From assembly GCA_913009415.1 (NCBI GenBank), contig CAJVYM010000001.1:1-63878 (forward strand): a stretch of DNA of 63,878 nucleotides, read 5' to 3'. Positions 1 to 63,878 of the stretch are shown here, piece by piece; positions within the stretch are counted from its first letter, which is position 1, and each line of letters opens with the position of its first letter. This DNA is from an uncultured bacterium. Its GTDB lineage: Bacteria; Bipolaricaulota; Bipolaricaulia; UBA7950; UBA9294. A program made the translations under genes and the position numbers. Below the pieces are notes generated by a model. The model was not told the DNA's origin. It searched no databases and saw only the letters and a list, made by a program, of their open reading frames with translations.

Positions 1-328
1 TTTCATCATCTTCCATGGACGCACCGTCAGAGGCTAGCCGGGATTGCCCATGAGAGCCGGAACCCTGTATTGATAGTGATAGATGGGGACTGCGTCCGCT
101 GCCTGCTGGATCTGCCACGGCTTGGTGCCGACTCGTTCTCCAAGCGGCAGCAAGAACAGGTCCAGCGCCCGCTCGAACGTGTGGTCGCGATGCTCCTCGC
201 CAAAGAGCAGGAACTCCTGCACCCATCGTACCAGGTGTGGTTGGTGCTTGGGGGGCTAAGTCCCGATCTCGTAGGAACTTCGCATAGCCTTCGAGCACTG
301 TTTTCAGTTTCTTTCCAATCTCGCGCAT
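1..328 (-). pseudogene. Integron-type tyrosine recombinase (IntI-like), N-terminal part only, apparently disrupted; runs off the window
   Basis: Reverse strand from ATG 328 reads MREIGKKLKTVLEGYAKFLRDRDLAP. After a frame change at the G6 run 250-255 it reads KHQPHLVRWVQEFLLFGEEHRDHTFERALDLFLLPLGERVGTKPWQIQQAADAVPIYHYQY. There is an in-frame TAG at 36-34. The VRWV...(K)PWQIQQA...Y pattern resembles the SAM-like N-terminal domain of integron integrases. The catalytic domain lies outside the window. Confidence 0.5.
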
Positions 329-378
329 ATTTAGACCCCAGATTATGTACAATCTCCATAACTACCGTAATCGTGACA

Positions 379-520
379 TTATGTTAACCCGTGGCCAGAG
401 TCCTGTCCAAGGATTCCTGAGTTTTCGGTTGACAGTGAGGGTTTGACGACTACAATAAGGAAGTGGTATGGGAGTTCTTTGCTGGCAAACGGAGATTTTG
501 TGTAGAATAAGAAGTTGGCC
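379..520 (+). other. attI-like platform ending in crossover box GTTGGCC (514-520)
   Basis: It lies between the divergent intI remnant and the first cassette. GTTGGCC sits 6 nt before the ATG of ORF 527. The same heptamer is the R' box of attC1 and the complement of the GGCCAAC R'' boxes. Confidence 0.45.
429..456 (+). promoter_or_regulatory. Sigma70-like promoter facing the cassette array (Pc-like)
   Basis: TTGACA (429-434), 16-nt spacer, TACAAT (451-456). Confidence 0.5.
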
Positions 521-526
521 TGAGAG

Positions 527-1456
527 ATGAAAGACCATATTCAGAGAGCCCTATTGGCGAAACGGGAGTCGAAGTATGTCGACTTCAAAGGCGAACTTGA
601 TTTCGCAGAGCCTCACACTTGGTGCGAGATCGTCAAGGACATCGTCGCCATGGCGAACTCTGGCGGAGGTGTGCTCCTCATCGGACTGGATAACAAAGGC
701 GTTCCCACCGGATTTGATCCCCAGCCGATTCTTGACATTGACGAAGCGATTGTGACGGACAAGATCGAGAAGTATACAGGCGTTCAGTTCGATGGTTTCA
801 CGATTTCGGAAGAGAAGAAGAGAGGGAATCGCCTTGTGGCGATCCTTGTCGAAGGCGTATCTATCCCCATCGTCTTCACCAAACCTGGGACGTATGCCGT
901 CAGTAACAAGAAGCAGAAGACAGCATTCTCTGCAGGAACAGTCTACTTCCGACATGGTGCGAAAAGCGAACCTGGCAACACAAATGACCTTCGAAAAGTT
1001 ATCGAGCGTCAACTCGATGCTATCAGGCGATCATGGTTGAAGGGGGTTCGCAAGGTGGTCAAAGCTCCACCGGGGAGCCAAGTCTATACTTTTCCATCTG
1101 GCGTTGATGTCCGTGAGTCAGCATCCTCAGATGCGCGGGCGATTCGGATCGTGGACGACCCAGACGCCCCCGCGTACCGCAAGCTTGACTACGACCTTAC
1201 ACACCCGTTTCGACAGAAGGAGGCGGTTGCCGAGATCAATCGCGGACTTGCGGGAAGGACGTCTGTCAACTCGTTCGATATCCAGTGTATCAATCGGGTT
1301 TATGAGATGTGGGACAAAGATGAACTCTGTCACATACCGAAGTTCTCATCGCCGCAGTACTCGCGGGAATATGTATCTTGGGTAATCAGGCAATATGAAC
1401 AAGACAACGATTTCTTCACGAAGACTAGATCTATCGACTACGAACAGAGACATTAG
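527..1456 (+). CDS. AlbA_2 / Schlafen-type putative DNA-binding domain protein (cassette 1)
   Basis: 309-aa ORF. The N-terminus ESKYVDFKGELD...IVKDIVAMANSGGGVLLIGLDNKG matches the AlbA_2 domain signature as I recall it. The stop is 1 nt before attC1. Confidence 0.75.
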   Translation: MKDHIQRALLAKRESKYVDFKGELDFAEPHTWCEIVKDIVAMANSGGGVLLIGLDNKGVPTGFDPQPILDIDEAIVTDKIEKYTGVQFDGFTISEEKKRGNRLVAILVEGVSIPIVFTKPGTYAVSNKKQKTAFSAGTVYFRHGAKSEPGNTNDLRKVIERQLDAIRRSWLKGVRKVVKAPPGSQVYTFPSGVDVRESASSDARAIRIVDDPDAPAYRKLDYDLTHPFRQKEAVAEINRGLAGRTSVNSFDIQCINRVYEMWDKDELCHIPKFSSPQYSREYVSWVIRQYEQDNDFFTKTRSIDYEQRH

Positions 1457-1457
1457 A

Positions 1458-1527
1458 GGCCAACAATTGAATGCACTTGACCAAGAATAGCTACGCGATT
1501 CTTGGCAAGTGATTCAGATCGTTGGCC
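1458..1527 (+). repeat. attC recombination site 1 (70 nt)
   Basis: GGCCAAC-N9-CACTTGaCCAAGAAT-loop-ATTCTTGGcAAGTG-N9-GTTGGCC. This is an imperfect hairpin with one extrahelical A in the 5' arm. Its outer boxes fit RYYYAAC / GTTRRRY-like cores. Confidence 0.7.
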
Positions 1528-1565
1528 GTAAAAAACAAGCGCGGGGCATATAAATAGGTAGGGAC

Positions 1566-2207
1566 ATGGAAATAAGTAAAATTACAGATCCCAATAATCC
1601 TAAAATCTCTCCCAAATATCGTGCAAGTGATTATCGATCTTTAAATCTGCATGCAGATAAAAACGATAATTGGGAAAGAGCTACAGATATATTTTATGAT
1701 CGAATTAACGGACGATTTCTTGCGCCAATTGATGCAATTGTTAATCATGATTCGTACGAAATTAGAGAGTTTTCCGGATTTTCAATTCTTGCAATTGATT
1801 GTCTTATTATTGAAACATTAAATCAATTTTATAAAGGAATGGACGAAACGAGAGGAAAAAATTGGATAGCGTTTAGAGACTTCTTTCGGAATAGTCGGCA
1901 TTTTATGGATGAATTCAGAACAGATAAGATGTGCGAAATATTTTATGGCCATTTTCGATGTGGTCTGCTTCATCAAGCTCAAACAAAAAAACAATCAAAA
2001 ATACGTTATGGCGAGAGTCGTATGATTCAGCTAGCAGATGAGTCAGATGTAAGAAAAGGACTTATAGTAGATAGAAAATTATTTCATAATGCGATTAAGT
2101 TGGAAATCAAAGATTATATTGAGAGACTAAAAAAACCGAATTCTAAAGATTGCAAAATGTTACGACGCAATTTTATAAAGAAGATGGATTTTATTACAAA
2201 AGTATGA
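1566..2207 (+). CDS. Hypothetical protein, AT-rich orphan (cassette 2)
   Basis: 213-aa ORF with much lower GC than its surroundings and a Lys/Asn/Ile/Phe-rich composition. It is bounded by attC1 and attC2. I recognise no family. Confidence 0.7.
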   Translation: MEISKITDPNNPKISPKYRASDYRSLNLHADKNDNWERATDIFYDRINGRFLAPIDAIVNHDSYEIREFSGFSILAIDCLIIETLNQFYKGMDETRGKNWIAFRDFFRNSRHFMDEFRTDKMCEIFYGHFRCGLLHQAQTKKQSKIRYGESRMIQLADESDVRKGLIVDRKLFHNAIKLEIKDYIERLKKPNSKDCKMLRRNFIKKMDFITKV

Positions 2208-2213
2208 ATATTC

Positions 2214-2285
2214 GGCCAACAAAGCGCTCCACTTGACCGCTATTCCGCTGCGCTCCATAGCGGCAAGTGAGCTTGGTCGTTAGAC
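2214..2285 (+). repeat. attC recombination site 2 (72 nt)
   Basis: GGCCAAC-N9-CACTTGaCCGCTAT-loop-ATAGCGGcAAGTG-N9-GTTAGAC. It has the same architecture and the same extrahelical A as attC1, and starts 6 nt after the ORF stop. Confidence 0.7.
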
Positions 2286-2355
2286 TCTTGCCCATACAGT
2301 TCCTTGCGAGCACAATAAATGTGGTAGTGGATTATGGAACACGTTCCCTAGGAGG

Positions 2356-2568
2356 ATGGAAATGCCCTCTACAGCCATTGCTACGGTGGAGAAAATGTTG
2401 GAGTCTTTGCCCCAAGAAGCGCAAGAACAGGTAGTGGAACACCTACGAGAATATATCATGGACTTGCAGGATGAGCTTCGGTGGGATACGTTGTTCAAGC
2501 ATGCTCAGGATAAACTCGTTGCGGCGGCTTCAGTACCTCAACGATTTCGTCCATATCCGCCAGCATGA
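2356..2568 (+). CDS. Small antitoxin-like protein, possibly 3'-truncated
   Basis: An AGGAGG RBS precedes the ORF. ATVEKMLESLPQEAQEQVVEHLREYIMDLQDELRWDTLF resembles small helical antitoxin-type proteins. No partner toxin ORF follows, and the C-terminus runs into the duplicated platform. Confidence 0.4.
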   Translation: MEMPSTAIATVEKMLESLPQEAQEQVVEHLREYIMDLQDELRWDTLFKHAQDKLVAAASVPQRFRPYPPA

Positions 2569-2603
2569 CATACCCAACTCCCAAAATCACCATCAAATAC
2601 TTG

Positions 2604-2748
2604 TTATGTTAATCCATGCACGATCTTGTGAGGGCTTTTTCCGCCATTCCCCTTGGCAGACTCTCGTCGAAGTATCATAATAAGGTTCGTTCGCTGGTGA
2701 ACGCTCGCCGGGGAGAATGGAGATTTTGGACAGAATAAGAAGTTCGGG
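2604..2748 (+). repeat. Second copy of the Pc/attI-like platform
   Basis: Shared blocks with 379-520: TTATGTTAAYCC; promoter hexamers TTGGCA-17-CATAAT (2653-2681) followed by AATAAGG; GCTGGYRAACG; and GGAGATTTTGNNNAGAATAAGAAGTT. The two copies diverge immediately after the GTT. Confidence 0.55.
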
Positions 2749-2757
2749 AGAAATAAG

Positions 2758-3228
2758 ATGAACCAATACAATGAAAAGCCTATCTCTTGCCTCGTTCGCC
2801 ACTGCCGAATGTACATTTATGCATCAGGCGGTAGCCCTGAGCCTATGGTCAACCAAAGCGCGGGAGATTTCTTTAACTTTAGCCTCTTACATCTCATATC
2901 AACAATGTTCATCACTACAGATTCACAAAGCGATCCCGAGGGAGGCGCCTTTCATCGCATTCTTGATCCCTTGGGGTATGGTACATTGCTGGGCCCTATA
3001 GACAATATACTTGATTCCCAAGTAGGGAATACAATACTAAGGCAATATATCAGGTCAAAGAGGAATAAATTGGCCGTACATGGTTCTCTGGAATTTTCCT
3101 CTCAGCCCCGTGAAGTACAGGATGTTACATTCGATAAGGAAGCACTTATGCAATTTGAGAAAAGGATGCAAGATCTTGATGAGGCTGTTGGTGTCTTAGA
3201 AGGAGAACTTGAAAAGATTGAAAAATAG
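2758..3228 (+). CDS. Hypothetical protein (cassette after the second platform)
   Basis: 156-aa ORF. Its ATG sits 13 nt after the GTT of the platform copy, mirroring ORF 527. The C-terminal half looks coiled-coil-like. No family recognised. Confidence 0.6.
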   Translation: MNQYNEKPISCLVRHCRMYIYASGGSPEPMVNQSAGDFFNFSLLHLISTMFITTDSQSDPEGGAFHRILDPLGYGTLLGPIDNILDSQVGNTILRQYIRSKRNKLAVHGSLEFSSQPREVQDVTFDKEALMQFEKRMQDLDEAVGVLEGELEKIEK

Positions 3229-3235
3229 ATGAATT

Positions 3236-3300
3236 CCCAAACTAGTGGCCGGAGAGGGACGCGGCAAAAAACGCCGCGCCCCTCAGCCAGCCCGTTACGA
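3236..3300 (+). repeat. attC-like hairpin 3 (65 nt)
   Basis: CCCAAAC...GGGaCGCGGC-loop-GCCGCGcCCC...GTTACGA. The left box is complementary in 6 of 7 positions to the GTTCGGG that begins this cassette. Confidence 0.4.
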
Positions 3301-3310
3301 GTACTCAGGA

Positions 3311-3577
3311 ATGATACACCAACGGCAACGGCAGGAGATGAACTGCTGGGAGTACATGAACTGCGGATGCCAGCCCAGCGGAGACAAAGCCGCGGAGCTC
3401 TGTGAATGTCCGGCGACCGTCGTCGGAGAGTATACCGACGGCAGATATAACAGAGGCACGTGTCTTGGCTGCCAGAGCTTTGGGATCGGCTTTAGCGTCT
3501 GGTCTTGCAATCCAACACATTCACCGGCCTTGTGTGTCTTTCTCATACCCCTGAACCCGCAGCTTGTACAACGTTAG
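3311..3577 (+). CDS. Small cysteine-rich protein with a two-CW-like N-terminal motif
   Basis: MNCWEYMNCG...AAELCECPA...GTCLGCQSF resembles the NCWE(F/Y)xxCG motif of two-CW domain proteins. An alternative start is ATG 3338. The 3' end lies inside repeat A. Confidence 0.35.
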   Translation: MIHQRQRQEMNCWEYMNCGCQPSGDKAAELCECPATVVGEYTDGRYNRGTCLGCQSFGIGFSVWSCNPTHSPALCVFLIPLNPQLVQR

Positions 3578-3645
3578 CGAGTTGGCGCGTCCACACGGAA
3601 AGGCTTTGAGATATGGGGTATGCGGAAACCTCGTGGCAAGCTACG
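3479..3645 (+). repeat. Direct repeat copy A (about 160 nt)
   Basis: Aligns by eye with 5612-5762. Example blocks: TTTGGGATCGGCTTTAG, GTCTGGTCTT, TCCAACACATTCACC, ATACCCCTGAA, AACGTTAGC, GGCAAG.CTACG. Confidence 0.7.
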
Positions 3646-3943
3646 GGAAATCCAACCCACAGAGATTAAATGATCTGCCGCCGGCGGGTTGCCCAAGGCT
3701 TACTGACACCTACGGCGAGGACTTCTTCTTCCGGGTAACCCAACACTGCCACAAACTTCTGACAGGGATAGCGAGGCCGCTCTGTGGGTACAGGGATCCC
3801 CGAAGCGCGTGCCGTGCCATCGTTTCTTGGAATCCAGACGCACGTGGTACCATTACGGATGCCTTGTGCGGTGAAACGTAAGGCAGGGAATCAAACCACG
3901 CCATCAACCTGACGCCCAAGGCCGGGGGCCTCGGCCGCAGGTT

Positions 3944-4061
3944 ATGTTCCCGTTCGGTAATATTTGTGTTAAAAAGACTCGTGTACAACAAAATGTTCCC
4001 GTTCGGTAATATTTTGCTTGACAGGCACTCCGTGGTACGGTATATTCCCGATCGGTAACAT
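3944..4061 (+). promoter_or_regulatory. hipBA promoter with three palindromic operators
   Basis: Three 20-mers: ATGTTCCCGTTCGGTAATAT at 3944 and 3993, and the inverted variant ATATTCCCGATCGGTAACAT at 4042. They are spaced exactly 49 bp apart. The promoter is TTGACA (4018-4023), 17 nt, TATATT (4041-4046). Confidence 0.6.
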
Positions 4062-4302
4062 GAATACTACTAAGAATCCAGAGCAGCTTGGCGCCTCTAT
4101 TCGCGCAAGGCGCAGACAGTTGAAGGTCACCCAGAAGGACCTGGCGATGACTTGTGGTACGGGTTTGCGCTTCATTATTGATCTTGAGAAGGGCAAGCGA
4201 ACCTGCCAAATTGGAAAGACCCTACAGGTTCTCAACGCCCTGGGGCTCGAACTGCAGATCGCTATCCCTGGCGGTGACACTGACCAAGGCGAGAAGCCAT
4301 GA
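4060..4302 (+). CDS. hipB: XRE-family HTH antitoxin HipB
   Basis: LGASIRARRRQLKVTQKDLAMTCGTGLRFIIDLEKGK is an HTH_XRE pattern. The stop overlaps the hipA start (ATGA). Confidence 0.8.
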   Translation: MNTTKNPEQLGASIRARRRQLKVTQKDLAMTCGTGLRFIIDLEKGKRTCQIGKTLQVLNALGLELQIAIPGGDTDQGEKP

Positions 4303-5555
4303 ACAACTTGATCGTTTATCTGAACGCCGAGAGAGTGGGAACCCTCGAACAAGACGATAGTGGCTTGATGCAATTCTCCTACAATCAGGCATGGCTGGAG
4401 AAGCCGGGCGCCATGCCCCTCTCCCGTTCACTGCCTCTCCAAAGCGAGGTGTTCTCTGGAAAAAAGGCTAGGCCTTTCTTTGCGGGCATACTGCCTGAAG
4501 ATCGACCACGAGAAAAGATAGCAGAGATTCTCGGGATCAGTAACACCAATGACTTTGCAATGCTAGAGAGGATAGGAGGCGAGTGCGCCGGCGCTGTCAG
4601 CCTGCTTCCTGAAGGCGTTGCTCCGATAGATCCGAAAAGTGCTCGGCATCGCGAACTGACCGAACCGGAGTTGCGACAACTCATAGCCGAGTTACCCAGT
4701 CGTCCCTTAATGGTTGGTAAGTATGGACTGCGACTCTCACTCGCCGGTGCGCAGGACAAATTGCCCATTATCGTTCATAATAACAGAATATGTCTCCCTC
4801 TTGGCGGTACTCCCAGTACTCACATACTAAAACCGGAGCCAGATCGTTTTCCGGGACTGGCCGCCAACGAGATTTTCTGTATGACTCTAGCGCAGGCAGT
4901 TGGTTTGAACACACCCAATACGGAATATCGTCTGATCGGAAAGAAATCGTGTATTCTAGTTCAAAGATATGACCGAGCGACTGATGAAGAAGGTCGTACG
5001 ACCCGACTCCACCAAGAGGACTTCTGCCAGGCATTGGGATTTCCACCGGAGCGAAAGTACCAGGCAGAGGGGGGGCCAACGCTTAGCGACTGCATTTCGC
5101 TGCTTCGGGACTGGTCCACTGCACCAGTTCTTGATATCCCCAGCTTTATAAACGGCCTGATTTTCAATGTGTTGATTGGCAACGCCGATGCTCACGGCAA
5201 GAACTACTCGTTATTGTATTCTGGTGGCGAACGACGGCTATCTCCCTATTATGATCTTGTCTCCACTCTTGCTTGGCCTGGCCTCTCCAAGAATCTCGCG
5301 ATGAAAATTGGTGGCTGCGAATCAGTCAACGCATTCACGATTGGTGAATGGAAGAAGATGGCAAAGAAGGCTGGTCTCGGTTGGCCGATGATACGAGAAC
5401 GAATGGCAGAAAGCTGCCACAGTGTTTTGAACGAGCTTGGCGAGGTCCAGGCACAGACCAGAGAATACAGCGATTCGATGGTTACACTACTTCATGAAAC
5501 CATAGGAAGTCGCGTGGCCAGAATGCTTGAAGCACTTTCCCAGCAAGACCACTAG
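4299..5555 (+). CDS. hipA: HipA-family serine/threonine kinase toxin
   Basis: 418 aa with a HipA N-terminal coupling region. It also has LAGAQDKLP and GNADAHGKNYSLLY kinase motifs. Confidence 0.9.
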   Translation: MNNLIVYLNAERVGTLEQDDSGLMQFSYNQAWLEKPGAMPLSRSLPLQSEVFSGKKARPFFAGILPEDRPREKIAEILGISNTNDFAMLERIGGECAGAVSLLPEGVAPIDPKSARHRELTEPELRQLIAELPSRPLMVGKYGLRLSLAGAQDKLPIIVHNNRICLPLGGTPSTHILKPEPDRFPGLAANEIFCMTLAQAVGLNTPNTEYRLIGKKSCILVQRYDRATDEEGRTTRLHQEDFCQALGFPPERKYQAEGGPTLSDCISLLRDWSTAPVLDIPSFINGLIFNVLIGNADAHGKNYSLLYSGGERRLSPYYDLVSTLAWPGLSKNLAMKIGGCESVNAFTIGEWKKMAKKAGLGWPMIRERMAESCHSVLNELGEVQAQTREYSDSMVTLLHETIGSRVARMLEALSQQDH

Positions 5556-5611
5556 TCGAACCACAGGATTCAGCCGACTCGCAAGCTCGCAGCTGATCCA
5601 AACGTAAGGCG

Positions 5612-5762
5612 TTTGGGATCGGCTTTAGGGTCTGGTCTTCCAGTCCAACACATTCACCAGCCTTGCATTTTCCTATACCCCTGAAACCGCCGCTTGAATA
5701 ACGTTAGCACGTGTTCACGCAGAGGCTTGGAGATGGGGCGAACTGCCGTTGGCAAGTCTACG
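5612..5762 (+). repeat. Direct repeat copy B
   Basis: Roughly four-fifths identical by eye to 3479-3645, with small indels. It lies between hipA and the DUF433 promoter. Confidence 0.7.
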
Positions 5763-5770
5763 CGTTGAGA

Positions 5771-5799
5771 TTGGATGGTAGGGTAGCCCGCTGTATAAT
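5771..5799 (+). promoter_or_regulatory. Sigma70-like promoter of the DUF433/DUF5615 pair
   Basis: TTGGAT, 17 nt, TATAAT, followed by a GGAGG RBS and ATG 5817. Confidence 0.5.
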
Positions 5800-5816
5800 C
5801 CTTGCGGAGGAAGATC

Positions 5817-6041
5817 ATGTCCAAGATCGCTGATCGCATCGTAGTCGACATGCAAGTGATGCACGGGAAGCCCGTCATCGCTGGAACCCGCATTCCTGTC
5901 TATGTCGTGCTCAACTTGCTAGCTGGCGGCTTCAGTCCGGAGCAGGTTCTCAAAGAATATCCTGATCTCATCCTCGAAGATGTCCAAGCGTGTCTGGCCT
6001 ATGCCGCGCGCTTGGCGGAGGAAGAAGTCGGGGTTTTCTGA
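5817..6041 (+). CDS. DUF433 domain protein (antitoxin-like)
   Basis: IVVDMQVMHGKPVIAGTRIPVYVVLNLLAGGFSPEQVLKEYPDL is the typical DUF433 pattern. Confidence 0.8.
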   Translation: MSKIADRIVVDMQVMHGKPVIAGTRIPVYVVLNLLAGGFSPEQVLKEYPDLILEDVQACLAYAARLAEEEVGVF

Positions 6042-6047
6042 AGCACC

Positions 6048-6410
6048 GTGATGAGGTTCTTGATAGACGAGAATATATCGCCATTGGTTGCTGAAGCCTT
6101 ACGGCAGCAGGGCTATGATGTGCAACATGTCCGCGAGATTGGGTTGAAAGGCCGACCCGACTCAGAGATCATGGCCTACACCCGGAGTGAGAGGCGATGC
6201 CTAGTTACTTTAGATGAGGATTTTGCCGATCTGCGTTTCTACCCCTTGGGCACGCATGCTGGGATCATTCGTCTCAAGCTCAAGTTCGCCCCATCCTCAA
6301 CGGTTATCACGTGTTTGACGCACCTCCTGCCACAGCTCCAGGCAGACCTCTTGGAGAAGGGAAGTCTGATTATCTCTGAGGGGACCACATATCGCATCCG
6401 AGTTCCCTGA
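6048..6410 (+). CDS. DUF5615 / Mut7-C-like PIN-type putative toxin
   Basis: MRFLIDENISPLVAEALRQQGYDVQHV...CLVTLDEDFADL. It is the usual partner of DUF433. Confidence 0.8.
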   Translation: MMRFLIDENISPLVAEALRQQGYDVQHVREIGLKGRPDSEIMAYTRSERRCLVTLDEDFADLRFYPLGTHAGIIRLKLKFAPSSTVITCLTHLLPQLQADLLEKGSLIISEGTTYRIRVP

Positions 6411-6591
6411 GGGCTTGGGTTGCCCTGTTTTCTTAGAAAGAGGGCGATGAAGCTATGTTCCACCCCAAGTTCTTGTCGCGATGCCCTCAGCGCTCCCAAA
6501 GACCTCAGGGATTCTGTTACTTCGCCAGATCGCTCGTTCTCCAAGCAAATCGTTGCACCGGCTCTGCCCCTGTGGTACCCTCTTGTTTGCC

Positions 6592-7581
6592 ATGCAGAGC
6601 CCCACGATGACTGATAACAACGTGCATCCCACAGCCTCATCCCTCCTTGTTGTCCCGCACGGGACTGACAGGGTAGCCGAGGGACGGCGGCGCGCGGCCA
6701 CGTTGCTCGCACGTTCCCCTCAAGAGAAGAGTCTCGTCCTCCGAGGAGGACATCCCGACCTGATAGAGCTTTCCGCACCGGAAGGGAAGGAAAAGATAGG
6801 GATCGCGCAGGTGCGCGAGGTGATCCACCAGGCGCAGTTTGCCCCCACGCAGGCCACACAAAAGGTATGTCTGCTGCCGCGTGCCGAGCAACTGACGATG
6901 GAAGCGGCAAACGCTCTTCTTAAGGTATTGGAAGAGCCGCCGCGCGGCCTTGTGTTCCTCTTCCTTGCCGAGAATCCGGGCGATCTCCTGTCGACAATCG
7001 TGTCGCGCAGCCAGGTTATCCGCGAGCGACCAAGCATCGATGTGGATAGCGTCTCCCGCCTGACCCAGGCCAGTTATGAGGAAAGGGAAGCTCATTACAT
7101 TGTTGACACAGTGGAAAATGAGAGCGAGCTGGAACAATTCATCGCTCATCCGATCGACCTTGCACACGCAAAGAAGGAAGCGGCTCAAGTGGCAGCGGAG
7201 GCAACAGGAACTGAACTTATCGCACTTGCCACAGGAGATGATCCGATCGTCAGGCGCGGGGCCACGTTACGGTTGCTGCGGCGGCTTACGCAAGGAGAGC
7301 ATGAGCTCGCCATCGTTTCCTCTATCGCCATCGCTCGCGCTGGGCGTGAGGCCGCCGCGCGCTTGCTCGGGCAGCTACTCACGGCATCATTCTCCGCGCT
7401 GCGTGAAGCAGTGGAGGAAGAAGGCAATCATCGTGCCGACCAGCCCAGGCTAGGGCTGGATCCAACCGCGTGGGGTGCCACTTGCCAGCGCATCCAACGG
7501 GCACAACGAGCGCTTGACCGCTATACTTTCCCCGACGGAGTCTTCCTGTCGCTCTTTCTTGGCATAGGCAGAGGTGGATGA
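6592..7581 (+). CDS. holB: DNA polymerase III delta' subunit
   Basis: GGHPDLIEL...IGIAQVREV...KVCLLPRAEQLTMEAANALLKVLEEPP. The start is uncertain (ATG 6592 or 6607); the longer ORF from 6481 lacks support. Confidence 0.8.
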   Translation: MQSPTMTDNNVHPTASSLLVVPHGTDRVAEGRRRAATLLARSPQEKSLVLRGGHPDLIELSAPEGKEKIGIAQVREVIHQAQFAPTQATQKVCLLPRAEQLTMEAANALLKVLEEPPRGLVFLFLAENPGDLLSTIVSRSQVIRERPSIDVDSVSRLTQASYEEREAHYIVDTVENESELEQFIAHPIDLAHAKKEAAQVAAEATGTELIALATGDDPIVRRGATLRLLRRLTQGEHELAIVSSIAIARAGREAAARLLGQLLTASFSALREAVEEEGNHRADQPRLGLDPTAWGATCQRIQRAQRALDRYTFPDGVFLSLFLGIGRGG

Positions 7582-8402
7582 TGGCTGAAGAAAATATATT
7601 TCTCGTGCGAGTCTTGAATCTGGAGCGAGACAGCGGGTACTTTCACGCACAGTCTGGGACGTTTGCCCCAGATGATCGCTGCATTGTTGACCACAACGGC
7701 CTGCACATGGGCATCGTGTTGAGCGTCCTCGCCGCTGGTGCGGGGGTCGGTGAGCAGCTTGAACAGCTGGTGCGCAAAGCGACGGCAAGCGATATGGACG
7801 CGTACGCCCATAACCAGGCCGAGGCCGAACGGGTGCTCTCTTCAACGCGAGAAGTGATCGTGAGCCACGATCTGCCGATGCATCTGGTTGCCGCCGAGTA
7901 CACGATCGACCGCGCGCACGTGCGCATCTACTTTACCGCCCCACATCGCGTCGATTTTCGTGCCCTGCTGCGCGATCTCGCCGGACGCTTCGGGGTGCGT
8001 ATCGAGCTTCGCCAGATGGGCGCGCGCGATGAGGCGAAGCTGAAGGGGGGAATCGGCCGCTGTGGCCGCGTTCTGTGTTGTCATCAGTTCCTGCACGATC
8101 CCACTCCCGTCCCGATGGAATTTGCCTACGATCAGGAGCTGTTCGTCCCGCCGGAGCGGATCACAGGGGTCTGCGGGCGGCTCATGTGCTGCCTTGCCTA
8201 CGAGCATGAGGCATACAGGGCGGAACTTGCACAGATGCCCAAACTTGGGATGTGGGTGAGTTACAAGGACAAGCGGGGAAAGGTGATCGCACACAACATC
8301 TTCAGGCACACCGTCACGCTCCTAACAAGGGAACGCGATCGGATCGAGGCCGATATCGCGGAGGTCAACCCCGCGTCTGCGACGCGGAAGCAGAAGGACT
8401 GA
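7578..8402 (+). CDS. ricT: PSP1 domain protein (RicT/YaaT-like)
   Basis: FGVRIELRQMGARDEAKLKGGIGRCGRVLCCHQFL...GVCGRLMCCLAYE. It shows the classic holB-yaaT synteny. Confidence 0.85.
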   Translation: MMAEENIFLVRVLNLERDSGYFHAQSGTFAPDDRCIVDHNGLHMGIVLSVLAAGAGVGEQLEQLVRKATASDMDAYAHNQAEAERVLSSTREVIVSHDLPMHLVAAEYTIDRAHVRIYFTAPHRVDFRALLRDLAGRFGVRIELRQMGARDEAKLKGGIGRCGRVLCCHQFLHDPTPVPMEFAYDQELFVPPERITGVCGRLMCCLAYEHEAYRAELAQMPKLGMWVSYKDKRGKVIAHNIFRHTVTLLTRERDRIEADIAEVNPASATRKQKD

Positions 8403-9750
8403 TCCTCCCACCTTTTCTCAGCAGACGCGCCAAGTTCTCATCGGAGAGTGTAGCTTCAATCTCGATTCCTTCCTTTGTATAGCCACAAACCGTGAGCCGC
8501 TCTCGCTGTGAGAGCAGGTGCACTTCCTGCATCATGTTATAGGGAATGAGGAGCGAGACATCGTGTTTCCCTTGCGATAGAATGCCCTGCACGCGCGCGA
8601 GGAGACCATCCATCTTTGTGCCATCTCGCGCAGAGATGAGTACGGGCTTGTGGAATGCTTCCGTCTTGATCTCACCAGCAGAGATGAGATCGATCTTGTT
8701 CAGAACGTCAATCACAGACGGGCGCGGCTCATCAGTTGTGAAGACCTCATGATCGAGGGTGGCGATGACGCTCTGGTAGTCCTCGTTGCAAGTAGGACGG
8801 GAGGAATCGACGACGTGAAGGAGGAGATCGGCATCGCGTACCGTTTCCAGCGTAGCGGCGAAGGCAGGGATGAGGTGGTGTGGAAGGTTGCGGATGAACC
8901 CCACCGTATCGGCAAACAGCGCCCACTGACCGGGTGCGATCTCGCCCCTCCTGACGGTTGTCGTCAGGGTGGCGAAGAGCTTGTTCTCAACGAGCACATC
9001 GGATGCGCAAAGCCTGTTGAGAAGCGTCGACTTGCCGCTATTTGTGTACCCAACGAGGGCGATGAGCGGAAATGGCCCAGATCGGCGCTTGTGGCTGCGC
9101 AGGGCGCGTTCGGCACGGGCCTTCTTCAGACGCCGTTCGATCGCGTGGATGCGCCGGTTGATCTTCTTGCGGTCGAGTTCCAGCTGCGTCTCGCCCGGTC
9201 CCCGCGTTCCGATACCTCCACCGAGCCGCGTTAAGGCGCTTCCCCAGCCGCGCAGGCGTGGAAGGAGGTAGCGCAGTTGCGCAAGCTCCACCTGCAGCCT
9301 CGCCTCCTTGGTCGCCGCACGCTGGGCGAAGATGTCCATTATCAGTTGCGCGCGATCGATCACCTTTGTCTTCATCTTCTCTTCGAGGTTTCTCGCCTGC
9401 GCGGGAGAGAGCTCGTCATCGAAGATGATGACATCCGCGTGAAGCTCGTACGCCGCTGCCTTCACCTCGGATACTTTCCCCTTGCCGATGAAGTAGCGCG
9501 GGTCGGGACGCGTGCGGTTCTGCACGACCTCGAGGAGCGAGGGAATTCCGGCGGTGTTGGCGAGAGCCGTGAGCTCGCGCAGTGATTCGTCGACATCATT
9601 ATCTGATGTCTGCACCGCCACCAGGACCGCCTTCTCGCTTCCGTAGATGCGGGCTCGCTTTCCGAGGCGATCCTCACTGAGGTGAGCCTCACCGAGGCGA
9701 TGCTCGGGAAGAGGGCGATCGCTAGCCGACGCGCTCAATGTCCCCTCCAA
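8365..9750 (-). CDS. hflX: GTPase HflX
   Basis: GTRGPGETQLELDRKKI and VALVGYTNSGKSTLLNRL motifs. Confidence 0.9.
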   Translation of the reverse strand: MEGTLSASASDRPLPEHRLGEAHLSEDRLGKRARIYGSEKAVLVAVQTSDNDVDESLRELTALANTAGIPSLLEVVQNRTRPDPRYFIGKGKVSEVKAAAYELHADVIIFDDELSPAQARNLEEKMKTKVIDRAQLIMDIFAQRAATKEARLQVELAQLRYLLPRLRGWGSALTRLGGGIGTRGPGETQLELDRKKINRRIHAIERRLKKARAERALRSHKRRSGPFPLIALVGYTNSGKSTLLNRLCASDVLVENKLFATLTTTVRRGEIAPGQWALFADTVGFIRNLPHHLIPAFAATLETVRDADLLLHVVDSSRPTCNEDYQSVIATLDHEVFTTDEPRPSVIDVLNKIDLISAGEIKTEAFHKPVLISARDGTKMDGLLARVQGILSQGKHDVSLLIPYNMMQEVHLLSQRERLTVCGYTKEGIEIEATLSDENLARLLRKGGRISPSASASQTRG

Positions 9751-10969
9751 TGCTTCGAAGCTTCTGCGCCATGTGTTCGTACCCCCGATCGATCTGCTCC
9801 AGGTTGTCGATTGTGCTCTCTCCCTGTGCGGCTAGGGCGGCAAGAACCAGCGCCGCACCAGCGCGGATGTCGGGCGCGCTCGCTGCCGTGGCATGAAGCT
9901 TGTCGACTCCGGTGATCACCGCCCTTCGTCCGCTCACCGTAATTCTTGCCCCCATTTGCCGTAGGGTTGCGGTGTAGGTGAACCTATGTTCGAAGATCCG
10001 CTCTTCCACACTGCTCTTCCCTTGAGCCAGGCTCAGTAGCGCGACAAGCGGCGGCTGTAGGTCGGTTGGAAAGCCCGGGTAGGGAGCGGTGATCGTATCG
10101 ATCGGGTGCGGGCGAGAGCCACGTGTGAGCCTGATCGCGCCATCTGTCTCCTCGATCTTACAACCCATCTCAGAGAGGATGGACAAGAGGAGGCGCAAGT
10201 GCTCGGGGACGACGCCGCGCACCGTCACATCGCCGCCGGTGATCGCCGAGGCGATGAGGTACGTACCCGCTTCCATCCGATCGGGAATCACGGCATGCCT
10301 CGTGCCATGAAGGGTGGGCCTTCCACGAACATGGAGCGATCCGTCCCTGTATTCGATCTCGCCGCCCATATCGTTTAGCAAAGCTACGAGGTCCATCACC
10401 TCCGGCTCCCAAGCGGCGTTCTCGATCACCGTCTCTCCCTTAGCAAGGCAGGCGCTCATCGCGATCTGTTCGGTTGCTCCAACCGATGGGAAGGGGAGGC
10501 TGATCCTCGCACCGCGGAGATGCTTGGCGACGAGCGTCACGGTATTCCCCTTTTCAGTCACCCGTGCTCCGAGGGCACGCAGGCCGTGGAGATGAAGGTC
10601 GACCGAGCGGGCGCCGATCTTGCATCCGCCGGGGAGAGGGACGAGCGCACGACCGAGGCGGGCGACGAGTGGACCGAGAACGAGGAAGGAGGCGCGCATC
10701 TGTTCGACGAATCCCGCTTGCGCCTCGGAATGGATCTCCCCTCCGCACGCGATCGATACTCTTTCGCCATCGCGTACAACGAGCTTTCCAAGCGACGAGA
10801 TGGTCGAGAGGATCGTTTGGACATCGCGCAGGCGTGGCACGTGGTCGATCGTGACCTCATCGTCTGTCAACAGCGAAGCAACGCATGCAGGAAGCGCTGC
10901 GTTCTTGGCTCCGGAGATGGTGATAGTCCCTAAAAGGGGGCGGTCGCCCCGGATAACAAAGTGCTCCAT
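9722..10969 (-). CDS. murA: UDP-N-acetylglucosamine 1-carboxyvinyltransferase
   Basis: MEHFVIRGDRPLLGTITISGAKNAALP and full-length MurA-like sequence. Confidence 0.95.
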   Translation of the reverse strand: MEHFVIRGDRPLLGTITISGAKNAALPACVASLLTDDEVTIDHVPRLRDVQTILSTISSLGKLVVRDGERVSIACGGEIHSEAQAGFVEQMRASFLVLGPLVARLGRALVPLPGGCKIGARSVDLHLHGLRALGARVTEKGNTVTLVAKHLRGARISLPFPSVGATEQIAMSACLAKGETVIENAAWEPEVMDLVALLNDMGGEIEYRDGSLHVRGRPTLHGTRHAVIPDRMEAGTYLIASAITGGDVTVRGVVPEHLRLLLSILSEMGCKIEETDGAIRLTRGSRPHPIDTITAPYPGFPTDLQPPLVALLSLAQGKSSVEERIFEHRFTYTATLRQMGARITVSGRRAVITGVDKLHATAASAPDIRAGAALVLAALAAQGESTIDNLEQIDRGYEHMAQKLRSIGGDIERVG

Positions 10970-12000
10970 CAGGTGGGAAGGTAACGCTGCGGGTCGATCG
11001 GGAACTCTCCGTTTCGCACCTCGAAGTGCAGGTGTGGCCCGGTGGAGAGGCCCGTGTTCCCAGACTCGGCGATCGGCTGCCCGACCTCAACGTACTGCCC
11101 TTTAGAGACGAGAATGCTCGACAGGTGACCGTAGACCGTGTAGTAGTTGTCGGAGTGCTGGAGGATGATCATCGTACCGTACCCCGAATCCTCGCCGGTG
11201 AAATACACTTTCCCTGGTGCCGCCGCATGCACGATCGTCCCTACGGGAACATCGATGTCGATCCCGTTGTGGCGCTGTCGTTCCCCGGTGACGGGGTTAT
11301 TGCGCCAACCAAAGGGAGAGGTAATCTTCCCTTCCAGCGGCCAGATGAACCGCGCCACCTTCCCGTGCGATAGGCGAATCACTGTTTGCCACAGGTCGGT
11401 CGTCGCCCCAGGAATGATGATCCCCTTCCCAGCGAATATCCGCCCGGGATCGGTGATTCCGTTTGCCTGCGTAATCTTGTCGATCGGCACACCGTAGGTG
11501 ATGAAAATATCGGTCAGCGTCTGCCCCCTCTTGATTACGTGAACTAACCCATTGGTTGTCGCGTACAGTGTCTCTCCCACTGTGATTTCGCTGGGTGAGA
11601 CGAGATTGTTATCGGCCATGAGCTGCGCTGTAGTGACATTCATCGTAGAGGCTATCTGGTCAAGCGTCTCATCCGCTGCCACGACGTGCGTGAGGATCCC
11701 CGCAGCCGTTGTAGCCGACTCGTTAACAGGTGCTTCAGCGCCCGCACTTCCGCTTGCTGACCCAGTACCCGTGCTCGGCGTAACAGACGTGGCCGTTTCA
11801 GTACCTGCTTGCGGACCAGTCAGCGGCAGCACAGCGAGCGGCGCAGTGGTCGTACCCGAAGGCGGCGTATTAGTTGCTGTTGTTCGGGTAGTTGGTTTCG
11901 ATCCGCCGGAATGGATGAGTATGGGGATCAGAATAACGGCAACAAGAAAAAGGAGAGCAATCAATACACGATCTCTACGAATCGGTTTTTTCTTAGTCAC
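10969..12000 (-). CDS. LysM-domain M23 family metallopeptidase
   Basis: An N-terminal TM segment, then two LysM-like segments (HVVAADETLDQIA, HVIKRGQTLTDIF). The M23 core includes HNGIDI...GNTGLSTGPHLHFEV. Confidence 0.85.
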   Translation of the reverse strand: MTKKKPIRRDRVLIALLFLVAVILIPILIHSGGSKPTTRTTATNTPPSGTTTAPLAVLPLTGPQAGTETATSVTPSTGTGSASGSAGAEAPVNESATTAAGILTHVVAADETLDQIASTMNVTTAQLMADNNLVSPSEITVGETLYATTNGLVHVIKRGQTLTDIFITYGVPIDKITQANGITDPGRIFAGKGIIIPGATTDLWQTVIRLSHGKVARFIWPLEGKITSPFGWRNNPVTGERQRHNGIDIDVPVGTIVHAAAPGKVYFTGEDSGYGTMIILQHSDNYYTVYGHLSSILVSKGQYVEVGQPIAESGNTGLSTGPHLHFEVRNGEFPIDPQRYLPT

Positions 12001-13255
12001 TGCTCATCAGCTCGAGGAATTGTTCGTTATCCTTCGTTGCCTCCATCTTGCTCTTCACAAACTCCAGCGCCTTCTGTGGGTCGTTCAAGTTACTCATCAT
12101 CTTACGCAGAATCCAGACGCGATTCAATACCTTCGCCGGCATGAGAAGTTCCTCCTTGCGCGTGCCGCTCTGCTCCACGTCAATCGCCGGGTAGATTCGC
12201 TTGTTAGACAGGTTGCGATCGAGGATCAATTCCATGTTTCCCGTTCCCTTGAACTCTTCGAACACGACCTGATCGAGCTTGCTCCCCGTATCAATGAGGG
12301 CCGTGGCGATGATCGTCAGGCTTCCTCCTTCTTCAATGTTGCGCGCTGCCCCGAAGAACTCCTTCGGCTTGTACAGCGCGGTCGGGTCCATTCCACCAGA
12401 GAGGAGCTTCCCGGATGAGGGGACGGAGAGGTTGTAGGCTCGAGCCAAGCGGGTGATCGAATCCATGAGGATGACGACATCCTTCCCCATCTCCACCAGC
12501 CTCTTGGCGCGGTTGGTGACGAGCTCAGCGATGCGCGTATGATGGCGCGGTTCCTGGTCGAACGTCGCCGCTATCACCTCGCCAGCCTCGATCGAACGGG
12601 TAAAGTCGGTGACCTCCTCTGGACGCTCATCCACCAGGAGAACGAACAGCGTCACCTCGGGATGATTGGCGTTGATCCCCCGCGCGATCTCCTTCAGCAG
12701 GGTCGTCTTACCGGCCTTCGGCGGCGAGACGATCAACCCGCGCTGTCCCTTGCCGATCGGGCAGAACAGGTCGATGATGCGTGTGGACAAGTCGGTTGGG
12801 TCGTGCTCCAACTTCAGCAGGTCGTCCGGGTGGAGCGGTGTTAACTCGCGGAAGTTGGGGCGACGGCGCGACTCCTCCGGGGGAGCTCCGTTGACCGCTT
12901 CCACCTTGATAAGAGCGAAATATCGCTCGTCGTTCTTCGGCGCTCGTATCACCCCATCGATGGTATCTCCATCGCGCAAGCCAAAGCGCTTGATCTGCGA
13001 TGGGGATACGTACGTATCGTTTCGCTCCGGCAGGCAGTTGCTGCTGCGCAGAAATCCGTATCCGTCAGGGAGGATCTCCAGCACTCCGCCATCGAATGTG
13101 AGCTTTCCCTCCCTTGCCAACTGAATCATGATCGACCGCTGCAGGTCTTCCTTGCCGAGTTGCATGCTGTTCCTCAGCTTGAATGTTTTCGCCAGCTCCT
13201 GCAACTGGTCCACGCTCTGCACACGTAATTCGCTCAGTTCCATCTTTTTCACCAC
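11993..13255 (-). CDS. rho: Transcription termination factor Rho
   Basis: Rho N-terminal and RNA-binding region ([14 protein letters not shown]). Walker A motif [10 protein letters not shown]. Confidence 0.95.
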
Positions 13256-13256
13256 C

Positions 13257-14255
13257 TTATAAATCTATGCCACGAAACACAATTAGAAATGTGCTTATCA
13301 GATATCCAATCAATAGAAACACAGCGTCTATCCCCATTCCCAACACCTTTCTCTTAGAACGATACGCGATCCCAATGATCGCAATCGTCGTCATTACAAT
13401 TCCCAGAACAGCGATCATCAACTGGTCGGACGACTCGTTTCCCAGTGCGGCGAACAGCGAGCCTCGACGAAACGCAACATCAGCGAAGAAGATCGTCACA
13501 ATATTAAACATATTCGATCCGAACAGATTCCCCATGATCATATCGTACGCTCCAATACGAAGCGCTCCGATGGACGTCGCCAGCTCGGGGAGTGACGTCA
13601 CGATCGCCACGAGGATTGCCCCCATGAGCGATCCCGGCATGGCTGAACCGACAGCGATGTTCTTGCTCGCGTGAATCAGAAAGATCCCGGAGACGATGAT
13701 CACAGCAGCCGAGGCGGCAAAACCGATGACCGCTCGACGGAGCGAGAGTGTCTCCTTGTCGCCCTTTTCCACAGCCCCTTCGCGCTTCTCCACGCGGAAG
13801 AGGAGGAAGACGGAAAAGACATACAACACCAGAATCGCCATGCTAAACGGGCTAATCCCGAGGACCTGCGCGCGCGGGAAGACGGAGATCCCGAGGATCA
13901 CCAGCGTGGTCAGCAAAATAGCCGCTCCACCACTGATAACGTGGTAGGATTTCACCTTCCGCAAGAACGGACCGCGTCCGAGGAGCATTATGTCAAGGAT
14001 GGCTATGATCACCACATTAAACAAATTGCTGCCAAGCGCGTTTCCGATGGCAATGTTGGGCACATCGATCGTCGCTCCAGTCACCGTCGTCGTCAACTCG
14101 GGAACCGAGGTTATCGTGGCCAGAAAAAGCAGGCCAATCCAGCCCTGGCCGATCCCGCTTCGTTTTCCGATTGCATCACCGAACTTCGCAAGGCGCACTC
14201 CGGCAAGGACGATCGCTAACGAACAGAGAAGAAAGATGATCCATTGGACTACCAT
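13257..14255 (-). CDS. CaCA-family sodium/calcium antiporter (YrbG-like)
   Basis: Polytopic membrane protein with duplicated alpha-repeat motifs GNALGSNLFN and GNLFGSNMFN. Confidence 0.85.
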   Translation of the reverse strand: MVVQWIIFLLCSLAIVLAGVRLAKFGDAIGKRSGIGQGWIGLLFLATITSVPELTTTVTGATIDVPNIAIGNALGSNLFNVVIIAILDIMLLGRGPFLRKVKSYHVISGGAAILLTTLVILGISVFPRAQVLGISPFSMAILVLYVFSVFLLFRVEKREGAVEKGDKETLSLRRAVIGFAASAAVIIVSGIFLIHASKNIAVGSAMPGSLMGAILVAIVTSLPELATSIGALRIGAYDMIMGNLFGSNMFNIVTIFFADVAFRRGSLFAALGNESSDQLMIAVLGIVMTTIAIIGIAYRSKRKVLGMGIDAVFLLIGYLISTFLIVFRGIDL

Positions 14256-14358
14256 CAGATAGTTAGACTCCTCGATTCAAACCTACGGGGTTAGAAACCC
14301 AACGGGTTCAGAACCCACCGAACGTGTGGAGCTTACGTGCGCTTTTGACGTGCGGCAG

Positions 14359-14784
14359 CTACTCGATCTTGCCGACCCGCCGCGCATGTCGACCGCCCTC
14401 AAACGGAGTGGAGAGCCACTTTTCGACGATCTTTTCCGCCATACCGCTTCCGATCACGCGTGCTCCGAAACAGAGTACGTTGGCGTCATTGTGCCTTCGG
14501 CTCATCTCGGCCGAGTACGGTTCACTGCAGCGCGCTGCACGAATCCCCTTTATCTTCCCCGCGGCCATCGCCATCCCGATCCCTGTACCGCATATGAGGA
14601 TCCCACGTTCCACCTCACCAGCGGCCACCGCACGCGCCACCGGTTTGGCGATGTCGGGATAATCGACGGACTCTTTCGAGTTCGTCCCCATATCGATAAC
14701 CTCATGCTCCTTGAGGACCGAATCGAACAGGGCATGCTTCAAATCCACTCCCGTATGGTCACAACCGATCGCTATTTTCATCAT
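14359..14784 (-). CDS. rpiB: Ribose-5-phosphate isomerase B
   Basis: MKIAIGCDHTGVDLK...ICGTGIGMAMAAGKIKGIRAA. Confidence 0.9.
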   Translation of the reverse strand: MMKIAIGCDHTGVDLKHALFDSVLKEHEVIDMGTNSKESVDYPDIAKPVARAVAAGEVERGILICGTGIGMAMAAGKIKGIRAARCSEPYSAEMSRRHNDANVLCFGARVIGSGMAEKIVEKWLSTPFEGGRHARRVGKIE

Positions 14785-14785
14785 C

Positions 14786-15421
14786 TCAGATCTTCTTGAA
14801 CAGCCACTTGATCATGTCCCCGTACATCTTGAATCGTTCACGCATCCCGTTTGAGAATCCACGCTTCTCTTCCTTGAGAACGTGAGTTACTCCCACCAGT
14901 TTCACCTTTTCCTTGGTCCAGCCTTCCTTCACCGCAAGCTTGGATAGCGCAAACTCGATCCCGTAGTTCATTTCGTGTACGTTTGCCTTCGCTCGCTGCC
15001 ACAGTTTCTTGGTCAACATACGTTGTCCAGAGGCGTATGGGTTGAGCTTCTGTGCGAAATCCGTGTTCTTCCGCCCGTTGGCAAAGATACCGACTACCAT
15101 GTCGACACCACTATCCGCGTAGGTATGAACGAACTTCTCGACATGCGCTTCCGTTAGCCCAACGAGATCCGCGTCGAGGAATAGGAGAACGTCGTTGCGG
15201 GCACGCTTGACTCCTTCATCGAGTGCCTTCGCCTTACCGCAGTTCGCCTCCAGTCTGACAACCTGCACCGGGTACTGGCGAGCCATCTCTGCCGTCCCAT
15301 CGTCCGATCCGTCATCCACGACGATCACCTCGTCAACCGCGGGGCAACCGACAAGGGGCTTTAGTACAGCTCCGATTCGGGAGGCTTCGTTATATGCAGG
15401 CACTACTGCGGAAACTTTCAT
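14786..15421 (-). CDS. Family 2 glycosyltransferase
   Basis: MKVSAVVPAYNEASRI...VIVVDDGSDDGT...DADL. The longer ORF back to 15610 overlaps dinG and lacks support. Confidence 0.8.
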   Translation of the reverse strand: MKVSAVVPAYNEASRIGAVLKPLVGCPAVDEVIVVDDGSDDGTAEMARQYPVQVVRLEANCGKAKALDEGVKRARNDVLLFLDADLVGLTEAHVEKFVHTYADSGVDMVVGIFANGRKNTDFAQKLNPYASGQRMLTKKLWQRAKANVHEMNYGIEFALSKLAVKEGWTKEKVKLVGVTHVLKEEKRGFSNGMRERFKMYGDMIKWLFKKI

Positions 15422-15473
15422 AGGTTCAGGACTTGCGCAATGAATCGAGGAGATAACTCTATTTGATACAGCT

Positions 15474-15502
15474 ATTCTACTCCCTTCCCCAAAAAAAGTC
15501 AA
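15474..15502 (-). promoter_or_regulatory. Sigma70-like promoter for the GT2/rpiB transcription unit
   Basis: Reverse strand reads TTGACT, 17 nt, TAGAAT. Confidence 0.4.
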
Positions 15503-15542
15503 TTTAGGGCGCAACGGAAGAGCATGCCAATTTGATGCGGTG

Positions 15543-18023
15543 TTAGCTTGCTTGATGGAGCCATGCTCCAACCTCGAAGACGAGATCGTCCAAGTTTGTA
15601 ATTCTTTCACCGGTCACAGGCAGAGCGGCGGAGAACAGCTTCCCATAACTTTTTCTTAGTATGCGATCATCAGCGATGATGACGACACCATGGTCGCTCG
15701 TGGTGCGAATCAGCCGACCCACACCTTGACGTAGCTTGAGGATCGCTCGTGGGATCGATAGATCGGAGAATGGGTCCTTGCCAACGGACGTCATCCTCTC
15801 GGCCAGTGCGGAGAAGACAGGATCGGTGGGGACGGGAAAAGGAAGGCGGGTGATGATGAGGATCTCGAGGGCATCTCTCGGGAGATCGACTCCCTCCCAG
15901 AAGCTGTCTGTCCCCAGCAGTACCGCCGATCCGACGCTCTCCTTGAAGCGTTCGATGAGCTTGCTGCGTGACCCATCGAGCCCCTGGGCGAGCACGAGCG
16001 TGCTCTCATCGAGCGCGTCGTGGACCGCGCGCAGCAGTTTGTACGAGGTAAACAGGATGAGGATCTTGCGCCCAACTTCGCTTACGATCCGCTGGACGCA
16101 CTCTGCCAAGGCGTTCACGTACGAGTCCGTCGATGTCACGGGTGGCAGGAATGCGGGGATCAAGAGCTTCATCTCGTCCTCATAGGAGAAGGGGCTGGGG
16201 ACCACGGCCGATTCCGCCTTCCCGGGAGCCTCCGAGAGGCCAAGTGAATCTTTGAGGTAGGTGAAGTCTCCTCCCTGTGATAGGGTGGCCGAGGTAAGAA
16301 CGAGGGATTCAACGCGCGGGTAGAGCGACTTCTGTAGAAAGGGGGCGACAGTTAGCGGCGATACGTGAAGGTACGGCTCATCGCCGATGAATTCGTACCA
16401 GTGAACGCTGTTATCATCCGAGGGAGAAAACACCTTGTGAAATGAAGCGACGATCTCCTCTCCCTCGGAGATCAACCCGTTTGCCTCATGCTCGATCTCT
16501 TGAGCATCTGCCGCATCGGCGAGGCTCTCGATCGATCTGGTAAGCGTTTCCAGCTCACGCATTACTCCCGCCATCTGCTCCTCAAACGGGGAGAGATCGG
16601 GGGAGCGTCCGCGGGCGGGCGAAAGGCCACGTGAGATCGCGGAGAAGAGGCGAGTATTGGCACCGTGTAGGGAGCCGAGCAGGTCGTGTACCTTCCTGAC
16701 CCTGGCGTCGGTCCGCGCAAAGGGCAGGCGAGCAAGCCATCCTCCAGAGCGCCTTCCCAGCGGGTGCTCGATCGCGCGCAGCAGCGAATCCACACTGTGC
16801 ACAGAGAGGCTAACCGTGAACGCCTGCCGCGCGGCGCTCTCCAGAGCGTGCGCTTCATCGACAATCAGGGATTCATAGTCGCCGAGGATCCCTTGATCGA
16901 TTTGCTGATCGGCCAGAAGGAGGGAGTGATTGACCACAACGAGGTCGGCCCGGCGCGCACGCCGGCGCGCAGCCACAGAAAAGCAGTCATCGTAAAACGG
17001 GCAGGACTGGCCCAGGCAGCGATGGGGATCATCGTACAGCCGCCGCCACAGCACCTTCGCTTCCCTCTCGGTGAGAAAAGCATTGTTCTCCTCGATATCG
17101 CCGGTCTGTGTTGCAAACAGCCAGCGCCCGACAGGAGCAAGGCAGGTCAGAAGGTCCCGCTCCAGACCCTCGACAAGCTCCCCCAGGACAATCTGCCAGC
17201 GGCGCAGGCAGATGTAGTTCTTCCTGCCCTTGAGCAGGGCCACCTGCAACTCGGGCAGAAGGCGAGAAGCGAGGAAGGGAAGGTCCTTATGGAACACCTG
17301 TTCCTGAAGCTGTTTCGTGCGTGTAGAGAGGACGATACGCGCTCCGTCGTGGTCGCGCAGGTGGATGAGTGCGGGGATGAGGTAAGAAAAAGTCTTCCCC
17401 GTGCCAGGGCCCGCCTCCACCACTGCTGTCCCTCCGTGTTCCAACACGTTCAATACGCGTTGCGCCATCTCCCTTTGCCCGGAGCGTGCCTCGAACCCAG
17501 GAAGGTCGCGGGCAAGCACGCCATCTGGTGCCAAGGCATCGGCAAGGGAATGTTTGGGCGGTGAAGCTGAGGGCACAGATTTCCTCGGCGCTTCAGCTTG
17601 TGGCTTGGCGAATGGGACCATGCGACGGATGAGATCGCTACTCGGAGAGGGGAGGAGCTTGGAAAGGAGGGTCAACAGGTCCGGCGATAGCTTCAGAAAT
17701 CCCTCGATCAGCGCAGAGAGAAGGGAGAAGAGTGTCCCTGGATCGCTTCCCTCCGCTATCCCGTAGTGCGAGCAGAGTTGCGCAAGGCCATGACCAGGGA
17801 GCGTTGGGTGAAGGGTACGCGCCAGCAGGCGCAGGTCAACTGTCTCCTCGTCGCCCGCATAGGAAACGAGCACAGCATCTTCTGTACCCTCAGGATTGTC
17901 CTCCACGAGGCGCCCGTGTACGAATAGAGATGTCGCGCCCCCAGAAACGACCCGCACGATCGCAAGGCCAATCCCTTTCCACGGTAAGTCCATCCTCTCA
18001 GAGAAGGTGCCGGAGGAGGTCAA
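15543..18023 (-). CDS. dinG: DinG/Rad3-family ATP-dependent DNA helicase with an N-terminal extension
   Basis: VVEAGPGTGKTFSYLIPAL, DEAH box (LIVDEAHAL), a Cys cluster (CLGQSCPFYDDC) and C-terminal helicase motifs. Confidence 0.85.
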   Translation of the reverse strand: MTSSGTFSERMDLPWKGIGLAIVRVVSGGATSLFVHGRLVEDNPEGTEDAVLVSYAGDEETVDLRLLARTLHPTLPGHGLAQLCSHYGIAEGSDPGTLFSLLSALIEGFLKLSPDLLTLLSKLLPSPSSDLIRRMVPFAKPQAEAPRKSVPSASPPKHSLADALAPDGVLARDLPGFEARSGQREMAQRVLNVLEHGGTAVVEAGPGTGKTFSYLIPALIHLRDHDGARIVLSTRTKQLQEQVFHKDLPFLASRLLPELQVALLKGRKNYICLRRWQIVLGELVEGLERDLLTCLAPVGRWLFATQTGDIEENNAFLTEREAKVLWRRLYDDPHRCLGQSCPFYDDCFSVAARRRARRADLVVVNHSLLLADQQIDQGILGDYESLIVDEAHALESAARQAFTVSLSVHSVDSLLRAIEHPLGRRSGGWLARLPFARTDARVRKVHDLLGSLHGANTRLFSAISRGLSPARGRSPDLSPFEEQMAGVMRELETLTRSIESLADAADAQEIEHEANGLISEGEEIVASFHKVFSPSDDNSVHWYEFIGDEPYLHVSPLTVAPFLQKSLYPRVESLVLTSATLSQGGDFTYLKDSLGLSEAPGKAESAVVPSPFSYEDEMKLLIPAFLPPVTSTDSYVNALAECVQRIVSEVGRKILILFTSYKLLRAVHDALDESTLVLAQGLDGSRSKLIERFKESVGSAVLLGTDSFWEGVDLPRDALEILIITRLPFPVPTDPVFSALAERMTSVGKDPFSDLSIPRAILKLRQGVGRLIRTTSDHGVVIIADDRILRKSYGKLFSAALPVTGERITNLDDLVFEVGAWLHQAS

Positions 18024-18432
18024 TCCTCTTTACCTGCCCCACCAAACGCCCGTACTTGTCAACAACGGGAAGGTTCTTGATGTTCTTGCGGATGATGATC
18101 TCCGCGGCCTGCAGGTCGTCATCATCCTCAGTCACCACGATCATGTCGCGCTGCATGTACTTCTCGACCGGGTCGCCCGAGATCTGCTCAAGTTTCTTGG
18201 AGATCTGGTTCATGTCGGGGATGAACGAGGCGGTATGGAGCATGTCAAAGTACCCGGGAAGGCATGCTCTGATGATGTCCTTCTCCGATATGAAGCCAAT
18301 GACCTTGTCCTCTTCATCGACGATCGGCATATTCGGAACCCCGGCGCTATCGAGGATAAAGATCAATTCTCGTATCGATACGTCCTTCTCGCACGATGTC
18401 AGGTCCTTGGTCATGATGTCGCGAACCTTCAT
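17998..18432 (-). CDS. CBS domain pair protein
   Basis: 144 aa with two CBS-like repeats (VRDIMTKDLTSC..., VEKYMQRDMIVV...). Confidence 0.8.
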   Translation of the reverse strand: MKVRDIMTKDLTSCEKDVSIRELIFILDSAGVPNMPIVDEEDKVIGFISEKDIIRACLPGYFDMLHTASFIPDMNQISKKLEQISGDPVEKYMQRDMIVVTEDDDDLQAAEIIIRKNIKNLPVVDKYGRLVGQVKRIDLLRHLL

Positions 18433-18447
18433 TTCGGGAGCCTCCTG

Positions 18448-19404
18448 TTACAGCTTGTTGATGGAGATTGTCTCCATGTGCTTCTCGATCTGGTCTAGAT
18501 CTGAGCAGATCTTCTTGTCGCTCTCCGCGCTCATCATGCCCGCCGCCATGCCAAAGCGCAGGGCATTCTCCAGGCGTTCACCCTTATTGAGCATGTGCAC
18601 GATTCCACCGAGCAACACGTCATCCGCCCCGACGAAGTTCTTAAACTCGGTCGTCTTTGCGGGGGCCAGTATCTCCCAGACCCCATCCGCGGTGATCGCA
18701 ATGTCGCCCGTGACCTCGTGGGAGACGATGACGATACCCGTTCCATCGGCCACCGCTCTCTTCCCGGCATCGATGATCTCGCTGCGCGTGCTAAGCGGAA
18801 GGCCATTAATAACCGGTGTTTCACGAATATCCGGCTTGACGATGTACGGTGCGGCAAGGAGCCCGCGGCCTAACGCGTCTCCCGCTGCGCTGATAACAAC
18901 CCTCGCTCCCGCCTCTTTTGCCATGCTCGCCAAGACCCGATACAGGTCCCCGTCGACTCCGGGAGGAAGGCTTCCCGCGAGGATGACCCACGTAGCGCGG
19001 TTGAGCATCCGCTTGTAGCGACGGAGGAAGCGGGCGACTTCCTCCGGAGTGATGGCTGGGCCTGGTTCATCGATCATTATTGGGACGTATTCGTGTCCAC
19101 GTTCGAGCACGATCACGTTGGTGCGCGTTTCTCCATTTACCCACACGAAGTTCGTCGTCACCCCTTCATCGCGCAGATCGCGCACGACGACATGCCCCAC
19201 ATACCCGCCGACAAAACCCATCGCCACGTTCTCCACTCCCAGGCGAGAAAGGAAGATGCTGATGTTGACTCCCTTTCCCCCGGCCGATGTGTCGCTCTTC
19301 CTCGCCCGCGTCAGGAATTCATCCTGCGTTTCCTTCGCCATCTTCAGCTGATCGACCCAATAGATCTTGTCGACCGCTGGATTGGGTGTGACTGTGATGA
19401 TCAT
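18448..19404 (-). CDS. PfkB-family hexose-phosphate kinase (1-phosphofructokinase-like)
   Basis: MIITVTPNPAVDKIY...GGKGVN...GADDVLLGG. Confidence 0.85.
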   Translation of the reverse strand: MIITVTPNPAVDKIYWVDQLKMAKETQDEFLTRARKSDTSAGGKGVNISIFLSRLGVENVAMGFVGGYVGHVVVRDLRDEGVTTNFVWVNGETRTNVIVLERGHEYVPIMIDEPGPAITPEEVARFLRRYKRMLNRATWVILAGSLPPGVDGDLYRVLASMAKEAGARVVISAAGDALGRGLLAAPYIVKPDIRETPVINGLPLSTRSEIIDAGKRAVADGTGIVIVSHEVTGDIAITADGVWEILAPAKTTEFKNFVGADDVLLGGIVHMLNKGERLENALRFGMAAGMMSAESDKKICSDLDQIEKHMETISINKL

Positions 19405-20723
19405 TGCGCTCCTTGTGACACCATAGAATCCACCCGCTTTCCGATCAGCGCGGCTGTCGTTGCATCCTCGATAAACACCTGCACAAACTCACCAACGGTC
19501 CCTTCACCAGCAATCACGACCGTACGATGAGCATCCGTGCGCCCATAGGCCCTACCAGCACGCGTCTTCCCTTCTATGAGGACCTCCAGGCGACTTCCTA
19601 TTCGCTCCCTATTCTGCGAGAGAGCGATCTCGCGTTGCAAATCGAGGACGGCGTGCAGGCGAGCGCTCTTCGCCTCAGGCGTGACATTATCAGGAAGAAG
19701 GGCGCTCCTCGTCCTCGGGCGCGGTGAGTACATGGCGACGAAGATCGACCCGAATCTTGCCTCGTCGATCAGTTCAAGAGTATTCGCGAAGTCATCTTCC
19801 GTCTCCCCGGGGTAGCCGACGATCAGATCGGTCGTGATGTTGATCTCTGGAATCACACTGCGCGCCTGTCTAAGGATCGAGAGGAAATCACGCCGCGTGT
19901 AGCCGCGGTTCATCTCGGCCAGGATGCGATCGCTCCCCGATTGACAGGCAAGATGAATATGGTTGCAAATGTTGTCATGAGCGCCGATCTGCTCTATTAC
20001 CCGCGGCGTCATGTCCTTGGGATGCGAGCTGGTGAAACGGATACGCGGCGTCCCGACATCGGCGATGCGCCCCAACAGGTCTGCGAAACTCCCGTACTCA
20101 GGTCGATCTGTCCCGTAGGAATCAACGTTCTGCCCAAGGAGGAGGATCTCGGGATAGCCATCGCGCGTGGCTTGTTTCACCTCGCGAAGGATCGCCTCCG
20201 GCTCACGGCTTCGCAGCGGACCGCGTGCGTAGGGGACGACGCAATAGGAGCAGAAATTCGAGCATCCCTGCGTTATTGTGACCATCGCCGTAACGGGACT
20301 CTGTCTGTGGGATGGGACCTCATCGATTCCGCGCGGTGAGGCGATGTGGGTGATGCGCTCGCTCTGTTTCCCTGCTGCTGTATGTACGAGTTCAGGGAGT
20401 GATGCAATGTCGCTCGACCCAAAGGTAAAGTCGATCGCCGAGAAGCGCTTCAGAAGATCCTCTCCTCGTACCTGAGCCATGCACCCACCGACACCGAGGA
20501 GGACGTTGCGTTTGCGTTTTTCTTCGACAACTGCGCCGATGCGGCCGTACACCTTCTCCTCCGCCTTCTGCCTGACCATGCAGGTGTTGAATATGACAAC
20601 ATCGGCCTCGGCAAGCGACTCGGTGAGGGCAAATCCATCTCGCTTCAGGACACCAACAATCCCCTCCGATTGATGGATATTCATCTGGCATCCCCAGGTC
20701 TCTACGTACAGGCGTTTGTTCAT
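19401..20723 (-). CDS. miaB: tRNA-2-methylthio-N6-dimethylallyladenosine synthase
   Basis: MNKRLYVETWGCQMN, a radical SAM motif CSNFCSYCVVP and a TRAM-like C-terminus. The start is set at ATG 20723. Confidence 0.9.
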   Translation of the reverse strand: MNKRLYVETWGCQMNIHQSEGIVGVLKRDGFALTESLAEADVVIFNTCMVRQKAEEKVYGRIGAVVEEKRKRNVLLGVGGCMAQVRGEDLLKRFSAIDFTFGSSDIASLPELVHTAAGKQSERITHIASPRGIDEVPSHRQSPVTAMVTITQGCSNFCSYCVVPYARGPLRSREPEAILREVKQATRDGYPEILLLGQNVDSYGTDRPEYGSFADLLGRIADVGTPRIRFTSSHPKDMTPRVIEQIGAHDNICNHIHLACQSGSDRILAEMNRGYTRRDFLSILRQARSVIPEINITTDLIVGYPGETEDDFANTLELIDEARFGSIFVAMYSPRPRTRSALLPDNVTPEAKSARLHAVLDLQREIALSQNRERIGSRLEVLIEGKTRAGRAYGRTDAHRTVVIAGEGTVGEFVQVFIEDATTAALIGKRVDSMVSQGAQ

Positions 20724-20844
20724 TGGGATCGTTCCAATATACCTCATCGATCGAGGCCGATCAACGCCCGTCGCTATTTTATCGGACGCATCGCCCCATT
20801 TCCGTTGGGCTGTGAGACACATTTTGCGTATCATCCACGTGACA

Positions 20845-23800
20845 ATGATCATCCATCGCAGCGACCGATACATCCTTTCAGAGATGGTGGGCCCGTTTCT
20901 CGTCTCACTGGGCGGGTTGCTGTTGTTCATCCTCCTCAACCTGATCCTTTCCCTCTCCGACTTGATGGTCGATCGTGGGGTGGGGATCGATTCTCTCATC
21001 CACCTGCTCGTGTTGAAGCTACCGAGCCTCCTCGTCCTTGCCCTTCCGGTAAGCGGACTGTTCGCCACCTTCCTCGGATTGGGGCGGCTGGTGCACGACA
21101 GGGAAGTGATCGCCTTCGAAGCGGCGGGAGTCTCCCTGCGAAGGATCCTCCTCCCACTCGTCGTCGCTGCTACCCTCGTTGCTGGAGCCGATTTCGCACT
21201 GTACAACTGGGCGGTCCCCTCATCGGAGCATCTCTACCAACAGACACTGCGTGGGATCATCTTTCGCGGGGGAGTGCCGCACGTTCGCGCAAATACCTTC
21301 TTTAAAGGGCAGGAGGGTGAGTTCTTCTACGTGCGGAGCTACAACGAGAAGACCGGAGTTCTAAACGAGGTCCTCGTCTACGATGTGACGGGGAAGCTGT
21401 TCCCGCAGGCGAAATCGGCGGTGACAATCCTCACCGCCAAGACCGGGCGATGGGAGGGAGACGCGTGGACCCTGGATGATGGCAAGGTGTACGGCTACGA
21501 TCACGACGGAACGCTTAATTACACCGGCAGCTTCTCCACACTTAAGATTGCGGCGGGGCAGGTTGGGGCTAACTTTCTTTTCGGATCGCGCACCCCCTCG
21601 GAGATGAGGATCGGCGAACTGCGCCATCAGATCGCCCTCCTGCGAAAGAGCGGCGCTGACGTGGACGATCTGATCGTGGAGTGCAACCTCAAGGTCGCAA
21701 TGCCATTTGCCACCATCGTCTTCGTCCTGTTCGGGGGGGCAGCAAGCCTCCTCTTCGGCTGGCGGAGCCGAGCCGTGGGGATCGTCATCGGATTTGTCCT
21801 GGTGGGCCTCTTCCAGGGGACACTGTTGTGGACGCAGACACTCGGACGACGGGGGATCATCTCGCCTCCCTTGGGGGCCTGGCTTCCGAATGTATTGTTC
21901 GGCGTGGTCGGCATCGTCCTGTTCCTGCGGCTCGACCACCTGCATCACCGCCTATTGTGGAGGCACGTGCGGCGGATCATCCCCTTCTTTCTCGTCATGA
22001 TCGCATGCGTGGGCATCGCACACGCGCAGGATCCGCCAGCAACAGTCGCTTTGCCGAATGAGGGCCTGCAGACAGTAAGCCAGACGGCCCTGCTCGACAT
22101 AAGGTGCGATGCCCTGACCGTCTCCTCAGATCATCGCCATGTGAGCGCACGCGGAAACGTGCGCCTCGTCTACGGAAAGACCGTTCTCTCTGCCGACAGC
22201 GCGCTCGTTGATGCACAAGCAGGTGACAAATGGCGACTGCAGGCGTCGGGGAACGTCGAGCTGACGGTTGAGAATGGCTTCACCCTTTCCGGTGAGAAGA
22301 TCGATGCTGTCCTCTTGTTTGCCAACGGGGCACTGAGCACGCAACAGGCGACAGCGAGTGTATTCAGCGGTAAGAGCAGCTTCGTCAACTCCAACGGGGA
22401 AACTCACACCCTGATCTACAGCGGAGATGATGGAACGATCGTGTACAACAAGGACGGGACACTGGCTCGCATCGAGATGACCGACGCTACTCTGACCACT
22501 TGTGACTGCTGCGGAGGTGCAGCAGTCGCGCAGCCCTACTCCATTGAGACCGGAAGACTCATCCTCTACCCGGATCAGCTCATCGTCGCGTTCAACCTCA
22601 CCGTGCGTTCGTTCGGGGTCGGTGTGTTCTGGCTGCCTGTCTACGTGCAGCCCCTCAAGGAGACCCTCGACAGCCCCCTCTTCCCAGCGATCGGGAACAG
22701 CAGCCTCCACGGCTGGTTTTTCAAGTGGAACCTCCCGTTTTACATAAACAAGGATAACTACGGCGCCATCCTCGTAGACTACTTCACCCGCTTTCAGGAG
22801 GTTGGCCTGGGGGCGGTCCTGCGCTACGCCTTCGCCGGGCAGCGGGGATCGATCAAGGGCTACTACTTCCCGGCCAAGGTTGGCGATAGCAAGCTTGAAT
22901 TCACGCTTTCTCACACCGCTGATCTTCCGGGCGACTGGAAGATGACCGGCGGTGTGAGCTACCGCAAAAAAGGTGCGTCACACGTTCTCACTTTCTCCTC
23001 CTCCGCCAGCGGGCCGATCGACCAGTGGAAGCTCACCCTCTCCGCCTCCCGCAGCAGGGCCGAGCAGGACGACCAGGTGCGCATCAATGAGCGTCTTCCC
23101 GAGCTGACCCTGGCCCGTTCCACGTTCACGTGGGGCAGTTTCTCATTTACGCCGCAGGTTAGCGTGGGATGGTTTCGTGAGTGGAAAGGGGACGCACTGA
23201 CGGGTTCTTCACTGCGCACGGATGGGTCGATTACGATGAATGTAACGCCCATTACGTTTCTCGGGTTCACCCTCAAGCCGAGCGGATCGCTGCGGTTGAC
23301 GAGCTACGAAGCAGGGGCGATGACCCGCCGCCGGGAGGCACATTCCTTCTCCGTTTCCGCCACACGCTCCGGGATGAACATCACGTACGCATACCAGGAG
23401 ATCAACGGGGAGAGCCCGTTTGCCTTCGATCACTTAGTGGCGAAGAATCACATCGCCCTTAACCTGGCGACGGGAACCGAGCTCGCCTTACGGGTGAGCG
23501 GAGGGATCGATCTCACGCACGGAACCTTAGACCCGCTGCAGATACGCGCCGACTGGTCCCCGGGGGCGAAGATCACCCTTGCCGCCACCTACGACATCCC
23601 AGCTTCTGCGTTTACCCACGTCGATCTCTCGGGGAATGCCACATACGGCAACGTGAGCGTGGATTGGGCTATTCCCTATGACGCGACAAACGGGAGCTTT
23701 GACCCCGCCACGTTCAAACTGCATGCAGGAAGCTCTGAGGCGGGGACAATATCCCTGTCGGGAGAGTTCGATCTCAATACGGCGGAGCTCTCTAGCCTCA

Positions 23801-24042
23801 CTTTAAACACAGAGGTGACGTACGGCGCAGGGTGGGGGATCAGCCTGGGCGGGCAACTGGACATGGGAACACAGACGATCGTCAACCCGAGCTTCGGCCT
23901 GTTTCGTGATCTGTACAACTGCCTGCGCGTTGGCATCGAGCGCAGGAACGGACAGGTGTGGATATACACCTCGATCCTCGCCTTCCCCGAGGCGATCCTG
24001 CGCTACGCACCCAGCTCGACGCAGATCGAAGTGGGGAAATAG
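20845..24042 (+). CDS. Single-ORF fusion of an LptF/LptG-family permease with an OstA/LptD-like protein
   Basis: The first ~385 aa resemble YjgP/YjgQ permeases (DRYILSEMVGPFL..., six TM segments, periplasmic insert). Next comes a signal-peptide-like TM segment, IIPFFLVMIACVGIAHAQD. An OstA-like repeat region follows. The C-terminus is LptD-like (LFPAIGNSSLHGWFFKWNLPFYI...AVLRY...YNCLRVGIERR). Confidence 0.7.
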   Translation: MIIHRSDRYILSEMVGPFLVSLGGLLLFILLNLILSLSDLMVDRGVGIDSLIHLLVLKLPSLLVLALPVSGLFATFLGLGRLVHDREVIAFEAAGVSLRRILLPLVVAATLVAGADFALYNWAVPSSEHLYQQTLRGIIFRGGVPHVRANTFFKGQEGEFFYVRSYNEKTGVLNEVLVYDVTGKLFPQAKSAVTILTAKTGRWEGDAWTLDDGKVYGYDHDGTLNYTGSFSTLKIAAGQVGANFLFGSRTPSEMRIGELRHQIALLRKSGADVDDLIVECNLKVAMPFATIVFVLFGGAASLLFGWRSRAVGIVIGFVLVGLFQGTLLWTQTLGRRGIISPPLGAWLPNVLFGVVGIVLFLRLDHLHHRLLWRHVRRIIPFFLVMIACVGIAHAQDPPATVALPNEGLQTVSQTALLDIRCDALTVSSDHRHVSARGNVRLVYGKTVLSADSALVDAQAGDKWRLQASGNVELTVENGFTLSGEKIDAVLLFANGALSTQQATASVFSGKSSFVNSNGETHTLIYSGDDGTIVYNKDGTLARIEMTDATLTTCDCCGGAAVAQPYSIETGRLILYPDQLIVAFNLTVRSFGVGVFWLPVYVQPLKETLDSPLFPAIGNSSLHGWFFKWNLPFYINKDNYGAILVDYFTRFQEVGLGAVLRYAFAGQRGSIKGYYFPAKVGDSKLEFTLSHTADLPGDWKMTGGVSYRKKGASHVLTFSSSASGPIDQWKLTLSASRSRAEQDDQVRINERLPELTLARSTFTWGSFSFTPQVSVGWFREWKGDALTGSSLRTDGSITMNVTPITFLGFTLKPSGSLRLTSYEAGAMTRRREAHSFSVSATRSGMNITYAYQEINGESPFAFDHLVAKNHIALNLATGTELALRVSGGIDLTHGTLDPLQIRADWSPGAKITLAATYDIPASAFTHVDLSGNATYGNVSVDWAIPYDATNGSFDPATFKLHAGSSEAGTISLSGEFDLNTAELSSLTLNTEVTYGAGWGISLGGQLDMGTQTIVNPSFGLFRDLYNCLRVGIERRNGQVWIYTSILAFPEAILRYAPSSTQIEVGK

Positions 24043-24055
24043 AAGGAGGCGTACA

Positions 24056-24934
24056 TTGTCGATCATCGATGGAAGAGCGATCGCCCGCAAGTATCAGGAA
24101 ATCTTGCGTCACGCGGTTGCAGTTCTTGCAAACGATGCGGTCATCCCCGCGATCGCTCCGATCCTCGTCGGTGAGGATAGTGCCGCGCGCGTATACTACC
24201 GCGCCAAGGCCAGACTGGCCGAGAAACTGGGGATCAGATTCTGTGGGATCAAACTTCCAGAAGGTACACGCGAGGAAGACGTAATAGATGCGGTCAATGG
24301 ACTGAACGCCGATCCGCAAGTTGACGGCATATTCGTCGAGCTGCCGCTGCCTGCACACATCTCGCGAGAGAAGATCGCCCGTGCCATCTCACCTGAGAAA
24401 GACATCGATGGGATCAACCCCGTGAGCATGGGGCGGATGCTTGTAGAAAGTGCGAGTGCGGCAACCTACCGTCAATTGAACGCACGGCAAAGCGTCCTCC
24501 TTCCCGCAACGCCGCAAGCGGTGATGAAGCTTATAATCGAATCAGGGATTGATATCGTCGGGCAGGAAGCCGTCGTAATCGGGCGCAGTCTCTCGGTAGG
24601 AAGGCCGCTTGGCCTCCTCCTCCTCACAGAAGGGGCAACCGTCACCATCTGTCACTCCAAGACGCGTTCCATGGAGACGATCACACAGCGAGCCGATATC
24701 CTGTGCGTCGCTGTCGGTCGCTTGCGTTTCCTCACTTCAGACATGGTGAAACAGGGCGCGGTGGTGATCGATATTGGCATCAACGTAACGCCCGAGGGAA
24801 TAGTTGGCGACGTTGACTACGAGAGGGTCGCCCCGCGGACAAGGCTAATCACACCTGTTCCTGGAGGCGTTGGACCGATGACGACCACGATAATCATGGC
24901 AAACGTCGTAAAGTGTGCATCCAATCGTACATAA
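24056..24934 (+). CDS. folD: Bifunctional methylenetetrahydrofolate dehydrogenase/cyclohydrolase
   Basis: A TTG start sits 6 nt after a GGAGG RBS. The sequence reads SIIDGRAIARK...GINP...PGGVGPMT. Confidence 0.9.
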   Translation: MSIIDGRAIARKYQEILRHAVAVLANDAVIPAIAPILVGEDSAARVYYRAKARLAEKLGIRFCGIKLPEGTREEDVIDAVNGLNADPQVDGIFVELPLPAHISREKIARAISPEKDIDGINPVSMGRMLVESASAATYRQLNARQSVLLPATPQAVMKLIIESGIDIVGQEAVVIGRSLSVGRPLGLLLLTEGATVTICHSKTRSMETITQRADILCVAVGRLRFLTSDMVKQGAVVIDIGINVTPEGIVGDVDYERVAPRTRLITPVPGGVGPMTTTIIMANVVKCASNRT

Positions 24935-24962
24935 CGCTCTCCATTTTTCAACACTTGCGCAC

Positions 24963-24991
24963 TTGACAGGAGCGTTCCCTGGACATATACT
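24963..24991 (+). promoter_or_regulatory. Sigma70-like promoter
   Basis: TTGACA, 17 nt, TATACT, upstream of the DUF5320 gene. Confidence 0.5.
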
Positions 24992-25025
24992 GTGCATATG
25001 CTATAAATAATAACGGAGGTGGATC

Positions 25026-25337
25026 ATGCCATTAGGAGATCGCACAGGACCGAGGGGCCTAGGCCCGAGAACCGGTCGTGGATTGGGTTATTGCAGTGGG
25101 AGTCCTGTCCCGGGTTACATGAACAGTTGGGGCGGACGCGGTGGCGGAGGGTTTGGCCGCGGCTATGGAAGAAGCGTTGGTTGGGGCTACGGTGCTCCGT
25201 ACGCGCCACCCGTGTACAACGCTGACCCGCAAACGCGGGCAACAACATTGCGTGCCCAGGCCGACGAGCTGAAGATCGCACTGGATAACATCCAACGCGA
25301 GCTTGACAACATAGAAAAGAGCGATGTGGCTAAGTAG
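25026..25337 (+). CDS. DUF5320 domain protein
   Basis: MPLGDRTGPRGLGPRTGRGLGYCSG, a Gly-rich middle and a coiled-coil C-terminus. This is the typical DUF5320 layout. Confidence 0.8.
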   Translation: MPLGDRTGPRGLGPRTGRGLGYCSGSPVPGYMNSWGGRGGGGFGRGYGRSVGWGYGAPYAPPVYNADPQTRATTLRAQADELKIALDNIQRELDNIEKSDVAK

Positions 25338-25344
25338 CAGCACA

Positions 25345-25376
25345 AGGCCCCGCGTACGTGGCGGGGCCTCTTTTTC
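25345..25376 (+). terminator. Rho-independent terminator
   Basis: AGGCCCCGC-gtacgtg-GCGGGGCCT followed by a T5 run. Confidence 0.75.
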
Positions 25377-26087
25377 TAGGGTAATTTACACACTTGCAAG
25401 GTAAACACCCTAACCATCACAGCTATACCCCCCACCAGAAGAGGAAATTTCCCGCTGATTGTTAGAACTTGACGGTGCCCTCCGGCAGCGGTAAAGCTGT
25501 CGAAAGAAAAAAAGGAAGCAACCGTATGGACAAAGGCCGCGTGTCACAGGCGCTTGGCCAAGTGAGGGCAGAGAGAGTGGATCAAGGGTCGGGTAGGCTT
25601 CCCCGGTCCGTGGTCGTGGCGATGAGCCTTTGCTGTTGTATGCCAACGTTTCAGTAAGTATCTCGCTTCGTTCTTGGTCCGCGCCTTGCCGAGATTGTGG
25701 CGGAGTGGAATAATAGGCTTGGCTACGCCGCAAGAACGGATTGGCAGAGGAGAAAAAATACGAAGGTGAAAGCTCGTGCGTGCGAGGAATTCAGAGCCTT
25801 GATTCAAGATGCGATAGAAGAAGCGTCGGCAGATTCTGTTGGTGCTCCAGATCAGAGATTTGAACTATGAAGAAAGGTTCAAGATAGATTCCAGCACTCA
25901 CTTAAGCACTTCAAAGAAGAGCAACGAATTCCGGCGGAAGAACTGGTAGAGAGAGTTGAGACAGAAGCGCGAATAGTGACGGGTGAAGAGTAGAGAAACG
26001 TTCTAAGTTCTGTGCGCTAGGGCAAGGCCAGACAGGGGTTGAGAGTCGTCATCCGAATTTCGATTAGGTGGCGATGCCGGTCCTTTT

Positions 26088-26116
26088 TTGATACCAGAAA
26101 TCATTCGTGCTATTCT
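26088..26116 (+). promoter_or_regulatory. Sigma70-like promoter
   Basis: TTGATA, 17 nt, TATTCT, followed by an AAGGAGG RBS and ATG 26145. Confidence 0.4.
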
Positions 26117-26144
26117 GGGGATATTCTAGCTGCAAGGAGGATAT

Positions 26145-27110
26145 ATGATCCTAGCAATATTCGGGGCGTCCTTGTTGACCGCAATCATAGGTGCGCGCCT
26201 TCTCATTCCCAGACTGCACCGAGCGGGAATCACAGGCAGGGACATGCACAAGCCCGGGAAGCCAGCTGTCGCTGAAATGGGCGGGCTAGCGATCGTTGCC
26301 GGCACCGGAGTAGGGATCTCGGTCGCCCTGGCGATGATGAGCTTCTTCCACGTGTTCCATGATGCAAACGTAGTGCTGCTCCTTGCCGCGATGGCTACGA
26401 TCCTCCTTACGGCGCTCATTGGGATTATCGATGATCTTCTCGGGATGCGGCAAATAGTGAAGGCGTTCTTGCCGGCGGTCGCCGCGCTTCCTCTGGTTGC
26501 CGTGCGGGTGGGACACACGACGCTATCGATCCCTTTTGTGGGGCAGATCAACTTTTGGATCTTCTATCCCCTCCTCTTGGTCCCTGCCGGCGTGATGGTG
26601 GCAGCAAACGCGGTGAACATGCTCGCCGGGTTCAACGGAATGGAAGCGGGAATGGGGATTATCGCCCTGGGGTCTCTCGCAGTGATTGCGGCTGTGATCC
26701 ACGAGACAACGGCGTTGATTATCCTTCTTGCTGGAGCAGGAGCGCTTCTTGGAGTGCTATTCTTCAATTGGTATCCGGCGAAGATCATGATTGGTGATGT
26801 GGGCACGCTTTCCATCGGGGCCCTCATTGCCACGGCTGTAATTGTGGGTAACTTCGAGACGGCCGGTGTGATCGTAATCGTCCCCTATGCAATCGATTTT
26901 TTGTTCAAGGCGGCGCATGGATTTCCAAAGAGCTTTGGGGAATTACAAGCGGATGGCAAACTACACTGCCCGGCGAGTAGCACTGTAGGGTTGGGCCAGT
27001 TCATCATGAAGATCACCGGCGGCATGAAGGAGTGGGCGCTGACATCATTGCTCATGGGTATAGAACTGATATTCGGGGTGTTGGCGATTGCTGTTTATGT
27101 GTGGAGGTAG
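26145..27110 (+). CDS. Family 4 glycosyltransferase (MraY/WecA-type polyprenyl-phosphate sugar-phosphate transferase)
   Basis: Polytopic membrane protein with IIDDLLGMRQ and NAVNMLAGFNGMEAG motifs. Confidence 0.85.
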   Translation: MILAIFGASLLTAIIGARLLIPRLHRAGITGRDMHKPGKPAVAEMGGLAIVAGTGVGISVALAMMSFFHVFHDANVVLLLAAMATILLTALIGIIDDLLGMRQIVKAFLPAVAALPLVAVRVGHTTLSIPFVGQINFWIFYPLLLVPAGVMVAANAVNMLAGFNGMEAGMGIIALGSLAVIAAVIHETTALIILLAGAGALLGVLFFNWYPAKIMIGDVGTLSIGALIATAVIVGNFETAGVIVIVPYAIDFLFKAAHGFPKSFGELQADGKLHCPASSTVGLGQFIMKITGGMKEWALTSLLMGIELIFGVLAIAVYVWR

Positions 27111-27381
27111 ATAGTGAATGGTAAACGGCAAGGGATAACGGGGTTTATGGATTAAGTAACGTGTGTTGGGCGATAACGAGATTCATATAATTCGTTGGGT
27201 TTGCAGCGTGCAGGAAGAATAGCTTGATTGGAATGACATTTTTTAGGAAATACTTACTAAGATATTCGTGCAGATGGAAGAGCAGTCCGACGAATCTCGT
27301 GGTCAATGACTGAAAGGGAACAATTAACTTTTAAAGAACTCAACGAACCCACGACTTGCCGTTGGATGGAAGGAGGAGTAG

Positions 27382-28356
27382 ATGCGTATTGTTGTTACAG
27401 GTGGAGCAGGATTCATCGGATCGCACGTTGTCGATGCCTACGTCGATGCCGGACATGAGGTGCTGGTGATCGATAACCTATCGACCGGAAATGCTAAGAA
27501 TATGAATGCGACAGCGAGGCTGGAACAGATCGATATTCGTGATGCGCAGGCTGTGGCCCAGGTATTCGCCAGCTTCCGCCCACATGTTGTCAACCATCAT
27601 GCTGCCCAAATCGACATCCGCCGGTCCGTGGAAGATCCGGTCTTCGATGCCGAAGTGAACGTCATTGGCTCGGTCAATCTGATGCAGCAGGCAGTGCGCA
27701 ATCGCGCTGAGGGCTTTATCTTCGCCTCTTCTGGCGGGGCGATCTACGGGGAGACACCGCATCCGGCGGTGGAAACAGCGGCGAAGGCACCGATCAGCCC
27801 CTACGGAGCGGCGAAGGCTGCGGTGGAGAATTACCTGTTTGCCTACCGCAAAACCTTCGGATTGAACTCTGTGGTCCTGCGCTATGCAAACGTGTATGGC
27901 CCACGCCAAGATCCAGCCGGTGAAGCGGGGGTGGTGTCGATCTTCACAAGCGCTCTTATCGCTGGAGGCGGCGTAACCATATTCGGTAGTGGTTACCAGG
28001 TGCGAGACTACGTGTTTGTGGTGGACGTTGCCCGAGCAAACCTGCTGGCGCGCGATCGGTTGTTTAGCGACATGCAAACTCCACGCAACCCTGATGAGAG
28101 CGCATTCAACATCGGCTCTGGGCGCGCCACGTCGGTGAACGCGCTGTACGAGGAGCTGGCAAAGATCATCCCGGCGAGTATTGCCGCGGTCCATGCGAAG
28201 AGCCGTCCCGGTGAGCTGATGGAGAGCAGGCTGGATATCACGCGCGGGCACGCTGTGCTGGGCTTTTCTCCACGAGTAAAGCTCGCCGATGGGTTGCTAC
28301 AAACCGTCGCTTGGCAGAAAAATACCAAAGGAACTTCCGGGACACGCACCCGCTGA
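27382..28356 (+). CDS. NAD-dependent sugar epimerase/dehydratase (GalE-like)
   Basis: MRIVVTGGAGFIGSHV...YGAAKAAVE (YxxxK). Confidence 0.9.
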   Translation: MRIVVTGGAGFIGSHVVDAYVDAGHEVLVIDNLSTGNAKNMNATARLEQIDIRDAQAVAQVFASFRPHVVNHHAAQIDIRRSVEDPVFDAEVNVIGSVNLMQQAVRNRAEGFIFASSGGAIYGETPHPAVETAAKAPISPYGAAKAAVENYLFAYRKTFGLNSVVLRYANVYGPRQDPAGEAGVVSIFTSALIAGGGVTIFGSGYQVRDYVFVVDVARANLLARDRLFSDMQTPRNPDESAFNIGSGRATSVNALYEELAKIIPASIAAVHAKSRPGELMESRLDITRGHAVLGFSPRVKLADGLLQTVAWQKNTKGTSGTRTR

Positions 28357-28607
28357 GTTCGCTAAATTTGTGGATGCAGAAATGATGGTCATGGAGCACG
28401 CGCCCGCTGACAATTGAAACGAACCATTGATGCTTCATCTCAGGGATCTTTGTGCCTTCTGCGGCACATGCTCATGATCACGGGTTGAGCCCGGAGATGG
28501 TCTGTAGGGAAAGCCTACGCAACAGGCTGCAATAACTGTGTGTTTGCGGTAAGGAGTTCGTTGCTACTCTAAACAGCAGAAGCTTCGAGTGCCAAGGGGA
28601 GGTGAGC

Positions 28608-29642
28608 ATGCCAAGGCGAAGCGCAAAGGATGATCTTACGCGGGTGCAAGAGCTGGCCGCGTTCGATCAGAAGATCGCTTCATCCTTTCTAGCTGAGCGC
28701 ACTTTTGTAGCGTCGGGCGGCGTGACCGACGTTTCCGCGGGGGGGGTGGAGCAAATAACCAACGCTAACCCTCTCACCGCTCAATTATCAAATCTTTCCT
28801 TGTTGGCTGGCTTCGATGAGGCGGGTCGCGGCGCCCTTGCCGGCCCAGTTGTGGTCGGCTGCGTCCACTTCCCATTCTTCTCTGCAACTGCGCATCAATC
28901 CATTTCTGCGTCACCCTCATTGCATGATGCTCCTGTAGGTGCGTTCTTGGGCGTATGCGAGAACGTGGCAGACGAGCTGCCCCGCTACGAAATCGAAGCA
29001 ATATCTCTTGTAGCGTCGGAGCTTGTCTCCGACGTTTCCGTCACCAAGCGATCGAATGCTTCGCTCAATCACTCCCTCTCTCCGCGCCCCTCTTTCCTTG
29101 CCGACCTTTCCGGTCTCGACGACTCCAAACGACTGACCGCACGACAGCGCGAGGCACTCTGCCCACGCATCAAGGCTAGTTCCATGTGGGGAGTTGGAGC
29201 CGCCAGTGCTGGCGAGATCGACAAACTGGGAATCGTTCCCGCCGTATCGCTTGCGTCCCGGCGCGCCTATCGTGCAATGGGCATGAAAGTTGCGATATTG
29301 TTATGCGATCGGGGCATCACGGTGTTGAAAGATTCACAGGTTGAGCCAGTGGATCATTTGACAGCCCAAGCCTTGGAGTCTCCGACCATTGAATCACCCG
29401 ATCACTCAGTCACCCAGTCCCACGAATTATCCTTCACGCGTGGTGATTCTCGATCCTTTCACATCGCCGCTGCCTCCATCATCGCCAAGGTGAGGCGAGA
29501 CCAAATGATGGTAGATTTCGATAAGCATTTTCCTGGCTATGATTTTGCTAAGCACAAGGGATACGGCACCGCCACGCATCTTGCCGCCCTGCGTAAACTG
29601 GGCCCATCATCTATCCACCGTAGGAGCTTTCATGTGAAGTGA
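28608..29642 (+). CDS. rnhB: Ribonuclease HII with an N-terminal extension and two internal insertions
   Basis: GFDEAGRGALAGPVV, LDDSKRLTARQRE, HIAAASIIAKVRRD, KHKGYGTATH and HRRSF. The length is about 345 aa, against about 200 for typical RNase HII. Confidence 0.85.
   Translation: MPRRSAKDDLTRVQELAAFDQKIASSFLAERTFVASGGVTDVSAGGVEQITNANPLTAQLSNLSLLAGFDEAGRGALAGPVVVGCVHFPFFSATAHQSISASPSLHDAPVGAFLGVCENVADELPRYEIEAISLVASELVSDVSVTKRSNASLNHSLSPRPSFLADLSGLDDSKRLTARQREALCPRIKASSMWGVGAASAGEIDKLGIVPAVSLASRRAYRAMGMKVAILLCDRGITVLKDSQVEPVDHLTAQALESPTIESPDHSVTQSHELSFTRGDSRSFHIAAASIIAKVRRDQMMVDFDKHFPGYDFAKHKGYGTATHLAALRKLGPSSIHRRSFHVK
28707..28733 (+). repeat. Small palindromic element, copy 1 (inside rnhB)
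   Basis: T-rich lead, then GTAGCGTCGG-N9-CCGACGTT. Confidence 0.6.
29010..29036 (+). repeat. Small palindromic element, copy 2 (inside rnhB)
   Basis: GTAGCGTCGGAGCTTGTCTCCGACGTT. It matches the reverse complement of 34517-34543 at 26 of 27 positions. Confidence 0.65.
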
Positions 29643-29742
29643 GAGCAGGCTATCAGCAAGCAGCCATCAGCCTAAAGTTCCAAAGCTTGATATATGACCA
29701 CGCTGCGGCTAGTTCTTGTTCTAGCTGATAGCTGGCTGCTTA

Positions 29743-29771
29743 TTGACTCATTGGGCTTAAGAGCCTATACT
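29743..29771 (+). promoter_or_regulatory. Sigma70-like promoter of the SLH gene
   Basis: TTGACT, 17 nt, TATACT. Confidence 0.5.
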
Positions 29772-29806
29772 GCTTACCAATTCCTTTACGAGAGGGGGTC
29801 ATTACG

Positions 29807-30391
29807 GTGAAGAAGATACTGTTTGTCATCCTGGGTGTAGCGGTTCTCTCAACAGCCGTGGGAGTACTCGCTTGGGCGCAGACGGGAGACGGCCACGTAA
29901 CGCCGCCCAATGCCGGCGGCCTGTTTACCGACGTGCCAAAGAACCACTGGGCGTACGACGATCTGAAGTACCTGTCGGATCGGGGGATCATTACCGGTCT
30001 TCCCGGCGGAAAGTTCAACGGCGACCAAGCGCTCACGCGCTACTCTGCTGCGGCGATGATCGCGCGCGCTCTCAAGTACATGCAAAACAACCCCGAGAGC
30101 GTCACCCCGAAGGATCTCGACACGCTAAAGGACCTGATCTTCAAGGTCTCAGACAACCTGTCCACCCTGCAGAAGCAGGTAAATTCGCTTTCAGGAACCA
30201 ACGCATCGGCGCTCGAGAGCCGTGTTTCTCAGAACGCGCAGGCCATCTCTAAGTTACAGAGCCAAACGGCCAATCAGGGAACGACCAATGTCTCCAAACT
30301 GGAAAATCGTGTGAACGCTAATTTTATAATCTCATTAACAGCGTTATTAGTGGGAATTATTGGAGTGGCTCTGGCAACGATGGGCCTCTGA
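29807..30391 (+). CDS. SLH-domain, coiled-coil, C-terminally anchored envelope protein (Omp-alpha-like)
   Basis: A signal peptide, then the SLH motif FTDVPKNHWAYDDLKYLSDRGIITG. A heptad-like middle follows, then the C-terminal TM segment IISLTALLVGIIGVALATMGL. Confidence 0.8.
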   Translation: MKKILFVILGVAVLSTAVGVLAWAQTGDGHVTPPNAGGLFTDVPKNHWAYDDLKYLSDRGIITGLPGGKFNGDQALTRYSAAAMIARALKYMQNNPESVTPKDLDTLKDLIFKVSDNLSTLQKQVNSLSGTNASALESRVSQNAQAISKLQSQTANQGTTNVSKLENRVNANFIISLTALLVGIIGVALATMGL

Positions 30392-30407
30392 ATGTGATAT
30401 TTATCAC

Positions 30408-30436
30408 TTGACTTTGTCCCTTTTGCGTACTATGAT
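30408..30436 (+). promoter_or_regulatory. Sigma70-like promoter of the porin-like gene
   Basis: TTGACT, 17 nt, TATGAT. A GTGAT-N4-ATCAC inverted repeat abuts the -35. Confidence 0.5.
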
Positions 30437-30566
30437 GGTGATAGATCTAGTGGAGAGGCGGAACAACAGATAGTAAGGGGGTGATGACCAAAAACTGAAG
30501 TATGTGAGAGAGCACGCTTCTTGTCAAAAGCTTAAAAGTTTAAACCTGTAAGGAGGTAGTAAAAGA

Positions 30567-31781
30567 ATGAAAAAGGCTCTCGTACTCATCCTTGCTTTTT
30601 GCATTGGGTTTAGGAATAGTCGCATTTGCGGGCCCTCTGAGCGGTGAATGATCATCTAGCATTACCATTAACCGTCATTTACGGCATTTGATTCCACAAT
30701 TACGGTTGACTACACGGTCGGCGGTTGGACGTTCGAATCCTTGACGGGATTTATACTCACGGGTTGGGACACGCAGGAATTCACCGCCAACGGTGTCCTC
30801 GGTGCGTTCACCCTCGGTTCGGACCTTATCTTTGATCCGAGCGATGCTTTGTTCACTACATGGGACTCGACCGGCAGCGTCTCTATCGCTGGCGTTTCCT
30901 TTAACGGTGAGTTTCGGCTAAACGGCGATGGGACGCCGCTGACAGACTCCAATGGCTATCCGATCGGTGCTGCAAACGGCGCGGGTTGGTCGTTCGGCGC
31001 CACTGGTACGGCCGGGGACCTATCGCTCGGAGCGAACGTCTACTTCAACTCTGACTTGAACGCTTATGGTGTCCTTGAGGTCCAGACGTCTAGCGACTGT
31101 TTCTGTTTCTCGAGCGTAGACTTCACGGTCAGCTTCCCGTTTACCTGCATTGACCTCGTCACCGCGACCTTCGGCTTCTCGACGACCGGCTTTGATGGCA
31201 TCACGTTCGAGGCTACCGGCATTGCCGTTCCTGGCATTGCTTGGTTGACCTTCGATGCCGACCTCACATTTAACACCGGTAAGACTGGTAAAACACTGAC
31301 CATTACCCCGAATATCAACCTCGGTTCCTTCACGTGCGTTACCCTTTACTATTATCTTGACTACGCTGGCGGTACAACCGGTGGCGTTTCAGCCACTGGT
31401 GGTACTCTTAGTTCACCCTGGGATATCACTGGCATAAGCTTCTATGGCCTGGCCGTGACTCATACCTGGGGCGACGTAACGTTCAGCGATATCTCGCTGT
31501 TCGATCCTGTTTACTATGCCACGAACATTGATACTAGCTGGCCGAACACAGACTACTGGGAAGAGTTCTCCATCTCTAGCTCGGCAGATTCCTGCTGCGG
31601 CGGTGGGTTCAGCTTCAGCTTGGATACCTACTTCGCTTCCAACAGCAAGCTCTTTGACTGGGCGGAGACGGATGCCAGCATCAGCTACGGCCTCGGCTCT
31701 AACTTCACCGTTAGCACCGGCCTGAACGTCACCGATGCCGGGTTCACAACATGGACCCTTGGCTTCGACGTCACCTGGTAG
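30567..31781 (+). pseudogene. Beta-barrel porin-like protein (Omp-beta-like) with a disrupted signal-peptide region
   Basis: An AAGGAGG RBS and ATG 30567 encode MKKALVLILAF. The remaining signal peptide, ALGLGIVAFAGPLSGE, is in another frame. The long Gly/Thr/Phe/Asp-rich ORF opens at 30672 and ends ...TLGFDVTW. Confidence 0.55.
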
Positions 31782-31813
31782 TAAAAACTTAGCTTAAAAG
31801 AGCTTTCTTCTAG

Positions 31814-31843
31814 TGGGCCCCGATTCCTCGGGGCCCATTTTTT
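31814..31843 (+). terminator. Rho-independent terminator
   Basis: TGGGCCCCG-attcct-CGGGGCCCA followed by T6. Confidence 0.8.
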
Positions 31844-32014
31844 CCATTGCCCTGCGGTGAAAGGATCCTTGCCTCTGCGAGTGTCTGTGTGCTTCACCCG
31901 GTCTATTTGGATACTCGATTGTTGATAGCGGTAGATGAAAAAAAACAGCTTGTCCACTTTTTCAAATCCACTATCTTGACAGAGCAGGGGTGGTAATAGT
32001 ACATTAGTACTGTG

Positions 32015-34168
32015 ATGTATAGGAATAAGCGATGGCCAGGGTCTCACGTATTGACGGCGGTTCTTGTTATCCTGTTTTCAGCGTTGCTGGCCGTGTGTGT
32101 AGGAAGCGTTGTGCTGTCGCAGGATATCAATCTGGAGCCGTACGCAACGCTCTCTTTCACTAACGATATCGTTGGGATCACCGAGCAAGAATTCGATGCA
32201 ATACTCCCAGTGGATGTTTCGTTCTCGGTTGGAAGCGTGGATATCGGTCTCAACGGCAATCTGGATGCCGTTTCTAGCCAGACGAGACTCGATACGCTGT
32301 CTGTTCTGCGTGCTGAAGTTGCAGCTCTTCCGGCGAGCGCTCTCAAGGATGCTCTGAATCTGAGCCTTTCCCAGGCGGATGCTGCAATCGATACGATTAG
32401 AAACAGTGGTAGTGGAATCTCGATCGATGCACTGTACAATCAGATGAAGATCATCGAGAGCGCTCTTGACAAGTACTTCATTGATCTCGTTGATGACTCC
32501 GTAGATCTCCTACCGATAAGCAAGGCGAGGCTCCTTGTGATCGCTAAGCCGATCGAGCAACGCTACGACTACCTGAAGTACATCACAAATAAGATAAGGC
32601 TCTATGCGCGGGATAAAGTGAAGGCTGAGTTTGCCGCGCTCCTGCGACTGAGCGTGCTTGATCTTGCGGCTGGAGATGGCGCTGCGTATTGCAGTGGTCT
32701 ACTTGGGATCATTGCGCGCGCCTCGGAGTGCCGCGGGACGACGATCAAGGAGGAAGAGGCGGATCGGATCAGGTACAAGGCGGATTTGCTTCTGCGTAAG
32801 GTTGCAGAGAACGGGGTGAACAGGGCGTGTGATGTCGATCTCTCAACGACGATCGCTGGTATCGACGTCGACGGAGCACTCAGTTGGGAGGATGCGAACT
32901 ATCGTGCCCCGAGTAAGGACGTACACACCTATGGGCTTGAGGTTGCGGCAGGATACGCTAGTGACGATTGGGACGTTTCGATCGACTACCAGCAGGAGCG
33001 GCGAGACTACACCGATCGGTTGAAGGATAATGGCGATAGAACAAAGCATAGCTTAGATATTTCTGTCTCACGCGATCTTGATCCACGTAATGTCGACCTC
33101 TCCGCTTCGTTTGACGATGAGTTCTATCCAAACGATATCGACCAAGAGATCGAGGCGGCGCGGGTGACAGAAGTGCGTGTGGGGATTTCCGATCTCCTGC
33201 ATCGGGTATACGAGCTACACCTTACAGCTACGGTGGAGAATCGACTGGTGAAGGATCTGGGAGAAGATGGAGCATTGGGTGCGCTCGCCATCGAGGACAG
33301 AGGTGAGGCGGCGGACTGCCTGGAAGATTTCGTCGATCATCTCCTCGACGCAGAGTGGAATGGTGATATGGATCGTGACGCTTCGCAGTCATTGATCGCC
33401 ATAGCGCGCGAGCTCCTCCCCCGTCGGCGAATCTACGACATCGACATCCCGTTGTCTGTCGGGTTCCCATTTGGTGGCGGCGATATGACTGCCGACATCG
33501 AGTGGGAGCGCAAGACTTACCCCGCGGACAGCCCCCTCGATCACGAGACATCGACTGGAAATGTGAGCTACACCAGGGATGAGTCTGCGCTCACGGTGAG
33601 TGGCTATCTCAAGCGTGAGGAACTCATATATCCGCATGCGACAAAGAAGAATCGCTCCCTCCGGGAATGGGAGGGATCAGTCGAGAATGATTTATCCTGC
33701 GGCGACCTCACACTAACGCTCTTTCATCAACTGACGGCGTATCCACTAGCAAGGCTGAAAGATCAGTCGGTTCAGAGGCTCGATCTTGACCTGAGCATTG
33801 ATTTTGCCGACGTGAGCGCCGTCCTACAATGGACGAACAAGGTGACCGAGCACTTAAACGACGCAGGCAAGCCGATCGTGCAGGTGACAGAAATGGGCTT
33901 TAACGCCGATTGGGACGTCGCGCAAGGGACGCTCAGCGCATCCTTGAGCGATGAACGGGAATGGAACACCGACCATGCCGACACGAACACAATAGAGAGG
34001 ACTCTCGTCAAGGAGACGTATCAGGCTGAGCTTTCGTGGGACGGCAAGATAGCAGACGATCTGGACCTTGGCCTTTCCTTGACGTGGGAGAGCGTGATTG
34101 GCTTGGTGGATCCGAGCAAGGACAGTACCAACATCGCCCTTCAGATCCAACTTGACCTTGCGCTTTAA
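32015..34168 (+). CDS. Large secreted or envelope-associated hypothetical protein
   Basis: About 717 aa with an N-terminal hydrophobic signal/anchor (VLTAVLVILFSALLAVCVGS). The N-terminal half is helical; the C-terminal half is Asp-rich with alternating beta-like patterns. No family recognised. Confidence 0.75.
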   Translation: MYRNKRWPGSHVLTAVLVILFSALLAVCVGSVVLSQDINLEPYATLSFTNDIVGITEQEFDAILPVDVSFSVGSVDIGLNGNLDAVSSQTRLDTLSVLRAEVAALPASALKDALNLSLSQADAAIDTIRNSGSGISIDALYNQMKIIESALDKYFIDLVDDSVDLLPISKARLLVIAKPIEQRYDYLKYITNKIRLYARDKVKAEFAALLRLSVLDLAAGDGAAYCSGLLGIIARASECRGTTIKEEEADRIRYKADLLLRKVAENGVNRACDVDLSTTIAGIDVDGALSWEDANYRAPSKDVHTYGLEVAAGYASDDWDVSIDYQQERRDYTDRLKDNGDRTKHSLDISVSRDLDPRNVDLSASFDDEFYPNDIDQEIEAARVTEVRVGISDLLHRVYELHLTATVENRLVKDLGEDGALGALAIEDRGEAADCLEDFVDHLLDAEWNGDMDRDASQSLIAIARELLPRRRIYDIDIPLSVGFPFGGGDMTADIEWERKTYPADSPLDHETSTGNVSYTRDESALTVSGYLKREELIYPHATKKNRSLREWEGSVENDLSCGDLTLTLFHQLTAYPLARLKDQSVQRLDLDLSIDFADVSAVLQWTNKVTEHLNDAGKPIVQVTEMGFNADWDVAQGTLSASLSDEREWNTDHADTNTIERTLVKETYQAELSWDGKIADDLDLGLSLTWESVIGLVDPSKDSTNIALQIQLDLAL

Positions 34169-34516
34169 GGGACGGATAAGATACGAAACGTCGCACACAA
34201 GCCATGCGTGGCAGACTGTAGCGCTACAAAGTCACCATTTGCACAAGCGTTTACAAGCTTGAAATCAATACCGGCAAAGGCGACCAGCTGCTTTAGCTGA
34301 GCAAACTTAGTTATCGTGGCTGTTCTCGTAAATCAAAGTGTGAGTATACGACTGCAACTCCGCATGAATTACCGTTTCCCGCCCTCAGATCGTCATAAAG
34401 GCTCTCCGGCGGATATCTCCAGCTAGTTTTGGGGGGAGGAAAGCGGAGATTCACAGAAGCCAAATCAGCTTGTTGTCTGTACTGGCTACATGAGTTTCTC
34501 AAGGATCGTCAACTTC

Positions 34517-34543
34517 AACGTCGGAGGCAAGCTCCGACGCTAC
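34517..34543 (-). repeat. Small palindromic element, copy 3 (intergenic)
   Basis: The reverse complement reads GTAGCGTCGGAGCTTGCCTCCGACGTT, preceded by a T-run as in the rnhB copies. Confidence 0.65.
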
Positions 34544-34817
34544 GAAAAAAAGTGTAGCGCCGTACCCTTGCCTGCCTGTCCTTCGGATGGTGCAAGAACG
34601 ATGTATATCCGGAGATGAATGACTCAATGTGGCAGACGAGCTGCCACGCTGCAAGAAGCGGGTTTTGTGTAGCGTTGCACCTTGTGTGCAACGTTGTTCC
34701 TATGAGCACCGACGATTCCCAATCTGTGGAGCTTTCCACCGAATTTCCTTAACTTGAGGACGCGTTACTCACTCCAAACAGCGAGGAGCTAAATCGGGGC
34801 TTTGCTTCTCAATGCCT

Positions 34818-34840
34818 CGCAGCTTGCTGCGGTTTTTTTT
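34818..34840 (+). terminator. Putative rho-independent terminator
   Basis: CGCAG-CTTG-CTGCG hairpin, then G and T8. It lies 650 nt after the previous stop and 177 nt before metG. Confidence 0.5.
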
Positions 34841-35016
34841 CACTGGCGGAGTCAACTGGTCTAACAGGATGAGCGGCAAGTGGTGCGCAGCATGCCCCTG
34901 AATCCGATCAGATGGTTCGCTTCCTGTAAGCAATCCTTTCAAACTTGCGCCTTCGATAGAAGATAGCAGCATTTGAGGGTATAATGCGTTTCTAATTCTG
35001 CTCATTGGATGAGGTT

Positions 35017-36963
35017 ATGGACAAGAAACGAGTGCTGGTGTGCAGTGCGTGGCCGTATGCCTCGGGGGTTCCACACCTCGGGAACCTCGTCTCGTCGCTC
35101 CTTTCAGGCGACGTGTTCACCCGCTACTACCGCCTGCGTGGGCACGATGTCCTCTACGTCTCCGGAAGCGATGCGCACGGTACGCGTATCGAGTACGAGG
35201 CTAAGCAGCTCGGGATCACCCCGGCGCAGCTCGCCGAGAGTAACCACAAGAAGATACGCGTGGTGATCGATGGCTTCGGGATCGAGTTCGATAATTACAC
35301 GACGACAGAGTCCCCGGTGCATAAGGATTTCGTCCAAAAGATTTACCTGGATATGGAGAAGAACGGGTACATCACCACCAAGGAGGAGGATCGCGCGTAC
35401 TGTCGCAATTGTAAGGTCTTTCTTGCCGATCGGTTCATCTCCGGCACCTGTCCTCGCTGCGGTGCTCTCGGGGCGCTGGGAAATCAGTGCGACAGTTGCG
35501 GTGCGATGCTCGAGCCGGAGGAATTGATCGACCCTATCTGTAGTTTTTGCGGGAAGGGGGACATTGAGTTTCGTTCTACGAAGCATTGGTACCTTGATCT
35601 GGCCAAGCTATCACCGCAGTTGCAGGAGTACGTGAAGTCGCGTAACTTCCAAGGCAATGTCCAACAGTTTACGCAGCAGATGATCACGGATGGGTTGAAG
35701 CCGCGGGCGATGACGCGCGACATCGACTGGGGGATCCCCGCTCCGTTTGAGGGAGCTGAAGGGAAGGTAATCTACGTGTGGGGCGAGGCGGCGCTCGGGT
35801 ATGTATCGGCCGCGATGGAACACTTCGCTGGGAATGATGACTGGAAGGAGTTCTGGTTCGGCGATGATGTGCATCAGATCTACGCCATTGGCAAGGACAA
35901 CATCCCCTTCCACACGCTGATCTTCCCCGGGCAGCTCATCGCCTCTGGCCGCGGGTACCACCTGCCAGATCAGATCGCCGCTACCGAGTACCTGAACTGG
36001 ATCGGCGGTGACAGCTTCTCCAAGAGCCGCGGAGTGGGCCTATACTGCGATGACGCGCTTGCGGTGATGGACGCCGAGCTGTGGCGCTTCTATCTGCTGT
36101 ACAACCGCCCCGAGGGGCGCGATGTGAACTTCTCCTGGGAGGAGCTGGCGAAGGCGGTCAACGGCGTCTTCATCTCCAACGTGGCGAACCTGATTAACCG
36201 CGTGTTGTCGTTTGTGCAGGATCGCTATGATCGCATCGTTCCGGATGTCGACGTCGATAGCGAGGTGGCGAGCAGAATCGGCGAGGCGATTCATTCATAC
36301 GTGAAGGCTATAGCGCGAGCTAGCCTGAGCCACGCTCTGCGTGAAGCCTGTTCGCTTGCGGTCTACGGAAACGAGTACTTCCAACGGAAGGCCCCCTGGG
36401 CAACGAAGGATGCTGTTGCAGTAGGAAGTGCGTTCCATCTAGTGAAGGCGATGGCGATCATGCTTTCTCCGTTCGTCCCCCGCTATGCGACGAAGGTGCT
36501 TGAGATAATGGGCGTGGGGGAGGCGAGCTGGGAGGAAATCGATGATGTCCATAAAGGTGCGGCGATCGGATCGTCGCGCGTCCTCCTGGAGCGGATCGAT
36601 GTGGAGAGGATAAAGGCCGAAGTTGAGAGCCTTGCCCAGGAGCGGGTATCATTCGATGACTTCTCTCGCTTGGATATGCAGGTGGGGAAGATCGTCTCTG
36701 TGGAGGAGATCGCTGGGGCTGACCGCCTGTACCGGTTACAGATCGACGTTGGCAAGCGCACGCTCACCAGTGTGGCGGGGATCAGGGCGCGCTACTCAAC
36801 CGAGGATCTTATCGGTCGCCAGGTGGTCATTGTCGTGAACCTGGAGCCGACGGTGATCCGCGGCGTGAAGTCGGAAGCGATGCTCCTTGCTGCGGGGAAA
36901 GGAAAGGGGATCTCCCTCCTTGCCCCGGATCGTGATGTCCCACCGGGAAGCGCGATTGGCTAA
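35017..36963 (+). CDS. metG: Methionine--tRNA ligase with a C-terminal tRNA-binding domain
   Basis: PYASGVPHLGNL (HIGH-type), a zinc knuckle (CPRCG...CDSCG), FSKSRG (KMSKS-type) and a C-terminal Trbp111-like domain. Confidence 0.95.
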   Translation: MDKKRVLVCSAWPYASGVPHLGNLVSSLLSGDVFTRYYRLRGHDVLYVSGSDAHGTRIEYEAKQLGITPAQLAESNHKKIRVVIDGFGIEFDNYTTTESPVHKDFVQKIYLDMEKNGYITTKEEDRAYCRNCKVFLADRFISGTCPRCGALGALGNQCDSCGAMLEPEELIDPICSFCGKGDIEFRSTKHWYLDLAKLSPQLQEYVKSRNFQGNVQQFTQQMITDGLKPRAMTRDIDWGIPAPFEGAEGKVIYVWGEAALGYVSAAMEHFAGNDDWKEFWFGDDVHQIYAIGKDNIPFHTLIFPGQLIASGRGYHLPDQIAATEYLNWIGGDSFSKSRGVGLYCDDALAVMDAELWRFYLLYNRPEGRDVNFSWEELAKAVNGVFISNVANLINRVLSFVQDRYDRIVPDVDVDSEVASRIGEAIHSYVKAIARASLSHALREACSLAVYGNEYFQRKAPWATKDAVAVGSAFHLVKAMAIMLSPFVPRYATKVLEIMGVGEASWEEIDDVHKGAAIGSSRVLLERIDVERIKAEVESLAQERVSFDDFSRLDMQVGKIVSVEEIAGADRLYRLQIDVGKRTLTSVAGIRARYSTEDLIGRQVVIVVNLEPTVIRGVKSEAMLLAAGKGKGISLLAPDRDVPPGSAIG

Positions 36964-37020
36964 GGCGTTGAAAAGGGCGGTAGTCCCCGCTAAAATCAGT
37001 ACGACTGAGGTGTGAATTCT

Positions 37021-37335
37021 ATGTATGCAGTAATCGAAACGGGTGGTAAGCAGTATTTACTGGAGAATGGCGATCTGTTCGATCACGAGCTGATCGACGG
37101 CGTTGCGGCCGGCGAGACGGTCACCTTTGACAAGGTCCTTCTTGTTGTCGATGATGGAGAAGTTCAAGTTGGAACTCCGTATCTGGACGGTGTGAAGCTG
37201 GTCGGCGAAGTGCACGAGCAGGGACGTGGCGACAAGGTTATCGTCTACAAGTACAAGAGCAAGAAGGGGTACCGCCGAAAACAGGGGCACCGCCAATCGT
37301 ATATGAAGACGAAGATTACGGCGATCGAAGCGTAG
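37021..37335 (+). CDS. rplU: 50S ribosomal protein L21
   Basis: MYAVIETGGKQY... Confidence 0.95.
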   Translation: MYAVIETGGKQYLLENGDLFDHELIDGVAAGETVTFDKVLLVVDDGEVQVGTPYLDGVKLVGEVHEQGRGDKVIVYKYKSKKGYRRKQGHRQSYMKTKITAIEA

Positions 37336-37346
37336 AGGAGCAATAC

Positions 37347-37670
37347 GTGGGAGAGATCATCATTTCGCGCGATGAGCACAATCGCATTCTCGATCTGACC
37401 GGGCAGGGGATCGATGAGGACACTCCCGCTGGCGCTGCGGCGCTGCGGTTCCTGCAGGCGACCGTCTCTTCGATGACCGACTATCTGCATCTCGCACCGG
37501 ACTACTCGCTTGGAAAGCGGGTGCAGTTGTCGATCGATCGCAGTGCTCCTCACGTTAACCGTGAGATCGATGCGATAATGGAGACGCTTGTCATTGGATT
37601 GAGACAGCTTGCGGTAGAGTATGCACAGGATCTTGTCGTGCACGAAGCGACAGTAGGGATACAGGTTTAG
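37347..37670 (+). CDS. Prp (DUF464)-like protein between L21 and L27, apparently lacking the catalytic dyad
   Basis: It has the position and size of the ribosomal-processing cysteine protease. Where I expect GHA...(D)IVCAAVS, the sequence reads GQGIDEDTPAGAAALRF. Confidence 0.55.
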   Translation: MGEIIISRDEHNRILDLTGQGIDEDTPAGAAALRFLQATVSSMTDYLHLAPDYSLGKRVQLSIDRSAPHVNREIDAIMETLVIGLRQLAVEYAQDLVVHEATVGIQV

Positions 37671-37682
37671 CAAGGAGTAAGA

Positions 37683-37955
37683 ATGGCACATAAGACGAGC
37701 ACTGGCTCGACGAACAACCTACACGATAGTCCAGGCCAGCGCCGGGGAGTTAAGCGCTTTGGTGGAGAATGGGTGAACCCAGGAACGATCATCGTCCGGC
37801 AGTGCGGGACGAAGTTTGCGGTGGGGAAGAACGTCGGTTTGGGACGTGATTACACCATTTATGCCACCGTTCCCGGGTACGTGCAGTTCACCGGAAAGAA
37901 GAAGAAATACGTGAACGTCCTTCCTGCCCAGCAGGGTGCTGCCCAGGAGGGTTAG
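37683..37955 (+). CDS. rpmA: 50S ribosomal protein L27
   Basis: [12 protein letters not shown]...GVKRFGGE. There is no N-terminal propeptide. Confidence 0.95.
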
Positions 37956-37999
37956 TCCTCTCGTGTTCACCTCTCTTGTGAGTCTCAGAGCGTCTATTC

Positions 38000-39274
38000 A
38001 TGTTTATTGATGAGGCAGTAGTCCGTGTCCAGGGAGGGCGCGGCGGCAACGGCGTTATTCGATTCATATCCAACAAGCACAACTGGAAGGGAGGCCCGGA
38101 CGGTGGAAGCGGCGGAGACGGCGGGGATGTGGTCATTCGCAGCTCGCTGAGCATTTCTACGCTCTACCAGTTCCGCAACCGACCGAAGTTCGTCGGAGGG
38201 CAGGGCGGAGATGGCGGGAGCAACAACAAGCAGGGTGCTCGCGGAAAGATCGCGGTGATCCTCGTCCCGATTGGTGCGATCGTGCGCAACGCGCGTACCG
38301 GAGACGTAATAGCCGACCTAGTGAACCCGGACGAAGAGGTCGTTGTCGCCCAAGGTGGTGAAGGCGGACGCGGAAACAACAGTTTCGTCACCTCGTCCAG
38401 GCAGGCCCCCCGCATCTGTGAGCGAGGCTTGGCGGGAGAGATACGCACGCTGCGCATGGAGTTGCGGCTCATCGCTGATGTTGGGATCATCGGATACCCG
38501 AACGTCGGGAAGTCAAGCTTGATCTCCCGTATTTCCGGGGTTCAGGCGAAAGTTGCCGACTATCCGTTTACGACAATCACCCCCAATCTCGGTGTCGTCG
38601 ACGTCGACGGCCTGCACCAGTTTGTCGCCGTGGACATCCCTGGATTGATCGAGGGCGCACACGAGGGCAAGGGATTGGGAGACAGGTTCCTGCGGCATGT
38701 CAAGCGCACGCGTGTGTTGATTCACATGATCGATCTGGCTAAGCTGGAGGGGCGAGATCCGCTTAAGGATTATCGTCGCATTAACGAAGAGCTGCGCTCG
38801 TCAAGCGAGGAATTGGCAAGCAAGCCACAGATTGTCGTGGGAAACAAGGTTGATCTGTTGGATGATGATACGGTTCAGCAGGAGAAGAAAAGGTTCACTG
38901 CGATTGGGATAGATATTATTCCAATCTCTGTAGCTACAGGATCTGGATTGCGCGGCGTGGTAAACCTGGCATACAACAGGTTACAGTCAATCGGCGCCGC
39001 TGTCCTCGATAGAAAGAGTGCACTGAAACGCCGCGTCTATCGCTTCCACGACGAGGAAGGGTTTCGCGTTGAGCAGGAAGGTGAGGCGTTCGTCGTTAGG
39101 GGACAGACCGTGGAGCGTCTGGTGGCAAAGCTTGTCCTTGACAGCCATGACGCGCAGGAGTACCTGAGTGATCGACTGGATAGGATGGGAGTGTTTCAGG
39201 AACTGGGGCGGCACGGATTCGCGCCGGGAGACCCGCTGCGCATTGGAGAGGTGGAACTTGAACTTGATCGGTAG
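38000..39274 (+). CDS. obg: GTPase Obg
   Basis: MFIDEAVVRVQGGRGGNG, GYPNVGKSSLI and a C-terminal OCT-like domain. Confidence 0.95.
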   Translation: MFIDEAVVRVQGGRGGNGVIRFISNKHNWKGGPDGGSGGDGGDVVIRSSLSISTLYQFRNRPKFVGGQGGDGGSNNKQGARGKIAVILVPIGAIVRNARTGDVIADLVNPDEEVVVAQGGEGGRGNNSFVTSSRQAPRICERGLAGEIRTLRMELRLIADVGIIGYPNVGKSSLISRISGVQAKVADYPFTTITPNLGVVDVDGLHQFVAVDIPGLIEGAHEGKGLGDRFLRHVKRTRVLIHMIDLAKLEGRDPLKDYRRINEELRSSSEELASKPQIVVGNKVDLLDDDTVQQEKKRFTAIGIDIIPISVATGSGLRGVVNLAYNRLQSIGAAVLDRKSALKRRVYRFHDEEGFRVEQEGEAFVVRGQTVERLVAKLVLDSHDAQEYLSDRLDRMGVFQELGRHGFAPGDPLRIGEVELELDR

Positions 39275-39875
39275 GATCGGCCTGTTTGGGGGGACGTTCA
39301 ACCCGCTACATAGCGCGCACCTGCTCGTGGCAAAGTCTGCCTACGAGCAGTTTGGGCTATCGAAAGTGGTCTTCATCCCCAGCGGGATTCCACCGCACAA
39401 GGAGATCATGACCAACGTGACCAAGGAGGACCGCTATGCGATGGTGAAGAGGGCGATCGCTCCGTTTCCTTACTTCTCCGTATCGCGGATCGAGATCGAT
39501 CGAGATGGCCTGTCCTACACGATCGATACAATTCGGGCGCTGCAGGGCGCTTATCCGCAGGGGCTGTGTTTCATCGTTGGAGCCGATCTTCTGTCGCAGA
39601 TTGAAACGTGGAAGGAGCCCGACAAGCTTCTTGAGAGCGTCCCTTTTGTTATCGCACCACGGAACGGGATCTCCAAGGACATTTTTGCGGCTCCGCCGTT
39701 TGATAAGGCGAGGCTTTCCTTTCTAGAGATGGACGAGGTCGATCTCTCCTCAACGTGGGTACGCGATCAGATCAGAAGAGGAGAGGGAATTCCAGATTGT
39801 GTGCCGGAGCCCGTGGCGAGCTATATCGAAGAGCACGGCTTGTATCAACACCGAGAACCGGTGCCAGCGAAGTAA
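39258..39875 (+). CDS. nadD: Nicotinate-nucleotide adenylyltransferase
   Basis: IGLFGGTFNPLHSAHL. A TTG start is proposed 7 nt after GGAGAGG; the upstream part of the listed ORF overlaps obg. Confidence 0.85.
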   Translation: MNLIGRIGLFGGTFNPLHSAHLLVAKSAYEQFGLSKVVFIPSGIPPHKEIMTNVTKEDRYAMVKRAIAPFPYFSVSRIEIDRDGLSYTIDTIRALQGAYPQGLCFIVGADLLSQIETWKEPDKLLESVPFVIAPRNGISKDIFAAPPFDKARLSFLEMDEVDLSSTWVRDQIRRGEGIPDCVPEPVASYIEEHGLYQHREPVPAK

Positions 39876-39887
39876 TAGGAGGTAGGT

Positions 39888-40400
39888 ATCAAAAGAAGTT
39901 TACGCATTAACGAGCGGATTCGTGAGCCGAAAGTGTTAGTGATTGATGACAAGGGTGATAACCTGGGAATAATGGCTACATCCGACGCAGTGGCGCTTGC
40001 AAAGGAGCGTGGACTCGATCTGGTAGAAGTTGCATCGCAGTCTGAGCCGCGAGTGTGTAAAATCGTCGACTACGGGAAGTATCACTACCAGCAGGCGAAG
40101 CGCGACCGCAAGCAGAAGCATCGTTCACGTCTGAAGGAAATGAAGTTCACGATCAAGATCGGTGAGCATGACTTTCAGACCAAGATGAAGCGTGTACGCA
40201 AGTTTCTGACGCAAGGGGACATGGTACGCGTGTCGATCTTCTTCCGTGGGCGGGAGATCGTGCATGCCTCGCGCGGACACGATCTCTTAAAGCGAGTGGC
40301 AGACGAGCTGAGCGATATCGCCCGTGTTGACGAACAGCCGAAGGCGAGAGGAAAGATACTGCAAATGCTACTGGTTCCAAACCAGAACCAGAAAACCTGA
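39888..40400 (+). CDS. infC: Translation initiation factor IF-3, with a probable AUC start
   Basis: The conserved N-terminus IKRSLRINERIREPKVLVIDD begins at ATC 39888, 5 nt after AGGAGG. An in-frame TAG lies at 39876. Confidence 0.8.
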   Translation: MKRSLRINERIREPKVLVIDDKGDNLGIMATSDAVALAKERGLDLVEVASQSEPRVCKIVDYGKYHYQQAKRDRKQKHRSRLKEMKFTIKIGEHDFQTKMKRVRKFLTQGDMVRVSIFFRGREIVHASRGHDLLKRVADELSDIARVDEQPKARGKILQMLLVPNQNQKT

Positions 40401-40413
40401 TAAGGAGGAGAAG

Positions 40414-40608
40414 ATGCCTAAGCAAAAGACACATCGAGCGGCGAGCAAGCGCTTCCGACGCTCGAAGAGTGGGAAGCTCTTCCATCACATGTCTAACTAT
40501 TTTCACAAGAATGTGAAGAAGCGTTCTAAGTCGGTTCGCCAGGCCCGCCAGGATCAAGCGATCTCCGGTGGACAAGCAAAGAATATCAAACGAATGATTG
40601 GTAGTTAA
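40414..40608 (+). CDS. rpmI: 50S ribosomal protein L35
   Basis: MPKQKTHRAASKRF... Confidence 0.9.
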   Translation: MPKQKTHRAASKRFRRSKSGKLFHHMSNYFHKNVKKRSKSVRQARQDQAISGGQAKNIKRMIGS

Positions 40609-40623
40609 TTCAGGAGGAAGAAG

Positions 40624-40986
40624 ATGCCACGAGCACGTGGGGGAAACAAGAGACTACAGAGCCGCAAGAAGATCATGCGGCTGGCCAAGGGGTTTAAAGG
40701 TAAACGTGGGACATCGCACCGCATCGCAAAGCAAGCGGTGATGAAGGCGCTGCGCAACAGCTATATCGACCGACGTCGTCGCAAGCGCGACTTCCGAAGG
40801 TTATGGATCGTGCGGATCGGCGCTGCGGCAAAGCAGAACGGTCTGTCATACTCGGCGTTCATCGGTGGAATGCAGAAGCGCGGGATCGGTCTGAATCGAA
40901 AGATGCTCTCCGAAATAGCGGTGCACGATGCTGAAACGTTCTCCGCGTTGGCGACTATGGCCAAGGAGGAAGCGGTCAAGGGGTAG
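40624..40986 (+). CDS. rplT: 50S ribosomal protein L20
   Basis: MPRARGGNKRLQSRKKIMRLAKGFKG... Confidence 0.95.
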   Translation: MPRARGGNKRLQSRKKIMRLAKGFKGKRGTSHRIAKQAVMKALRNSYIDRRRRKRDFRRLWIVRIGAAAKQNGLSYSAFIGGMQKRGIGLNRKMLSEIAVHDAETFSALATMAKEEAVKG

Positions 40987-40988
40987 GG

Positions 40989-41792
40989 ATGGATTCACAA
41001 GAGATCGCCCTTCGCCTGCGTGAGTTTTGGGAGGCCGAGGGGTGTCCGGCCATCCCCACCTATGGATCGATCCCCGCCGGCGGACTGACTTTCGATGTCT
41101 TTTTCGGAATTCTTGCCCCTGATCCGTGGTGTGCCTGCCAGGTGGTGAGTATCGTAGATCCATCCGTGGCGCTCTACGACGATGATCCACTTCGGCCGAT
41201 CATCGATTCTTGCCTGCAGGTGACGCGGCAAGATCCATCGGGCGACCTGCGGAAGAGGTTCATCGAGAGCCTGCGGGTGCTTGAGATAGATCCGCGGGAC
41301 AGGGATGTGCGCTTTGTCGCCCACGGCTATGATCTCTCCCATCTGGCAGCACGGGCTGCGGGCTGGCGTGTGTTGATCGACGGGATTGAGGTTGGTAGCC
41401 TGTTCTATGTGCGGCAGTTGGGGGGGATCGATCTTAAATTCGCTCCGATTGTCGTTGAGTATTTTCTTAGGCGCATGGAGTTTGCTGTGGGTATTGAAGG
41501 TGAAAAAATGCCGACAGAACGTGGGCGGCAGATTGCATCTTACGTTCTGGAGCACGCTAATCCCGAACGGATTGGCTCGTTTCTGTCCCTGCACGCTGAT
41601 GAATGTGAACAAGCACTCGGAGGTGGCCTCTACTATCAGGCGTACGATCATGTTCTCGCCTCTGTGTACCTATTGTCGGTCCTTACTGCGCGGGATGGGC
41701 TAAGCGCGAAGGAATACGCCACCCGTACCGCGCGCATAGCCGACCTTGCCCGAGGCTGCGCGAGGGCCTACGTGGAGGCGACTGATGCCTGA
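40989..41792 (+). CDS. GlyQ-like protein (glycine--tRNA ligase alpha-subunit homologue with divergent catalytic motifs)
   Basis: It appears collinear with GlyQ (EFWEAEGC, APDPW, DVRFV, GWRV, QLGG). The motifs I recall as invariant (QPSRRPTDGRYGENPNR, GWEVW, TQFTYFQQ, YGLER) are replaced. Confidence 0.65.
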   Translation: MDSQEIALRLREFWEAEGCPAIPTYGSIPAGGLTFDVFFGILAPDPWCACQVVSIVDPSVALYDDDPLRPIIDSCLQVTRQDPSGDLRKRFIESLRVLEIDPRDRDVRFVAHGYDLSHLAARAAGWRVLIDGIEVGSLFYVRQLGGIDLKFAPIVVEYFLRRMEFAVGIEGEKMPTERGRQIASYVLEHANPERIGSFLSLHADECEQALGGGLYYQAYDHVLASVYLLSVLTARDGLSAKEYATRTARIADLARGCARAYVEATDA

Positions 41793-43689
41793 TCTCCTGC
41801 TTGAAGTCGGGACTGGCGAGATGCCGATCGATGTGCTCTCAGCGCTTGCTTCGGACCTTTCTCGGCGCGCAGGTGAAGCTATTTCGGAGAATGGGCTGCT
41901 GGGAGACGGGATCCGCGTCCTGTACACGCTTCGCCGACTGGTGTTCATCATGCGAAATGTTACTGGCCAACGTTTGGGAGGCGAAGAGGTGATCAACACC
42001 ATTTCTCGCGTCCTAGGGGGAATTATGGCGGCACTGACAAGTGAAAGAGCGATACGCAGGGATGCCTCGCCCGCTGACTTCATCCTGCCGATCCGCTACC
42101 TCGTCTGCCTGTATGGTGAACAAGTCATACCTGTTCGCGCCCGAAACGTGACTGCAGATCGCGTGACGCGCGGCCACTGGCGCACCCATCGGGAAGAGAG
42201 CATTGCGCTGCCCTCACCGGCCGGTTACGAACAGGCGCTTGCTGGGGGTGGGGTTGTCGTTGACCCGGAGAGGCGCAAGCAGATGGTGAGCAATGCTGTC
42301 ACCGCCGCTGCGCATGAGGAGAACGTATCCGCGCAGATCGACGATGATCTACTGGTGAAGATCGCTGATGCCGTTGAGTACCCACAACCGGTGATCGGCA
42401 GAGTGAATCTTCCCTCCGATCTCCGGGTAACGTTTGCGAACGCTGCTCTACGCGAGGCGGGCTTCGTTCCTCTCGATGCAGGGCAGGGAAGTGACATTCG
42501 ATTTGTCGGATTTGCCGATGGGGCGATGGAGCAGGACGTTGTGCGTGTGGGCTACGAGCGCGTGGCGCGAAGTGCACTGCGCGGTTGCAAGCTCCTCTTC
42601 TCGCGTGATCGTAAGGCGTCATTAGCAGACCATGTACGCAGTCTGCGTGGGATCGACGGCGAACTGGGCTTGGGATCGCTGTGGGAGAAGACCGAGCGAT
42701 TGCGCACGCTTGCGGGGCAGATCGCACAGGCGATCGATGCCTCGCCAGGAACGGTCGATCGCGCAGCGTTTCTTTCTCAAGCGGACCGGGCAACGTGGAT
42801 CGTGCGTGCGTTCCCATCATTGCATGGGATCGCTGGAGCGACCTACGCCGTGCTCGATGGTGAAGAATCGAGCGTCTGTATCGCCCTCGAAGAGGGAGCA
42901 CTTTCAATCTCAAACGGGATCCCGGGGGCATCGGAAGGGCTTGCTATCGCCATTGCGCGAAGCTACGACGATCTCTGTAGCCGCCTCTTGACGGGAAGCG
43001 ATATGCACGATCCACAGGTGATAGGCGTGGTGGACGATCTGATTGCTCTGATGGTCGGAGGGAAAGTCGATCTTGACCTTCTGTCATTGCTCGCTCCGGT
43101 GAGTGAGCAGTTCAACATTTTCGCGCCCGTGATGAAGACGGAAGAACTGGGAAAGAGGCTTCGTACCTGTCTCGAAGAGCGTCTTGTTGAATACATTGAG
43201 ACGAGTGAAAAGATCACATCGCCAATCGCCTCCGCGATCCCACAGGAAGTGAGAGCAAACCCCTACCGTAGCAGCGCTTGCGCACGGGCATTGCACGAGG
43301 CAAGTGGCGGAGAGGATTTTTCCTTACTGCTCGGCTCGTTTGAGAGGCTGCGGGCGCTCTTGCCCGCAGGAAGCACACGCGCCTTCGACCCCGCCCTCTT
43401 TGAAGGCGAGAGTGAGAGGGCCTTATGGCGCGCATACCTGAAGGCGGAGGGGAAGCTCGAAGCCTTCCTTACGAAACTTGACTACGCACAGGCGATAGAT
43501 CAGCTCATCACATTGGGCAGTGCGATCGATCGCTACACGAAAGATATAGATACACATGCAGGACCTAAAAGCATGGGGAACAACCGCCTGGGGCTTATCG
43601 CCAGCGTTTTGGACCAGTTCGCGCACGTCTGCGATCTTGCGGCGCTGCTGGCAGCACACGGATATGCCCTGAGCGACGAGAAAAGATGA
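41785..43689 (+). CDS. GlyS-like protein (glycine--tRNA ligase beta-subunit homologue, divergent)
   Basis: MPDLLLEVGTGEMP...RRLVF...VIPVRARNVTADRVTRGH parallels GlyS. The start overlaps the end of the GlyQ-like gene by 8 nt. Confidence 0.65.
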   Translation: MPDLLLEVGTGEMPIDVLSALASDLSRRAGEAISENGLLGDGIRVLYTLRRLVFIMRNVTGQRLGGEEVINTISRVLGGIMAALTSERAIRRDASPADFILPIRYLVCLYGEQVIPVRARNVTADRVTRGHWRTHREESIALPSPAGYEQALAGGGVVVDPERRKQMVSNAVTAAAHEENVSAQIDDDLLVKIADAVEYPQPVIGRVNLPSDLRVTFANAALREAGFVPLDAGQGSDIRFVGFADGAMEQDVVRVGYERVARSALRGCKLLFSRDRKASLADHVRSLRGIDGELGLGSLWEKTERLRTLAGQIAQAIDASPGTVDRAAFLSQADRATWIVRAFPSLHGIAGATYAVLDGEESSVCIALEEGALSISNGIPGASEGLAIAIARSYDDLCSRLLTGSDMHDPQVIGVVDDLIALMVGGKVDLDLLSLLAPVSEQFNIFAPVMKTEELGKRLRTCLEERLVEYIETSEKITSPIASAIPQEVRANPYRSSACARALHEASGGEDFSLLLGSFERLRALLPAGSTRAFDPALFEGESERALWRAYLKAEGKLEAFLTKLDYAQAIDQLITLGSAIDRYTKDIDTHAGPKSMGNNRLGLIASVLDQFAHVCDLAALLAAHGYALSDEKR

Positions 43690-44069
43690 AATATAGGCTT
43701 ACAAGCGCGCGCATCGAAGTCTGTGGAATCGAAGTCATAGGTTTCCACGGTTACTACGATGCAGAACGGACGAAAGGGAATCGCTTCTCGATCGATCTGC
43801 GGGCGGAGGGGGATTTTCATTCCTCTCTTACAAGCGATCGATTGGAGGAATCCATCGACTATTCACAGATGGTGCAAGTCGTTTTCGATGTCAATCGGGC
43901 AAAAGACAATCTTCTCATCGAGTCCTTCGCCGATCGGATCGCAAACGCCATGCTTGAGAGGTTCCCGCGCATGCAAAAGATTGCTGTACGGGTGGAGAAA
44001 CTTCACCCGTACGGCCTGGGAACAGTGAGATGTGCAGCGATAGAGCTGGAGAAAGAGAGGGAGAACTAG
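43686..44069 (+). CDS. folB: Dihydroneopterin aldolase
   Basis: IEVIGFHGYYDAERTKGNRFSIDL...DYSQ. Confidence 0.85.
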   Translation: MKYRLTSARIEVCGIEVIGFHGYYDAERTKGNRFSIDLRAEGDFHSSLTSDRLEESIDYSQMVQVVFDVNRAKDNLLIESFADRIANAMLERFPRMQKIAVRVEKLHPYGLGTVRCAAIELEKEREN

Positions 44070-44563
44070 ACGACCTCGTCTATCTGGGACTGGGGTCTAA
44101 CATGGGTGAGAGGCGCGAGCAGATAGATGATGCTCTCGGGTTTCTCGTTAAGAGCGGCGTGCGCGTTGTGCGGCGCTCCCCTTTCTATGAGACGGAGCCG
44201 GTCGGGTACTCCGATCAGCCGTGGTACCTAAACGCGGTTGTTGCAATGAGGACCGATCTTTCTCCCACGGAGCTCCTCTCTCTGTGCAAGGAGGCCGAGC
44301 GTCGAGGAAATAGAGTACACTCTTTCCGCTTCGGCCCACGCACGATCGATGTTGACATCTTGCTCTACAAGGGGCAGATCCACCGTGACAACACCCTTCA
44401 GATTCCCCACCCCCGCATGCACGAGCGCCGATTCGTCCTTGTACCGCTTGTCGAGATTGCCCCCGGGATTACAGTCCCGGGAGAACAGACGCAATACGCC
44501 GACATACTGGCGGGGCTCGATGAGAAAAAGAAGGTGGCAAAATCAAAGGAACACGCATTCTGA
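44030..44563 (+). CDS. folK: 2-amino-4-hydroxy-6-hydroxymethyldihydropteridine diphosphokinase
   Basis: VYLGLGSNMGER, FYETEPVG, GPRTIDVDILLY and PHPRMHERRFVLVPL. The start is uncertain. Confidence 0.85.
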   Translation: MCSDRAGEREGELDDLVYLGLGSNMGERREQIDDALGFLVKSGVRVVRRSPFYETEPVGYSDQPWYLNAVVAMRTDLSPTELLSLCKEAERRGNRVHSFRFGPRTIDVDILLYKGQIHRDNTLQIPHPRMHERRFVLVPLVEIAPGITVPGEQTQYADILAGLDEKKKVAKSKEHAF

Positions 44564-45786
44564 TAACGGTCGATACGACCGAGAAACACGTCAAACGAAC
44601 GCGCGTAGCGATCGTCGAAGACGACAAGTTGATGGAGATCTACTACGCGCATCCGACGCAAGAGAACATTGTCGGCAACATCTACAAAGGGAAGGTGGAG
44701 GACGTCCTCCCCGGGCTTGGCTCGGCGTTCGTCAACGTGGGGGAGAAGAAGAGCCTCTTCTTGTCGAAGGGCGAGATCAACGACCAGATCATGATCGAAA
44801 AGGGGTTCAAGCCGTGGCATGGCGCTGCTCCGATCAACAAGCTCCTGCGTGCTGGCCAGACGCTCACCTTGCAGGTGAGGCGCGGGGGAATCGGGTCAAA
44901 GAACCCGCAGGGAACGACTAAGATCAGTCTCCCGGGGCGGTTCTGGGTCTTCCTTCCCACCGAGGATCGGTTGGGAGTCTCCCGCCGTGTGGATAGCGTG
45001 CGCACGCAGCGCCGTCTGCGCCGCATCGCGCGCGAGCTGAAGAAAGAGGGGCAGGGGATGATCGCGCGCACGGCGGCGCAAGCGGCGAGCAAGGAGGAAC
45101 TGACCCGCGACTACGAGCTCCTCGCGCAGACCTGGGAGAGCATCGAGTCTGCAGCGAAGACTTCGTCAGCACCGCAGCTCCTGTACAAGGGAATGGGCCT
45201 CGTTCAGACGATCCTCCGCGACCGTCTCCTTTCCGACGTGGCTGAGGTGATCGTCGATTCCGAGTTCTTCTACGAGAAGATACAGTATTTCCTAGAATAC
45301 ATGCACATGGAGAATTACAAAGAGCAGATTACCCTCTACACGGGTAAGGATCATCTCTTCGATCACTATCATCTGGAGGAGCAGATCCAAGAGACGCAGT
45401 CGCGGCGTGTCGGGCTTGCCGGCGGTGGGTCGATCGTGATCGACGAGACAGAGGCATTGATCGCCATTGACGTGAACACCGGCGGGGATGTGCAGCACCG
45501 CAATCAGCGCTCGGCGATCCTCAACACGAACCTGGAGGCGGCGTACGAGATCGCGCGGCAGCTACGGCTGCGGCAGATGAGCGGGATCGTTGTGGTCGAC
45601 TTCGTGGACATGGACGACGCCAAGGACGAGCAGACGCTAATTGATAAGGTGAAAGAGGAGCTGAAGAAAGACAGGATTTCGGCGGATTTCGTTGACCTGA
45701 CAGGACTGGGCCTGGTGGAGATAACGCGAAAACGTGCCGGGGAGAGCCTCGCTGACATGCTGGAGAGCGCGCAGTTTGAGGCTTGA
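44557..45786 (+). CDS. rng: Ribonuclease G/E family endoribonuclease
   Basis: S1 region GNIYKGKVEDVLPGLGSAFVNVG, and AIDVNTG. The conserved N-terminus (ITVDTTEKHVKRTRVAIVED) lies upstream of the first ATG/TTG, so a non-canonical start (ATT/CTG/ATA at 44557-44565) is inferred. Confidence 0.75.
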   Translation: MLITVDTTEKHVKRTRVAIVEDDKLMEIYYAHPTQENIVGNIYKGKVEDVLPGLGSAFVNVGEKKSLFLSKGEINDQIMIEKGFKPWHGAAPINKLLRAGQTLTLQVRRGGIGSKNPQGTTKISLPGRFWVFLPTEDRLGVSRRVDSVRTQRRLRRIARELKKEGQGMIARTAAQAASKEELTRDYELLAQTWESIESAAKTSSAPQLLYKGMGLVQTILRDRLLSDVAEVIVDSEFFYEKIQYFLEYMHMENYKEQITLYTGKDHLFDHYHLEEQIQETQSRRVGLAGGGSIVIDETEALIAIDVNTGGDVQHRNQRSAILNTNLEAAYEIARQLRLRQMSGIVVVDFVDMDDAKDEQTLIDKVKEELKKDRISADFVDLTGLGLVEITRKRAGESLADMLESAQFEA

Positions 45787-45827
45787 TCGGGTGAGATGGA
45801 GACGCTAGAATAGGGAGGCTTTGAGTT

Positions 45828-45900
45828 GGGCGAATAGCTCAGTTGGGAGAGCGTTCGGGTCACATCCGAAAGGTCGCAGGTTCGAGCCCTGCTTCGCCCA
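45828..45900 (+). tRNA. tRNA-Val (anticodon CAC)
   Basis: A manual cloverleaf folds as follows. Acceptor GGGCGAA/TTCGCCC. D arm GCTC-AGTTGGGA-GAGC. Anticodon arm TTCGG-GTCACAT-CCGAA. T arm GCAGG-TTCGAGC-CCTGC. Discriminator A. CCA is not encoded. Confidence 0.9.
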
Positions 45901-45946
45901 TTTCTTTTCCTTGCAGCGGCGCACTCCACCATTTCCGATCGATACT

Positions 45947-46957
45947 ATGCGTCTTGTAGGAGGCACGGAAGTGCGGGCACTGGTGACTGGAGGAACGGGC
46001 TTCATCGGTTCTGCTATCGTGCGCGAGCTGTTGCACGCTGGTTACGACGTGCGCGTCCTTGTCCGCCACGGGTCTGACACGAGAAACCTCGACGGGCTCG
46101 ATATTGAGCGCGTCACCGGAGACATCACCGCTCCCGCATCGCTTAGGCGTGCGATGCGCGGCTGCACGCACGTCTTTCATGCCGCCGCCCTCTACTCGTT
46201 TTGGGTCACAGTGCCGGGACTCATCGAGCGAGTGAACGTAGATGGGACGAGAAACGTGCTACAGGCGGGGCTGGAAGCGGGGATAGAGCGTGTGGTCTAC
46301 ACGAGCTCGGTCGCCGCGCTCGCTGTCCCGAGCAGGGGAGAGCCGGTCGATGAATCGACACCGGTCGACCCGAGCGCGATCATCGGCGCGTACAAGAAGA
46401 GCAAATACGCTGCGCAGCAGGTGGCGCTCGAATATGCGGCAAAGGGCCTGCCCGTGGTGATCGTCAATCCGTCGTTTCCCGTGGGGCCGCGCGACATCAA
46501 GCCGACCCCGACCGGCCAGACGATCCTCGACTTCATAAACCACCGCCTCCCCGCCTACGTCGATACCGGGATCAACGTTGTCGATGTGGAAGACGTCGCG
46601 CGCGGGCATCTGCTGGCAGCGGAGAAGGGGCGTGTTGGGGAGCGCTACATCCTCGGGGGAACGAACATGCCGATGAAGGGATTCCTCGGCATTCTGGAGA
46701 AGATAACCGGTATCCCTGCGCCGCGCGTGCGACTGCCATACGCTCCGCTCCTTGCTTTGTCGTACCTTAACGCCGCCTGGTGCCGGGTGATGAAGACCAC
46801 TCCGCGAATGACGCCGGACACGATCCGCATGTCGCGCCACTACATGTACTACAATCCGACGAAAGCAATCAAGGAACTCGGCATGCCGCGGACCGCACCG
46901 GAGGTGGCGCTGAAGAAAGCCGTCGACTGGTTCATCGCGCACGGGAAAGACCGATAA
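45947..46957 (+). CDS. NAD-dependent epimerase/dehydratase family protein
   Basis: ALVTGGTGFIGSAIV...YKKSK. The start is ATG 45947, or GTG 45971 (8 nt after AGGAGG). The listed ORF start at 45821 overlaps the tRNA. Confidence 0.85.
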   Translation: MRLVGGTEVRALVTGGTGFIGSAIVRELLHAGYDVRVLVRHGSDTRNLDGLDIERVTGDITAPASLRRAMRGCTHVFHAAALYSFWVTVPGLIERVNVDGTRNVLQAGLEAGIERVVYTSSVAALAVPSRGEPVDESTPVDPSAIIGAYKKSKYAAQQVALEYAAKGLPVVIVNPSFPVGPRDIKPTPTGQTILDFINHRLPAYVDTGINVVDVEDVARGHLLAAEKGRVGERYILGGTNMPMKGFLGILEKITGIPAPRVRLPYAPLLALSYLNAAWCRVMKTTPRMTPDTIRMSRHYMYYNPTKAIKELGMPRTAPEVALKKAVDWFIAHGKDR

Positions 46958-47231
46958 AGTGAGCGATTCACCACGAAGGGGGCAAACAACGAGGAATCCA
47001 ATCAGGCCGTCGATATCACGTGCATTGCGAGAAGAACCACCATATTCATCTATCCTGTCACTTTCATTCTTTGTGGCGAGTCTTGCTAGTCTTGGCATCC
47101 TTTGCGCGCAAGAAGATCTTCGCCCCCCGCTTTCCGCGCTCTGCGTTCTTCTTATCGGCCACCGTTTGCTTGATTTATGCCGCCGATTTACCTACTGTTT
47201 TGCGCTACGTTCAAGCTGTTAGGGAGGAATC

Positions 47232-48401
47232 ATGAAGATTCATGAATACCAGGCCAAGGAGTTATTCTCGTCCTTTTCCATCCCCGTTCCCGCGGGAAAG
47301 ATTGCCTCCACTCCGCGCGAAGCGAGTGAAGCGGCCGCCAGTCTCTCCGGACCGGTGGTGGTAAAGGCGCAGATCTACGCTGGTGGAAGGGGTAAGGCAG
47401 GGGGGGTGAGGCTCGTCGATTCGCCGCAGGAAGCAGAGGGTGCAGCGGAGAAGATCCTGGGGCACCCGCTCGTCACGCATCAGACCGGTCCCGCCGGGCG
47501 GATGGTAAATCGTGTCCTTGTCGAGGAGGCAACTGCTGTCAAGACGGAGATCTATCTTGGGATAACGATCGATCGGTCACGACGCCTCCCGGTGATCATG
47601 GCCAGCCCCGCCGGGGGGATGGAGATCGAGCAGATCGCCATGGATTCCCCCGAGAAGATCTTCAAGGAGTGGATCTTCCCCGAGATCGGCCTGCGTGGGT
47701 TTCAAGCGTACCGACTTGCCCTCAAGCTCGGGCTGAGCGCTCCTGAGACGAAGCAGGTGGCGAGGGTCATCAGCAACCTGTACCGCCTGTTCGTGGAGAG
47801 GGACTGCATGCTGGTGGAGATCAACCCGCTGGTCATCGATAGTGGTGGCAGTGTGATCGCGCTCGACGCGAAGATCAACTTCGACGACAGCGGCCTCTTC
47901 CGCCACCCGGAGATCGAGAAGCTGCGCGACCCCAACGAGGAGAACCCGCTCGAGCTGGAAGCAAAGAAGAACAACCTGAACTACATCAAGCTCGATGGAA
48001 ACGTCGGTTGCCTGGTCAACGGCGCGGGCCTGGCCATGGCCACGATGGACCTGATCAAGCTCGCTGGGGCGGCTCCCGCGAACTTCCTCGATGTTGGTGG
48101 AAGCGCGAATGAAGAGATGATCGAGAAGGGCTTTTCGCTCCTGCTGTCTGATCCCGATGTGCGGGCGGTGTTTATCAACATCTTCGGTGGGATCCTGCGA
48201 TGCGACATCCTCGCCCGCGGAATCGTCGCCGCAGTCAAGCGACTGGAAGTCAAGGTTCCGGTTATCGTGCGCCTGGAGGGGACGAACGTTGAACAGGGGA
48301 GGGAGATCCTCGCTAAGTCGGGGCTCGAGTTTCTCCGAGCGAGTGACCTCGATGAGGCCGCGACGCTCATCGCTCGTGCGCTGCAGGGGGAGGAGAAATG
48401 A
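47232..48401 (+). CDS. sucC: Succinate--CoA ligase beta subunit
   Basis: [12 protein letters not shown]... full-length SucC pattern. Confidence 0.95.
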
Positions 48402-49264
48402 GTATTCTAGTAGACAAGAACACGCGCGTATTGGTCCAGGGGATCACCGGTAGGGAAGGAAGCTTCCACACGCAGCAGATGCTCGCCTACGGGACGAATG
48501 TCGTTTGCGGTGTCACCCCGGGAAAGGGTGGACAGGAAGTACACGACGTTCCGGTGTTCAATACGGTCGCCGAGGCGATAATGGAGGCCAAGCCAAATGC
48601 GGCGATGATCTTCGTCCCTCCGAGATTCGCCGCCGACGCCATTCTTGAGGCGGCGGAGGGCGGAATCGAGCTTGTCATCTGCCTGACTGAAGGGATCCCG
48701 GTGAATGACATGGTACGCGTTCGCCGCTACCTCGATATCCACGGCACGAATCTGATCGGACCGAACACGCCGGGCGTCATCTCTCCGGGCAAGGCCAAGC
48801 TTGGGTTGATGGCTGGATACATCCATCGTGAGGGTGGCGTGGGGGTGATGTCCCGTAGCGGAACTCTCACTTACGAAGCGGTTAATCAGCTCTCGCAACG
48901 CGGGATTGGACAATCGACGTGCGTCGGGATCGGGGGGGATCCGATTGTCGGCCTGTCGTTCACCGACCTGCTTGCGCTGTTCGAGAAGGACGAACAGACC
49001 GAGGCCGTGGTGCTGATCGGGGAGATCGGCGGTAACGCCGAGGAGCAAGCGGCGCGTTACATCGCAGACAAGTTCACTAAACCGGTCGTTTCGTTCATCG
49101 CTGGGCGCACTGCGCCTCCGGGACGACGCATGGGGCACGCGGGAGCGATCGTCACCGGTGGTACGGGGACGGCGGCGGCGAAGATCGCTGCCTTAAGCGA
49201 TGCGGGAGTAACGGTTGTGGAGAGCCCGGCCCAGATTGGGTCTGCAATAGCTGCGCTCATCTGA
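48398..49264 (+). CDS. sucD: Succinate--CoA ligase alpha subunit
   Basis: [12 protein letters not shown]...SRSGTLTYE...MGHAGAI. Confidence 0.95.
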
Positions 49265-49275
49265 AGAAAATCACC

Positions 49276-49306
49276 TTGACACGTGACAAGAAAAGTGTTA
49301 TACAAT
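49276..49306 (+). promoter_or_regulatory. Strong sigma70-like promoter of the korC-to-malic-enzyme operon
   Basis: TTGACA (49276-49281), 17 nt, TATACA/TACAAT (49299-49306). Confidence 0.6.
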
Positions 49307-49321
49307 TTGCCTGCTGGTGTT

Positions 49322-49337
49322 TGTGATCGTGAGCACA
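49322..49337 (+). promoter_or_regulatory. CRP/FNR-type palindrome in the leader
   Basis: TGTGA-tcgtga-GCACA matches 9 of 10 positions of TGTGA-N6-TCACA. It lies just downstream of the -10. Confidence 0.3.
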
Positions 49338-49390
49338 AGCACAAACAACCTGCAATACACAAGTTGTCTGCGACAATAAGGAGCGAATCG

Positions 49391-49933
49391 ATGCGAATGG
49401 AGATTCGGTTTGCGGGTTTCGGTGGCCAAGGAGTGATCTCCGCCGCCAAAATCTCTGGACGAGCCGCTGCGATCAATGACAAGCTGAACGCTGTCCTAAC
49501 TCAATCGTACGGTCCAGAAGCACGCGGCGGTGCGTGTAACGCTAATGTAGTTATCTCGGAAGAGAGGATTGCTTACCCAGAAGTAACACTTCCTAATCTA
49601 TTAGTGATCCTATCTCAGGAAGCGTACACCACCTTTGGTTCAACTATCGCTCCGGGAGGAACGTTGATCGTCGATCAGGACCTGGTCGACGTGGGGGAGG
49701 TTCCAACTGGCGTTCACCTGTACACGGTGCCGGCCACGCAACTGGCGGAAGGGTTGGGAAACAGGATCGTCGCCAATGTGGTCATGCTGGGAGCGGTCGT
49801 CGCTATCACCGGTGTGGTGAGCAAGGATGCGATGTTGGAGTCGGTGCGCGCCTCGGTTCCCGCGCGGTTCCTCGAATTGAACGAGCGTGCGTTCGAGATC
49901 GGCTACGACTACGGGAGGAAGCTGAAATCATGA
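49391..49933 (+). CDS. korC: 2-oxoacid:ferredoxin oxidoreductase gamma subunit
   Basis: MRMEIRFAGFGGQGVISAAKI...QSYGPEARGG. An AAGGAG RBS precedes it. Confidence 0.85.
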   Translation: MRMEIRFAGFGGQGVISAAKISGRAAAINDKLNAVLTQSYGPEARGGACNANVVISEERIAYPEVTLPNLLVILSQEAYTTFGSTIAPGGTLIVDQDLVDVGEVPTGVHLYTVPATQLAEGLGNRIVANVVMLGAVVAITGVVSKDAMLESVRASVPARFLELNERAFEIGYDYGRKLKS

Positions 49934-51885
49934 GCCGAATCGGCGTCTTTGTTTGCCACTGTGGGATGAACATCGAGGAGACGGTCGACACGCGCTTGGT
50001 AGCGAAAACGCTGAAGGAATACCCGGGTGTCGTTCACGCTGAAGACTATGATTACATGTGCTCCGAGATCGGGCAGCAAAAGATCCGTGAGGCGATCGTG
50101 GAACACAATCTGGATGGAGTGGTTGTCGCTTCCTGCACGCCGAATATGCATCAAGAGACGTTCCGCAACGCGGCGGAAGAGGCGGGACTGAACCGATATC
50201 GTTTGGAAGTGGCTAACATCCGTGAGCAGGTCAGTTGGGTCCACTCCGATCGTCAGGTGGCGACGGAGAAGGCGATTCGCATGGCGCGCGCTGCGGTGGA
50301 AAAGGTGCGCGGCGACGATGACCTGGAGCCGATTGCCGTCGAACATGAGACGAGATGCCTCGTGATTGGCGGCGGGATCAGCGGTATTCAGGCGGCGGTC
50401 GATGTCGCCAACAGCGGACACGAGGTCATCCTGGTGGAGAAGGACCCGAGCATTGGCGGGCATATGGCTCAGCTGTCGGTCACATTCCCCACCCTGGATT
50501 GTGCTCAGTGCATCCTCACGCCGCGCATGGTGGAGGCGTCACGTCACCCAAACATTGAGCTTCTCACCTACAGTGAGGTCGTGAAAGTCGCCGGCTTCAT
50601 GGGAAACTACGAAGTGACGATCCGCAAGAACCCGACCTACGTCGATACGGACAAGTGCAACCTGTGCGACAAATGCTCCGAGGTTTGCCCGGTGAGCGTG
50701 AAAGAGGAATTCAACGAGGGCCTGTCCGAACGCAAGGCGATTTACCTGCCGTTTGAGCAGGCCATCCCCTCATCCTACGTGCTGGACGAGAACGCCTGCC
50801 TGGGAGTGAAGCCGATCCGTTGTGGTCTGTGCCAGGACGTGTGCGACGTCGGGGCGATCGATTACGATATGGCCCCCGAGATGATCACCCAAAAGGTAGG
50901 AGCGATCATCGTCGCCACCGGCTACGACCTGTACGATCCCAGCCACCTCACCGAGTACGGTGGAGGAAAGTATCCCGACGTTGTGACCTCACTTCAGTTT
51001 GAGCGAATGGTTCATCCATCCGGACCGATGAAGGGGCAGCTCCGTCGTCCCTCCGACGGGAGGCCAGTGAAGCGGATCGCCTTCGTCCACTGCGCTGGCT
51101 CGCGCGATCCGGGGCGACACAACCCCTATTGCTCCCGCATCTGCTGCACCTACACCGCCAAGCAAGCGCTTCTGTTCAAGAAGGGAGTGCCCGATGGTGT
51201 AGGAAGCGTGTTCTACATCGATATCCGCACCGATGGGAAGGGATATGAGGAGTTTGCGCAGGGGATCATCTCCGGCAAGCGTATTCGCTACATCCGGGGA
51301 AAAGTCGCCAAGGTGGTAGATGAAGGAGATCATCTCACCGCGTGGGGTGCGGACACCCTGAGCGGAAAGCGGATGGAGATCGATGTCGATCTGGTGGTGC
51401 TAGCCATGGCCATGGTCCCCAGCGAGGGGACGGCTGAACTGGCGAAGACGCTTCACATCAATGTTGACGAGAACGGCTTCCTCAAAGAGGCTCATCCCAA
51501 GCTGCGTCCGGTGGAGACAACAACCGCAGGAGTGTTCATCGCTGGTACCGCGCAGGGGCCGAAGGATATCCCCGATTCGGTGGCCCAGGGGAGCGCTGCG
51601 GCAGCGAAGGCGATCGCCATCCTGGCAGCCGATAAGCTATCTCACTCTCCCGAGGTGGCGGCGGTCAACGAGGAACTGTGCTCGGGGTGCGGAATCTGCG
51701 CGACCGTGTGTCCGTACGACGCAATCAAGATCGAGCGGTCGGGGATAGCGGTTGTGAACGACATCCTCTGCTTTGGGTGTGGCATCTGTGCCGCTTCCTG
51801 CCCTGCAGGAGCAATCGAGGTCAAGAACGAGCGGCACATGCAGATCGAAGAGATGATCGGTGTCGCGTTGGGAAGTGAGAAATGA
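49930..51885 (+). CDS. hdrA: Heterodisulfide reductase subunit A-like flavoprotein
   Basis: N-terminal VFVCHCGMNI, FAD fold VIGGGISGIQAA, several Cys clusters and a C-terminal 2x[4Fe-4S] region (CSGCGICATVCP, CFGCGICAASCP). Confidence 0.9.
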   Translation: MSRIGVFVCHCGMNIEETVDTRLVAKTLKEYPGVVHAEDYDYMCSEIGQQKIREAIVEHNLDGVVVASCTPNMHQETFRNAAEEAGLNRYRLEVANIREQVSWVHSDRQVATEKAIRMARAAVEKVRGDDDLEPIAVEHETRCLVIGGGISGIQAAVDVANSGHEVILVEKDPSIGGHMAQLSVTFPTLDCAQCILTPRMVEASRHPNIELLTYSEVVKVAGFMGNYEVTIRKNPTYVDTDKCNLCDKCSEVCPVSVKEEFNEGLSERKAIYLPFEQAIPSSYVLDENACLGVKPIRCGLCQDVCDVGAIDYDMAPEMITQKVGAIIVATGYDLYDPSHLTEYGGGKYPDVVTSLQFERMVHPSGPMKGQLRRPSDGRPVKRIAFVHCAGSRDPGRHNPYCSRICCTYTAKQALLFKKGVPDGVGSVFYIDIRTDGKGYEEFAQGIISGKRIRYIRGKVAKVVDEGDHLTAWGADTLSGKRMEIDVDLVVLAMAMVPSEGTAELAKTLHINVDENGFLKEAHPKLRPVETTTAGVFIAGTAQGPKDIPDSVAQGSAAAAKAIAILAADKLSHSPEVAAVNEELCSGCGICATVCPYDAIKIERSGIAVVNDILCFGCGICAASCPAGAIEVKNERHMQIEEMIGVALGSEK

Positions 51886-52307
51886 GTGACAATACGGGAT
51901 TTGAACCGAAGATAATTGCGTTTCTGTGTAAGTGGACAACCTACGCCGCCGCCGATCTGTGCGGGGTCAGCCGGATGCCCTATCCGCCCAACATCTCCAT
52001 CATCAGTGTCAACTGTACGGGTGAGGTGACGGCGGACATGATCCTATCCTCTCTTGCGAAGGGGGCCGACGGCATCCTTATCGGCGGCTGCCGGCCCGGC
52101 CACTGCCGCTACGAGGGTGGAAACATCAAGGGATCAAACCGGGTTTACCTGTTGAAGCGAGCTCTAAGAGAGTTCGGAGTTAACACCGAGAGAATCCGCG
52201 AGGTGGGTATAGCCGGTGCGCAGGGGTTGGTCTTCCAACGAGCGGTAGAAAAATTCACCGCCGATATCCGCGCCCTGGGACCGAGCCCGGTGGTGTCCAA
52301 TGTCTAA
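51882..52307 (+). CDS. mvhD: MvhD-like (methyl-viologen-reducing hydrogenase delta subunit family) protein
   Basis: KIIAFLCKW..YAAADLCG...GADGILIGGCRPGHCRYEGGN. Confidence 0.85.
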   Translation: MSDNTGFEPKIIAFLCKWTTYAAADLCGVSRMPYPPNISIISVNCTGEVTADMILSSLAKGADGILIGGCRPGHCRYEGGNIKGSNRVYLLKRALREFGVNTERIREVGIAGAQGLVFQRAVEKFTADIRALGPSPVVSNV

Positions 52308-53196
52308 TAAGAAAACGCTGGCGTTCTACGCGGCGAGCGGCTGCGGCGGTTGTAGCCAATCGTTGATGTTGAGCCCCAGCCTGGCCGCGATGCTGGAGGG
52401 CGTTGATATTGCCTTCTGGGCGACGCAGGGAGCTGATCTCACATCAGATGACATCTCTGGATTTGATGATAAGGGGATTGACGTCCTTATCTACGCAGGT
52501 CCACTACACGACGAAAGTTCCATAGACACTGCCAAGCTATTGCGCCGCAAGGCAAAGAGGATCGTTTCCTACGGGGCGTGCGCTCATCTCGGCGGCCTAT
52601 GTGGGCTGACAAACGTCTACCCCGGTGCGCAGTTGCGCGCACTATCTAAGACCGATGGAGAAGGATTCGTGCAGCCGCTCTCAGCGGTGATCGATGTCGA
52701 CTACATCCTCCCCGGGTGCCCTCCTCCAGAGGCGATGGTAACGCGGATGGTGGAAGAACTATTCCTCTCAGACGATGTACCAGAGATTGGAACCGTGTTT
52801 GCTAGCTCCAAGGGAGTTTGCGCGGAGTGCGGTCGTGAGCACGTACGCAATCCGCTCACTGCAATTCGAAGGTTCCACACCGATCCCCCCGATCCGAGTG
52901 TCTGCCTGATCGATCAGGGCTACATCTGCCTGGGACCGGTGACCAGGGGCGGCTGCGAGGCGGTCTGCTTGCGATCGAACCGTCCGTGCACCGGATGCGC
53001 TGGGCCGGTAGCGGGGGTACTCGACCAAGGGGGAGCGATCCTGCACGCGCTCGCCTCCCTCGTCTCCTTCTCGGGAGACGGTAATGAAGAAAAGGAGCAT
53101 CAGGTGCTCGATTCGATACCAGATGTCGTGGGTACGGCCTACAAGTATTCCGCCGCTTCCTCGCTTCTAAAAAAGAGGGTGAACGATGGCAAGTAA
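52300..53196 (+). CDS. NiFe-hydrogenase small-subunit-like FeS protein (MvhG-like)
   Basis: GCGGC, YGACAHLGG and LPGCPPP proximal-cluster motifs. Further Cys clusters: CAEC, CLGPVTRGGCEAVC, CTGCAGP. Confidence 0.8.
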   Translation: MSNKKTLAFYAASGCGGCSQSLMLSPSLAAMLEGVDIAFWATQGADLTSDDISGFDDKGIDVLIYAGPLHDESSIDTAKLLRRKAKRIVSYGACAHLGGLCGLTNVYPGAQLRALSKTDGEGFVQPLSAVIDVDYILPGCPPPEAMVTRMVEELFLSDDVPEIGTVFASSKGVCAECGREHVRNPLTAIRRFHTDPPDPSVCLIDQGYICLGPVTRGGCEAVCLRSNRPCTGCAGPVAGVLDQGGAILHALASLVSFSGDGNEEKEHQVLDSIPDVVGTAYKYSAASSLLKKRVNDGK

Positions 53197-54490
53197 CGTG
53201 ATCGCTCTCATCCCTCACTTCGACGAGGTGGTGCTGACGGATAACAATAAGCTCGCTGCCCGCGTTGCAATCCCGCAAACGGGCGATGGCTTTTCATCGT
53301 ACATGCGTGGCCGGCTGGCGGAGGATCTCCCGCTGTACGTTCAGCGGCTCGATACCCATTGCGCCGTCTCGCAGCACCTGGCCGCGGTGAGCGCGCTCGA
53401 TCGCTGTTACGGTGCGTCCCCGCCGGAGAAGGCGGTGAGGATCCGTCGGGCACTCGCCTATGCTGGTGTGTACTACCACCATCTGGAGCAGCTATTCTTG
53501 AGCCGACCGAGCGGAGATGTCGGTATTGCCGGCCTTGTTACTACCGATGAAACGTTGGCACCGACCGACATCTTTGAAACGCTCGGGCGCGCGCGTGATG
53601 TGATCGACATTCTGGGTGGACGCGGGATCACCCCCGAGTGCGGGATCGCTGGTGGAGTGACGAAGGGACCCACGGATGACGAGCTTCCGCGCGCCAAGGA
53701 TATCTCCTCGCATCTACTGGAGTTCGCTCTGCAGGCCGAGAAAGGGTTCCGAGGTTCGGGGGCGATATGGGTGACCGAGCATGATCTCAGCGTCCCTGCC
53801 TATTCTCTAGGTACAGTGAACGATGTGGCAGAGGCGAGCCTGTACGATGGAGCGCTTCGCATTGTCGATCCGGAAGGAACTGAAACCGCTGTGGGTGGCA
53901 CGAAGGAGATCCTCCCGATACTCCTAGCCTGGAAGGAGGATCTGCCGCTTCGCGTCGGTCCGCTCGCTCGACTGAACGTCGGTTCCGGTGCGTCCACCCC
54001 GCAGGCGAAAGCCCTTCAGAAGTACCTGTTCGACGCGCTTGGAGAGCCGCCGATCGACCGCGTTGCCGCCGGACACTGGGCGATGGTCATCGAGCTGGTG
54101 GAGTCAGCGGAGCTCTTGGTTTCGGCGCTAACTACGCTGGAAACCGGGGACTCTGTGATCAACTCCGCGTTAAATGATCCCTGTGAAGGGATTGCCGCGA
54201 TCGAAGGAGCGAGCGGCACGCTGCTCCATCACTACGTGATCGACGAGCAGGGGATCGTCCAGGAAGCGCGGATCGTATCCCCAGAGTCGCTGCGCGCAAC
54301 GGAGGTGAACGCCGCTCTATCTTCGGCCATCAGCGATGGCGCTTCCGGTGTAACGGAGGGCGTGATCGAGCAGATCGTGAGCGTAATCGGCTCTTACCAG
54401 CCGGCGTACGTTCCTTCTGCGGCGTTCCCACTTCGCATCACCCTGCACGACAAAGGCGGAAAGGTAGCGAAGGAATGGAGGAGACCATGA
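53186..54490 (+). CDS. NiFe-hydrogenase large-subunit-like protein lacking most Ni-Fe cysteine ligands (MvhA-like)
   Basis: RLDTHCAVSQHLAAVSALD aligns with RICGICDVQHHLAAAKAVD, so the first Cys is Asp. EGASGTLLHHYVID aligns with the EAPRGxLxH motif. The C-terminus SYQPAYVPSAAF stands in place of DPCxxCxxH. Confidence 0.7.
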   Translation: MASNVIALIPHFDEVVLTDNNKLAARVAIPQTGDGFSSYMRGRLAEDLPLYVQRLDTHCAVSQHLAAVSALDRCYGASPPEKAVRIRRALAYAGVYYHHLEQLFLSRPSGDVGIAGLVTTDETLAPTDIFETLGRARDVIDILGGRGITPECGIAGGVTKGPTDDELPRAKDISSHLLEFALQAEKGFRGSGAIWVTEHDLSVPAYSLGTVNDVAEASLYDGALRIVDPEGTETAVGGTKEILPILLAWKEDLPLRVGPLARLNVGSGASTPQAKALQKYLFDALGEPPIDRVAAGHWAMVIELVESAELLVSALTTLETGDSVINSALNDPCEGIAAIEGASGTLLHHYVIDEQGIVQEARIVSPESLRATEVNAALSSAISDGASGVTEGVIEQIVSVIGSYQPAYVPSAAFPLRITLHDKGGKVAKEWRRP

Positions 54491-54915
54491 CCAAGGCCAA
54501 GCAGACTGCGCAGGAGGAGTTCGCCCTCCTTGAGCTATCGATGGATGAGATCGTCGATAAGGTCGAGGAGCTGTCGGGCGAGAACGTATTCGACTGCTAC
54601 CAATGTGGCATGTGCTCTGCCGGATGCCCGCTTGCAGAAGAGATGGATCTCCTGCCAAATCAGGTGTTGCACGCACTGCAGATGAAGGATCCCGAGGCGA
54701 TGAGCGCAAACTCGATGTGGATCTGCGCCAGTTGCTACACGTGCCAAGTGCGCTGTCCAAAGGGAGTCGATCTTGCCAAGGTGATGGAGGCGATGCGTCA
54801 GATCTACCTACGCAAGAGGATGGACCACGTATCGCTCGATGGCCTCAGTCATCGGGAGATCCGTCGCCTGCCGCAGATCGCCATCGTCGCATCGTTTAGA
54901 AAGAAGACTGGGTGA
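54475..54915 (+). CDS. hdrC: Heterodisulfide reductase subunit C-like 2x[4Fe-4S] protein
   Basis: CYQCGMCSAGCP and CASCYTCQVRCP. Confidence 0.85.
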   Translation: MEETMTKAKQTAQEEFALLELSMDEIVDKVEELSGENVFDCYQCGMCSAGCPLAEEMDLLPNQVLHALQMKDPEAMSANSMWICASCYTCQVRCPKGVDLAKVMEAMRQIYLRKRMDHVSLDGLSHREIRRLPQIAIVASFRKKTG

Positions 54916-55796
54916 ATAAATTGGAGAAATTAACATATTTTCCTGGCTGTACGTTGAAGGACACCGCGAGCGATTTTGAGATCTCGGGGATGGCGGTGAT
55001 GGAGGCGCTCGGCTACGTTTTGGAAGAGCTGGAACGCTGGAACTGCTGCGGCACGGTCTTCTCCCTCACCGATGACGACCTGATGCATCAGATCGGGCCG
55101 GTGCGCGACCTGATCCGCGCCCAGGAGGCGGGTTCGGAGGAGATCATCACCCTCTGTTCGATGTGCTACGCCACGCTGAAGCGGTCGAGCCTATTCGTGA
55201 ATGGAAATCAGGAGAGGTTGGACAAGATAAACGCCTTCATGAACAAGGAGATCGACTACGAGGGGAAGGTGAGTGTACATCATCTGCTCGAGGTCCTGCG
55301 CGACCGCATCGGTTGGGAGAAGGTCGAGGAGAGGGTTACAAACCCACTGGAAGGCCTGTCCGTCGCCCCGTTCTACGGGTGCACGCTGCTGCGCCCACAG
55401 GAGATCGCGATCGATGATCCGGATGCTCCAACGGTGCTGCAGGACCTTACCCAGGCGCTGTGGGCGACTCCGATCGACTACGCATATTCCGTCGAGTGCT
55501 GCGGGGCGTACCAGGTGGTCGATCACCGCGACGTCGTCATCGAGCGGACACACCGCATCATGAGCGCGGCGCGGAGAGCGGGGGCTGATGTCATTGTCAC
55601 CAGTTGTCCCCTCTGCCACTTTAATTTGAGCGATACTCAGAAAGAACTTGTCCGGACGATCCCCGATTACGAGGAGATGCCGATTATCTACTTCACCCAG
55701 CTGATGGCGCTCGGGTTCGGCGTCGAGGCAGGAAAGATTCCCGCCTCGCTCAAGGCCAAAGTGAAGCGACTTCAGACGGTCAAGGGGGAGGGATGA
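54912..55796 (+). CDS. hdrB: Heterodisulfide reductase subunit B-like protein (two CCG domains)
   Basis: YFPGCTL, WNCCGT, ECCGAY and SCPLCHFN. Confidence 0.85.
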   Translation: MNKLEKLTYFPGCTLKDTASDFEISGMAVMEALGYVLEELERWNCCGTVFSLTDDDLMHQIGPVRDLIRAQEAGSEEIITLCSMCYATLKRSSLFVNGNQERLDKINAFMNKEIDYEGKVSVHHLLEVLRDRIGWEKVEERVTNPLEGLSVAPFYGCTLLRPQEIAIDDPDAPTVLQDLTQALWATPIDYAYSVECCGAYQVVDHRDVVIERTHRIMSAARRAGADVIVTSCPLCHFNLSDTQKELVRTIPDYEEMPIIYFTQLMALGFGVEAGKIPASLKAKVKRLQTVKGEG

Positions 55797-55797
55797 G

Positions 55798-56517
55798 ATG
55801 ATAAGTGAGAAACAGGAGAAGGAAATGATCCGCATCCATGTCATGGGCAAGACCTACGAGGTCCCTGCCGGTCTGACGATTATGGATGCGATGGAGTACG
55901 CCGGCTACCGGTTCACCCGCGGCGCGGGCTGCCGATCGGGGTTCTGCGGGGCATGTTCCACCGTCTACCGCTACGAGGGGGATTACCGGCTGCAGTTCGC
56001 CCTCGCCTGCCAGGAGACGGCGGCCGATGGGATGTACCTGGTGCAGCTTCCGTTCACCCCGGCTCCCCGCGCCAAGTACGACATCGAGAAGATAAATCTC
56101 AAGGAGAACGTCCTCCTCCAATACTATCCGGAGATCGCGCGCTGCGTCTCCTGCAACACGTGCACCAAGGCCTGTCCGCAGGATATTGAGGTGATGGACT
56201 ACATTCAAGCGGCCCTGCGCGGGGACATCGCGAAGACGGCGGAGCTATCGTTTGACTGTATCCAGTGCGGCCTGTGCAGCATGCGCTGCCCGGCGGACAT
56301 CAAGCACTACCACATGGCTCAGATGGCGCGGCGGATCTATGGGCGCTACATGTCCCCCGTCCCGCAACACCTGGAGAATCGCCTGCAGGAGATCGCCGAT
56401 GGTGCCTTCGATGCCGAGCTGGACAAGTTGGTGAACATGAGTCGGGAGGAGCTGGAGGAAGCGTACGCCGCCCGAGTGAGCGAGGAAGCATCTGCAGGGA
56501 GTGAGAGAAGTGAGTAA
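55798..56517 (+). CDS. Succinate dehydrogenase/fumarate reductase iron-sulfur-subunit-like protein
   Basis: 2Fe-2S motif GCRSGFCGACS...C, then CVSCNTCTKACP and CIQCGLCSMRCP. Confidence 0.8.
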   Translation: MISEKQEKEMIRIHVMGKTYEVPAGLTIMDAMEYAGYRFTRGAGCRSGFCGACSTVYRYEGDYRLQFALACQETAADGMYLVQLPFTPAPRAKYDIEKINLKENVLLQYYPEIARCVSCNTCTKACPQDIEVMDYIQAALRGDIAKTAELSFDCIQCGLCSMRCPADIKHYHMAQMARRIYGRYMSPVPQHLENRLQEIADGAFDAELDKLVNMSREELEEAYAARVSEEASAGSERSE

Positions 56518-58171
56518 GAAGGGATTAATTGGCGGGTACCCCGCGTACATGCGGGAGTCGATCGAGAAGGTGGAGGCGACCAGGAGCAGGCGGCTGAAGG
56601 AAGGTCCACCGCCCCCGATGAGCCCGAAAGAGAGGGAAGCGATCCTGGAGCGCAACCACCCCGATTACAAGCCGGAAGGAAAGAGGAAACTGGCGCTCGG
56701 TCCATCGGCGGGAGAACCAGTTCCGCATGAAGTAGCTGACATCATCGAATCGCATTCGGTAATCGATCCGCGCGCCGTCGATCTGTCTAAGGTGGACTAC
56801 GACGTAGACGTCCTGGTGATCGGCGGAGGCGGGGCGGGAACCGTAGCGGCAATCTTCGCCCACGAGCAAGGGATCCCGGTCGACCGCATCCTGATCGTCA
56901 CTAAACTGCGCCACGGGGACTGCAACTCGATCATGGCCCAGGGCGGGATCCAGGCCGCCGATCGGCCGCAGGATTCACCGGCGATCCACTACCTGGATGT
57001 GATGGGCGGCGGACACTACGCCAACAAGCCGGAACTGGTGCGGGCATTGGTGAACGACGCGCCGGGGATCATCCGCTGGCACGAGGACATCGGAGTGATG
57101 TACGACAAGGTCGATGGCGAGTACGTAGAGGCGCACGGCGGTGGGACGTCGCGCATGCGTATGCACTCAGCCAAGGACTACACGGGAAAGGAGACGTTCA
57201 ACTCCATCCGCGATCAGGCACGCAACCTGGATATCCCGGTCCTCGAGTTCTTCCCGGCGGTGGAGTTGCTCCTCGATAAGCGTGGGCACGCTGCAGGGGC
57301 GGTGGTATACAACATTGAGACGGAGGAGTATCGCATCATCCGGGCCAAGGCGACCGTTCTTGCCACCGGCGGATTCGGACGCATTCACATCCAAGGGTTT
57401 CCCACCACTAACCATTACGGTGCGACCGCCGATGGCCTCGTCATGGCCTACCGCGCCGGGGCGAACATCATCGACATGGACTCGGTGCAGTACCACCCGA
57501 CTGGTGTTGCCTACCCGGCAGCGATCCTGGGCCAATTGGCCACGGAGAAGCTGCGCACCCAGGGGGCGATGCCGGTGAACGTGGATGGTGAGGCGTTCGT
57601 CTTCCCGCTCGAACCGCGCGACGTGGAGTCGTCGGCGATCATCGAGGAATGCTGGGTGAAGAACAACGGGATCGAGACGCCGAGTGGTCTGCGTGGGGTG
57701 TGGCTCGATACACCGATGATCGATCAGGTTCACGGCAAAGGGACGCTCAAGAAGGCACTGGCCGCGATGTGGACGATGTGGCACCGGCACGACATCGACA
57801 TCACCGTCGATCCGGCGCTGGTCTATCCGACGCTGCACTATCAGAACGGCGGTGTGGAGATCGACGCCAACGGCTACACCAAGGTTCCCGGGCTGTTCGC
57901 CGGTGGAGAGTGTGAGGGTGGAGTGCACGGTAAGAACCGGTTGATGGGTAACTCCCAGCTCGATTACAACGTGTTCGGTCGTCGCGCCGGGATTTCCGCC
58001 GGCAAGTGGGCGAAGAGCGCGAAGGTTGACGAATTGTCGCTTCAGCATGTGATCGACTATGAGAAGGAGCTGGAGAGAGCGGGGATCGATACCGATCGCA
58101 AGGCGCCGATCATCCTCCCCGACTACCGGCCACAGGCCGTGCGTGAGCACACCCTAGGGCATCTGCTATGA
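56501..58171 (+). CDS. Fumarate reductase/succinate dehydrogenase-type flavoprotein with an N-terminal extension of about 100 aa
   Basis: DVLVIGGGGAGTVAA, IMAQGGIQA (no His at the position used for covalent FAD), VQYHPTG, and GLFAGGECEGGVHGKNRLMGNS. The start is ambiguous (GTG 56501/56510). Confidence 0.8.
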   Translation: MREVSKKGLIGGYPAYMRESIEKVEATRSRRLKEGPPPPMSPKEREAILERNHPDYKPEGKRKLALGPSAGEPVPHEVADIIESHSVIDPRAVDLSKVDYDVDVLVIGGGGAGTVAAIFAHEQGIPVDRILIVTKLRHGDCNSIMAQGGIQAADRPQDSPAIHYLDVMGGGHYANKPELVRALVNDAPGIIRWHEDIGVMYDKVDGEYVEAHGGGTSRMRMHSAKDYTGKETFNSIRDQARNLDIPVLEFFPAVELLLDKRGHAAGAVVYNIETEEYRIIRAKATVLATGGFGRIHIQGFPTTNHYGATADGLVMAYRAGANIIDMDSVQYHPTGVAYPAAILGQLATEKLRTQGAMPVNVDGEAFVFPLEPRDVESSAIIEECWVKNNGIETPSGLRGVWLDTPMIDQVHGKGTLKKALAAMWTMWHRHDIDITVDPALVYPTLHYQNGGVEIDANGYTKVPGLFAGGECEGGVHGKNRLMGNSQLDYNVFGRRAGISAGKWAKSAKVDELSLQHVIDYEKELERAGIDTDRKAPIILPDYRPQAVREHTLGHLL

Positions 58172-58455
58172 AGGGTGAGACCGTGGAAAAGGAAAGCGTG
58201 GGCAAGCGCTGGAAGACGAAAAATGGATCGATCACCATCGTCGATGACCTGTGCAAGGAGTGCGGTCTGTGCATCGAATTCTGCCCGATCCAGGTCCTAG
58301 GAAGATCAGAGCACTTTAACGAGAAGGGGTATCACTATCCGGAGATGCTCGCACCGGAGAAGTGCGTAAACTGCGGATACTGCCAGCTTCTCTGCCCGGA
58401 TTTTGCTATCTGGAGCGAACGCGATGATAAACAGGAAGGTGAAAGGGATGAGTAA
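58168..58455 (+). CDS. korD: 2-oxoacid:ferredoxin oxidoreductase delta subunit (2x[4Fe-4S])
   Basis: CKECGLCIEFCP and CVNCGYCQLLCP. Confidence 0.85.
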   Translation: MKGETVEKESVGKRWKTKNGSITIVDDLCKECGLCIEFCPIQVLGRSEHFNEKGYHYPEMLAPEKCVNCGYCQLLCPDFAIWSERDDKQEGERDE

Positions 58456-59596
58456 GAAGGATATCCTTGCCGGGGAACATTTCCTGAACGGCGATGTCGC
58501 CTGCGCCGAGGGGGCGATAGCCGCCGGTTGTCGCCTGTTCGCCGGTTACCCGATCACCCCGCAATCGGAGATCACGGAGACGATGGCCTATCGCCTACCG
58601 AAGATCGGCGGCTATTTCCTTCAGATGGAGGACGAATTGGCATCGATCGCCGCCGTCCTCGGCGGGGCGTGGGGAGGGATGAAGGCGATGACCGCTACCT
58701 CCGGTCCCGGGTTCTCTCTGATGATGGAGAACCTCGGCCTGGGAATCATGACCGAGACTCCGTGCGTGATCGTCGATGTGCAGCGCGGTGGGCCGAGCAC
58801 CGGTCTTCCCACAGCGACATCTCAGGGTGACATGATGCAGGCGCGCTGGGGGACGCATGGTGACCACGAGATCATCGCCTACGCCCCCGCCTCGCCGCAG
58901 GAGATGTTCGATCAGACGGTGAAGGCGTTCAATCAATCGGAGCGCTTCCGCCAACCGGTACTGGTGATGGCCGATGAGGTGGTGGGGCACATGATGGAAC
59001 GGGTGATCATCGATCCCGACAAGATCGAGATCTACCCGAGGCGAAAACCGAGCGTCCCCTACGAGAAATTCCTCCCGTACAAAGGGGGGCCAGATATGGT
59101 ACCGGAGATGGCCTGTGCCGGCGAGGGATACCGGGTGCATGTAACGGGATTGACACACGATGAGCGCGGCTACCCCGACCTGTCGGTGGAGAGCCAGGAC
59201 AAATTGATGCACCGCCTGATAGGAAAGATCCGGGATAATGCCGATCAGATCATCGAAGTGGAGGAGGAGAACATCCATGGAGCGGACGTCGTCCTCGTCA
59301 CCTACGGGATCGCTGCGCGTACGGCTCTGCGCGCGATGGAACTAGCAGAGGAGAAGGGGATCAAGGTCGGGATGTTGCGCCTGATCACGGTGTGGCCGTT
59401 TCCACTAAAGGAGGTGCGCAAGATCGCCGGTGATGTGAAGGGATTGATCGTCCCGGAGCTGAACCTGGGGCAGATCGTGCGCGAAGTGGAAAGGGCCGCT
59501 GCCGGGCAGTGCCCGGTGCGCCTCGTCGGCCACGCCGGTGGGGGGTTGCATCGACCGGAAAACATCCTCAGTGCGATCGAGGAGGTGGCACGATGA
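58448..59596 (+). CDS. korA: 2-oxoacid:ferredoxin oxidoreductase alpha subunit
   Basis: FLNGDVACAEGAIAAGCRLFAGYPITPQSEI... Confidence 0.9.
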   Translation: MSKKDILAGEHFLNGDVACAEGAIAAGCRLFAGYPITPQSEITETMAYRLPKIGGYFLQMEDELASIAAVLGGAWGGMKAMTATSGPGFSLMMENLGLGIMTETPCVIVDVQRGGPSTGLPTATSQGDMMQARWGTHGDHEIIAYAPASPQEMFDQTVKAFNQSERFRQPVLVMADEVVGHMMERVIIDPDKIEIYPRRKPSVPYEKFLPYKGGPDMVPEMACAGEGYRVHVTGLTHDERGYPDLSVESQDKLMHRLIGKIRDNADQIIEVEEENIHGADVVLVTYGIAARTALRAMELAEEKGIKVGMLRLITVWPFPLKEVRKIAGDVKGLIVPELNLGQIVREVERAAAGQCPVRLVGHAGGGLHRPENILSAIEEVAR

Positions 59597-60477
59597 GACA
59601 CGTAGCGACCAAACCGGAACCGCAGATCGTGAAGGACGTGCACCATCCGCTGGAGCACTATTTTCGAAGCGAGCGCCTCCCGCACATCTGGTGCTCGGGG
59701 TGCGGTCTGGGGACAGCGATGTCCTGCCTGGCGGCGGCGTTTGGGCATCTCAAACTCGATGTAGATGATGTCTCCGTCGTCTCGGGGATCGGCTGTTCCG
59801 GCCGCCTCGCCGGCTACATGCGCCCTGACTCCTACCATACGACGCACGGACGCGCCCTCCCGTTCGCTACCGGACTGCGCGTGGCGCTGGAGAAGACCAA
59901 GCCAGGGCACAAGGTAGTGGTGTTCAGCGGGGACGGCGATCTGTTCTCCATTGGGGGGAACCACTTCATCCAAGCTGCTCGCCGCAACATCGACTTAAGT
60001 GTGTTCTACGTCAACAACTTTAATTACGGAATGACCGGAGGGCAGGTGGGACCGACGACACCGATGGGAGCGAAGGGAACGACGGCCCCGTACGGGATGT
60101 TCGAGCACCCGTTCAACCTTCCCTACCTCGCTGCATCGTCGGGGGCGCCGTACGTCGCACGCTGGACGACGCTACACGTGCATCGCCTGCAAAAGGCGAT
60201 GGAGGAAGCGATCCAGAAGAAGGGGTTCACCTTCGTCGAGATCATCGCCCCCTGTCCGACAAACTATGGCCGGAGAAACGGGCTTCCCACCGGGCTCGAT
60301 GAGATGCGCTACTACCGCGAGGAAGCGGTGATCGAGAACTTCGCCGATCCCAAGGATGCGGAGATCATACCCGGCAAACCGTTCATTGTCGGTACTTTTG
60401 TCGACGAAGATAAACCCGACTACCTGGAAATCTACCAGAAATTTGTAGCCGATCACTTCGAGGTGGCAGCAAAGTGA
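59593..60477 (+). CDS. korB: 2-oxoacid:ferredoxin oxidoreductase beta subunit (TPP-binding)
   Basis: WCSGCGLG...GIGCSGR...SGDGDLFSIGGNH. Confidence 0.9.
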   Translation: MRHVATKPEPQIVKDVHHPLEHYFRSERLPHIWCSGCGLGTAMSCLAAAFGHLKLDVDDVSVVSGIGCSGRLAGYMRPDSYHTTHGRALPFATGLRVALEKTKPGHKVVVFSGDGDLFSIGGNHFIQAARRNIDLSVFYVNNFNYGMTGGQVGPTTPMGAKGTTAPYGMFEHPFNLPYLAASSGAPYVARWTTLHVHRLQKAMEEAIQKKGFTFVEIIAPCPTNYGRRNGLPTGLDEMRYYREEAVIENFADPKDAEIIPGKPFIVGTFVDEDKPDYLEIYQKFVADHFEVAAK

Positions 60478-61334
60478 ACGATGAAGAGCTAATTCGGCAA
60501 CTGGTCGCTGCAATCCGCAAGGCGGAGACGGTCCTTGGAAAAGACGTCGTTCTCGCGCTGAAGGAGGCGAGCGAGGCCGAGAGCGGCACGGCGCGTGTAC
60601 AGTTGGAGACAATGCTTGAAAACGTCACTGCCGCGCGCGACGGATCAATCCCCATGTGTCAGGACACGGGGATTCAGACGTTTATCGTGCGCGTTGGCGC
60701 GAAGTACCCCGGGCTATCATCACTGCGGTCTCAGATCATCCAAGCGGTGCGCCGCGCGACGGTCGAGATCCCGCTTCGTCCAAACACAGTGCATCCGTTC
60801 ACCGGGGAGAACCCGGGCGACAACGTCGGAGAGCACGTCCCCTACATCAGCTGGGAGATCGTCGATGGCGATCGCTGCGTCATCGAACTCCTGCCCAAGG
60901 GCGGGGGGAGCGAGAACTGCGCCGCGCTGGGGATGCTCTCTCCCGGGGTGGGGATCAAGGGAGTGAAGCGATTCATCGTCGATCATGTAGTCGGCTGCGC
61001 GGGAAAGCCGTGCCCGCCAGGGATCGTCGGCGTGGGAATCGGCGGCGGCGCCGACCTGTGCCTCAAGCTAGCCAAGCTCTCCCTGCTGCGCCCAGTCGGT
61101 GCTCGCCACCCTGAAGAGAACGTTGCTTCGCTCGAGGTGGAGTTGCGCGACCTGATCAACGGTAGCGGCATCGGGCCGATGGGGATGGGCGGCAAGACGA
61201 CCTGCCTCGATGTGCACATCGAGTACGCACACCGGCACCCGGCATCGCTTCCGGTGGGGATCGTCTACCAGTGCTGGGCCGATCGGCGAGCCCGCGTGAC
61301 GATCGATGCCGGCGGGAAGATCGAGGTGATCTGA
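60474..61334 (+). CDS. Class I (Fe-S) fumarate hydratase, alpha/N-terminal subunit
   Basis: IPMCQDTGIQTF...LPKGGGSEN. Confidence 0.9.
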   Translation: MNDEELIRQLVAAIRKAETVLGKDVVLALKEASEAESGTARVQLETMLENVTAARDGSIPMCQDTGIQTFIVRVGAKYPGLSSLRSQIIQAVRRATVEIPLRPNTVHPFTGENPGDNVGEHVPYISWEIVDGDRCVIELLPKGGGSENCAALGMLSPGVGIKGVKRFIVDHVVGCAGKPCPPGIVGVGIGGGADLCLKLAKLSLLRPVGARHPEENVASLEVELRDLINGSGIGPMGMGGKTTCLDVHIEYAHRHPASLPVGIVYQCWADRRARVTIDAGGKIEVI

Positions 61335-61335
61335 T

Positions 61336-61926
61336 ATGAAACGGATACTACAAACTCCCATCTCCGAACAGGAGGCGCGCGACCTGCACGTGGGGGATGT
61401 GATATACATCACCGGGGCGATGTTTACCGCCCGCGACGAGGCGCACCTGAAGATGCTCGAGGAGGGGGAACCGTTCCCCGTCTCCGGCCTTGCCCTCTAT
61501 CACTGCGGCCCGGTGGTAAGAAAAGATACTGCCGGCTGGAAGATCGTCTCCGCTGGCCCGACGACGTCGGCGCGGATGGAGATCTTCGAAGACCGTTTCT
61601 TGGAGAGGTTTCCCGTGCGCGCCATCATCGGCAAGGGTGGAATGGGGGAGAAGACACTGGCCGCACTGCGTAAGGTGGGGGCCGTCTACACCCACTACAC
61701 CGGAGGAGCGGGGGCGCTCGCCGCGCAAGCGATCAGCGATATCACGGACGTTCATTGGCTCTCGGAACTGGGGATGCCGGAGGCAGTGTGGGTCCTCTCC
61801 GTCAAGGAGTTTGGCCCCTTGACCGTAACTATGGATGCCCACGGAGAGAGCCTGTACACTACTCTGGGTGAAACCGTACACGAGAACATGCAGGCGATAC
61901 ACGATCGGATCGAAAGGGGGGAGTGA
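61336..61926 (+). CDS. Class I fumarate hydratase, beta/C-terminal subunit
   Basis: GDVIYITGAMFTARDEAH...IIGKGGMG. Confidence 0.9.
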   Translation: MKRILQTPISEQEARDLHVGDVIYITGAMFTARDEAHLKMLEEGEPFPVSGLALYHCGPVVRKDTAGWKIVSAGPTTSARMEIFEDRFLERFPVRAIIGKGGMGEKTLAALRKVGAVYTHYTGGAGALAAQAISDITDVHWLSELGMPEAVWVLSVKEFGPLTVTMDAHGESLYTTLGETVHENMQAIHDRIERGE

Positions 61927-63284
61927 TGGGCGAGGAGAGACTTAGCGTAGAAGAGATGAAGCGCAGAGCGGAGATTCCAGCCAAGAAGGCACCGTCGTGG
62001 CACGCCTTCTACCGCGGGAAGATCGAGACGACGCTCAAGTGCGCGGTGAGTGAAGTGAGTGATTTTGGAATCTGGTACACCCCGGGCGTTGCTGCTCCGT
62101 GCAAGGAGATCGAGGCCGACCAGAGCAAGGTGTTCGACTACACCAACAAGGCGAACACCGTTGCCGTCGTCTCCGACGGCTCGCGCGTCCTTGGCCTGGG
62201 GAACATCGGCCCGCACGCGGGGCTCCCGGTGATGGAGGGGAAGGCGCTCCTGTTCAAGTACTTGGGCGGGGTGGGAGCGTTCCCGATCATGCTCGACACT
62301 CAGGATCCGGAGGAGATCATCCAGGCGGTGAAGTGGATCGCTCCCGGGTTCGGCGGCGTGAACCTGGAGGACTTCGCTAACCCCAAGTGCTTCTACATCC
62401 TCGACCGTCTGCGCAAGGAGCTCGACATCCCGGTCTGGCACGATGACCAGCAGGGGACGGCGTCGATCACCCTCGCCGGTGTAATCAATGCTCTCAAGGT
62501 CGTGGGCAAGGACATAAACAAGGTCACCTACTGCGTGATCGGGACCGGTGCGGCGAACATCGCCTTCGTGCGCATTCTCCTTTCTGCCGGTGTCCCCGAG
62601 GGGAACGTGATCATGGTCGACAGCAAGGGGATCCTCCATCCCGGCCGCGAAGACCTGGAGAAGAACCAGGACAAGAACCCGTACAAGTGGCACTACGCGC
62701 AGGTGACGAACGCCGAGCACCGCACCGGCGACATGACCGAGGCGATCGCGGGAAGCGACGTGTTGATCGCCGCATCTAAACCCGGGCCAGGGACGATCAA
62801 GCAAGAATGGCTGCGCGCGATGAACAAAGACGCCATAGCGTTCATCATGGCCAACCCCACCCCGGAGATCTGGCCATGGGAGGCCAAGGAAGCGGGAGTG
62901 CGCATCGTCGGCACGGGAAGATCGGACTTCTCAAACCAGGTGAACAACTCCATCGGCTTCCCGGGGATCTTCCGCGGAACGCTCGACGTGTTCGCCAAGA
63001 CGATCACCGACGAGATGGCGATCGCCGCCGCGTACGCCATCGCCGAGACGGCGGAGAAGAAGGGAATTAACGACAACTACATCGTCCCCACAATGATGGA
63101 GACAGAGGTGTTCGTAAACGAGGCGGTCGCTGTCGGAATGAAGGCGATCGAACAGGGGATCGCCCGCCGCATCCTCACCGCGGACGAACTGCGCCACGAG
63201 GCAGAGACGAAGATTCGCCACGCACAAGCGGAGACAAAGATCCTCATGGACGCCGGCCACATCGCCCCTCCGCCGCGTGATTAA
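61923..63284 (+). CDS. NAD(P)-dependent malic enzyme (short form)
   Basis: YTPGVAAPC...[16 protein letters not shown]...GVNLEDF...HDDQQGTA. Confidence 0.9.
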
Positions 63285-63312
63285 CCAAGACAGATTAAGT
63301 ACAAAGATCATA

Positions 63313-63341
63313 AAGCCGGCTCGCAGGCCGGCTTTCCTTTG
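63313..63341 (+). terminator. Rho-independent terminator closing the operon
   Basis: AAGCCGGC-tcgcag-GCCGGCTT followed by a T-rich tail. Confidence 0.7.
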
Positions 63342-63473
63342 TCATTGAGTCCTGATGTCTTGGGTCGTGCGAGCAATGGTGATTTTGCACAGGCAGTGAC
63401 AGTGCCGAAAAGCCCTTCTCCCTTGCTCGGTCTCAGCAATTGCGCTATAGTCAGACCGTGCGAGGAAGGGACG

Positions 63474-63696
63474 ATGATCAAACAGAATCGATCGTTTGAG
63501 ATAGCGGAGATCGCAAAACTCGGGGGAGGTGTTCCGCGGGTATCCCGGCATACGTGCAGTGTATCTGTTCGGGTCGGCGGCGTCCGGACATGCGCATCCG
63601 GATGGCGACATCGACCTCGCCGTCATCCCTGCCGATACTTCGGTAAAGCTTGGAATAAACTGCCCTGCCGCAAGCGGACGGGGTAGTTTATTATGA
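63474..63696 (+). pseudogene. MNT-type nucleotidyltransferase (antitoxin-like) remnant, frameshifted and truncated
   Basis: MIKQNRSFEIAEIAKL, then after a frame change at the G5 run 63522-63526, VFRGYPGIRAVYLFGSAASGHAHPDGDIDLAVIP. The ORF ends about 50 aa short of a typical family member. Confidence 0.5.
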
Positions 63697-63878
63697 AATA
63701 CGCAGATCATGACGCAAGATTCAAGAATCAAGGGCTGACCCTAAAAAACATGGTAACGTCCCAAAGGTGTCGGGCGCATTGGTCTTAAGTTGTAACAGTA
63801 CATTACCGAGCTTAGGATGATTTTGTAGAGTGTACCTCCATAACAAACCAAACAAGATACTCGATAAAGAATCATTCA

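Follow-up and report, generated by a model that had tools for sequence, protein, structure and literature searches.

Our analyses indicate that the MAG of an uncultured Candidatus Bipolaricaulota (Acetothermia) bacterium (180 contigs, 91% complete, 55.9% G+C) very probably contains the head of a sedentary chromosomal integron whose integrase gene, intI, is no longer functional. The window referred to below is the whole stretch of DNA that was analyzed, 63,878 nt in length, and the integron lies at its left end. In integrons, which serve bacteria as systems for capturing genes, the integrase IntI recombines the folded bottom strand of the attC site of a circular cassette with the double-stranded attI site, between G and TT. 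The first-pass annotation had taken positions 1-6420 to be one integron. An integron head with attI and attC sites is indeed present in the left 4 kb; the single array did not hold up, because a second platform is located at 2530-2744.

The integrase remnant at the contig start

1-328, minus strand: intI remnant, codons 1 to about 98, corresponding to the clade-specific N-terminal extension domain (tblastn, translation and alignment)

Residues 1 to ~98 of an integron integrase are encoded on the minus strand of this region, starting with the ATG at 328-326, and the left side of the gene is cut off by the contig start. The reading opens as MREIGKKLKTVLEGYAKFLRDRDLAP and, after a change of frame in a G6/C6 run at 250-255 (C6 on the plus strand), continues as KHQPHLVRWVQEF...YQYRVPALMGNPG; an in-frame TAG is located at 36-34. 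Both lesions had been described before and are present in the sequence. In the tblastn comparison with the intact IntI of a relative, aa 1-26 were 58% identical and aa 26-90 were 80% identical, and the latter value bears out the proposal that an IntI-type N-terminal domain is encoded on the reverse strand at the left edge. Alignment to IntI of ~426 aa showed that, at the point of the frameshift, A and K are separated by two residues in the homologs (LAP[P/L]KHQP), which means that the window is either short of 2 nt or has 1 extra.

The fragment of 70-98 aa itself has no Pfam or NCBIfam match. The 58 proteins sharing its N-terminus all carry PF13495 and PF00589, several of them being named 'integron integrase' by their source, and the one homolog tested against TIGR02249 scored 415 bits (cut-off 265) over aa 112-426. 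The IntI-specific insertion ALARKYP...WGWQY is present in the closest full-length homologs, and reads ALARKYPGAGKEWGWQYAFP in the relative's IntI. The window covers aa 1 to ~98, a part upstream of the region that is modelled. Both the catalytic domain and the insertion would lie past the contig start and are seen in the homologs only. Taken at the level of sequence, these data support placing the recombinase fragment in a clade of genuine integron integrases. Further pieces of intI, including any catalytic fragment, were not found in the 180 contigs of this 91%-complete MAG. IntI scored above the cut-off in only 3 of the 74 genomes of the family, and most platform copies in related genomes are flanked by integrase stubs that measure 8 to 90 codons. 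From this lineage pattern, together with the frameshift and the TAG, we infer that the catalytic part of the window's intI is absent or decayed.

The first platform: cassette promoter, attI and upstream blocks

348-388: pair of conserved blocks located between Pc1 and the start of intI, TACAATCTCCATAAC at 348-362 and ATTATGTTAAC at 378-388
429-456, plus strand: Pc1, predicted cassette promoter, TTGACA (429-434), 16 nt, TACAAT (451-456)
482-516, plus strand: attI-1 core, CTGGCAAACGGAGATTTTGTGTAGAATAAGAAGTT, predicted crossover between G514 and T515
498-530, plus strand: short open frame across attI, TTG...TGA, LCRIRSWPER, whose stop overlaps the ATG of ORF 527 as ATGA

The TTGACA/TACAAT promoter called in the first pass was recovered as Pc1; it matches the consensus at 11/12 positions, and most of the 27 platform copies in related genomes retain its -35 and -10 boxes. 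The attI motif has 27 copies in 12 of the 184 genomes of the phylum (0 in the reversed control). In the window its core ends with the GTT at 514-516, at 186 nt from the start of intI; in a relative whose integron is intact, this distance is ~165 nt. The same position of attI, between intI and the first cassette, is found in relative G180, where the integron is intact, and on a Desulfobacteraceae contig. The copies are conserved as far as GTT and are then unrelated to each other, mostly RRRY, and the bases after the attI G are complemented by the R'' boxes of the first cassettes. The junction GTTGGCC that had been placed 6 nt before ORF 527 is found at 514-520, 6 nt from the ATG at 527. Together, these features support the interpretation of 514-516 as the G|TT junction of a conserved predicted attI beside a divergent intI.

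The two upstream blocks form an inverted CATAAC...GTTATG pair, and they are conserved in the platforms of Bipolaricaulota, Desulfobacteraceae, Pirellulales, Thermodesulfobacteriota and PVC-group contigs. They may constitute the intI promoter/operator or accessory integrase-binding sites.

The layout of the short frame across attI resembles that of ORF-11 in attI1 of class 1 integrons (Hanau-Bercot 2002, reviewed in PMC8876359), and a function in the window would follow from this analogy. According to that review, attI1 also contains a GGAG motif and a start codon, and ORF-11 spans the crossover and stops at a TAG on positions 3-5 of GTTAGNN or further on, near the first cassette's start codon; its phase is that of frame 498-530, ending AGT-TAG if the cassette starts with TTAG. 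On the other hand, the start codon of the window's frame would be TTG, only 3 nt past GGAG, and the two sequences are unrelated. The ATGA overlap occurs in 5 of ~45 copies, and by a rough estimate such stop/start overlaps are not enriched above chance.

The attC sites and cassettes 1 and 2

515-1521, plus strand: cassette 1, ORF 527-1456 and attC1
1458-1527, plus strand: attC1, 1 nt past a stop codon
1522-2279, plus strand: cassette 2, orphan ORF 1566-2207 and attC2
2214-2285, plus strand: attC2, 6 nt past a stop codon
3890-3958, plus strand: attC3, R'' ATCAAAC, stem AACCTG-a-C...G-CAGGTT, R' GTTCGGT

The attC covariance model was first bootstrapped from the window's own sites, which were later removed; the lineage-specific model R3 was built solely from sites outside the window. 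With R3, attC2, attC1 and attC3 score 74.6 bits (E 3e-15), 45.0 bits (E 3e-8) and 30.4 bits (E 7e-5), respectively, all on the plus strand within the first 4 kb and spaced 687 and 1605 nt, and the next best match over both strands of the 63.9 kb reaches just 11.6 bits. Under model R2, attC3 scores 24.6 bits. The whole MAG contains 11 model matches.

The architecture ascribed earlier to attC1 and attC2, with a single extrahelical A and a start 1-6 nt past a stop codon, could be read directly from the sequence: they share the layout GGCCAAC-N9-CACTTG-a-CC ... GG-CAAGTG-N9-GTTNNNN, with the extra base on the 3' half of the folded bottom strand. Folded as bottom-strand DNA, the attC1 stretch has -24.8 kcal/mol (z -8.2) and the attC2 stretch -18.7 kcal/mol (z -2.7). 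Covariation is present in 13 of the 17 modelled pairs of the attC alignment, and 86.9% of the cells are paired, versus 26-48% when the partners are slid; the observed values were reached by none of 500 shuffles. The predicted sites thus have the R''-L''...L'-R' order, the AAC/GTT cores, the extrahelical base and the variable loop that define attC.

Each of the first two cassettes contains a single ORF, which starts 12 nt (cassette 1) or 44 nt (cassette 2) past the junction. The former encodes 309 aa with an AlbA_2/Schlafen-type domain (Pfam PF04326, E 2e-13); the latter encodes 213 aa without a match in Pfam, NCBIfam or PADLOC, and its G+C content of 31.6%, against 55.9% for the genome, counts as support for a foreign origin of the cargo. 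Promoter-like matches inside these cassettes are weak (9/12) and all on the minus strand. A crossover between G and TT predicts that the R'' box, the 5' core box of attC, complements the start of its own cassette, as the first-pass annotation had pointed out. This was confirmed: both R'' boxes (GGCCAAC) fully complement the TTGGCC that opens their cassette (515-520 and 1522-1527), with 4/4 at each junction when the four variable bases are scored against the first bases of the cassette. Over 31 cassettes the complementarity averages 3.23/4. Pairing with the downstream junction gives 2.10 and random pairing 1.93, and none of 2000 random sets came up to the observed value. Judged by these features, both units qualify as cassettes, co-oriented, promoterless, with one gene each and bounded by G|TT junctions.

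A truncated cassette fused to a second platform

2280-2529, plus strand: truncated cassette 3, with the 5' part of a small, antitoxin-like gene whose ORF begins at 2356
2530-2744: second platform, with intI stub, Pc2 and attI-2 core
2758-3228, plus strand: orphan ORF of 156 aa, the first gene past attI-2

Positions 2280-2529 are 96.4% identical over 250 nt to positions 3002-3251 of contig C130 of the same genome, which holds a full, two-gene copy of cassette 3 between two attC sites, and the identity ends at 2529. The sequence that follows aligns with other platform copies. It comprises a second intI stub of 8-9 codons on the minus strand (ATG 2554-2552, MDEIVEVL), a predicted promoter, Pc2 (TTGGCA-17-CATAAT, 2653-2681), and an attI-2 core that shares a repeat with 488-537, the predicted crossover being 2742|2743. 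As in the first platform, the ATG that comes next is overlapped by a short frame (2726-2761). Read from these alignments, a deletion connects what is left of cassette 3 with another integrase stub, promoter and attI. The orphan ORF gave no family match in Pfam, NCBIfam or PADLOC. The G+C-rich hairpin past it (3246-3293) has a fold z of -4.2 and does not match the attC model (-0.8 bits). The R'' box of attC3 has a complementarity of just 1/4 to the attI-2 junction, from which it follows that an intervening junction has been lost.

The end of the array and its neighbours

3311-3577, plus strand: partial two-CW-domain ORF (NCBIfam NF045718, 29.5 bits, below the cut-off of 35)
3479-3806, plus strand: repeat A, a conserved non-coding element
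3944-5555, plus strand: hipBA toxin-antitoxin module (hipB 4060-4302, hipA 4299-5555)
5555-5610, plus strand: possible worn-down attC past hipA, with GTAAGGC instead of a GTT core
5612-5766: repeat B, a shorter copy of repeat A (85% identity over 100 nt)
5817-6410, plus strand: DUF433/DUF5615 (PIN-like) gene pair (PF04255, E 1.5e-24; PF18480, E 2.5e-26)

The 3' end of ORF 3311-3577 runs into repeat A, and this ORF is probably chimeric. Repeat A is 93% identical to positions 12755-13082 of contig C111 of genome G156, and in genomes G154 and G161 the element is located at the array end, adjoining holB. The genes following attC3 have the features of a type II HipBA module, with a predicted HTH antitoxin gene (TIGR03070 couple_hipB, 76 bits) that overlaps by 4 nt the gene of a two-domain HipA kinase (HipA_C, PF07804, E 4e-52; Couple_hipA, PF13657, E 2e-26), and all three models score higher than their cut-offs. 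Three operator-like repeats (3944-4063), the first of which overlaps the 3' part of attC3, and the module's own predicted promoter (4018-4046) are located upstream of hipB. Between 3958 and holB no attC scores above 6.2 bits, the value of the weak stretch past hipA (E 0.64 in a 1-kb search), and the model found no attC-like match downstream of DUF5615, where a terminator-like hairpin (6410-6426) precedes the core genes that begin with holB at 6481. Since there is no convincing attC past hipA and none past DUF5615, these pairs are array neighbours and not proven cassettes. The first pass had counted both pairs as cargo.

Chromosomal place and comparison with known systems

In two other species of the genus (G154 and G156), holB has a platform or an attC upstream of it, and four more contigs end just upstream of holB. 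This supports a chromosomal locus that is conserved beside holB in sister species. The literature that we searched describes no integron in Bipolaricaulota/Acetothermia. One related protein already bears the label 'integron integrase' at NCBI.

Among known systems, those described by Cury et al. 2016 (PMC4889954) come closest: CALIN, which are clusters of attC sites without an integrase, here beside an intI pseudogene, and sedentary chromosomal integrons in a degraded state. Like them, the window has three co-oriented attC sites in 4 kb, an integrase remnant instead of a functional integrase beside the array, and cargo of mostly unknown genes without resistance genes. With three predicted attC sites, a disrupted adjacent intI and no other intI, the locus would be classed as a CALIN in the sense of that study. 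Its pseudogene definition asks for more than 50% coverage by the IntI C-terminal profile and is not applicable to a remnant that consists of the 5' end only. Sedentary integrons are defined there by the same chromosomal place in related genomes or by more than 19 attC; the window's array is small, and the platform or attC on the holB side in G154 and G156 bears on the former. The window differs from CALIN in its two tandem platforms and in a recognizable, conserved attI and Pc, which most surveys cannot assess.

The superintegron of Vibrio cholerae is also chromosomal, at a locus common to related species, with a lineage-specific attC family and with toxin-antitoxin modules in and around the arrays (PMC8876359). 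The window is far smaller (3 attC sites, 11 model matches in the MAG), its integrase is inactive, and IntI of its clade has an extra N-terminal domain of ~110 aa. In the Delta-attI sites of mobile integron arrays (Gonzales Machuca et al. 2026, PMC12901181), an attI-derived site is likewise located in the array, downstream of cassettes. However, Delta-attI is a short attI remnant that acts as a cassette recombination site, whereas the internal copy in the window is a whole platform (stub, promoter and full attI core), joined mid-gene by a deletion.

Alternative explanations

It is conceivable that the integron is still active, in which case a full intI would continue beyond position 1, and low coverage at the contig end would have led to the frameshift and the TAG as errors of assembly. 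That intI runs off the contig start, that the frameshift sits in a homopolymer and that the MAG is fragmented into 180 contigs would all fit. However, agreement with the homologs requires either adding 2 nt or removing 1 nt with the loss of a conserved residue position, neither of which corresponds to a simple plus-or-minus-one homopolymer error, and the TAG is an independent second lesion 200 nt away. Moreover, the 91%-complete assembly lacks any catalytic intI fragment, and the orthologous platforms beside holB in sister species retain just 0 and about 17 integrase codons. We consider an active integron unlikely. That the locus is not an integron, the hairpins being generic palindromes or terminators and the recombinase fragment deriving from a phage or Xer-type integrase, is very improbable. 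The fragment has no family match of its own, and Rfam has no attC family, so that no curated attC model was applied; yet integrase domains are present in all 58 proteins with the same N-terminus, one of which was run against the integron-integrase model and scored above its cut-off. The layout, conserved extrahelical base, covariation and strand polarity of the attC sites, and the junction complementarity predicted for G|TT, also argue against it.

We also considered whether 1-6420 is one continuous array, with hipBA and DUF433/DUF5615 as ordinary cassettes and the second promoter and attI as a cassette-borne promoter. All genes are co-oriented, attC3 precedes hipBA and a weak attC-like stretch follows hipA, and toxin-antitoxin cassettes are common in the genome's other array fragments (contig C130). 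Against this, 2530-2744 aligns with platform copies down to the minus-strand integrase start and its 8-9 codons, cassette 3 is cut mid-gene relative to its full copy, nothing between 3958 and holB exceeds the weak score past hipA, and the repeat at 3479 and 5612 is the array-end element of the relatives. A continuous array appears about as unlikely as an active integron, and the decayed integron head with two platforms remains our preferred reading.

Proposed history and implications

Following the established integron mechanism, an IntI of the ~426-aa clade would have recombined cassette attC sites with attI here, and a crossover at attI places new cassettes directly behind Pc. By a later deletion, cassette 3 would then have been cut in its middle and fused to codon 8-9 of a second integron in tandem, whose promoter and attI (2653-2744) may now drive the genes that follow. 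The present state would be that of a fossil, a CALIN beside an intI pseudogene, with genes expressed from Pc1 and Pc2 and cassettes that would be mobile only if an integrase were supplied in trans, none being assembled in the MAG. The flanking hipBA and DUF433/DUF5615 pairs probably stabilize the region, as toxin-antitoxin cassettes do in Vibrio arrays.

A wider reading, which we regard as possible but doubtful, is that the platform belongs to one widely exchanged environmental integron lineage, characterized by an N-terminally extended IntI, a cross-phylum attI, tandem copies and arm-type binding. The extra domain of the clade's integrases is probably a second SAM-like DNA-binding domain. The ~35-bp attI core and two upstream GTTATG-type blocks are nearly unchanged in Bipolaricaulota, Desulfobacterota, Planctomycetota, Verrucomicrobiota and Thermodesulfobacteriota, and in Bipolaricaulota the unit of integrase stub, promoter and attI is found in many tandem copies. 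If this reading is true, the upstream blocks would be arm-type sites to which the extra domain binds, and the tandem copies would keep driving cassette expression after the loss of the integrase.

The general picture of integron function is unchanged by our results, which add an ordinary new example of a well-known element. They would provide the candidate phylum Bipolaricaulota/Acetothermia with a documented integron at a conserved chromosomal site, with a defined attI, a predicted cassette promoter and an attC family, and the lineage-specific attC model and attI motif may be used to recover cassettes from anoxic-sediment metagenomes. They also suggest a route by which such elements decay, in which the integrase is trimmed to stubs and the promoter and attI are retained.

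attC sites and cassette junctions

The two sites that the first-pass annotation had proposed as attC sites from their layout, attC1 and attC2, are recovered by independent means. Their bottom strands fold with -24.8 kcal/mol (z -8.2) for attC1 (1458-1527) and -18.7 kcal/mol (z -2.7) for attC2 (2214-2285). A first covariance model was seeded with these two sites and one from contig C14 of the same metagenome-assembled genome (MAG; 2.32 Mb in 180 contigs, 55.9% G+C, 91% completeness), and all the further sites that it picked up in relatives share the strand of the attI motif at their locus. In an alignment of 16 attC sequences both sides change in 13 of the 17 modelled pairs, and 86.9% of the cells are paired, as against 26-48% when the partners are slid; the observed values were reached by none of 500 shuffles. 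A later, lineage-specific model of 18 sites, none of them from the window, was used for an unfiltered scan of all 63.9 kb, in which the next-best match after the following three reached 11.6 bits.

attC sites scored by the lineage-specific model
2214-2285, + strand: attC2, 74.6 bits, E 3e-15
1458-1527, + strand: attC1, 45.0 bits, E 3e-8
3890-3958, + strand: attC3, 30.4 bits, E 7e-5

The refuting outcome set out in the first-pass annotation, an attC model that scores nothing at 1458-1527 and 2214-2285, is thereby contradicted with a lineage-specific model. An Rfam scan of 1-12000 with E up to 10 gave two chance-level matches only; Rfam contains no attC family.

Crossover between G and TT implies that R'', the 5' core box of a cassette's attC, complements the bases that open the same cassette. 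We examined the four variable R'' bases in 31 cassettes from the window, its own genome, relatives and other phyla. On average, R'' fits the start of its own cassette at 3.23 of 4 positions, a value reached by none of 2000 random sets. Random pairings give 1.93, and pairing with the junction downstream of the same attC gives 2.10. Cassettes 1 (515-1521) and 2 (1522-2279), for which this complementarity had been noticed originally, both fit at 4/4.

The integrase remnant and its clade

Since the window comprises the first 63,878 bases of contig C1, position 1 is the contig end, and only the following part of the integrase gene is present.

328-326, minus strand: ATG of the intI remnant, which opens MREIGKKLKTVLEGYAKFLRDRDLAP, continues as KHQPHLVRWVQEFLLFGEEHRDHTFERALDLFLLPLGERVGTKPWQIQQAADAVPIYHYQYRVPALMGNPG past the frame break and reaches a TAG at 36-34

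The disruption of intI reported earlier, namely the frame break in a C6 run (250-255, + strand) and the in-frame TAG, is indeed present in the assembled sequence. In homologs two residues separate A from K (LAP[P/L]KHQP), so the window either lacks 2 nt or has 1 extra. Between the TAG and the contig end 33 nt remain; the window thus holds the N-terminal extension only, and the catalytic part, if it still exists, is beyond the contig start. Searches of the MAG with TIGR02249, and by tblastn with an intact homolog, revealed no other piece of intI, only a Xer-like gene on contig C75, and no 21-mer of the contig's left end is common to any other contig.

An intact intI on an Acetothermia UBA9294 contig (G180:C137) shares 58% identity with the remnant over aa 1-26 and 80% over aa 26-90. 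Its N-terminus is common to 57 other proteins, all with integrase domains (mostly PF13495 plus PF00589), most of about 426 aa and several named 'integron integrase' in their source. One of these homologs scores 415 bits against TIGR02249 over residues 112-426 (cut-off 265), and the IntI-specific insertion ALARKYP..WGWQY is seen in homologs. Only three of the 74 genomes in the family encode an IntI that passes the curated cut-off.

An N-terminal extension of about 110 residues is characteristic of this integrase clade (proteins P0001-P0058; locus L011, 11995-13230), and these first ~110 residues have no match in Pfam or NCBIfam. As MAFFT scattered the 70-aa window fragment along full-length integrases, a separate alignment was used instead. 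The extension weakly resembles a second SAM-like domain (hhalign, E 0.003, probability 10%), and its weak alignment with the SAM-like domain of its own protein (30% identity over 67 columns) suggests an internal domain duplication.

The attI platform

429-434 and 451-456, + strand: predicted cassette promoter Pc1, TTGACA, 16 nt, TACAAT, 11/12 consensus positions
491-516, + strand: attI-1 motif, GGAGATTTTGTGTAGAATAAGAAGTT, ending in the GTT of GTTGGCC

The promoter and the GTTGGCC junction had both been noted before, and the junction proves to be part of a motif conserved beside intI in relatives. With up to two mismatches, 27 copies occur in 12 of the 184 genomes of the phylum, all of one family, while the reversed control gave 0. 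The copies are similar up to GTT and unrelated beyond, the following bases being mostly RRRY, and in G180 about 165 nt separate the motif from the start of the intact intI, which is on the opposite strand. The core is also found 3' of promoters in contigs labelled Desulfobacteraceae, Planctomycetaceae, Phycisphaerae, Pirellulales, Verrucomicrobiota, Thermodesulfobacteriota and PVC group, one of which carries it beside a full-length integrase that is 70% identical to the Acetothermia integrase. The 491-516 motif is an attI site, with Pc1 as its predicted promoter.

Two blocks near the intI start, TACAATCTCCATAAC and GTTATGTTAA, are kept across phyla (window 348-388; loci L120, L048, L082, L133, L095, L117 and L056). 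Together they form an inverted GTTATG pair, and GTTATGGAG also occurs within the DR1 integrase-binding repeat of attI1. Their role may be that of an intI operator or of accessory sites for the integrase.

In most platform copies the integrase gene is reduced to a stub of 8 to 90 codons or is missing altogether; the window's own MAG, with its six attI motifs and 11 attC model matches, yielded no integrase. In six platform copies (G000:C14, locus L016 6793-8521; G000:C7; contigs of G149, G156 and G181), a conserved ORF of 78 aa takes the place of the integrase side. This antitoxin-like ORF has a weak match to DUF7387, derives its last ~17 codons from the platform and has its stop codon inside the -35 box (TCTTGACAG); the breakpoint falls between G and TTATGTTAAC, itself a GTTRRRY-like core. 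On C14, a single A+T-rich HD-domain cassette comes after this platform, and then an attC of 71.6 bits.

A short frame starts at a TTG (498-500), three bases 3' of GGAG, and runs over the crossover point. It ends in a stop that overlaps the ATG of ORF 527; attI-2 shows the same arrangement. We considered a translational-coupling device, but the overlap, present in both window copies, occurs in only 5 of about 45 overall, and chance would give roughly 7%. Where the cassette starts TTAG, the frame ends AGT-TAG and then shares the phase of ORF-11 from class 1 integrons (PMC8876359). The overlap frequency is near chance by this rough estimate; the ORF-11-like layout is a resemblance, not a result.

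A second platform and the region up to holB

Cassette 3 is truncated: 2280-2529 is 96.4% identical to C130:3002-3251 of the same genome, and the identity ends at 2529. On C130 a complete, two-gene, toxin-antitoxin-like version lies between two attC sites; the order there (2280-4150) is an AbrB/MazE-like and PemK/MazF-like pair, attC, the full cassette 3 with its two small genes, attC, and a BrnT/BrnA-like pair. From 2530 onward, the window aligns with other platform copies.

2554-2552, minus strand: ATG of the intI stub of the second platform, 8-9 integrase codons
2653-2681: predicted promoter of the second platform, TTGGCA-17-CATAAT
2742/2743: end of the attI-2 core, between G2742 and T2743
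2758-3228: orphan ORF after attI-2, followed by a model-rejected hairpin and a partial two-CW ORF

With the cassette identity stopping where the platform alignment begins, a deletion has fused cassette 3 with a second integron in tandem. Pairs of same-strand platforms, 1.6-8 kb apart, recur on five contigs from four genomes (G131:C15, G131:C55, G155:C163, G181:C277 and the window), so that the tandem arrangement looks typical of the lineage and not like a one-off event.

The hairpin at 3236-3300 can be parsed by hand as R''-N9-stem-N9-R', and its R'' fits the attI-2 junction at 3/4, but the model gives it -0.8 bits, and we did not count it as an attC. The partial two-CW ORF is followed by a conserved non-coding repeat (3479-3806), attC3 and hipBA. 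The R'' of attC3 fits the attI-2 junction at only 1/4, which means that the region has been rearranged further. Three operator-like repeats (ATGTTCCCGTTCGGTAATATTT), exactly 49 bp apart, lie 5' of hipB (3944-4063); the first overlaps the R' end of attC3 and the third the hipB start codon.

From hipA to holB (from 6481) there follow an attC-like stretch of 6 bits, a second repeat copy, DUF433/DUF5615 and a terminator-like hairpin. Positions 1-6420 had been taken as one integron with hipBA and DUF433/DUF5615 as cargo. The three attC sites bear out the integron; the second platform interrupts it, and with only the 6-bit stretch 3' of hipA, the toxin-antitoxin pairs are array neighbours, not proven cassettes.

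Regarding the cassette proteins, ORF 527 has an AlbA_2/Schlafen-type domain (E 2e-13), and ORFs 1566 and 2758 have no match in Pfam, NCBIfam or PADLOC. Matches of the cassette proteins to PADLOC were weak only, and we claim no defence role for them. The G+C content of cassette 2 (31.6%) points to a foreign origin.

Comparison with known integrons and the chromosomal site

The original observation is confirmed, and the integron interpretation is supported, with corrections on the extent of the array, the second platform and the toxin-antitoxin pairs. The element can be classed as a CALIN next to an intI pseudogene, and also as a small, degraded sedentary chromosomal integron (PMC4889954). Sites derived from attI within arrays are known from mobile integrons (PMC12901181). 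Our literature search for integrons in Bipolaricaulota or Acetothermia yielded no paper; a related protein is already labelled 'integron integrase' by NCBI.

The non-coding repeat occurs twice in the window (3479-3806 and 5612-5766), bracketing attC3 and hipBA, and neither matches an Rfam family nor folds significantly. Its long copy shares 93% identity with G156:C111:12755-13082, more than the neighbouring holB DNA does (72-83%). The stretches 3479-3578 and 5612-5708 (ends AACGTTAGC) were considered as long attC sites and rejected: they fold no better than shuffles (z +1.8 and -1.2), and in relatives the element stands at the array end.

In the sister species G154, holB has an attC and a platform (82.7% identity with window 326-514) within 2.8 kb, and a 51-nt piece of the repeat is found just upstream of that platform. 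In G156, another sister species, about 6 kb separate holB from an upstream attI motif on its strand; the platform there, orthologous to that of the window, has only about 17 integrase codons left, and its attI core (L173, G156:C111, ~6169-6194) has AAGCAGCT in place of AAGAAGTT, the crossover triplet having mutated from GTT to GCT. The contigs of four further species of the genus end just upstream of holB. In G154 and G161 the repeat stands at the array end, directly upstream of holB. Together with the platforms and attC near holB in G154 and G156, this argues that the region next to holB is a conserved chromosomal site for the integron.

Follow-up and report, generated by a model that had tools for sequence, protein, structure and literature searches.

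An eroded glyQ–glyS pair in a Bipolaricaulota bacterium: apparent replacement of an essential enzyme caught part-way through

Bacteria possess two unrelated glycyl-tRNA synthetases (GlyRS), whose patchy distribution is a long-standing puzzle. In the window, the whole 63,878-nucleotide stretch analysed here, two overlapping genes of an uncultured Bipolaricaulota bacterium resembled glyQ and glyS, which encode the alpha and beta subunits of one GlyRS type. The original prediction described them as a pair with eroded catalytic motifs, possibly a non-catalytic or repurposed paralogue. This raised the question of whether the pair can still charge tRNA and, if it cannot, where it came from and why it is still present. 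All features described below lie on the forward (+) strand.

The upstream gene, rplT (40624..40986), encodes ribosomal protein L20, which was 85–98% identical within the genus. Its TAG stop codon lies 2 nt before the ATG of the glyQ-like gene (40989..41792), whose 267-aa product was assigned as a GlyRS alpha-subunit orthologue with an eroded catalytic centre, based on PF02091, an AlphaFold2 model and residue mapping. The product matched PF02091 with 128 bits (cut-off 27) over profile positions 2–276 of 278, and that of the second gene matched PF02092 with 232 bits, confirming the predicted homology of the two ORFs to GlyQ and GlyS. Canonical GlyQ from the same bacterial class reached 389–450 bits with the NCBIfam GlyQ equivalog model (cut-off 369), whereas the GlyQ-like protein remained below the equivalog cut-offs (NF006827, 123 vs 369 bits; TIGR00388, 112 vs 361 bits). 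Its AlphaFold2 model (pLDDT 82) aligned with six GlyQ structures in Foldseek with TM scores of 0.81–0.84.

Motifs were compared in phmmer alignments to solved GlyQ structures and in a MAFFT alignment with 10 canonical relatives and Escherichia coli, and both reproduced every replacement and every shared block that had been noted by eye. In the GlyQ-like protein, VSIVDPSVALYDDDPLR stood in place of the canonical PSRRPTDGRYGENPxR, GYDLSHLAARAAGWRVL in place of DWESPTLAAWGxGWxVW, GSLFYVRQ in place of TQFTYFQQ and VEYFLRR in place of LTYGLER. Motifs 2 and 3 were thus not conserved in a rigorous alignment either; their conservation would have overturned the prediction. The blocks EFWEAEGC, APDPW, DVRFV, GWRV and QLGG, common to canonical GlyQ, were retained, as were motif 1 and the class II fold.

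Residue roles in GlyQ were taken from work on the E. coli enzyme (PMC8464048), and E. coli numbering is used here. Seven of the 11 experimentally defined active-site residues were lost (T39G, R64D, D67V, Q82C, W121Y, E134R, E162V); R76, Q84, E141 and, in this genome, the motif-3 arginine R169 were kept. In the motif-2 loop remnant (VSIVDPSVALYDDDPLR, 41145..41195), R64 corresponds to D57 and D67 to V60, and R76 is preserved as R69. In the motif-3 remnant (VEYFLRR, 41454..41474), E162 corresponds to V155, and the S8–S9 hairpin just 3' of it was 13 residues shorter. The glycine pocket (T39, Q82, Q84, W121, E162) read G, C, Q, Y, V, with one of five residues kept, and E141 was the only remaining Mg2+ ligand (D67 had become V and E134 R). 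The R64A substitution reduces glycine activation by the E. coli enzyme about 985-fold and leaves it unable to charge tRNA (PMC8464048). Every member of the degenerate clade had D, H or G at the position of this motif-2 arginine, the motif-3 arginine was Pro in the G002/G007 subclade, and former active-site positions varied between clade members in the MAFFT alignment. Judged by these residues, the alpha-like subunit would no longer be able to activate glycine, because the motif-2 arginine, Mg2+ ligands and four of the five glycine-pocket residues are gone.

The product of the glyS-like gene (41785..43689) is orthologous to the GlyRS beta subunit but eroded. The gene shares 8 nt with the glyQ-like gene and 4 nt (ATGA) with folB. 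ATG 41785 is most likely the start codon rather than TTG 41746, because it is preceded at 7 nt by GGAGG, gives the 8-nt overlap and aligns with the canonical N-terminus. The product was indeed shortened and divergent, as predicted: it has 634 aa, compared with 686–700 aa in canonical relatives, and scored 288 bits with TIGR00211 (cut-off 300). Its shortness is due to the exact deletion of the 59-residue B2 domain, leaving a scar at 41962..41988 where residues 66–124 of E. coli GlyS are cut to 3. This deletion was common to all eight full-length GlyS-like sequences of the genus. The five-domain architecture (B1-B2-B3-HD-ABD) was therefore incomplete, with the other domains present. No PF05746 (DALR) match was recorded for the GlyS-like protein, in contrast to the majority of canonical relatives listed with it. 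The AlphaFold2 model had a pLDDT of 88.9 and TM scores of 0.63–0.78 to GlyS structures.

The beta-like subunit had also lost R326, the arginine contacting the ATP gamma-phosphate, and the tRNA determinants, which in E. coli are W150, R159, loop H18-19 with R482, N588 and the F652-M658 loop (loop roles from PMC9908026). The substitutions were R326A, W150R, R159L, K394Q, Y434A, D456R and K457S, together with R482 to G and N588 to A. Erosion also affected loop H18-19 of the HD domain (42997..43038), by which the E. coli enzyme recognizes the discriminator base U73; a 4-residue deletion had occurred there in addition to the loss of R482. In the anticodon (C35) binding loop (43534..43563), canonical YFDDVLVMAK was replaced by YTKDIDTHAG, so that the consensus FFDxVxVM read YTKDIDTH. 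Together with the alpha losses, the loss of the ATP-contacting arginine, B2, the U73 loop and the anticodon loop implies that the pair would neither charge nor specifically recognize tRNA-Gly.

A search of the same genome for a second GlyRS, which the prediction had called for, identified a canonical dimeric (alpha2) enzyme (634 bits, cut-off 312), so the pair is not the only GlyRS. The dimeric enzyme was found in eight of 10 genomes of the genus and is the sole GlyRS of sister genera. Given that the pair lacks residues whose necessity was established by E. coli mutagenesis, and that the genome encodes a second, canonical GlyRS, the pair is almost certainly non-catalytic, as had been proposed. 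A still active aminoacyl-tRNA synthetase, specific for glycine or some other substrate and with a strongly diverged active site, would account for the intact ORFs and purifying selection (see below) as well as for the retained class II fold, motif 1, R76, Q84, E141 and motif-3 arginine. We consider this very unlikely in view of the loss of the motif-2 arginine throughout the clade, the Pro at motif 3 in G002 and G007, the variable pocket, the eroded beta R326, U73 loop and anticodon loop, the slowly evolving canonical GlyRS in the same genome, and the absence or gutting of the pair in two congeners.

The source genome is a MAG (91% complete, 180 contigs, 3% estimated contamination), and a different contig of 10 kb carries the dimeric GlyRS. 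Such data would also be expected if this contig were a contaminant, leaving the divergent glyQS as the sole GlyRS. We regard such a binning or assembly artefact as highly improbable: the same combination occurred in eight of 10 genomes from the genus that were assembled independently of one another, the GC content of the contig (0.55) is near that of the window contig (0.57), and the dimeric enzyme is the only GlyRS of the sister genera. In the dimeric GlyRS tree, terminal branches were short (0.03–0.08) and the genus split into (G000, G003, G006, G009, G010) and (G002, G007), in agreement with the species tree and with the subclades of degenerate GlyQ. G015, from a sister genus, was placed as sister to the former group.

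The gene order obg-nadD-infC-rpmI-rplT-glyQ-glyS-folB-folK-rng was identical in canonical and degenerate genomes, and the rplT-glyQ-glyS-folB slot held canonical glyQS in 10 relatives. This position marks the pair as an orthologue of ancestral glyQS that was inherited vertically, and not as a paralogue, contrary to the original prediction. The prediction had also pointed out that pheST commonly follows infC-rpmI-rplT; here the resemblance is a positional coincidence, since glyQS natively follows rplT in this class. A disguised PheRS was rejected, because a search of 24 relatives, all 10 congeners among them, located PheS at another position in every one; the absence of PF01409 (PheS) from the present assembly reflects its incompleteness. 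Downstream, folB (dihydroneopterin aldolase, 43686..44069) is coupled to the glyS-like gene by the ATGA overlap and is followed in the same conserved operon by folK (HPPK, 44030..44563). The tight packing of the rplT-glyQ-glyS-folB-folK string (2-nt spacer, 8-nt overlap, 4-nt overlap) supports putative translational coupling. A scan for promoter and terminator signals inside the string gave chance-level counts only, and Rfam detected no leader or T-box in 36000–47000, where a tRNA was the sole match.

Canonical GlyQ and the dimeric GlyRS almost excluded each other in 41 genomes from the class, and relatives represented successive stages: glyQS only, both enzymes intact, dimeric GlyRS with dead glyQS, an in-frame collapsed remnant, and clean deletion. 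Both enzymes were intact in the sister genus G015. In G012, G013 and G014, folB directly followed rplT with no glyQS between them. Within the genus, G004 had lost the pair; blastn and blastx found no glyQS remnants in its 800-nt spacer past the first 43 nt, at the rplT/glyQ boundary. In G006, a single 379-aa fusion was left, made by three frame-preserving deletions. When relatives were checked for the substitutions, as the prediction had suggested, the losses of R64, T39, Q82, E162, R326 and B2 were found in both subclades of the genus and are therefore older than its radiation. Comparable dead GlyQ proteins may have evolved separately elsewhere; one of them lacks the motif-2 loop (G019/P0113), and P0080 and P0050 are further candidates. 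A 'GlyQ + GGDEF' protein (P0017) was rejected as a repurposed GlyQ, as all 11 canonical residues were present and it looks like a gene-call fusion.

Both ORFs were intact and without stop codons in eight species. Omega was 0.24–0.36 in five within-genus pairs (upper 95% limit at most 0.51), no bootstrap replicate reached 1, and values were even across the domains of the pair (0.22–0.34). For each lineage, a simulation of neutral evolution predicted about six stop codons in the glyQ-like gene and 13 in the glyS-like gene. The pair was thus rejected as a pseudogene. Omega for Obg, NadD and Rng was 0.03–0.12 in comparison, and the value of about 0.3 for the pair was not above that of FolB and FolK, genuine enzymes of the same operon. 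The subclades were saturated at synonymous sites, and both genes were still present throughout. The G006 remnant had a 1.6-fold higher dN; its branch omega depended on the outgroup (0.46 vs 1.06), because dS was near saturation.

Catalytic loss combined with continued purifying selection, one mark of aminoacyl-tRNA synthetase-derived pseudoenzymes with a new function, was thus found in this pair. A neofunctionalized pseudo-synthetase, in which the (alpha-beta)2 scaffold has given up glycylation and a new, selected non-catalytic task (scaffold, regulator or sensor) keeps omega about 0.3, is a possibility to which we assign roughly one chance in three. It would fit an omega similar to that of FolB and FolK that was maintained well beyond the loss of the catalytic residues, the joint retention of both subunits in eight species and the confidently predicted folds. 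Additionally, three cysteines of the GlyS-like protein, Cys268 (42586..42588), C365 (42877-42879) and C499 (43279-43281), were invariant in 13 database and eight genome sequences of degenerate GlyS and absent from canonical GlyS, and conservation persisted in one part of the HD cavity (K364, R367 and D459 in E. coli) and in a DRAAFL...YA block. However, the cysteines are spread over three domains (B3, HD and ABD), and only five (alpha) and four (beta) clade-specific invariant positions, the three cysteines included, were gained, compared with 56 and 53 canonical invariants lost. Former active-site positions differ within the clade, which argues against new conserved chemistry in the old pocket; the flat omega singles out no domain as functional; and the loss of the pair in G004 and its gutting in G006 indicate that any role is dispensable. 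The eroded surfaces, the few new conserved sites and two losses in the genus make repurposing of the pair, the other half of the original proposal, less likely than not. That the pair is the first GlyQS-derived pseudo-synthetase, held for a new role through the whole history of this Bipolaricaulota genus, maybe via the three beta cysteines or the conserved half of the HD cavity, is a tentative proposal that we find rather doubtful.

We favour, with a probability modestly above even, the explanation that the pair is a displaced, non-catalytic relic of the vertically inherited glyQS, which became redundant once the dimeric GlyRS took over glycylation. Its catalytic and tRNA-reading residues would have been lost because the unrelated one-subunit enzyme now performs this reaction, and the pair would be on a slow path to loss. 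Its retention may be explained by selection against nonsense and frameshift mutations, which would uncouple or polarize downstream folB, folK and rng, by selection against misfolding of a protein presumably still produced from a ribosomal-protein operon, and possibly by a dispensable non-catalytic role. Useless genes are usually deleted fast in bacteria, and the persistence of the pair counts against a relic; the three new invariant cysteines, as a gained feature, hint in the same direction. Coupling alone would give an omega near 1, and the observed value of about 0.3 therefore indicates some protein-level selection, which a relic covers only loosely.

If the pair is such a relic, this Bipolaricaulota family preserves successive stages of replacement, so that the route and tempo by which an essential translation enzyme is displaced could be studied directly, and a displaced synthetase may last long as a translated, inactive protein with a predicted fold. 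A sequence of the degenerate clade (P0008) is publicly named 'glycine--tRNA ligase subunit alpha', which is a warning for annotation. Literature searches for degenerate GlyQS or GlyRS in Bipolaricaulota retrieved no published description.

Compared with canonical (alpha-beta)2 GlyRS, the pair shows homology along the entire length of each subunit, shares the predicted folds (TM 0.81–0.84 for alpha, 0.63–0.78 for beta) and has the same gene order and genomic slot as in related genera. It differs in the loss of seven of 11 alpha functional residues and of beta R326, B2, the U73 loop and the anticodon loop, in scoring below the NCBIfam cut-offs with both subunits, and in not being the sole GlyRS of the cell. 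A class II fold under selection without aminoacylation, as predicted for the pair, is also seen in HisZ, a regulatory subunit of ATP phosphoribosyltransferase that resembles HisRS, and in other synthetase-like proteins that lack charging activity. HisZ, however, is a paralogue that arose by duplication and whose partner and function are defined, whereas the pair is itself the original orthologue and is disappearing from some congeners. As in known displacements of glyQS by alpha2 GlyRS, one type replaces the other within a lineage. Such replacements are normally visible just as end states. In this case the old genes persist as ORFs that are intact but dead, and their substitute is encoded at another locus. 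A survey of 542 proteomes stated that no model accounts for the patchy GlyRS distribution and reported both types in a single case, Haloactinopolyspora alba, calling this state extremely rare (bioRxiv 10.1101/2023.05.29.542759). The present genome similarly combines a bacterial-type with an archaeal/dimeric-type GlyRS, but its bacterial-type enzyme is catalytically eroded, and the combination is fixed genus-wide, with earlier and later stages in relatives.

The glyQ-like gene (40989–41792, plus strand, 267 aa) and the glyS-like gene (41785–43689, plus strand, 634 aa) were part of a tightly packed string of genes in one direction, consisting of rplU, a small ORF, rpmA, obg, nadD, infC, rpmI, rplT, glyQ-like, glyS-like, folB, folK and an RNase G/E-type gene (rng). 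A tRNA gene (45828–45900; Rfam, 65 bits) was located directly downstream of this last, operon-terminal gene. The alpha-like protein gave a full-length match to the GlyQ family in Pfam (128 bits) and scored only 123 bits against the NCBIfam GlyQ equivalog (cut-off 369). The beta-like protein scored 232 bits against PF02092 and 288 bits against TIGR00211, slightly below the cut-off of 300. Its true start is almost certainly the ATG at 41785 and not the TTG at 41746, since the former had a GGAGG 7 nt upstream, overlapped the glyQ-like gene by 8 nt and aligned to the canonical N-terminus MPDLLxEIGTEE. The order obg-nadD-infC-rpmI-rplT-glyQ-glyS-folB-folK-rng was identical whether a genome carried canonical (intact) glyQS or the degenerate pair. 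The pair therefore occupies the ancestral glyQS slot and is an orthologue, not a paralogue as originally predicted. The expectation that pheST would follow rplT here did not hold either, as PheS was located elsewhere in all 24 relatives searched. PheS (PF01409), present in each of these relatives, had no match in the window's own 91%-complete assembly and is most likely unassembled.

The alpha-like protein was aligned to solved GlyQ structures with phmmer, and with MAFFT to E. coli GlyQ and ten canonical GlyQ of the same class. Every replaced motif block listed in the original prediction was reproduced. Residues shown to be important in E. coli GlyQ by structure and mutagenesis (Ju et al., PMC8464048) were then mapped. 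In the glycine pocket, T39, Q82, W121 and E162 (E. coli numbering) were replaced by G, C, Y and V, respectively, and Q84 was kept. The motif-2 arginine R64 was replaced by D, and the Mg2+ ligands D67 and E134 by V and R. The third ligand, E141, and both gamma-phosphate arginines (R76 and R169) were kept. The ten canonical relatives retained 10–11 of these 11 residues. In E. coli, R64A by itself lowers glycine activation ~985-fold and abolishes charging (PMC8464048).

In the beta-like subunit, the B2 domain (E. coli 66–124, 59 residues) was reduced to 3 residues, R326, an ATP gamma-phosphate contact, was A, and W150 and R159, both required for charging, were R and L. Four of the seven HD cavity residues were altered. 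Based on the tRNA contacts in the E. coli GlyRS–tRNA structure (PMC9908026), the loop reading discriminator U73 carried a 4-residue deletion and had lost R482, N588 was gone, and the C35-binding loop FFDxVxVM read YTKDIDTH. Precomputed Pfam hits placed a DALR anticodon-binding domain in most canonical relatives and in none of the degenerate ones. The pair, orthologous to glyQS, has lost residues required to activate glycine, bind ATP and recognise tRNA-Gly, and we infer from these sequence changes that it does not charge tRNA.

The window's own assembly (2.32 Mb in 180 contigs, with 91% completeness and 3% contamination) encoded a full-length dimeric GlyRS, the unrelated one-subunit alpha2 type, on contig C75. 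This protein scored 634 bits against the NF003211 equivalog (cut-off 312), and its nearest solved structures were bacterial alpha2 GlyRS. A second GlyQ was not found in a search of the whole 91%-complete assembly. All three tRNA-Gly genes of the genome had the bacterial U73 discriminator. That the pair is still an active synthetase, as its shared fold might suggest, is very unlikely given the residues it has lost. Source names of homologues place the organism in Candidatus Bipolaricaulota. Across its class (41 genomes), canonical GlyQ (389–450 bits) and dimeric GlyRS were almost mutually exclusive. A preprint (10.1101/2023.05.29.542759) reports that, of 542 proteomes, only one contained both GlyRS types. 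Degenerate GlyQ (49–144 bits) was present in eight of the ten other genomes of the genus, with the copy in congener G010 cut at a contig end; G006 had only a fused remnant and G004 was without GlyQ. The dimeric enzyme was found in eight of the ten genus genomes, and the two without it were incomplete assemblies (74% and 88%). All genomes compared were metagenome-assembled; with this recurrence across the genus, a binning artefact is highly improbable.

In a species tree built from RplT, FolK and Rng, genome G015 was sister to the degenerate-pair genus and had both canonical glyQS and a dimeric GlyRS. Its glyQS was apparently fully canonical (423 bits, 10 of 11 functional residues as in E. coli), with Q at E134 as in most canonical relatives; such a double-intact state is called extremely rare in the literature. 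A separate clade (G012, G013 and G014) had the dimeric enzyme only, with rplT directly followed by folB. In G004, which is nested in the genus, rplT and folB were separated by 800 nt of unrelated sequence. This spacer, on the minus strand within locus L065 (G004:C121:41500–47000), appeared AT-richer by eye, held a 164-aa cysteine-rich ORF that did not resemble glyQS, and has the appearance of a replacement insertion. In G006, also nested in the genus, a single 379-aa ORF began at the former glyQ start and ended at the former glyS stop. The fusion arose from three deletions that removed a net 1069, 102 and 444 nt, the frame being preserved or restored in all, and this form matched database cluster P0056 (15 member sequences). 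In G010, near the 3' end of locus L024 (G010:C123:4700–8189), the glyQ-like gene contained an in-frame tandem repeat, encoding (DRGC)n, in what was once the catalytic core, shortly before the contig ends. At least two congeners can dispense with the pair. Both genus subclades shared the B2 deletion and had lost R64, T39, Q82, E162 and beta R326, which places the loss of catalysis before the genus radiation.

For both genes, omega (Nei–Gojobori, five within-genus pairs, dS near saturation between the two subclades) was 0.24–0.36, with bootstrap upper limits ≤0.51. The values were 0.03–0.12 for obg, nadD and rng, and 0.14–0.33 for folB. The rate of GlyQ relative to Obg was several-fold above that in canonical lineages. 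Simulated neutral evolution, run to half of the pairwise dS seen between sequences, predicted ~6 stops per lineage in the glyQ-like and ~13 in the glyS-like gene; in eight species, no stop codon was found in either. A pseudogene was rejected on the basis of these omega values and the missing stops. The pair consists of intact ORFs under moderate purifying selection, coexisting with a conserved canonical GlyRS. Confident AlphaFold2 models of the alpha-like (pLDDT 82, pTM 0.81) and beta-like (pLDDT 88.9, pTM 0.79) subunits matched GlyQ and GlyS structures.

The main alternative to a relic, a selected non-catalytic function, is a real but lesser possibility. It would account for an omega not above that of real enzymes next door, the persistence of the pair through a deep genus and three fixed cysteines in the GlyS-like protein. 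These residues, C268 in B3, C365 in HD and C499 in ABD (42586–42588, 42877–42879 and 43279–43281), were invariant in 13 of 13 database and 8 of 8 genome degenerate sequences (21 in total), where canonical GlyS had S/A, A/V and R and no cysteine. However, they made up three of only four newly invariant beta positions, with 53 canonical (near-)invariant positions lost and 46 kept; in alpha, 56 were lost, 24 kept and five newly invariant. Omega was also flat (0.22–0.34) over the alpha catalytic core, alpha C-terminal helices and beta B1, B3, HD and ABD, and two losses occurred inside the genus.

On balance, we lean towards the pair being a displaced relic. It appears to sit in a translationally coupled string, with TAG-GG-ATG at the rplT/glyQ-like junction, the 8-nt overlap between the two genes and an ATGA overlap at glyS-like/folB, and internal promoter or terminator signals from rplT to folK were not above chance. 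Given such coupling without internal signals, nonsense or frameshift mutations would harm folB, folK and rng expression, and the frame-preserving collapse in G006 is consistent with this constraint. The uniform fold-level constraint could reflect the cost of misfolding in a protein still translated from a ribosomal-protein operon.

No description of a degenerate GlyQS was found in the published literature. When 1.84 billion representatives were searched with a profile, the window's own degenerate clade was small (about four clusters at 50% identity), and other eroded GlyQ proteins were among the sequences retrieved. Database protein P0113, with the motif-2 loop deleted, resembled a fragment in G019, a different genus also with the dimeric enzyme, so GlyQ erosion appears to recur. 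In this lineage (L038, G019:C41:1–3300), the entire motif-2 loop was missing (…CVEAAYRYRVLLKP…) and the motif-3 arginine was G, with the ORF still full-length (263 aa); judged by these changes, it is apparently a second, independent dead GlyQ lineage. Partly eroded GlyQ proteins included P0080, reading PSRSP and NLEW, and P0083, reading YGLAR with a low-complexity insert. P0050 was a divergent B2-less GlyS with only 36% identity to the window's protein. In G029, from another family, the GlyS at locus L034 (G029:C29:11500–20500) also lacked B2 and had R326Q, R482H and N588H; the GlyQ of this genome was borderline (389 bits, E162A), and its assembly, 93% complete, yielded no dimeric GlyRS. Either activity does not require B2, or decay in G029 has not progressed as far.

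The closest family to the pair is the bacterial (alpha-beta)2 GlyRS, with which it shares fold and homology. It differs from this family in equivalog scores, catalytic residues, domain architecture and tRNA determinants, and annotating it as a functional GlyRS would therefore be wrong. Like aminoacyl-tRNA synthetase-derived pseudoenzymes such as HisZ, the pair keeps the fold without the chemistry. Unlike HisZ, a duplicate with a defined partner, it is the original orthologue.

Follow-up and report, generated by a model that had tools for sequence, protein, structure and literature searches.

The analysed window, a 63.9-kb stretch of DNA from a Candidatus Bipolaricaulota (OP1/Acetothermia) MAG, contains a 15-gene run from korC to a malic enzyme gene (49391-63284), with sucCD located upstream (47232-49264). 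Family assignment with Pfam and NCBIfam bore out the gene content, order, and coordinates of this run given in the first-pass annotation (Table 1). Each junction between korC and the malic enzyme gene is a 4-17 nt overlap or a 1-nt gap, confirming the coupling described earlier, and ATGA overlaps are present at korC/hdrA and frdA/korD; sucC and sucD overlap by 4 nt. The hdrC start at 54487 is preceded by a GGAGGAG Shine-Dalgarno sequence and yields an ATGA overlap, the alternative start being at 54475. The 15 genes are predicted to be translationally coupled and to form one transcription unit.

Table 1. Genes and regulatory features at the locus
Feature	Position	Strand	Basis
sucC, ADP-forming succinate-CoA ligase beta	47232-48401	+	Pfam ATP-grasp_2 + Ligase_CoA
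sucD, succinate-CoA ligase alpha	48398-49264	+	Pfam CoA_binding + Ligase_CoA
Promoter-like site	49276-49304	+	-35 TTGACA 49276-49281, N17 spacer, -10 TATACA 49299-49304
Palindrome TTGTGATCGTGAGCACAA	49321-49338		18 nt, ~17 nt downstream of -10
korC, gamma of four-subunit 2-oxoacid:ferredoxin oxidoreductase	49391-49933	+	Pfam POR, E 7.8e-36
hdrA, flavin/Fe-S subunit of heterodisulfide reductase	49930-51885	+	Methanogen HdrA match
mvhD, [2Fe-2S] adaptor	51882-52307	+	Pfam FlpD, E 2.7e-40
mvhG-like, hydrogenase small subunit	52300-53196	+	Oxidored_q6; MvhG 5ODC_E, E 1.6e-43
mvhA-like, [NiFe]-hydrogenase large-subunit homologue	53186-54490	+	Weak Pfam NiFeSe_Hases match
hdrC, 2 x [4Fe-4S]	54487-54915	+	Pfam Fer4_8 and Fer4_17; NCBIfam HdrC models best
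hdrB, two CCG domains (non-cubane [4Fe-4S] sites)	54912-55796	+	Pfam CCG, two stretches
frdB-like Fe-S subunit, [2Fe-2S] plus 2 x [4Fe-4S]	55798-56517	+	Pfam Fer2 + Fer4_9/8/17
frdA-like flavoprotein, Sdh/Frd/NadB superfamily	56501-58171	+	Pfam FAD_binding_2, E 5.9e-66
korD, ferredoxin-like delta	58168-58455	+	Pfam Fer4_7 and Fer4
korA, alpha	58448-59596	+	Pfam POR_N + PFOR_II
korB, beta (TPP-binding)	59593-60477	+	Pfam TPP_enzyme_C
Class I (Fe-S) fumarate hydratase alpha	60474-61334	+	Pfam Fumerase, E 3.8e-90
Fumarate hydratase beta	61336-61926	+	Pfam Fumerase_C
Malic enzyme	61923-63284	+	Pfam malic + Malic_M
Terminator-like hairpin, intrinsic type	63312-63335	+	AAAGCCGGC-loop-GCCGGCTTT, then T-rich tail

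The promoter and terminator previously proposed to bracket the run were both recovered. The promoter scan tool did not call the promoter-like site because its -10 hexamer ends in A, and the site was read from the sequence. It is shared by the window and loci L001, L004, L006, and L022, with an invariant -35 hexamer and a conserved -10 position; the positions of both hexamers are kept among five diverged relatives. The terminator hairpin has 10 pairs, 6 of them G-C (scan), and a T-tract follows its G+C-rich stem. The palindrome agrees with TTGTGA-N6-TCACAA at 11 of 12 positions, making it a candidate Rex/CRP-type operator; nowhere else in the window does this motif occur with one mismatch or fewer. 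It was kept in all five dead-hydrogenase loci (see below) whose contigs cover this spacer and was absent from L026, L027, and L029. Given the match to the Rex consensus, Rex is the putative binder; the window proteins that were scanned yielded no rex gene. A redox-sensing Rex/CRP-type repressor probably regulates the operon.

Judging by gene identities, the operon covers every step of the C4 branch from pyruvate to 2-oxoglutarate, namely malic enzyme, fumarase, fumarate reductase, succinyl-CoA synthetase, and 2-oxoglutarate:ferredoxin oxidoreductase, and the pathway logic proposed earlier holds. NCBIfam cut-offs were exceeded by SucC (NF001913, 545 bits vs 370), SucD (TIGR01019, 443 vs 353), KorA (NF006412, 2-oxoacid:acceptor oxidoreductase alpha, 567 vs 411), and fumarase alpha (NF004885, 323 vs 276) and beta (TIGR00723, 196 vs 145). 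The best match of the malic enzyme was NADP-dependent malic enzyme. Best matches fell below the cut-off for KorC (NF006323, 201 bits vs 235), KorD (OGOR_delta, 77 vs 125), KorB (2-oxoglutarate:ferredoxin oxidoreductase beta, 227 vs 364), HdrA (HdrA2, 794 vs 1100), and FrdA (TfrA, 292 vs 718). Since no equivalog cut-off was reached by FrdA, HdrA, HdrB, KorB, KorC, or KorD, their substrate specificities rest on context.

The best PDB match of FrdA was SdhA (7D6V_A, E 1.4e-58), with E. coli FrdA at 1e-43 to 1e-42. The identification of the flavoprotein as a fumarate-reductase type thus stands with TfrA, SdhA, and FrdA as its best matches, while APS reductase is rejected (PAPS-reductase subunit E 2e-4 vs 1e-58 to 1e-43 for SdhA/FrdA). 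A motif search found HPTG, HYxNGG, and NRLMGNS in the window protein and 120 of 120 homologues, and EK[LV]RxxG in the window protein and about 108 of the 120. The FAD-linking His of the covalent type is replaced by Asn in the window FrdA and in all 120 homologues. In E. coli FrdA His44 variants and in soluble fumarate reductases, non-covalent FAD allows fumarate reduction but not succinate oxidation. FrdB, whose translation contains CxxxxCxxC...C, CVSCNTCTKACP, and CIQCGLCSMRCP motifs, gave no SdhB sequence match in PDB. FrdAB is predicted to be a conserved, soluble enzyme of the Sdh/Frd superfamily with non-covalent FAD. HdrB matched HdrB 8RVV_B (E 7.6e-39), and its NCBIfam assignment was a near-tie between HdrB (164 bits) and SdhE of type-E Sdh/MFR (142 bits), the electron-relay subunit of these enzymes.

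HdrA aligned end-to-end with methanogen HdrA (8RVU and 5ODC, E 7e-201 to 1e-199), which carries the bifurcating FAD, and its Cys motifs are conserved. The adaptor gene mvhD is under the same constraint as hdrA (dN/dS 0.04-0.08) and is kept in every variant, including L029. In MvhG, all 12 Cys of the three Fe-S clusters are invariant across dead and live clades, with an extra one, Cys101, in the dead clade only. The mvhA-like gene of the first-pass annotation does encode a [NiFe] large-subunit homologue, but its product cannot be a hydrogenase. In the window protein, the L1 motif RxCGxC became RLDTHC and the L5 motif DPCxxC became YQPAYV; L1/L5 cysteines are lost in 16 of 16 family clusters, and 3-4 of the 4 NiFe cysteines are gone in the window clade. 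Its length is 434 aa vs 488 aa in live relatives. The best Foldseek match of its AF2 model was 5ODC_F (E 4.8e-19, TM 0.61), indicating that the hydrogenase fold is kept. The gene remains intact despite a dN/dS of 0.16-0.23, which exceeds the neighbouring genes about 2-10-fold; values are mostly 0.01-0.09 for hdrA, hdrB, frdA, frdB, and korA, with isolated values of 0.10-0.17 for hdrC, korC, and korD. Between L026 and L027, the live pair, mvhA evolves no faster than its neighbours (dN/dS 0.13). The maturation-protease gene after mvhA, present in L026/L027, is absent in the window clade. The window-clade hydrogenase is a fossil: with its NiFe ligands and protease gene lost, H2, a candidate donor in the first-pass annotation, is excluded at the window locus.

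A search for the same gene order elsewhere found it in at least 10 independent contigs, which is more than chance. It is the same as in the window in L001-L004, L006, and L007, and the partial contigs L008 and L010-L012/L022 show this order over the part they cover. The frd genes follow hdrC-hdrB in 9 of 10 informative related loci, and korC lies directly 5' of hdrA in all 9 fully read loci holding both. The sister bacterial loci L026 and L027 have a 17-gene order identical to the window and an intact [NiFe] MvhA retaining RICGVCPEAHH and DPCLACATH, followed by an endopeptidase gene with GWGNPIAGDDG. Another sister locus, L029, keeps this order but lacks both mvhG and mvhA. A Methanofastidiosia contig has the four genes hdrC-hdrB-frdB-frdA by themselves; in Asgard and Thermoplasmata contigs they are part of korDABC-hdrA-mvhDGA-hdrCB-frdBA superclusters. 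The order described earlier as nested inside kor is a cyclic permutation of the archaeal korDABC-hdrA...frdA.

It is plausible that HdrA lies at the centre of a link by which fumarate reduction drives the ferredoxin supply of Kor. The four-gene core hdrC-hdrB-frdB-frdA would be joined to HdrA-MvhD-MvhG-MvhA and Kor, and fumarate reductase would take electrons via HdrC and HdrB. We infer a physical complex with direct Fe-S wiring and no thiol cosubstrate; co-transcription is no proof of such a complex. The HdrA flavin would split arriving electrons, the downhill one passing through HdrC/HdrB, FrdB, and FrdA to fumarate (E0' ~ +33 mV) and the uphill one to ferredoxin/KorD, paying for reductive carboxylation of succinyl-CoA, so that one fumarate reduced would supply the low-potential pair per 2-oxoglutarate made. 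In sister lineages with intact MvhA and the maturation protease, the donor would be H2, while in the window clade electrons would have to enter from another partner. This could be a carrier or donor module that docks on MvhD or on the fossil Mvh module, or else reduced ferredoxin itself, which would make the window variant non-bifurcating. We rate the chance that this whole explanation, a C4-branch operon with FrdAB-HdrCB-HdrA-Mvh-Kor coupling, is correct as about even.

The lack of mvhG and mvhA in L029 shows that the hydrogenase module is dispensable, and the core may run on ferredoxin alone. Bifurcation needs a mid-potential donor, and no site for one was identifiable in the window operon, which has no NiFe site, NAD(P)H-binding module, or Flx or Fdh genes. 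Bifurcation gains support because the sister loci share the gene order, with intact [NiFe] MvhA and protease. A catabolic, oxidative direction also fits, since the operon has malic enzyme rather than PEP/pyruvate carboxylase and malate dehydrogenase, and such a reading is in the literature for Culexarchaeia with this set of enzymes. The Asn at the covalent-FAD site throughout the FrdA homologues, together with the conserved catalytic motifs and the Rex-type palindrome after the promoter, suggests that the flux is probably reductive.

The window FrdAB and HdrCB resemble a split form of the thiol:fumarate reductase TfrAB or a type-E SdhABE enzyme. The first-pass annotation knew of no description of the combined arrangement, but analogous Flx-Hdr-linked systems have been described. 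Rubin-Blum et al. 2019 (PMC6315080) reported clusters in which korABCD and tfrAB are intermixed with flxABCD-hdrABC, and they put forward the same bifurcation coupling for Flx-Hdr/Tfr/Kor. A bifurcating fumarate reductase linked to Flx-Hdr was also suggested by Koendjbiharie et al. (PMC7282089).

The putative operon and sucCD upstream of it together comprise 17 co-directional genes within positions 47232-63335, assigned with Pfam and NCBIfam models (see table). From korC to the malic enzyme gene mae, all junctions are either overlaps of 4-17 nt or 1-nt gaps when the most plausible start codons are used, and sucC and sucD overlap by 4 nt. The first-pass annotation described a translationally coupled run from korC to mae with sucCD just upstream, and it is correct in gene content, order and coupling, since the gene assignments, the junctions, the terminator-like hairpin and the promoter-like hexamers are all as read there. 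No terminator-like site was found in the 126-nt sucD-korC spacer, and read-through from sucCD is therefore possible. All four Kor subunits, alpha to delta, are encoded, and their TPP and Fe-S domains were recognised by Pfam (POR_N/PFOR_II, TPP_enzyme_C, POR and Fer4). KorA passes model NF006412 (567 bits, cut-off 411), and KorB and KorD match OGOR models best, at 227 and 77 bits, under the respective cut-offs of 364 and 125. The neighbouring sucCD genes support 2-oxoglutarate as the putative substrate of Kor.

Features of the operon and of its surroundings in the window, in order of position
Feature	Position (nt)	Assignment or content
Low-GC segment	1-6000	GC 0.47-0.52, vs 0.55-0.61 elsewhere
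Schlafen/AlbA_2-domain protein	527-1456	
HipA-type toxin kinase	4299-5555	
1108-aa protein	20716-24042	LptF/LptG permease domain at residues 51-405 only
SLH-domain, porin-like proteins	29807-30391, 32012-34168	outer-membrane-type envelope genes
tRNA-Val(CAC)	45827-45901	between RNase G and NAD-dependent epimerase genes
sucC, sucD		succinate-CoA ligase beta, alpha
Promoter-like hexamers	49276-49304	TTGACA-N17-TATACA
18-nt palindrome	49321-49338	TTGTGATCGTGAGCACAA
korC		POR gamma
hdrA		heterodisulfide reductase subunit A
mvhD		FlpD
mvhG-like		Oxidored_q6
Cys101 codon of mvhG-like	52600-52602	
mvhA-like		NiFeSe_Hases match weak, N-terminal only
hdrC		subunit with 2 x [4Fe-4S]
hdrB		2 x CCG
frdB-like		Fer2 + 2 x 4Fe-4S
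frdA-like		FAD_binding_2
korD, korA, korB		subunits delta, alpha, beta
Fumarase alpha, beta		class I fumarate hydratase
mae		malic enzyme
Terminator-like hairpin	63312-63335	

The remainder of the window encodes housekeeping functions (infC-rplT, glyQS, metG, obg, rho, aroA, an LptF/G fusion and SLH/porin-like proteins), and no further hydrogenase, hyp, Flx, Fdh or Nfn genes were found among the 30 window proteins scanned. The low-GC segment, which also contains ORFs without a family match, may be a mobile or defence island. A mechanically called ORF at 45821-46957 overlaps the tRNA gene, and the epimerase should therefore start further downstream; its orthologue in the related locus L004 has 327 aa. 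The SLH-domain and porin-like proteins encoded near the 1108-aa protein belong to the envelope gene set of this Bipolaricaulota genome.

The flavoprotein of the operon is of the fumarate reductase type, as the first-pass annotation had it, and not an APS reductase or aspartate oxidase. It belongs to the Sdh/Frd/NadB superfamily, with SdhA (7D6V) as the best PDB match (1.4e-58), E. coli FrdA aligning at E 1e-43 to 1e-42, and a Pfam FAD_binding_2 domain at E 5.9e-66. The best NCBIfam model was TfrA, at 292 bits, far under its cut-off of 718; NadB models scored below both TfrA and SdhA. Among PDB matches at E <= 0.001 there was no APS reductase, the only related entry being a PAPS-reductase subunit (2e-4). 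In addition, an FrdB-like Fe-S subunit gene always adjoins frdA-like, which counts against either of these identities. The window protein carries the catalytic motifs HPTG332, EKLRTQG349, HYQNGG446 and NRLMGNS479; HPTG, HY[QM]NGG and NRLMGNS occur in 120 of the 120 best homologues and EK[LV]RxxG in about 108 of them. The position of the covalent-FAD histidine is occupied by Asn (NSIMAQGG) in the window protein and all 120 homologues, and non-covalent FAD is a mark of fumarate reducers that barely oxidise succinate. The Pfam domain Succ_DH_flav_C (PF02910) was not matched. The FrdA-like family is large and tightly conserved (64-95% identity over about 550 aa), with members in Bipolaricaulota, Anaerolineales/Chloroflexota, Asgard, Thermoplasmata, Theionarchaea and Methanofastidiosia. 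The FrdB-like protein combines an SdhB-type CxxxxCxxC...C motif with two CxxCxxCxxxCP motifs.

The MvhA-like subunit has lost the NiFe site. At the L1 and L5 motifs, which hold the NiFe-ligating cysteines of the hydrogenase large subunit, the window protein reads RLDTHCAVSQH and YQPAYVPS, and matches neither RxCGxCxxxH nor DPCxxCxxH; live MvhA has RICGVCPxxHH and DPCLACATH. A search of 5.8 billion proteins yielded only 16 clusters of close relatives, 428-435 aa long and 44-100% identical, before the score fell from 359 to 161 bits and ordinary group-3 hydrogenases followed. All members share the signatures R[LIT][DG].{2,3}[C/-] and YQPA[YF]VP. Three or four of the four NiFe cysteines were lost in 16 of 16 family clusters, and all four were kept in six live hydrogenases in the same alignment; at the four Cys columns of MvhA from L026, a sister locus with live MvhA, the window has D, C, A and P. 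No new ligand set conserved across the family has replaced these cysteines. The proteins are about 55 residues shorter than their live relatives (488 aa in L026 and in the other live sister locus, L027), and every full-length relative, down to 44% identity, is an intact ORF of 426-435 aa. Searched exhaustively with a profile, 1.84 billion representatives yielded three full-length MvhA-like proteins and one fragment, after which the score fell from 520 to 181 bits. No exact copy of the window protein was present in the contig index, and the loci of its relatives were reached via homologues.

The MvhA fold is kept, since the family profile matched 5ODC_F at E 1.2e-43. In a Foldseek search, an AF2 model (pLDDT 68.6) matched 5ODC_F best (E 4.8e-19, TM 0.61); the model is moderate, poor exactly around the former active site, and was used for fold assignment only. 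The maturation endopeptidase gene is also absent: mvhA-like overlaps hdrC in the window and in L001, L004 and L006, loci of the same type, while a protease gene occupies this position in L026, L027 (both with the GWGNPIAGDDG motif) and the Asgard locus L024. H2 had been listed among the candidate donors; as far as sequence can tell, it is excluded as the donor in the window's clade, three or four of the four NiFe cysteines being lost throughout the MvhA-like family.

Other hydrogenase large-subunit-like families without NiFe cysteines also exist (proteins P0301, P0310 and P0311, among others), and 28 of 130 full-length large-subunit-like matches had no Cys at any of the four ligand positions. 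Further dead forms were sought among short hydrogenase hits without a HoxH domain (P0040, P0051, P0054 and P0103), and these turned out to be N-terminally truncated gene calls with VCGVCP and DPCxxC. One 'LL'-type NiFe-less family (about 435 aa, 'LPRILT.L.PAHH', ending in LLPF) has a member in locus L030 (JGI 3300036918, Ga0392294_0003145, 2-7091), with the order hdrB - HdrL-like - mvhD - mvhG-like - mvhA-like; the HdrL-like protein (1117 aa) is a fusion of HdrA with an NAD(P)H domain of the GltD type. Since L030 pairs a NiFe-less MvhA-like protein with HdrL-MvhD-MvhG, fossil Mvh modules may recur in Hdr-type clusters, and one might even see in them a general component of such complexes that has gone unrecognised.

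MvhG-like matched MvhG (5ODC_E) at E 1.6e-43 with agreement of the cluster cysteines, and the 12 cysteine columns of the proximal, medial and distal clusters are invariant in eight dead-clade and four live sequences. Seven residues past the proximal-cluster Cys94 lies another cysteine, Cys101 (GACAHLGGLCG), found in 8 of 8 dead-clade sequences and replaced by Ile or Pro in the four live ones. HdrA aligned end to end with 8RVU_a (residues 3-647, E 7e-201), with conserved Cys motifs and with the FAD domain and the N-terminal, inserted and C-terminal Fe-S domains present; in NCBIfam it scored 794 bits for HdrA2, below 1100, and stayed under the equivalog cut-offs. HdrC has two [4Fe-4S] motifs (Fer4_8/Fer4_17). 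HdrB matched 8RVV_B at E 7.6e-39 and contains two CCG stretches (Pfam), whose cysteines are seen in the translation; in NCBIfam it scored about equally as an SdhE relay subunit (142 bits) and as true HdrB. The hdrA gene of L024 (Asgard, GCA_052584985.1) contains an in-frame TGA at about 4141-4143 (...KKIANI*KISHDTWGFLKE...), after which the reading frame stays open as far as the usual C-terminus. A recoded stop, selenocysteine and an assembly error are all conceivable; window HdrA does not have Cys at the aligned position.

The comparative context is the decisive evidence. The first-pass annotation had proposed a search for the same gene order elsewhere, and this order was found in six loci with dead MvhA (L001-L004, L006 and L007); five partial contigs (L008, L010-L012 and L022) agree over their extent. 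The sister loci L026 and L027 have an identical 17-gene order with an MvhA carrying both NiFe motifs. A third sister, L029, has the same order minus mvhG and mvhA, keeps mvhD, and has hypE/A/B-like genes upstream. In L024 and in L028 (Thermoplasmata) the order is korD-A-B-C-hdrA-mvhD-mvhG-mvhA(live)-(hycI)-hdrC-hdrB-frdB-frdA. Thus, the description of the Hdr-Mvh-Frd block as nested inside kor holds for the order as read in the window, but the bacterial order is a cyclic permutation of the archaeal korDABC-hdrA...frdA order. The korC gene lies directly upstream of hdrA in 9 of 9 fully read loci holding both. Smaller sets also occur: a Methanofastidiosia contig has hdrC-hdrB-frdB-frdA only, and a complete Bipolaricaulota genome (L023, CP070725.1, 552851-574515) keeps frdA-korD-korA alone together, with no hdr, mvh, frdB, fumarase or malic enzyme genes beside them; this looks like the remnant of a broken operon. 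A korB-like stretch just downstream, detected by tblastn, was not called as a gene.

In a neighbour-joining tree of seven concatenated subunits, built without support values, the dead clade is monophyletic and sister to L026, L027 and L029, with the archaeal loci as the outgroup. According to this topology, the H2 module was disabled once and deleted once, independently. Among species-representative genomes, relatives of mvhA-like were found in MAGs named Candidatus Bipolaricaulota, with two labelled 'uncultured Thermotogae', and the 90% cluster of the window protein includes HDL85733.1, a 'hypothetical protein [Candidatus Acetothermia bacterium]'. The name-bearing FrdA clusters nearest L026, L027 and L029 are labelled Anaerolineales/Chloroflexota. 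In L001 (JGI 3300001335 ML8_10000824), korB and the malic enzyme gene are each split in two calls (16408-17273 and 18722-20049); neither gene is broken in the near-identical L002, L003 and L010, and the splits are probably assembly frameshift errors.

A strong promoter had been annotated within the sucD-korC spacer. Both hexamers are there and are positionally conserved in five diverged loci, the window's own among them, but a consensus sigma-70 scan made no call on the site; because of this conservation in relatives, we keep it as 'promoter-like'. Directly past the -10 hexamer lies a palindrome of Rex/CRP-type appearance, which agrees at 11 of 12 positions with TTGTGA-N6-TCACAA, the Rex consensus (CRP-type sites look similar). 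It is the sole match in the window at one mismatch or fewer, with about 0.3 such matches expected by chance (an estimate), and all five dead-clade loci covering the spacer (the window, L001, L004, L006 and L022) share it. No rex gene was identified among the 30 window proteins scanned. The spacers of L026 and L027 share another inverted repeat, GGACA-N2-TGTCC. An Rfam scan of the window detected one tRNA only, and no riboswitch or leader in the spacer.

The subunits have evolved at different rates. Within the dead clade, identity to the window is 44-67% for mvhA, 66-76% for mvhG and 73-94% for the others (mostly >=80%). Nei-Gojobori dN/dS values were 0.16-0.23 for mvhA and 0.08-0.13 for mvhG, compared with mostly 0.01-0.09 for hdrA, mvhD, hdrB, frdA, frdB and korA; single values for hdrC, korC and korD reached 0.10-0.17. 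The mvhD gene (0.04-0.08) is as constrained as hdrA. In the live pair L026/L027, dN/dS was 0.13 for mvhA, 0.16 for mvhG and 0.07-0.21 for the others, so that live mvhA evolves no faster than its neighbours. Purifying selection on the dead-clade mvhA is relaxed, yet real; constraint remains full on mvhD and has largely persisted on mvhG.

What we observed directly is the set of parts, how well it is conserved, that the NiFe site is gone and that the Fe-S wire remains. In the mechanism that we propose, FrdAB would take electrons via HdrB and HdrC, a path that we infer from their constant co-encoding and from the SdhE-like score of HdrB. The HdrA flavin would join the exergonic fumarate branch to ferredoxin and Kor, and per fumarate reduced, one succinyl-CoA carboxylation could receive its low-potential electron pair. 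The ancestral donor would be H2, since relatives possess live MvhA. In the window's clade, the clusters of MvhD and MvhG are conserved, which suggests continued electron flow through the fossil module; no site for a mid-potential donor was recognised in the window's variant. A bolder version of this bifurcation scheme is unlikely as it stands: the NiFe-less MvhA and MvhG would have been repurposed, as in the case of NuoD/NuoB, as an electron-entry port for a non-H2 donor or as a docking partner, and the operon would represent a new class of HdrA complex, bifurcating to fumarate and directly to 2-oxoglutarate synthase.

The main rival is ferredoxin-only, non-bifurcating operation. Ferredoxin would be the sole donor, electrons would flow from HdrA through HdrC/HdrB and FrdB to FrdA, MvhD, MvhG and dead MvhA would be leftovers, and Kor would be co-expressed only as a member of the pathway. 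Such a role is in line with the relaxed constraint on mvhA, with a hydrogenase that is dead or, in L029, deleted, and with an operon that encodes no donor module; moreover, HdrA2 is the best NCBIfam model for both HdrA and MvhD, and HdrA2B2C2 of Methanosarcina acetivorans has ferredoxin:heterodisulfide activity. However, the constraint on MvhD, the 12 Fe-S cysteines of MvhG and the new clade-specific Cys would not be expected of leftovers, the MvhA ORF is intact in every full-length family sequence, and passing a -500 mV pair onto a +33 mV acceptor would waste about 100 kJ/mol. We consider this explanation rather unlikely.

The pathway could also run in the opposite direction, from glutamate-derived 2-oxoglutarate to pyruvate, with low-potential electrons from Kor and high-potential electrons from succinate merging at HdrA and leaving as H2 (live variants) or to another acceptor (window). 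This oxidative confurcation appears distinctly unlikely. The covalent-FAD histidine is replaced by Asn in all 120 FrdA homologues, enzymes with non-covalent FAD being poor succinate oxidisers; the window variant lacks an H2-evolving site, and confurcation to H2 is endergonic save at very low H2. The putative Rex-type operator is easier to reconcile with NADH consumption by the pathway than with NADH production. On the other hand, confurcation would make succinate oxidation feasible in an anaerobe without a quinone chain, and its stoichiometry fits, with one Kor turnover per succinate. The operon also includes malic enzyme, which is usually decarboxylating, rather than a carboxylase and malate dehydrogenase. 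Published readings go the same way: a route of KOR, SucCD, TfrA, FumAB and MaeA was proposed as the protein-fermentation hub of Culexarchaeia, Bipolaricaulota were described as kor-using amino-acid fermenters, and Asgard Hdr-Mvh was read as confurcating and H2-evolving. In sum, non-covalent FAD and the putative Rex-type operator speak for reductive operation, whereas malic enzyme and the catabolic readings of the same enzyme set argue for the oxidative direction.

Coupling through a thiol, in which HdrB would reduce a low-molecular-weight or protein disulfide and FrdAB-HdrBC would re-oxidise the thiol with fumarate, a shared cosubstrate taking the place of the Fe-S wire, is very improbable, and we know of no CoM or CoB synthesis in Bipolaricaulota, which counts against it. 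Both CCG domains of HdrB are intact, TfrA is the best FrdA match, the four-gene core stands alone in the contig of Methanofastidiosia, a methanogen lineage making CoM and CoB, and this reading was used in the Asgard literature and by Rubin-Blum et al., but a single HdrB/HdrC pair serves both the HdrA module and FrdAB, so that separate disulfide-reducing and thiol-oxidising sites are unavailable, and HdrB is as similar to the SdhE relay subunit as to true HdrB.

The predicted system of the window is real and conserved. The supercluster of Kor, HdrA-MvhDGA, HdrCB and FrdBA is conserved in Asgard, Thermoplasmata, Bipolaricaulota and related bacteria, which is the useful generalisation, and it points to an H2-driven route recovering ferredoxin for CO2 fixation by 2-oxoglutarate synthase; its subunits are defined targets for purification. 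Live, dead and deleted hydrogenases within one operon frame constitute a natural experiment on the exchange and loss of donor modules, and for specialists the surprise is a hydrogenase fossil retained inside an Hdr complex. In this clade, the 'hydrogenase' has no NiFe site, and therefore calls of H2 metabolism made from such genes may be wrong.

To our knowledge, no flavin-based bifurcating enzyme has been biochemically shown to use fumarate as the high-potential acceptor. The phrase 'bifurcating fumarate reductase' was not found in our literature search, and a 2018 review mentions fumarate in passing only. In reconstructions of Bipolaricaulota, HdrABC-MvhADG is given as a bifurcating hydrogenase, with no Sdh/Frd annotated in one of them; for the present clade, motifs and matches make the 'FAD-binding protein' next to it the probable missing fumarate reductase. 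The first-pass annotation knew of no description of the arrangement. An Hdr/Tfr/Kor bifurcation unit has in fact been proposed in print: the rTCA clusters of tubeworm symbionts and of Thioflavicoccus mobilis contain flxABCD-hdrABC intermingled with tfrAB and korABCD genes (Rubin-Blum et al. 2019, PMC6315080), an Hdr-linked bifurcating fumarate reductase was proposed for the 'succinate operon' of Pseudoclostridium thermosuccinogenes (PMC7282089), and bifurcation feeding both fumarate reductase and OGOR is the authors' proposal for Flx-type (NADH) clusters (PMC6315080, PMC7282089). Of the Mvh-type supercluster, its cyclic permutation and the NiFe-less MvhA inside it, we found no description in the literature accessible to us.

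All six subunit types of the methanogen MvhAGD-HdrABC complex (PDB 5ODC, 8RVU) are encoded in the window, in the order hdrA-mvhD-mvhG-mvhA-hdrC-hdrB; unlike in that complex, MvhA lacks the NiFe ligands and the maturation protease, FrdAB is appended, kor genes flank the module, and the host is a bacterium without known CoM or CoB. TfrAB of Methanothermobacter resembles the window enzyme as the best model of FrdA, as a soluble enzyme whose Fe-S subunit has CCG domains, and in serving the reductive branch to 2-oxoglutarate with Kor. However, TfrB is one fused protein, the regions of which are split in the window into FrdB, HdrC and HdrB, and the window FrdA differs from TfrA in a 100-residue N-terminal extension and the absence of the C-terminal domain. 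Type-E enzymes (SdhABE/MfrABE) likewise have an HdrB-like CCG subunit beside SdhAB and a second [4Fe-4S] cluster in place of [3Fe-4S] in the B subunit, but they are membrane- or periplasm-associated, quinone-linked, and without HdrA, HdrC and MvhD. The five-subunit soluble NADH-fumarate reductase of Hydrogenobacter thermophilus operates in the reductive TCA cycle with Hdr-like subunits and a GltD-like NAD(P)H-binding subunit; it lacks HdrA, MvhD and the Mvh module, all three of which are present in the window. In NuoD/NuoB of complex I and in Ehr, the large-subunit fold has no NiFe cysteines and the small subunit keeps the proximal Fe-S cluster, as MvhA and MvhG of the window do with fold and clusters. 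Their ancestry is in membrane-bound group 4 hydrogenases, and NuoD gained a quinone site, whereas the ancestor of the window module was a soluble group 3 (Mvh-type) enzyme with no new ligand set family-wide. Finally, the Flx-Hdr/Tfr/Kor clusters, compared by their published description, similarly combine Hdr, a Tfr-type fumarate reductase and four-subunit Kor or fumarase in one operon-like cluster, but their donor is the NADH-oxidising FlxABC, whereas the donor module of the window is of the Mvh type and catalytically dead.
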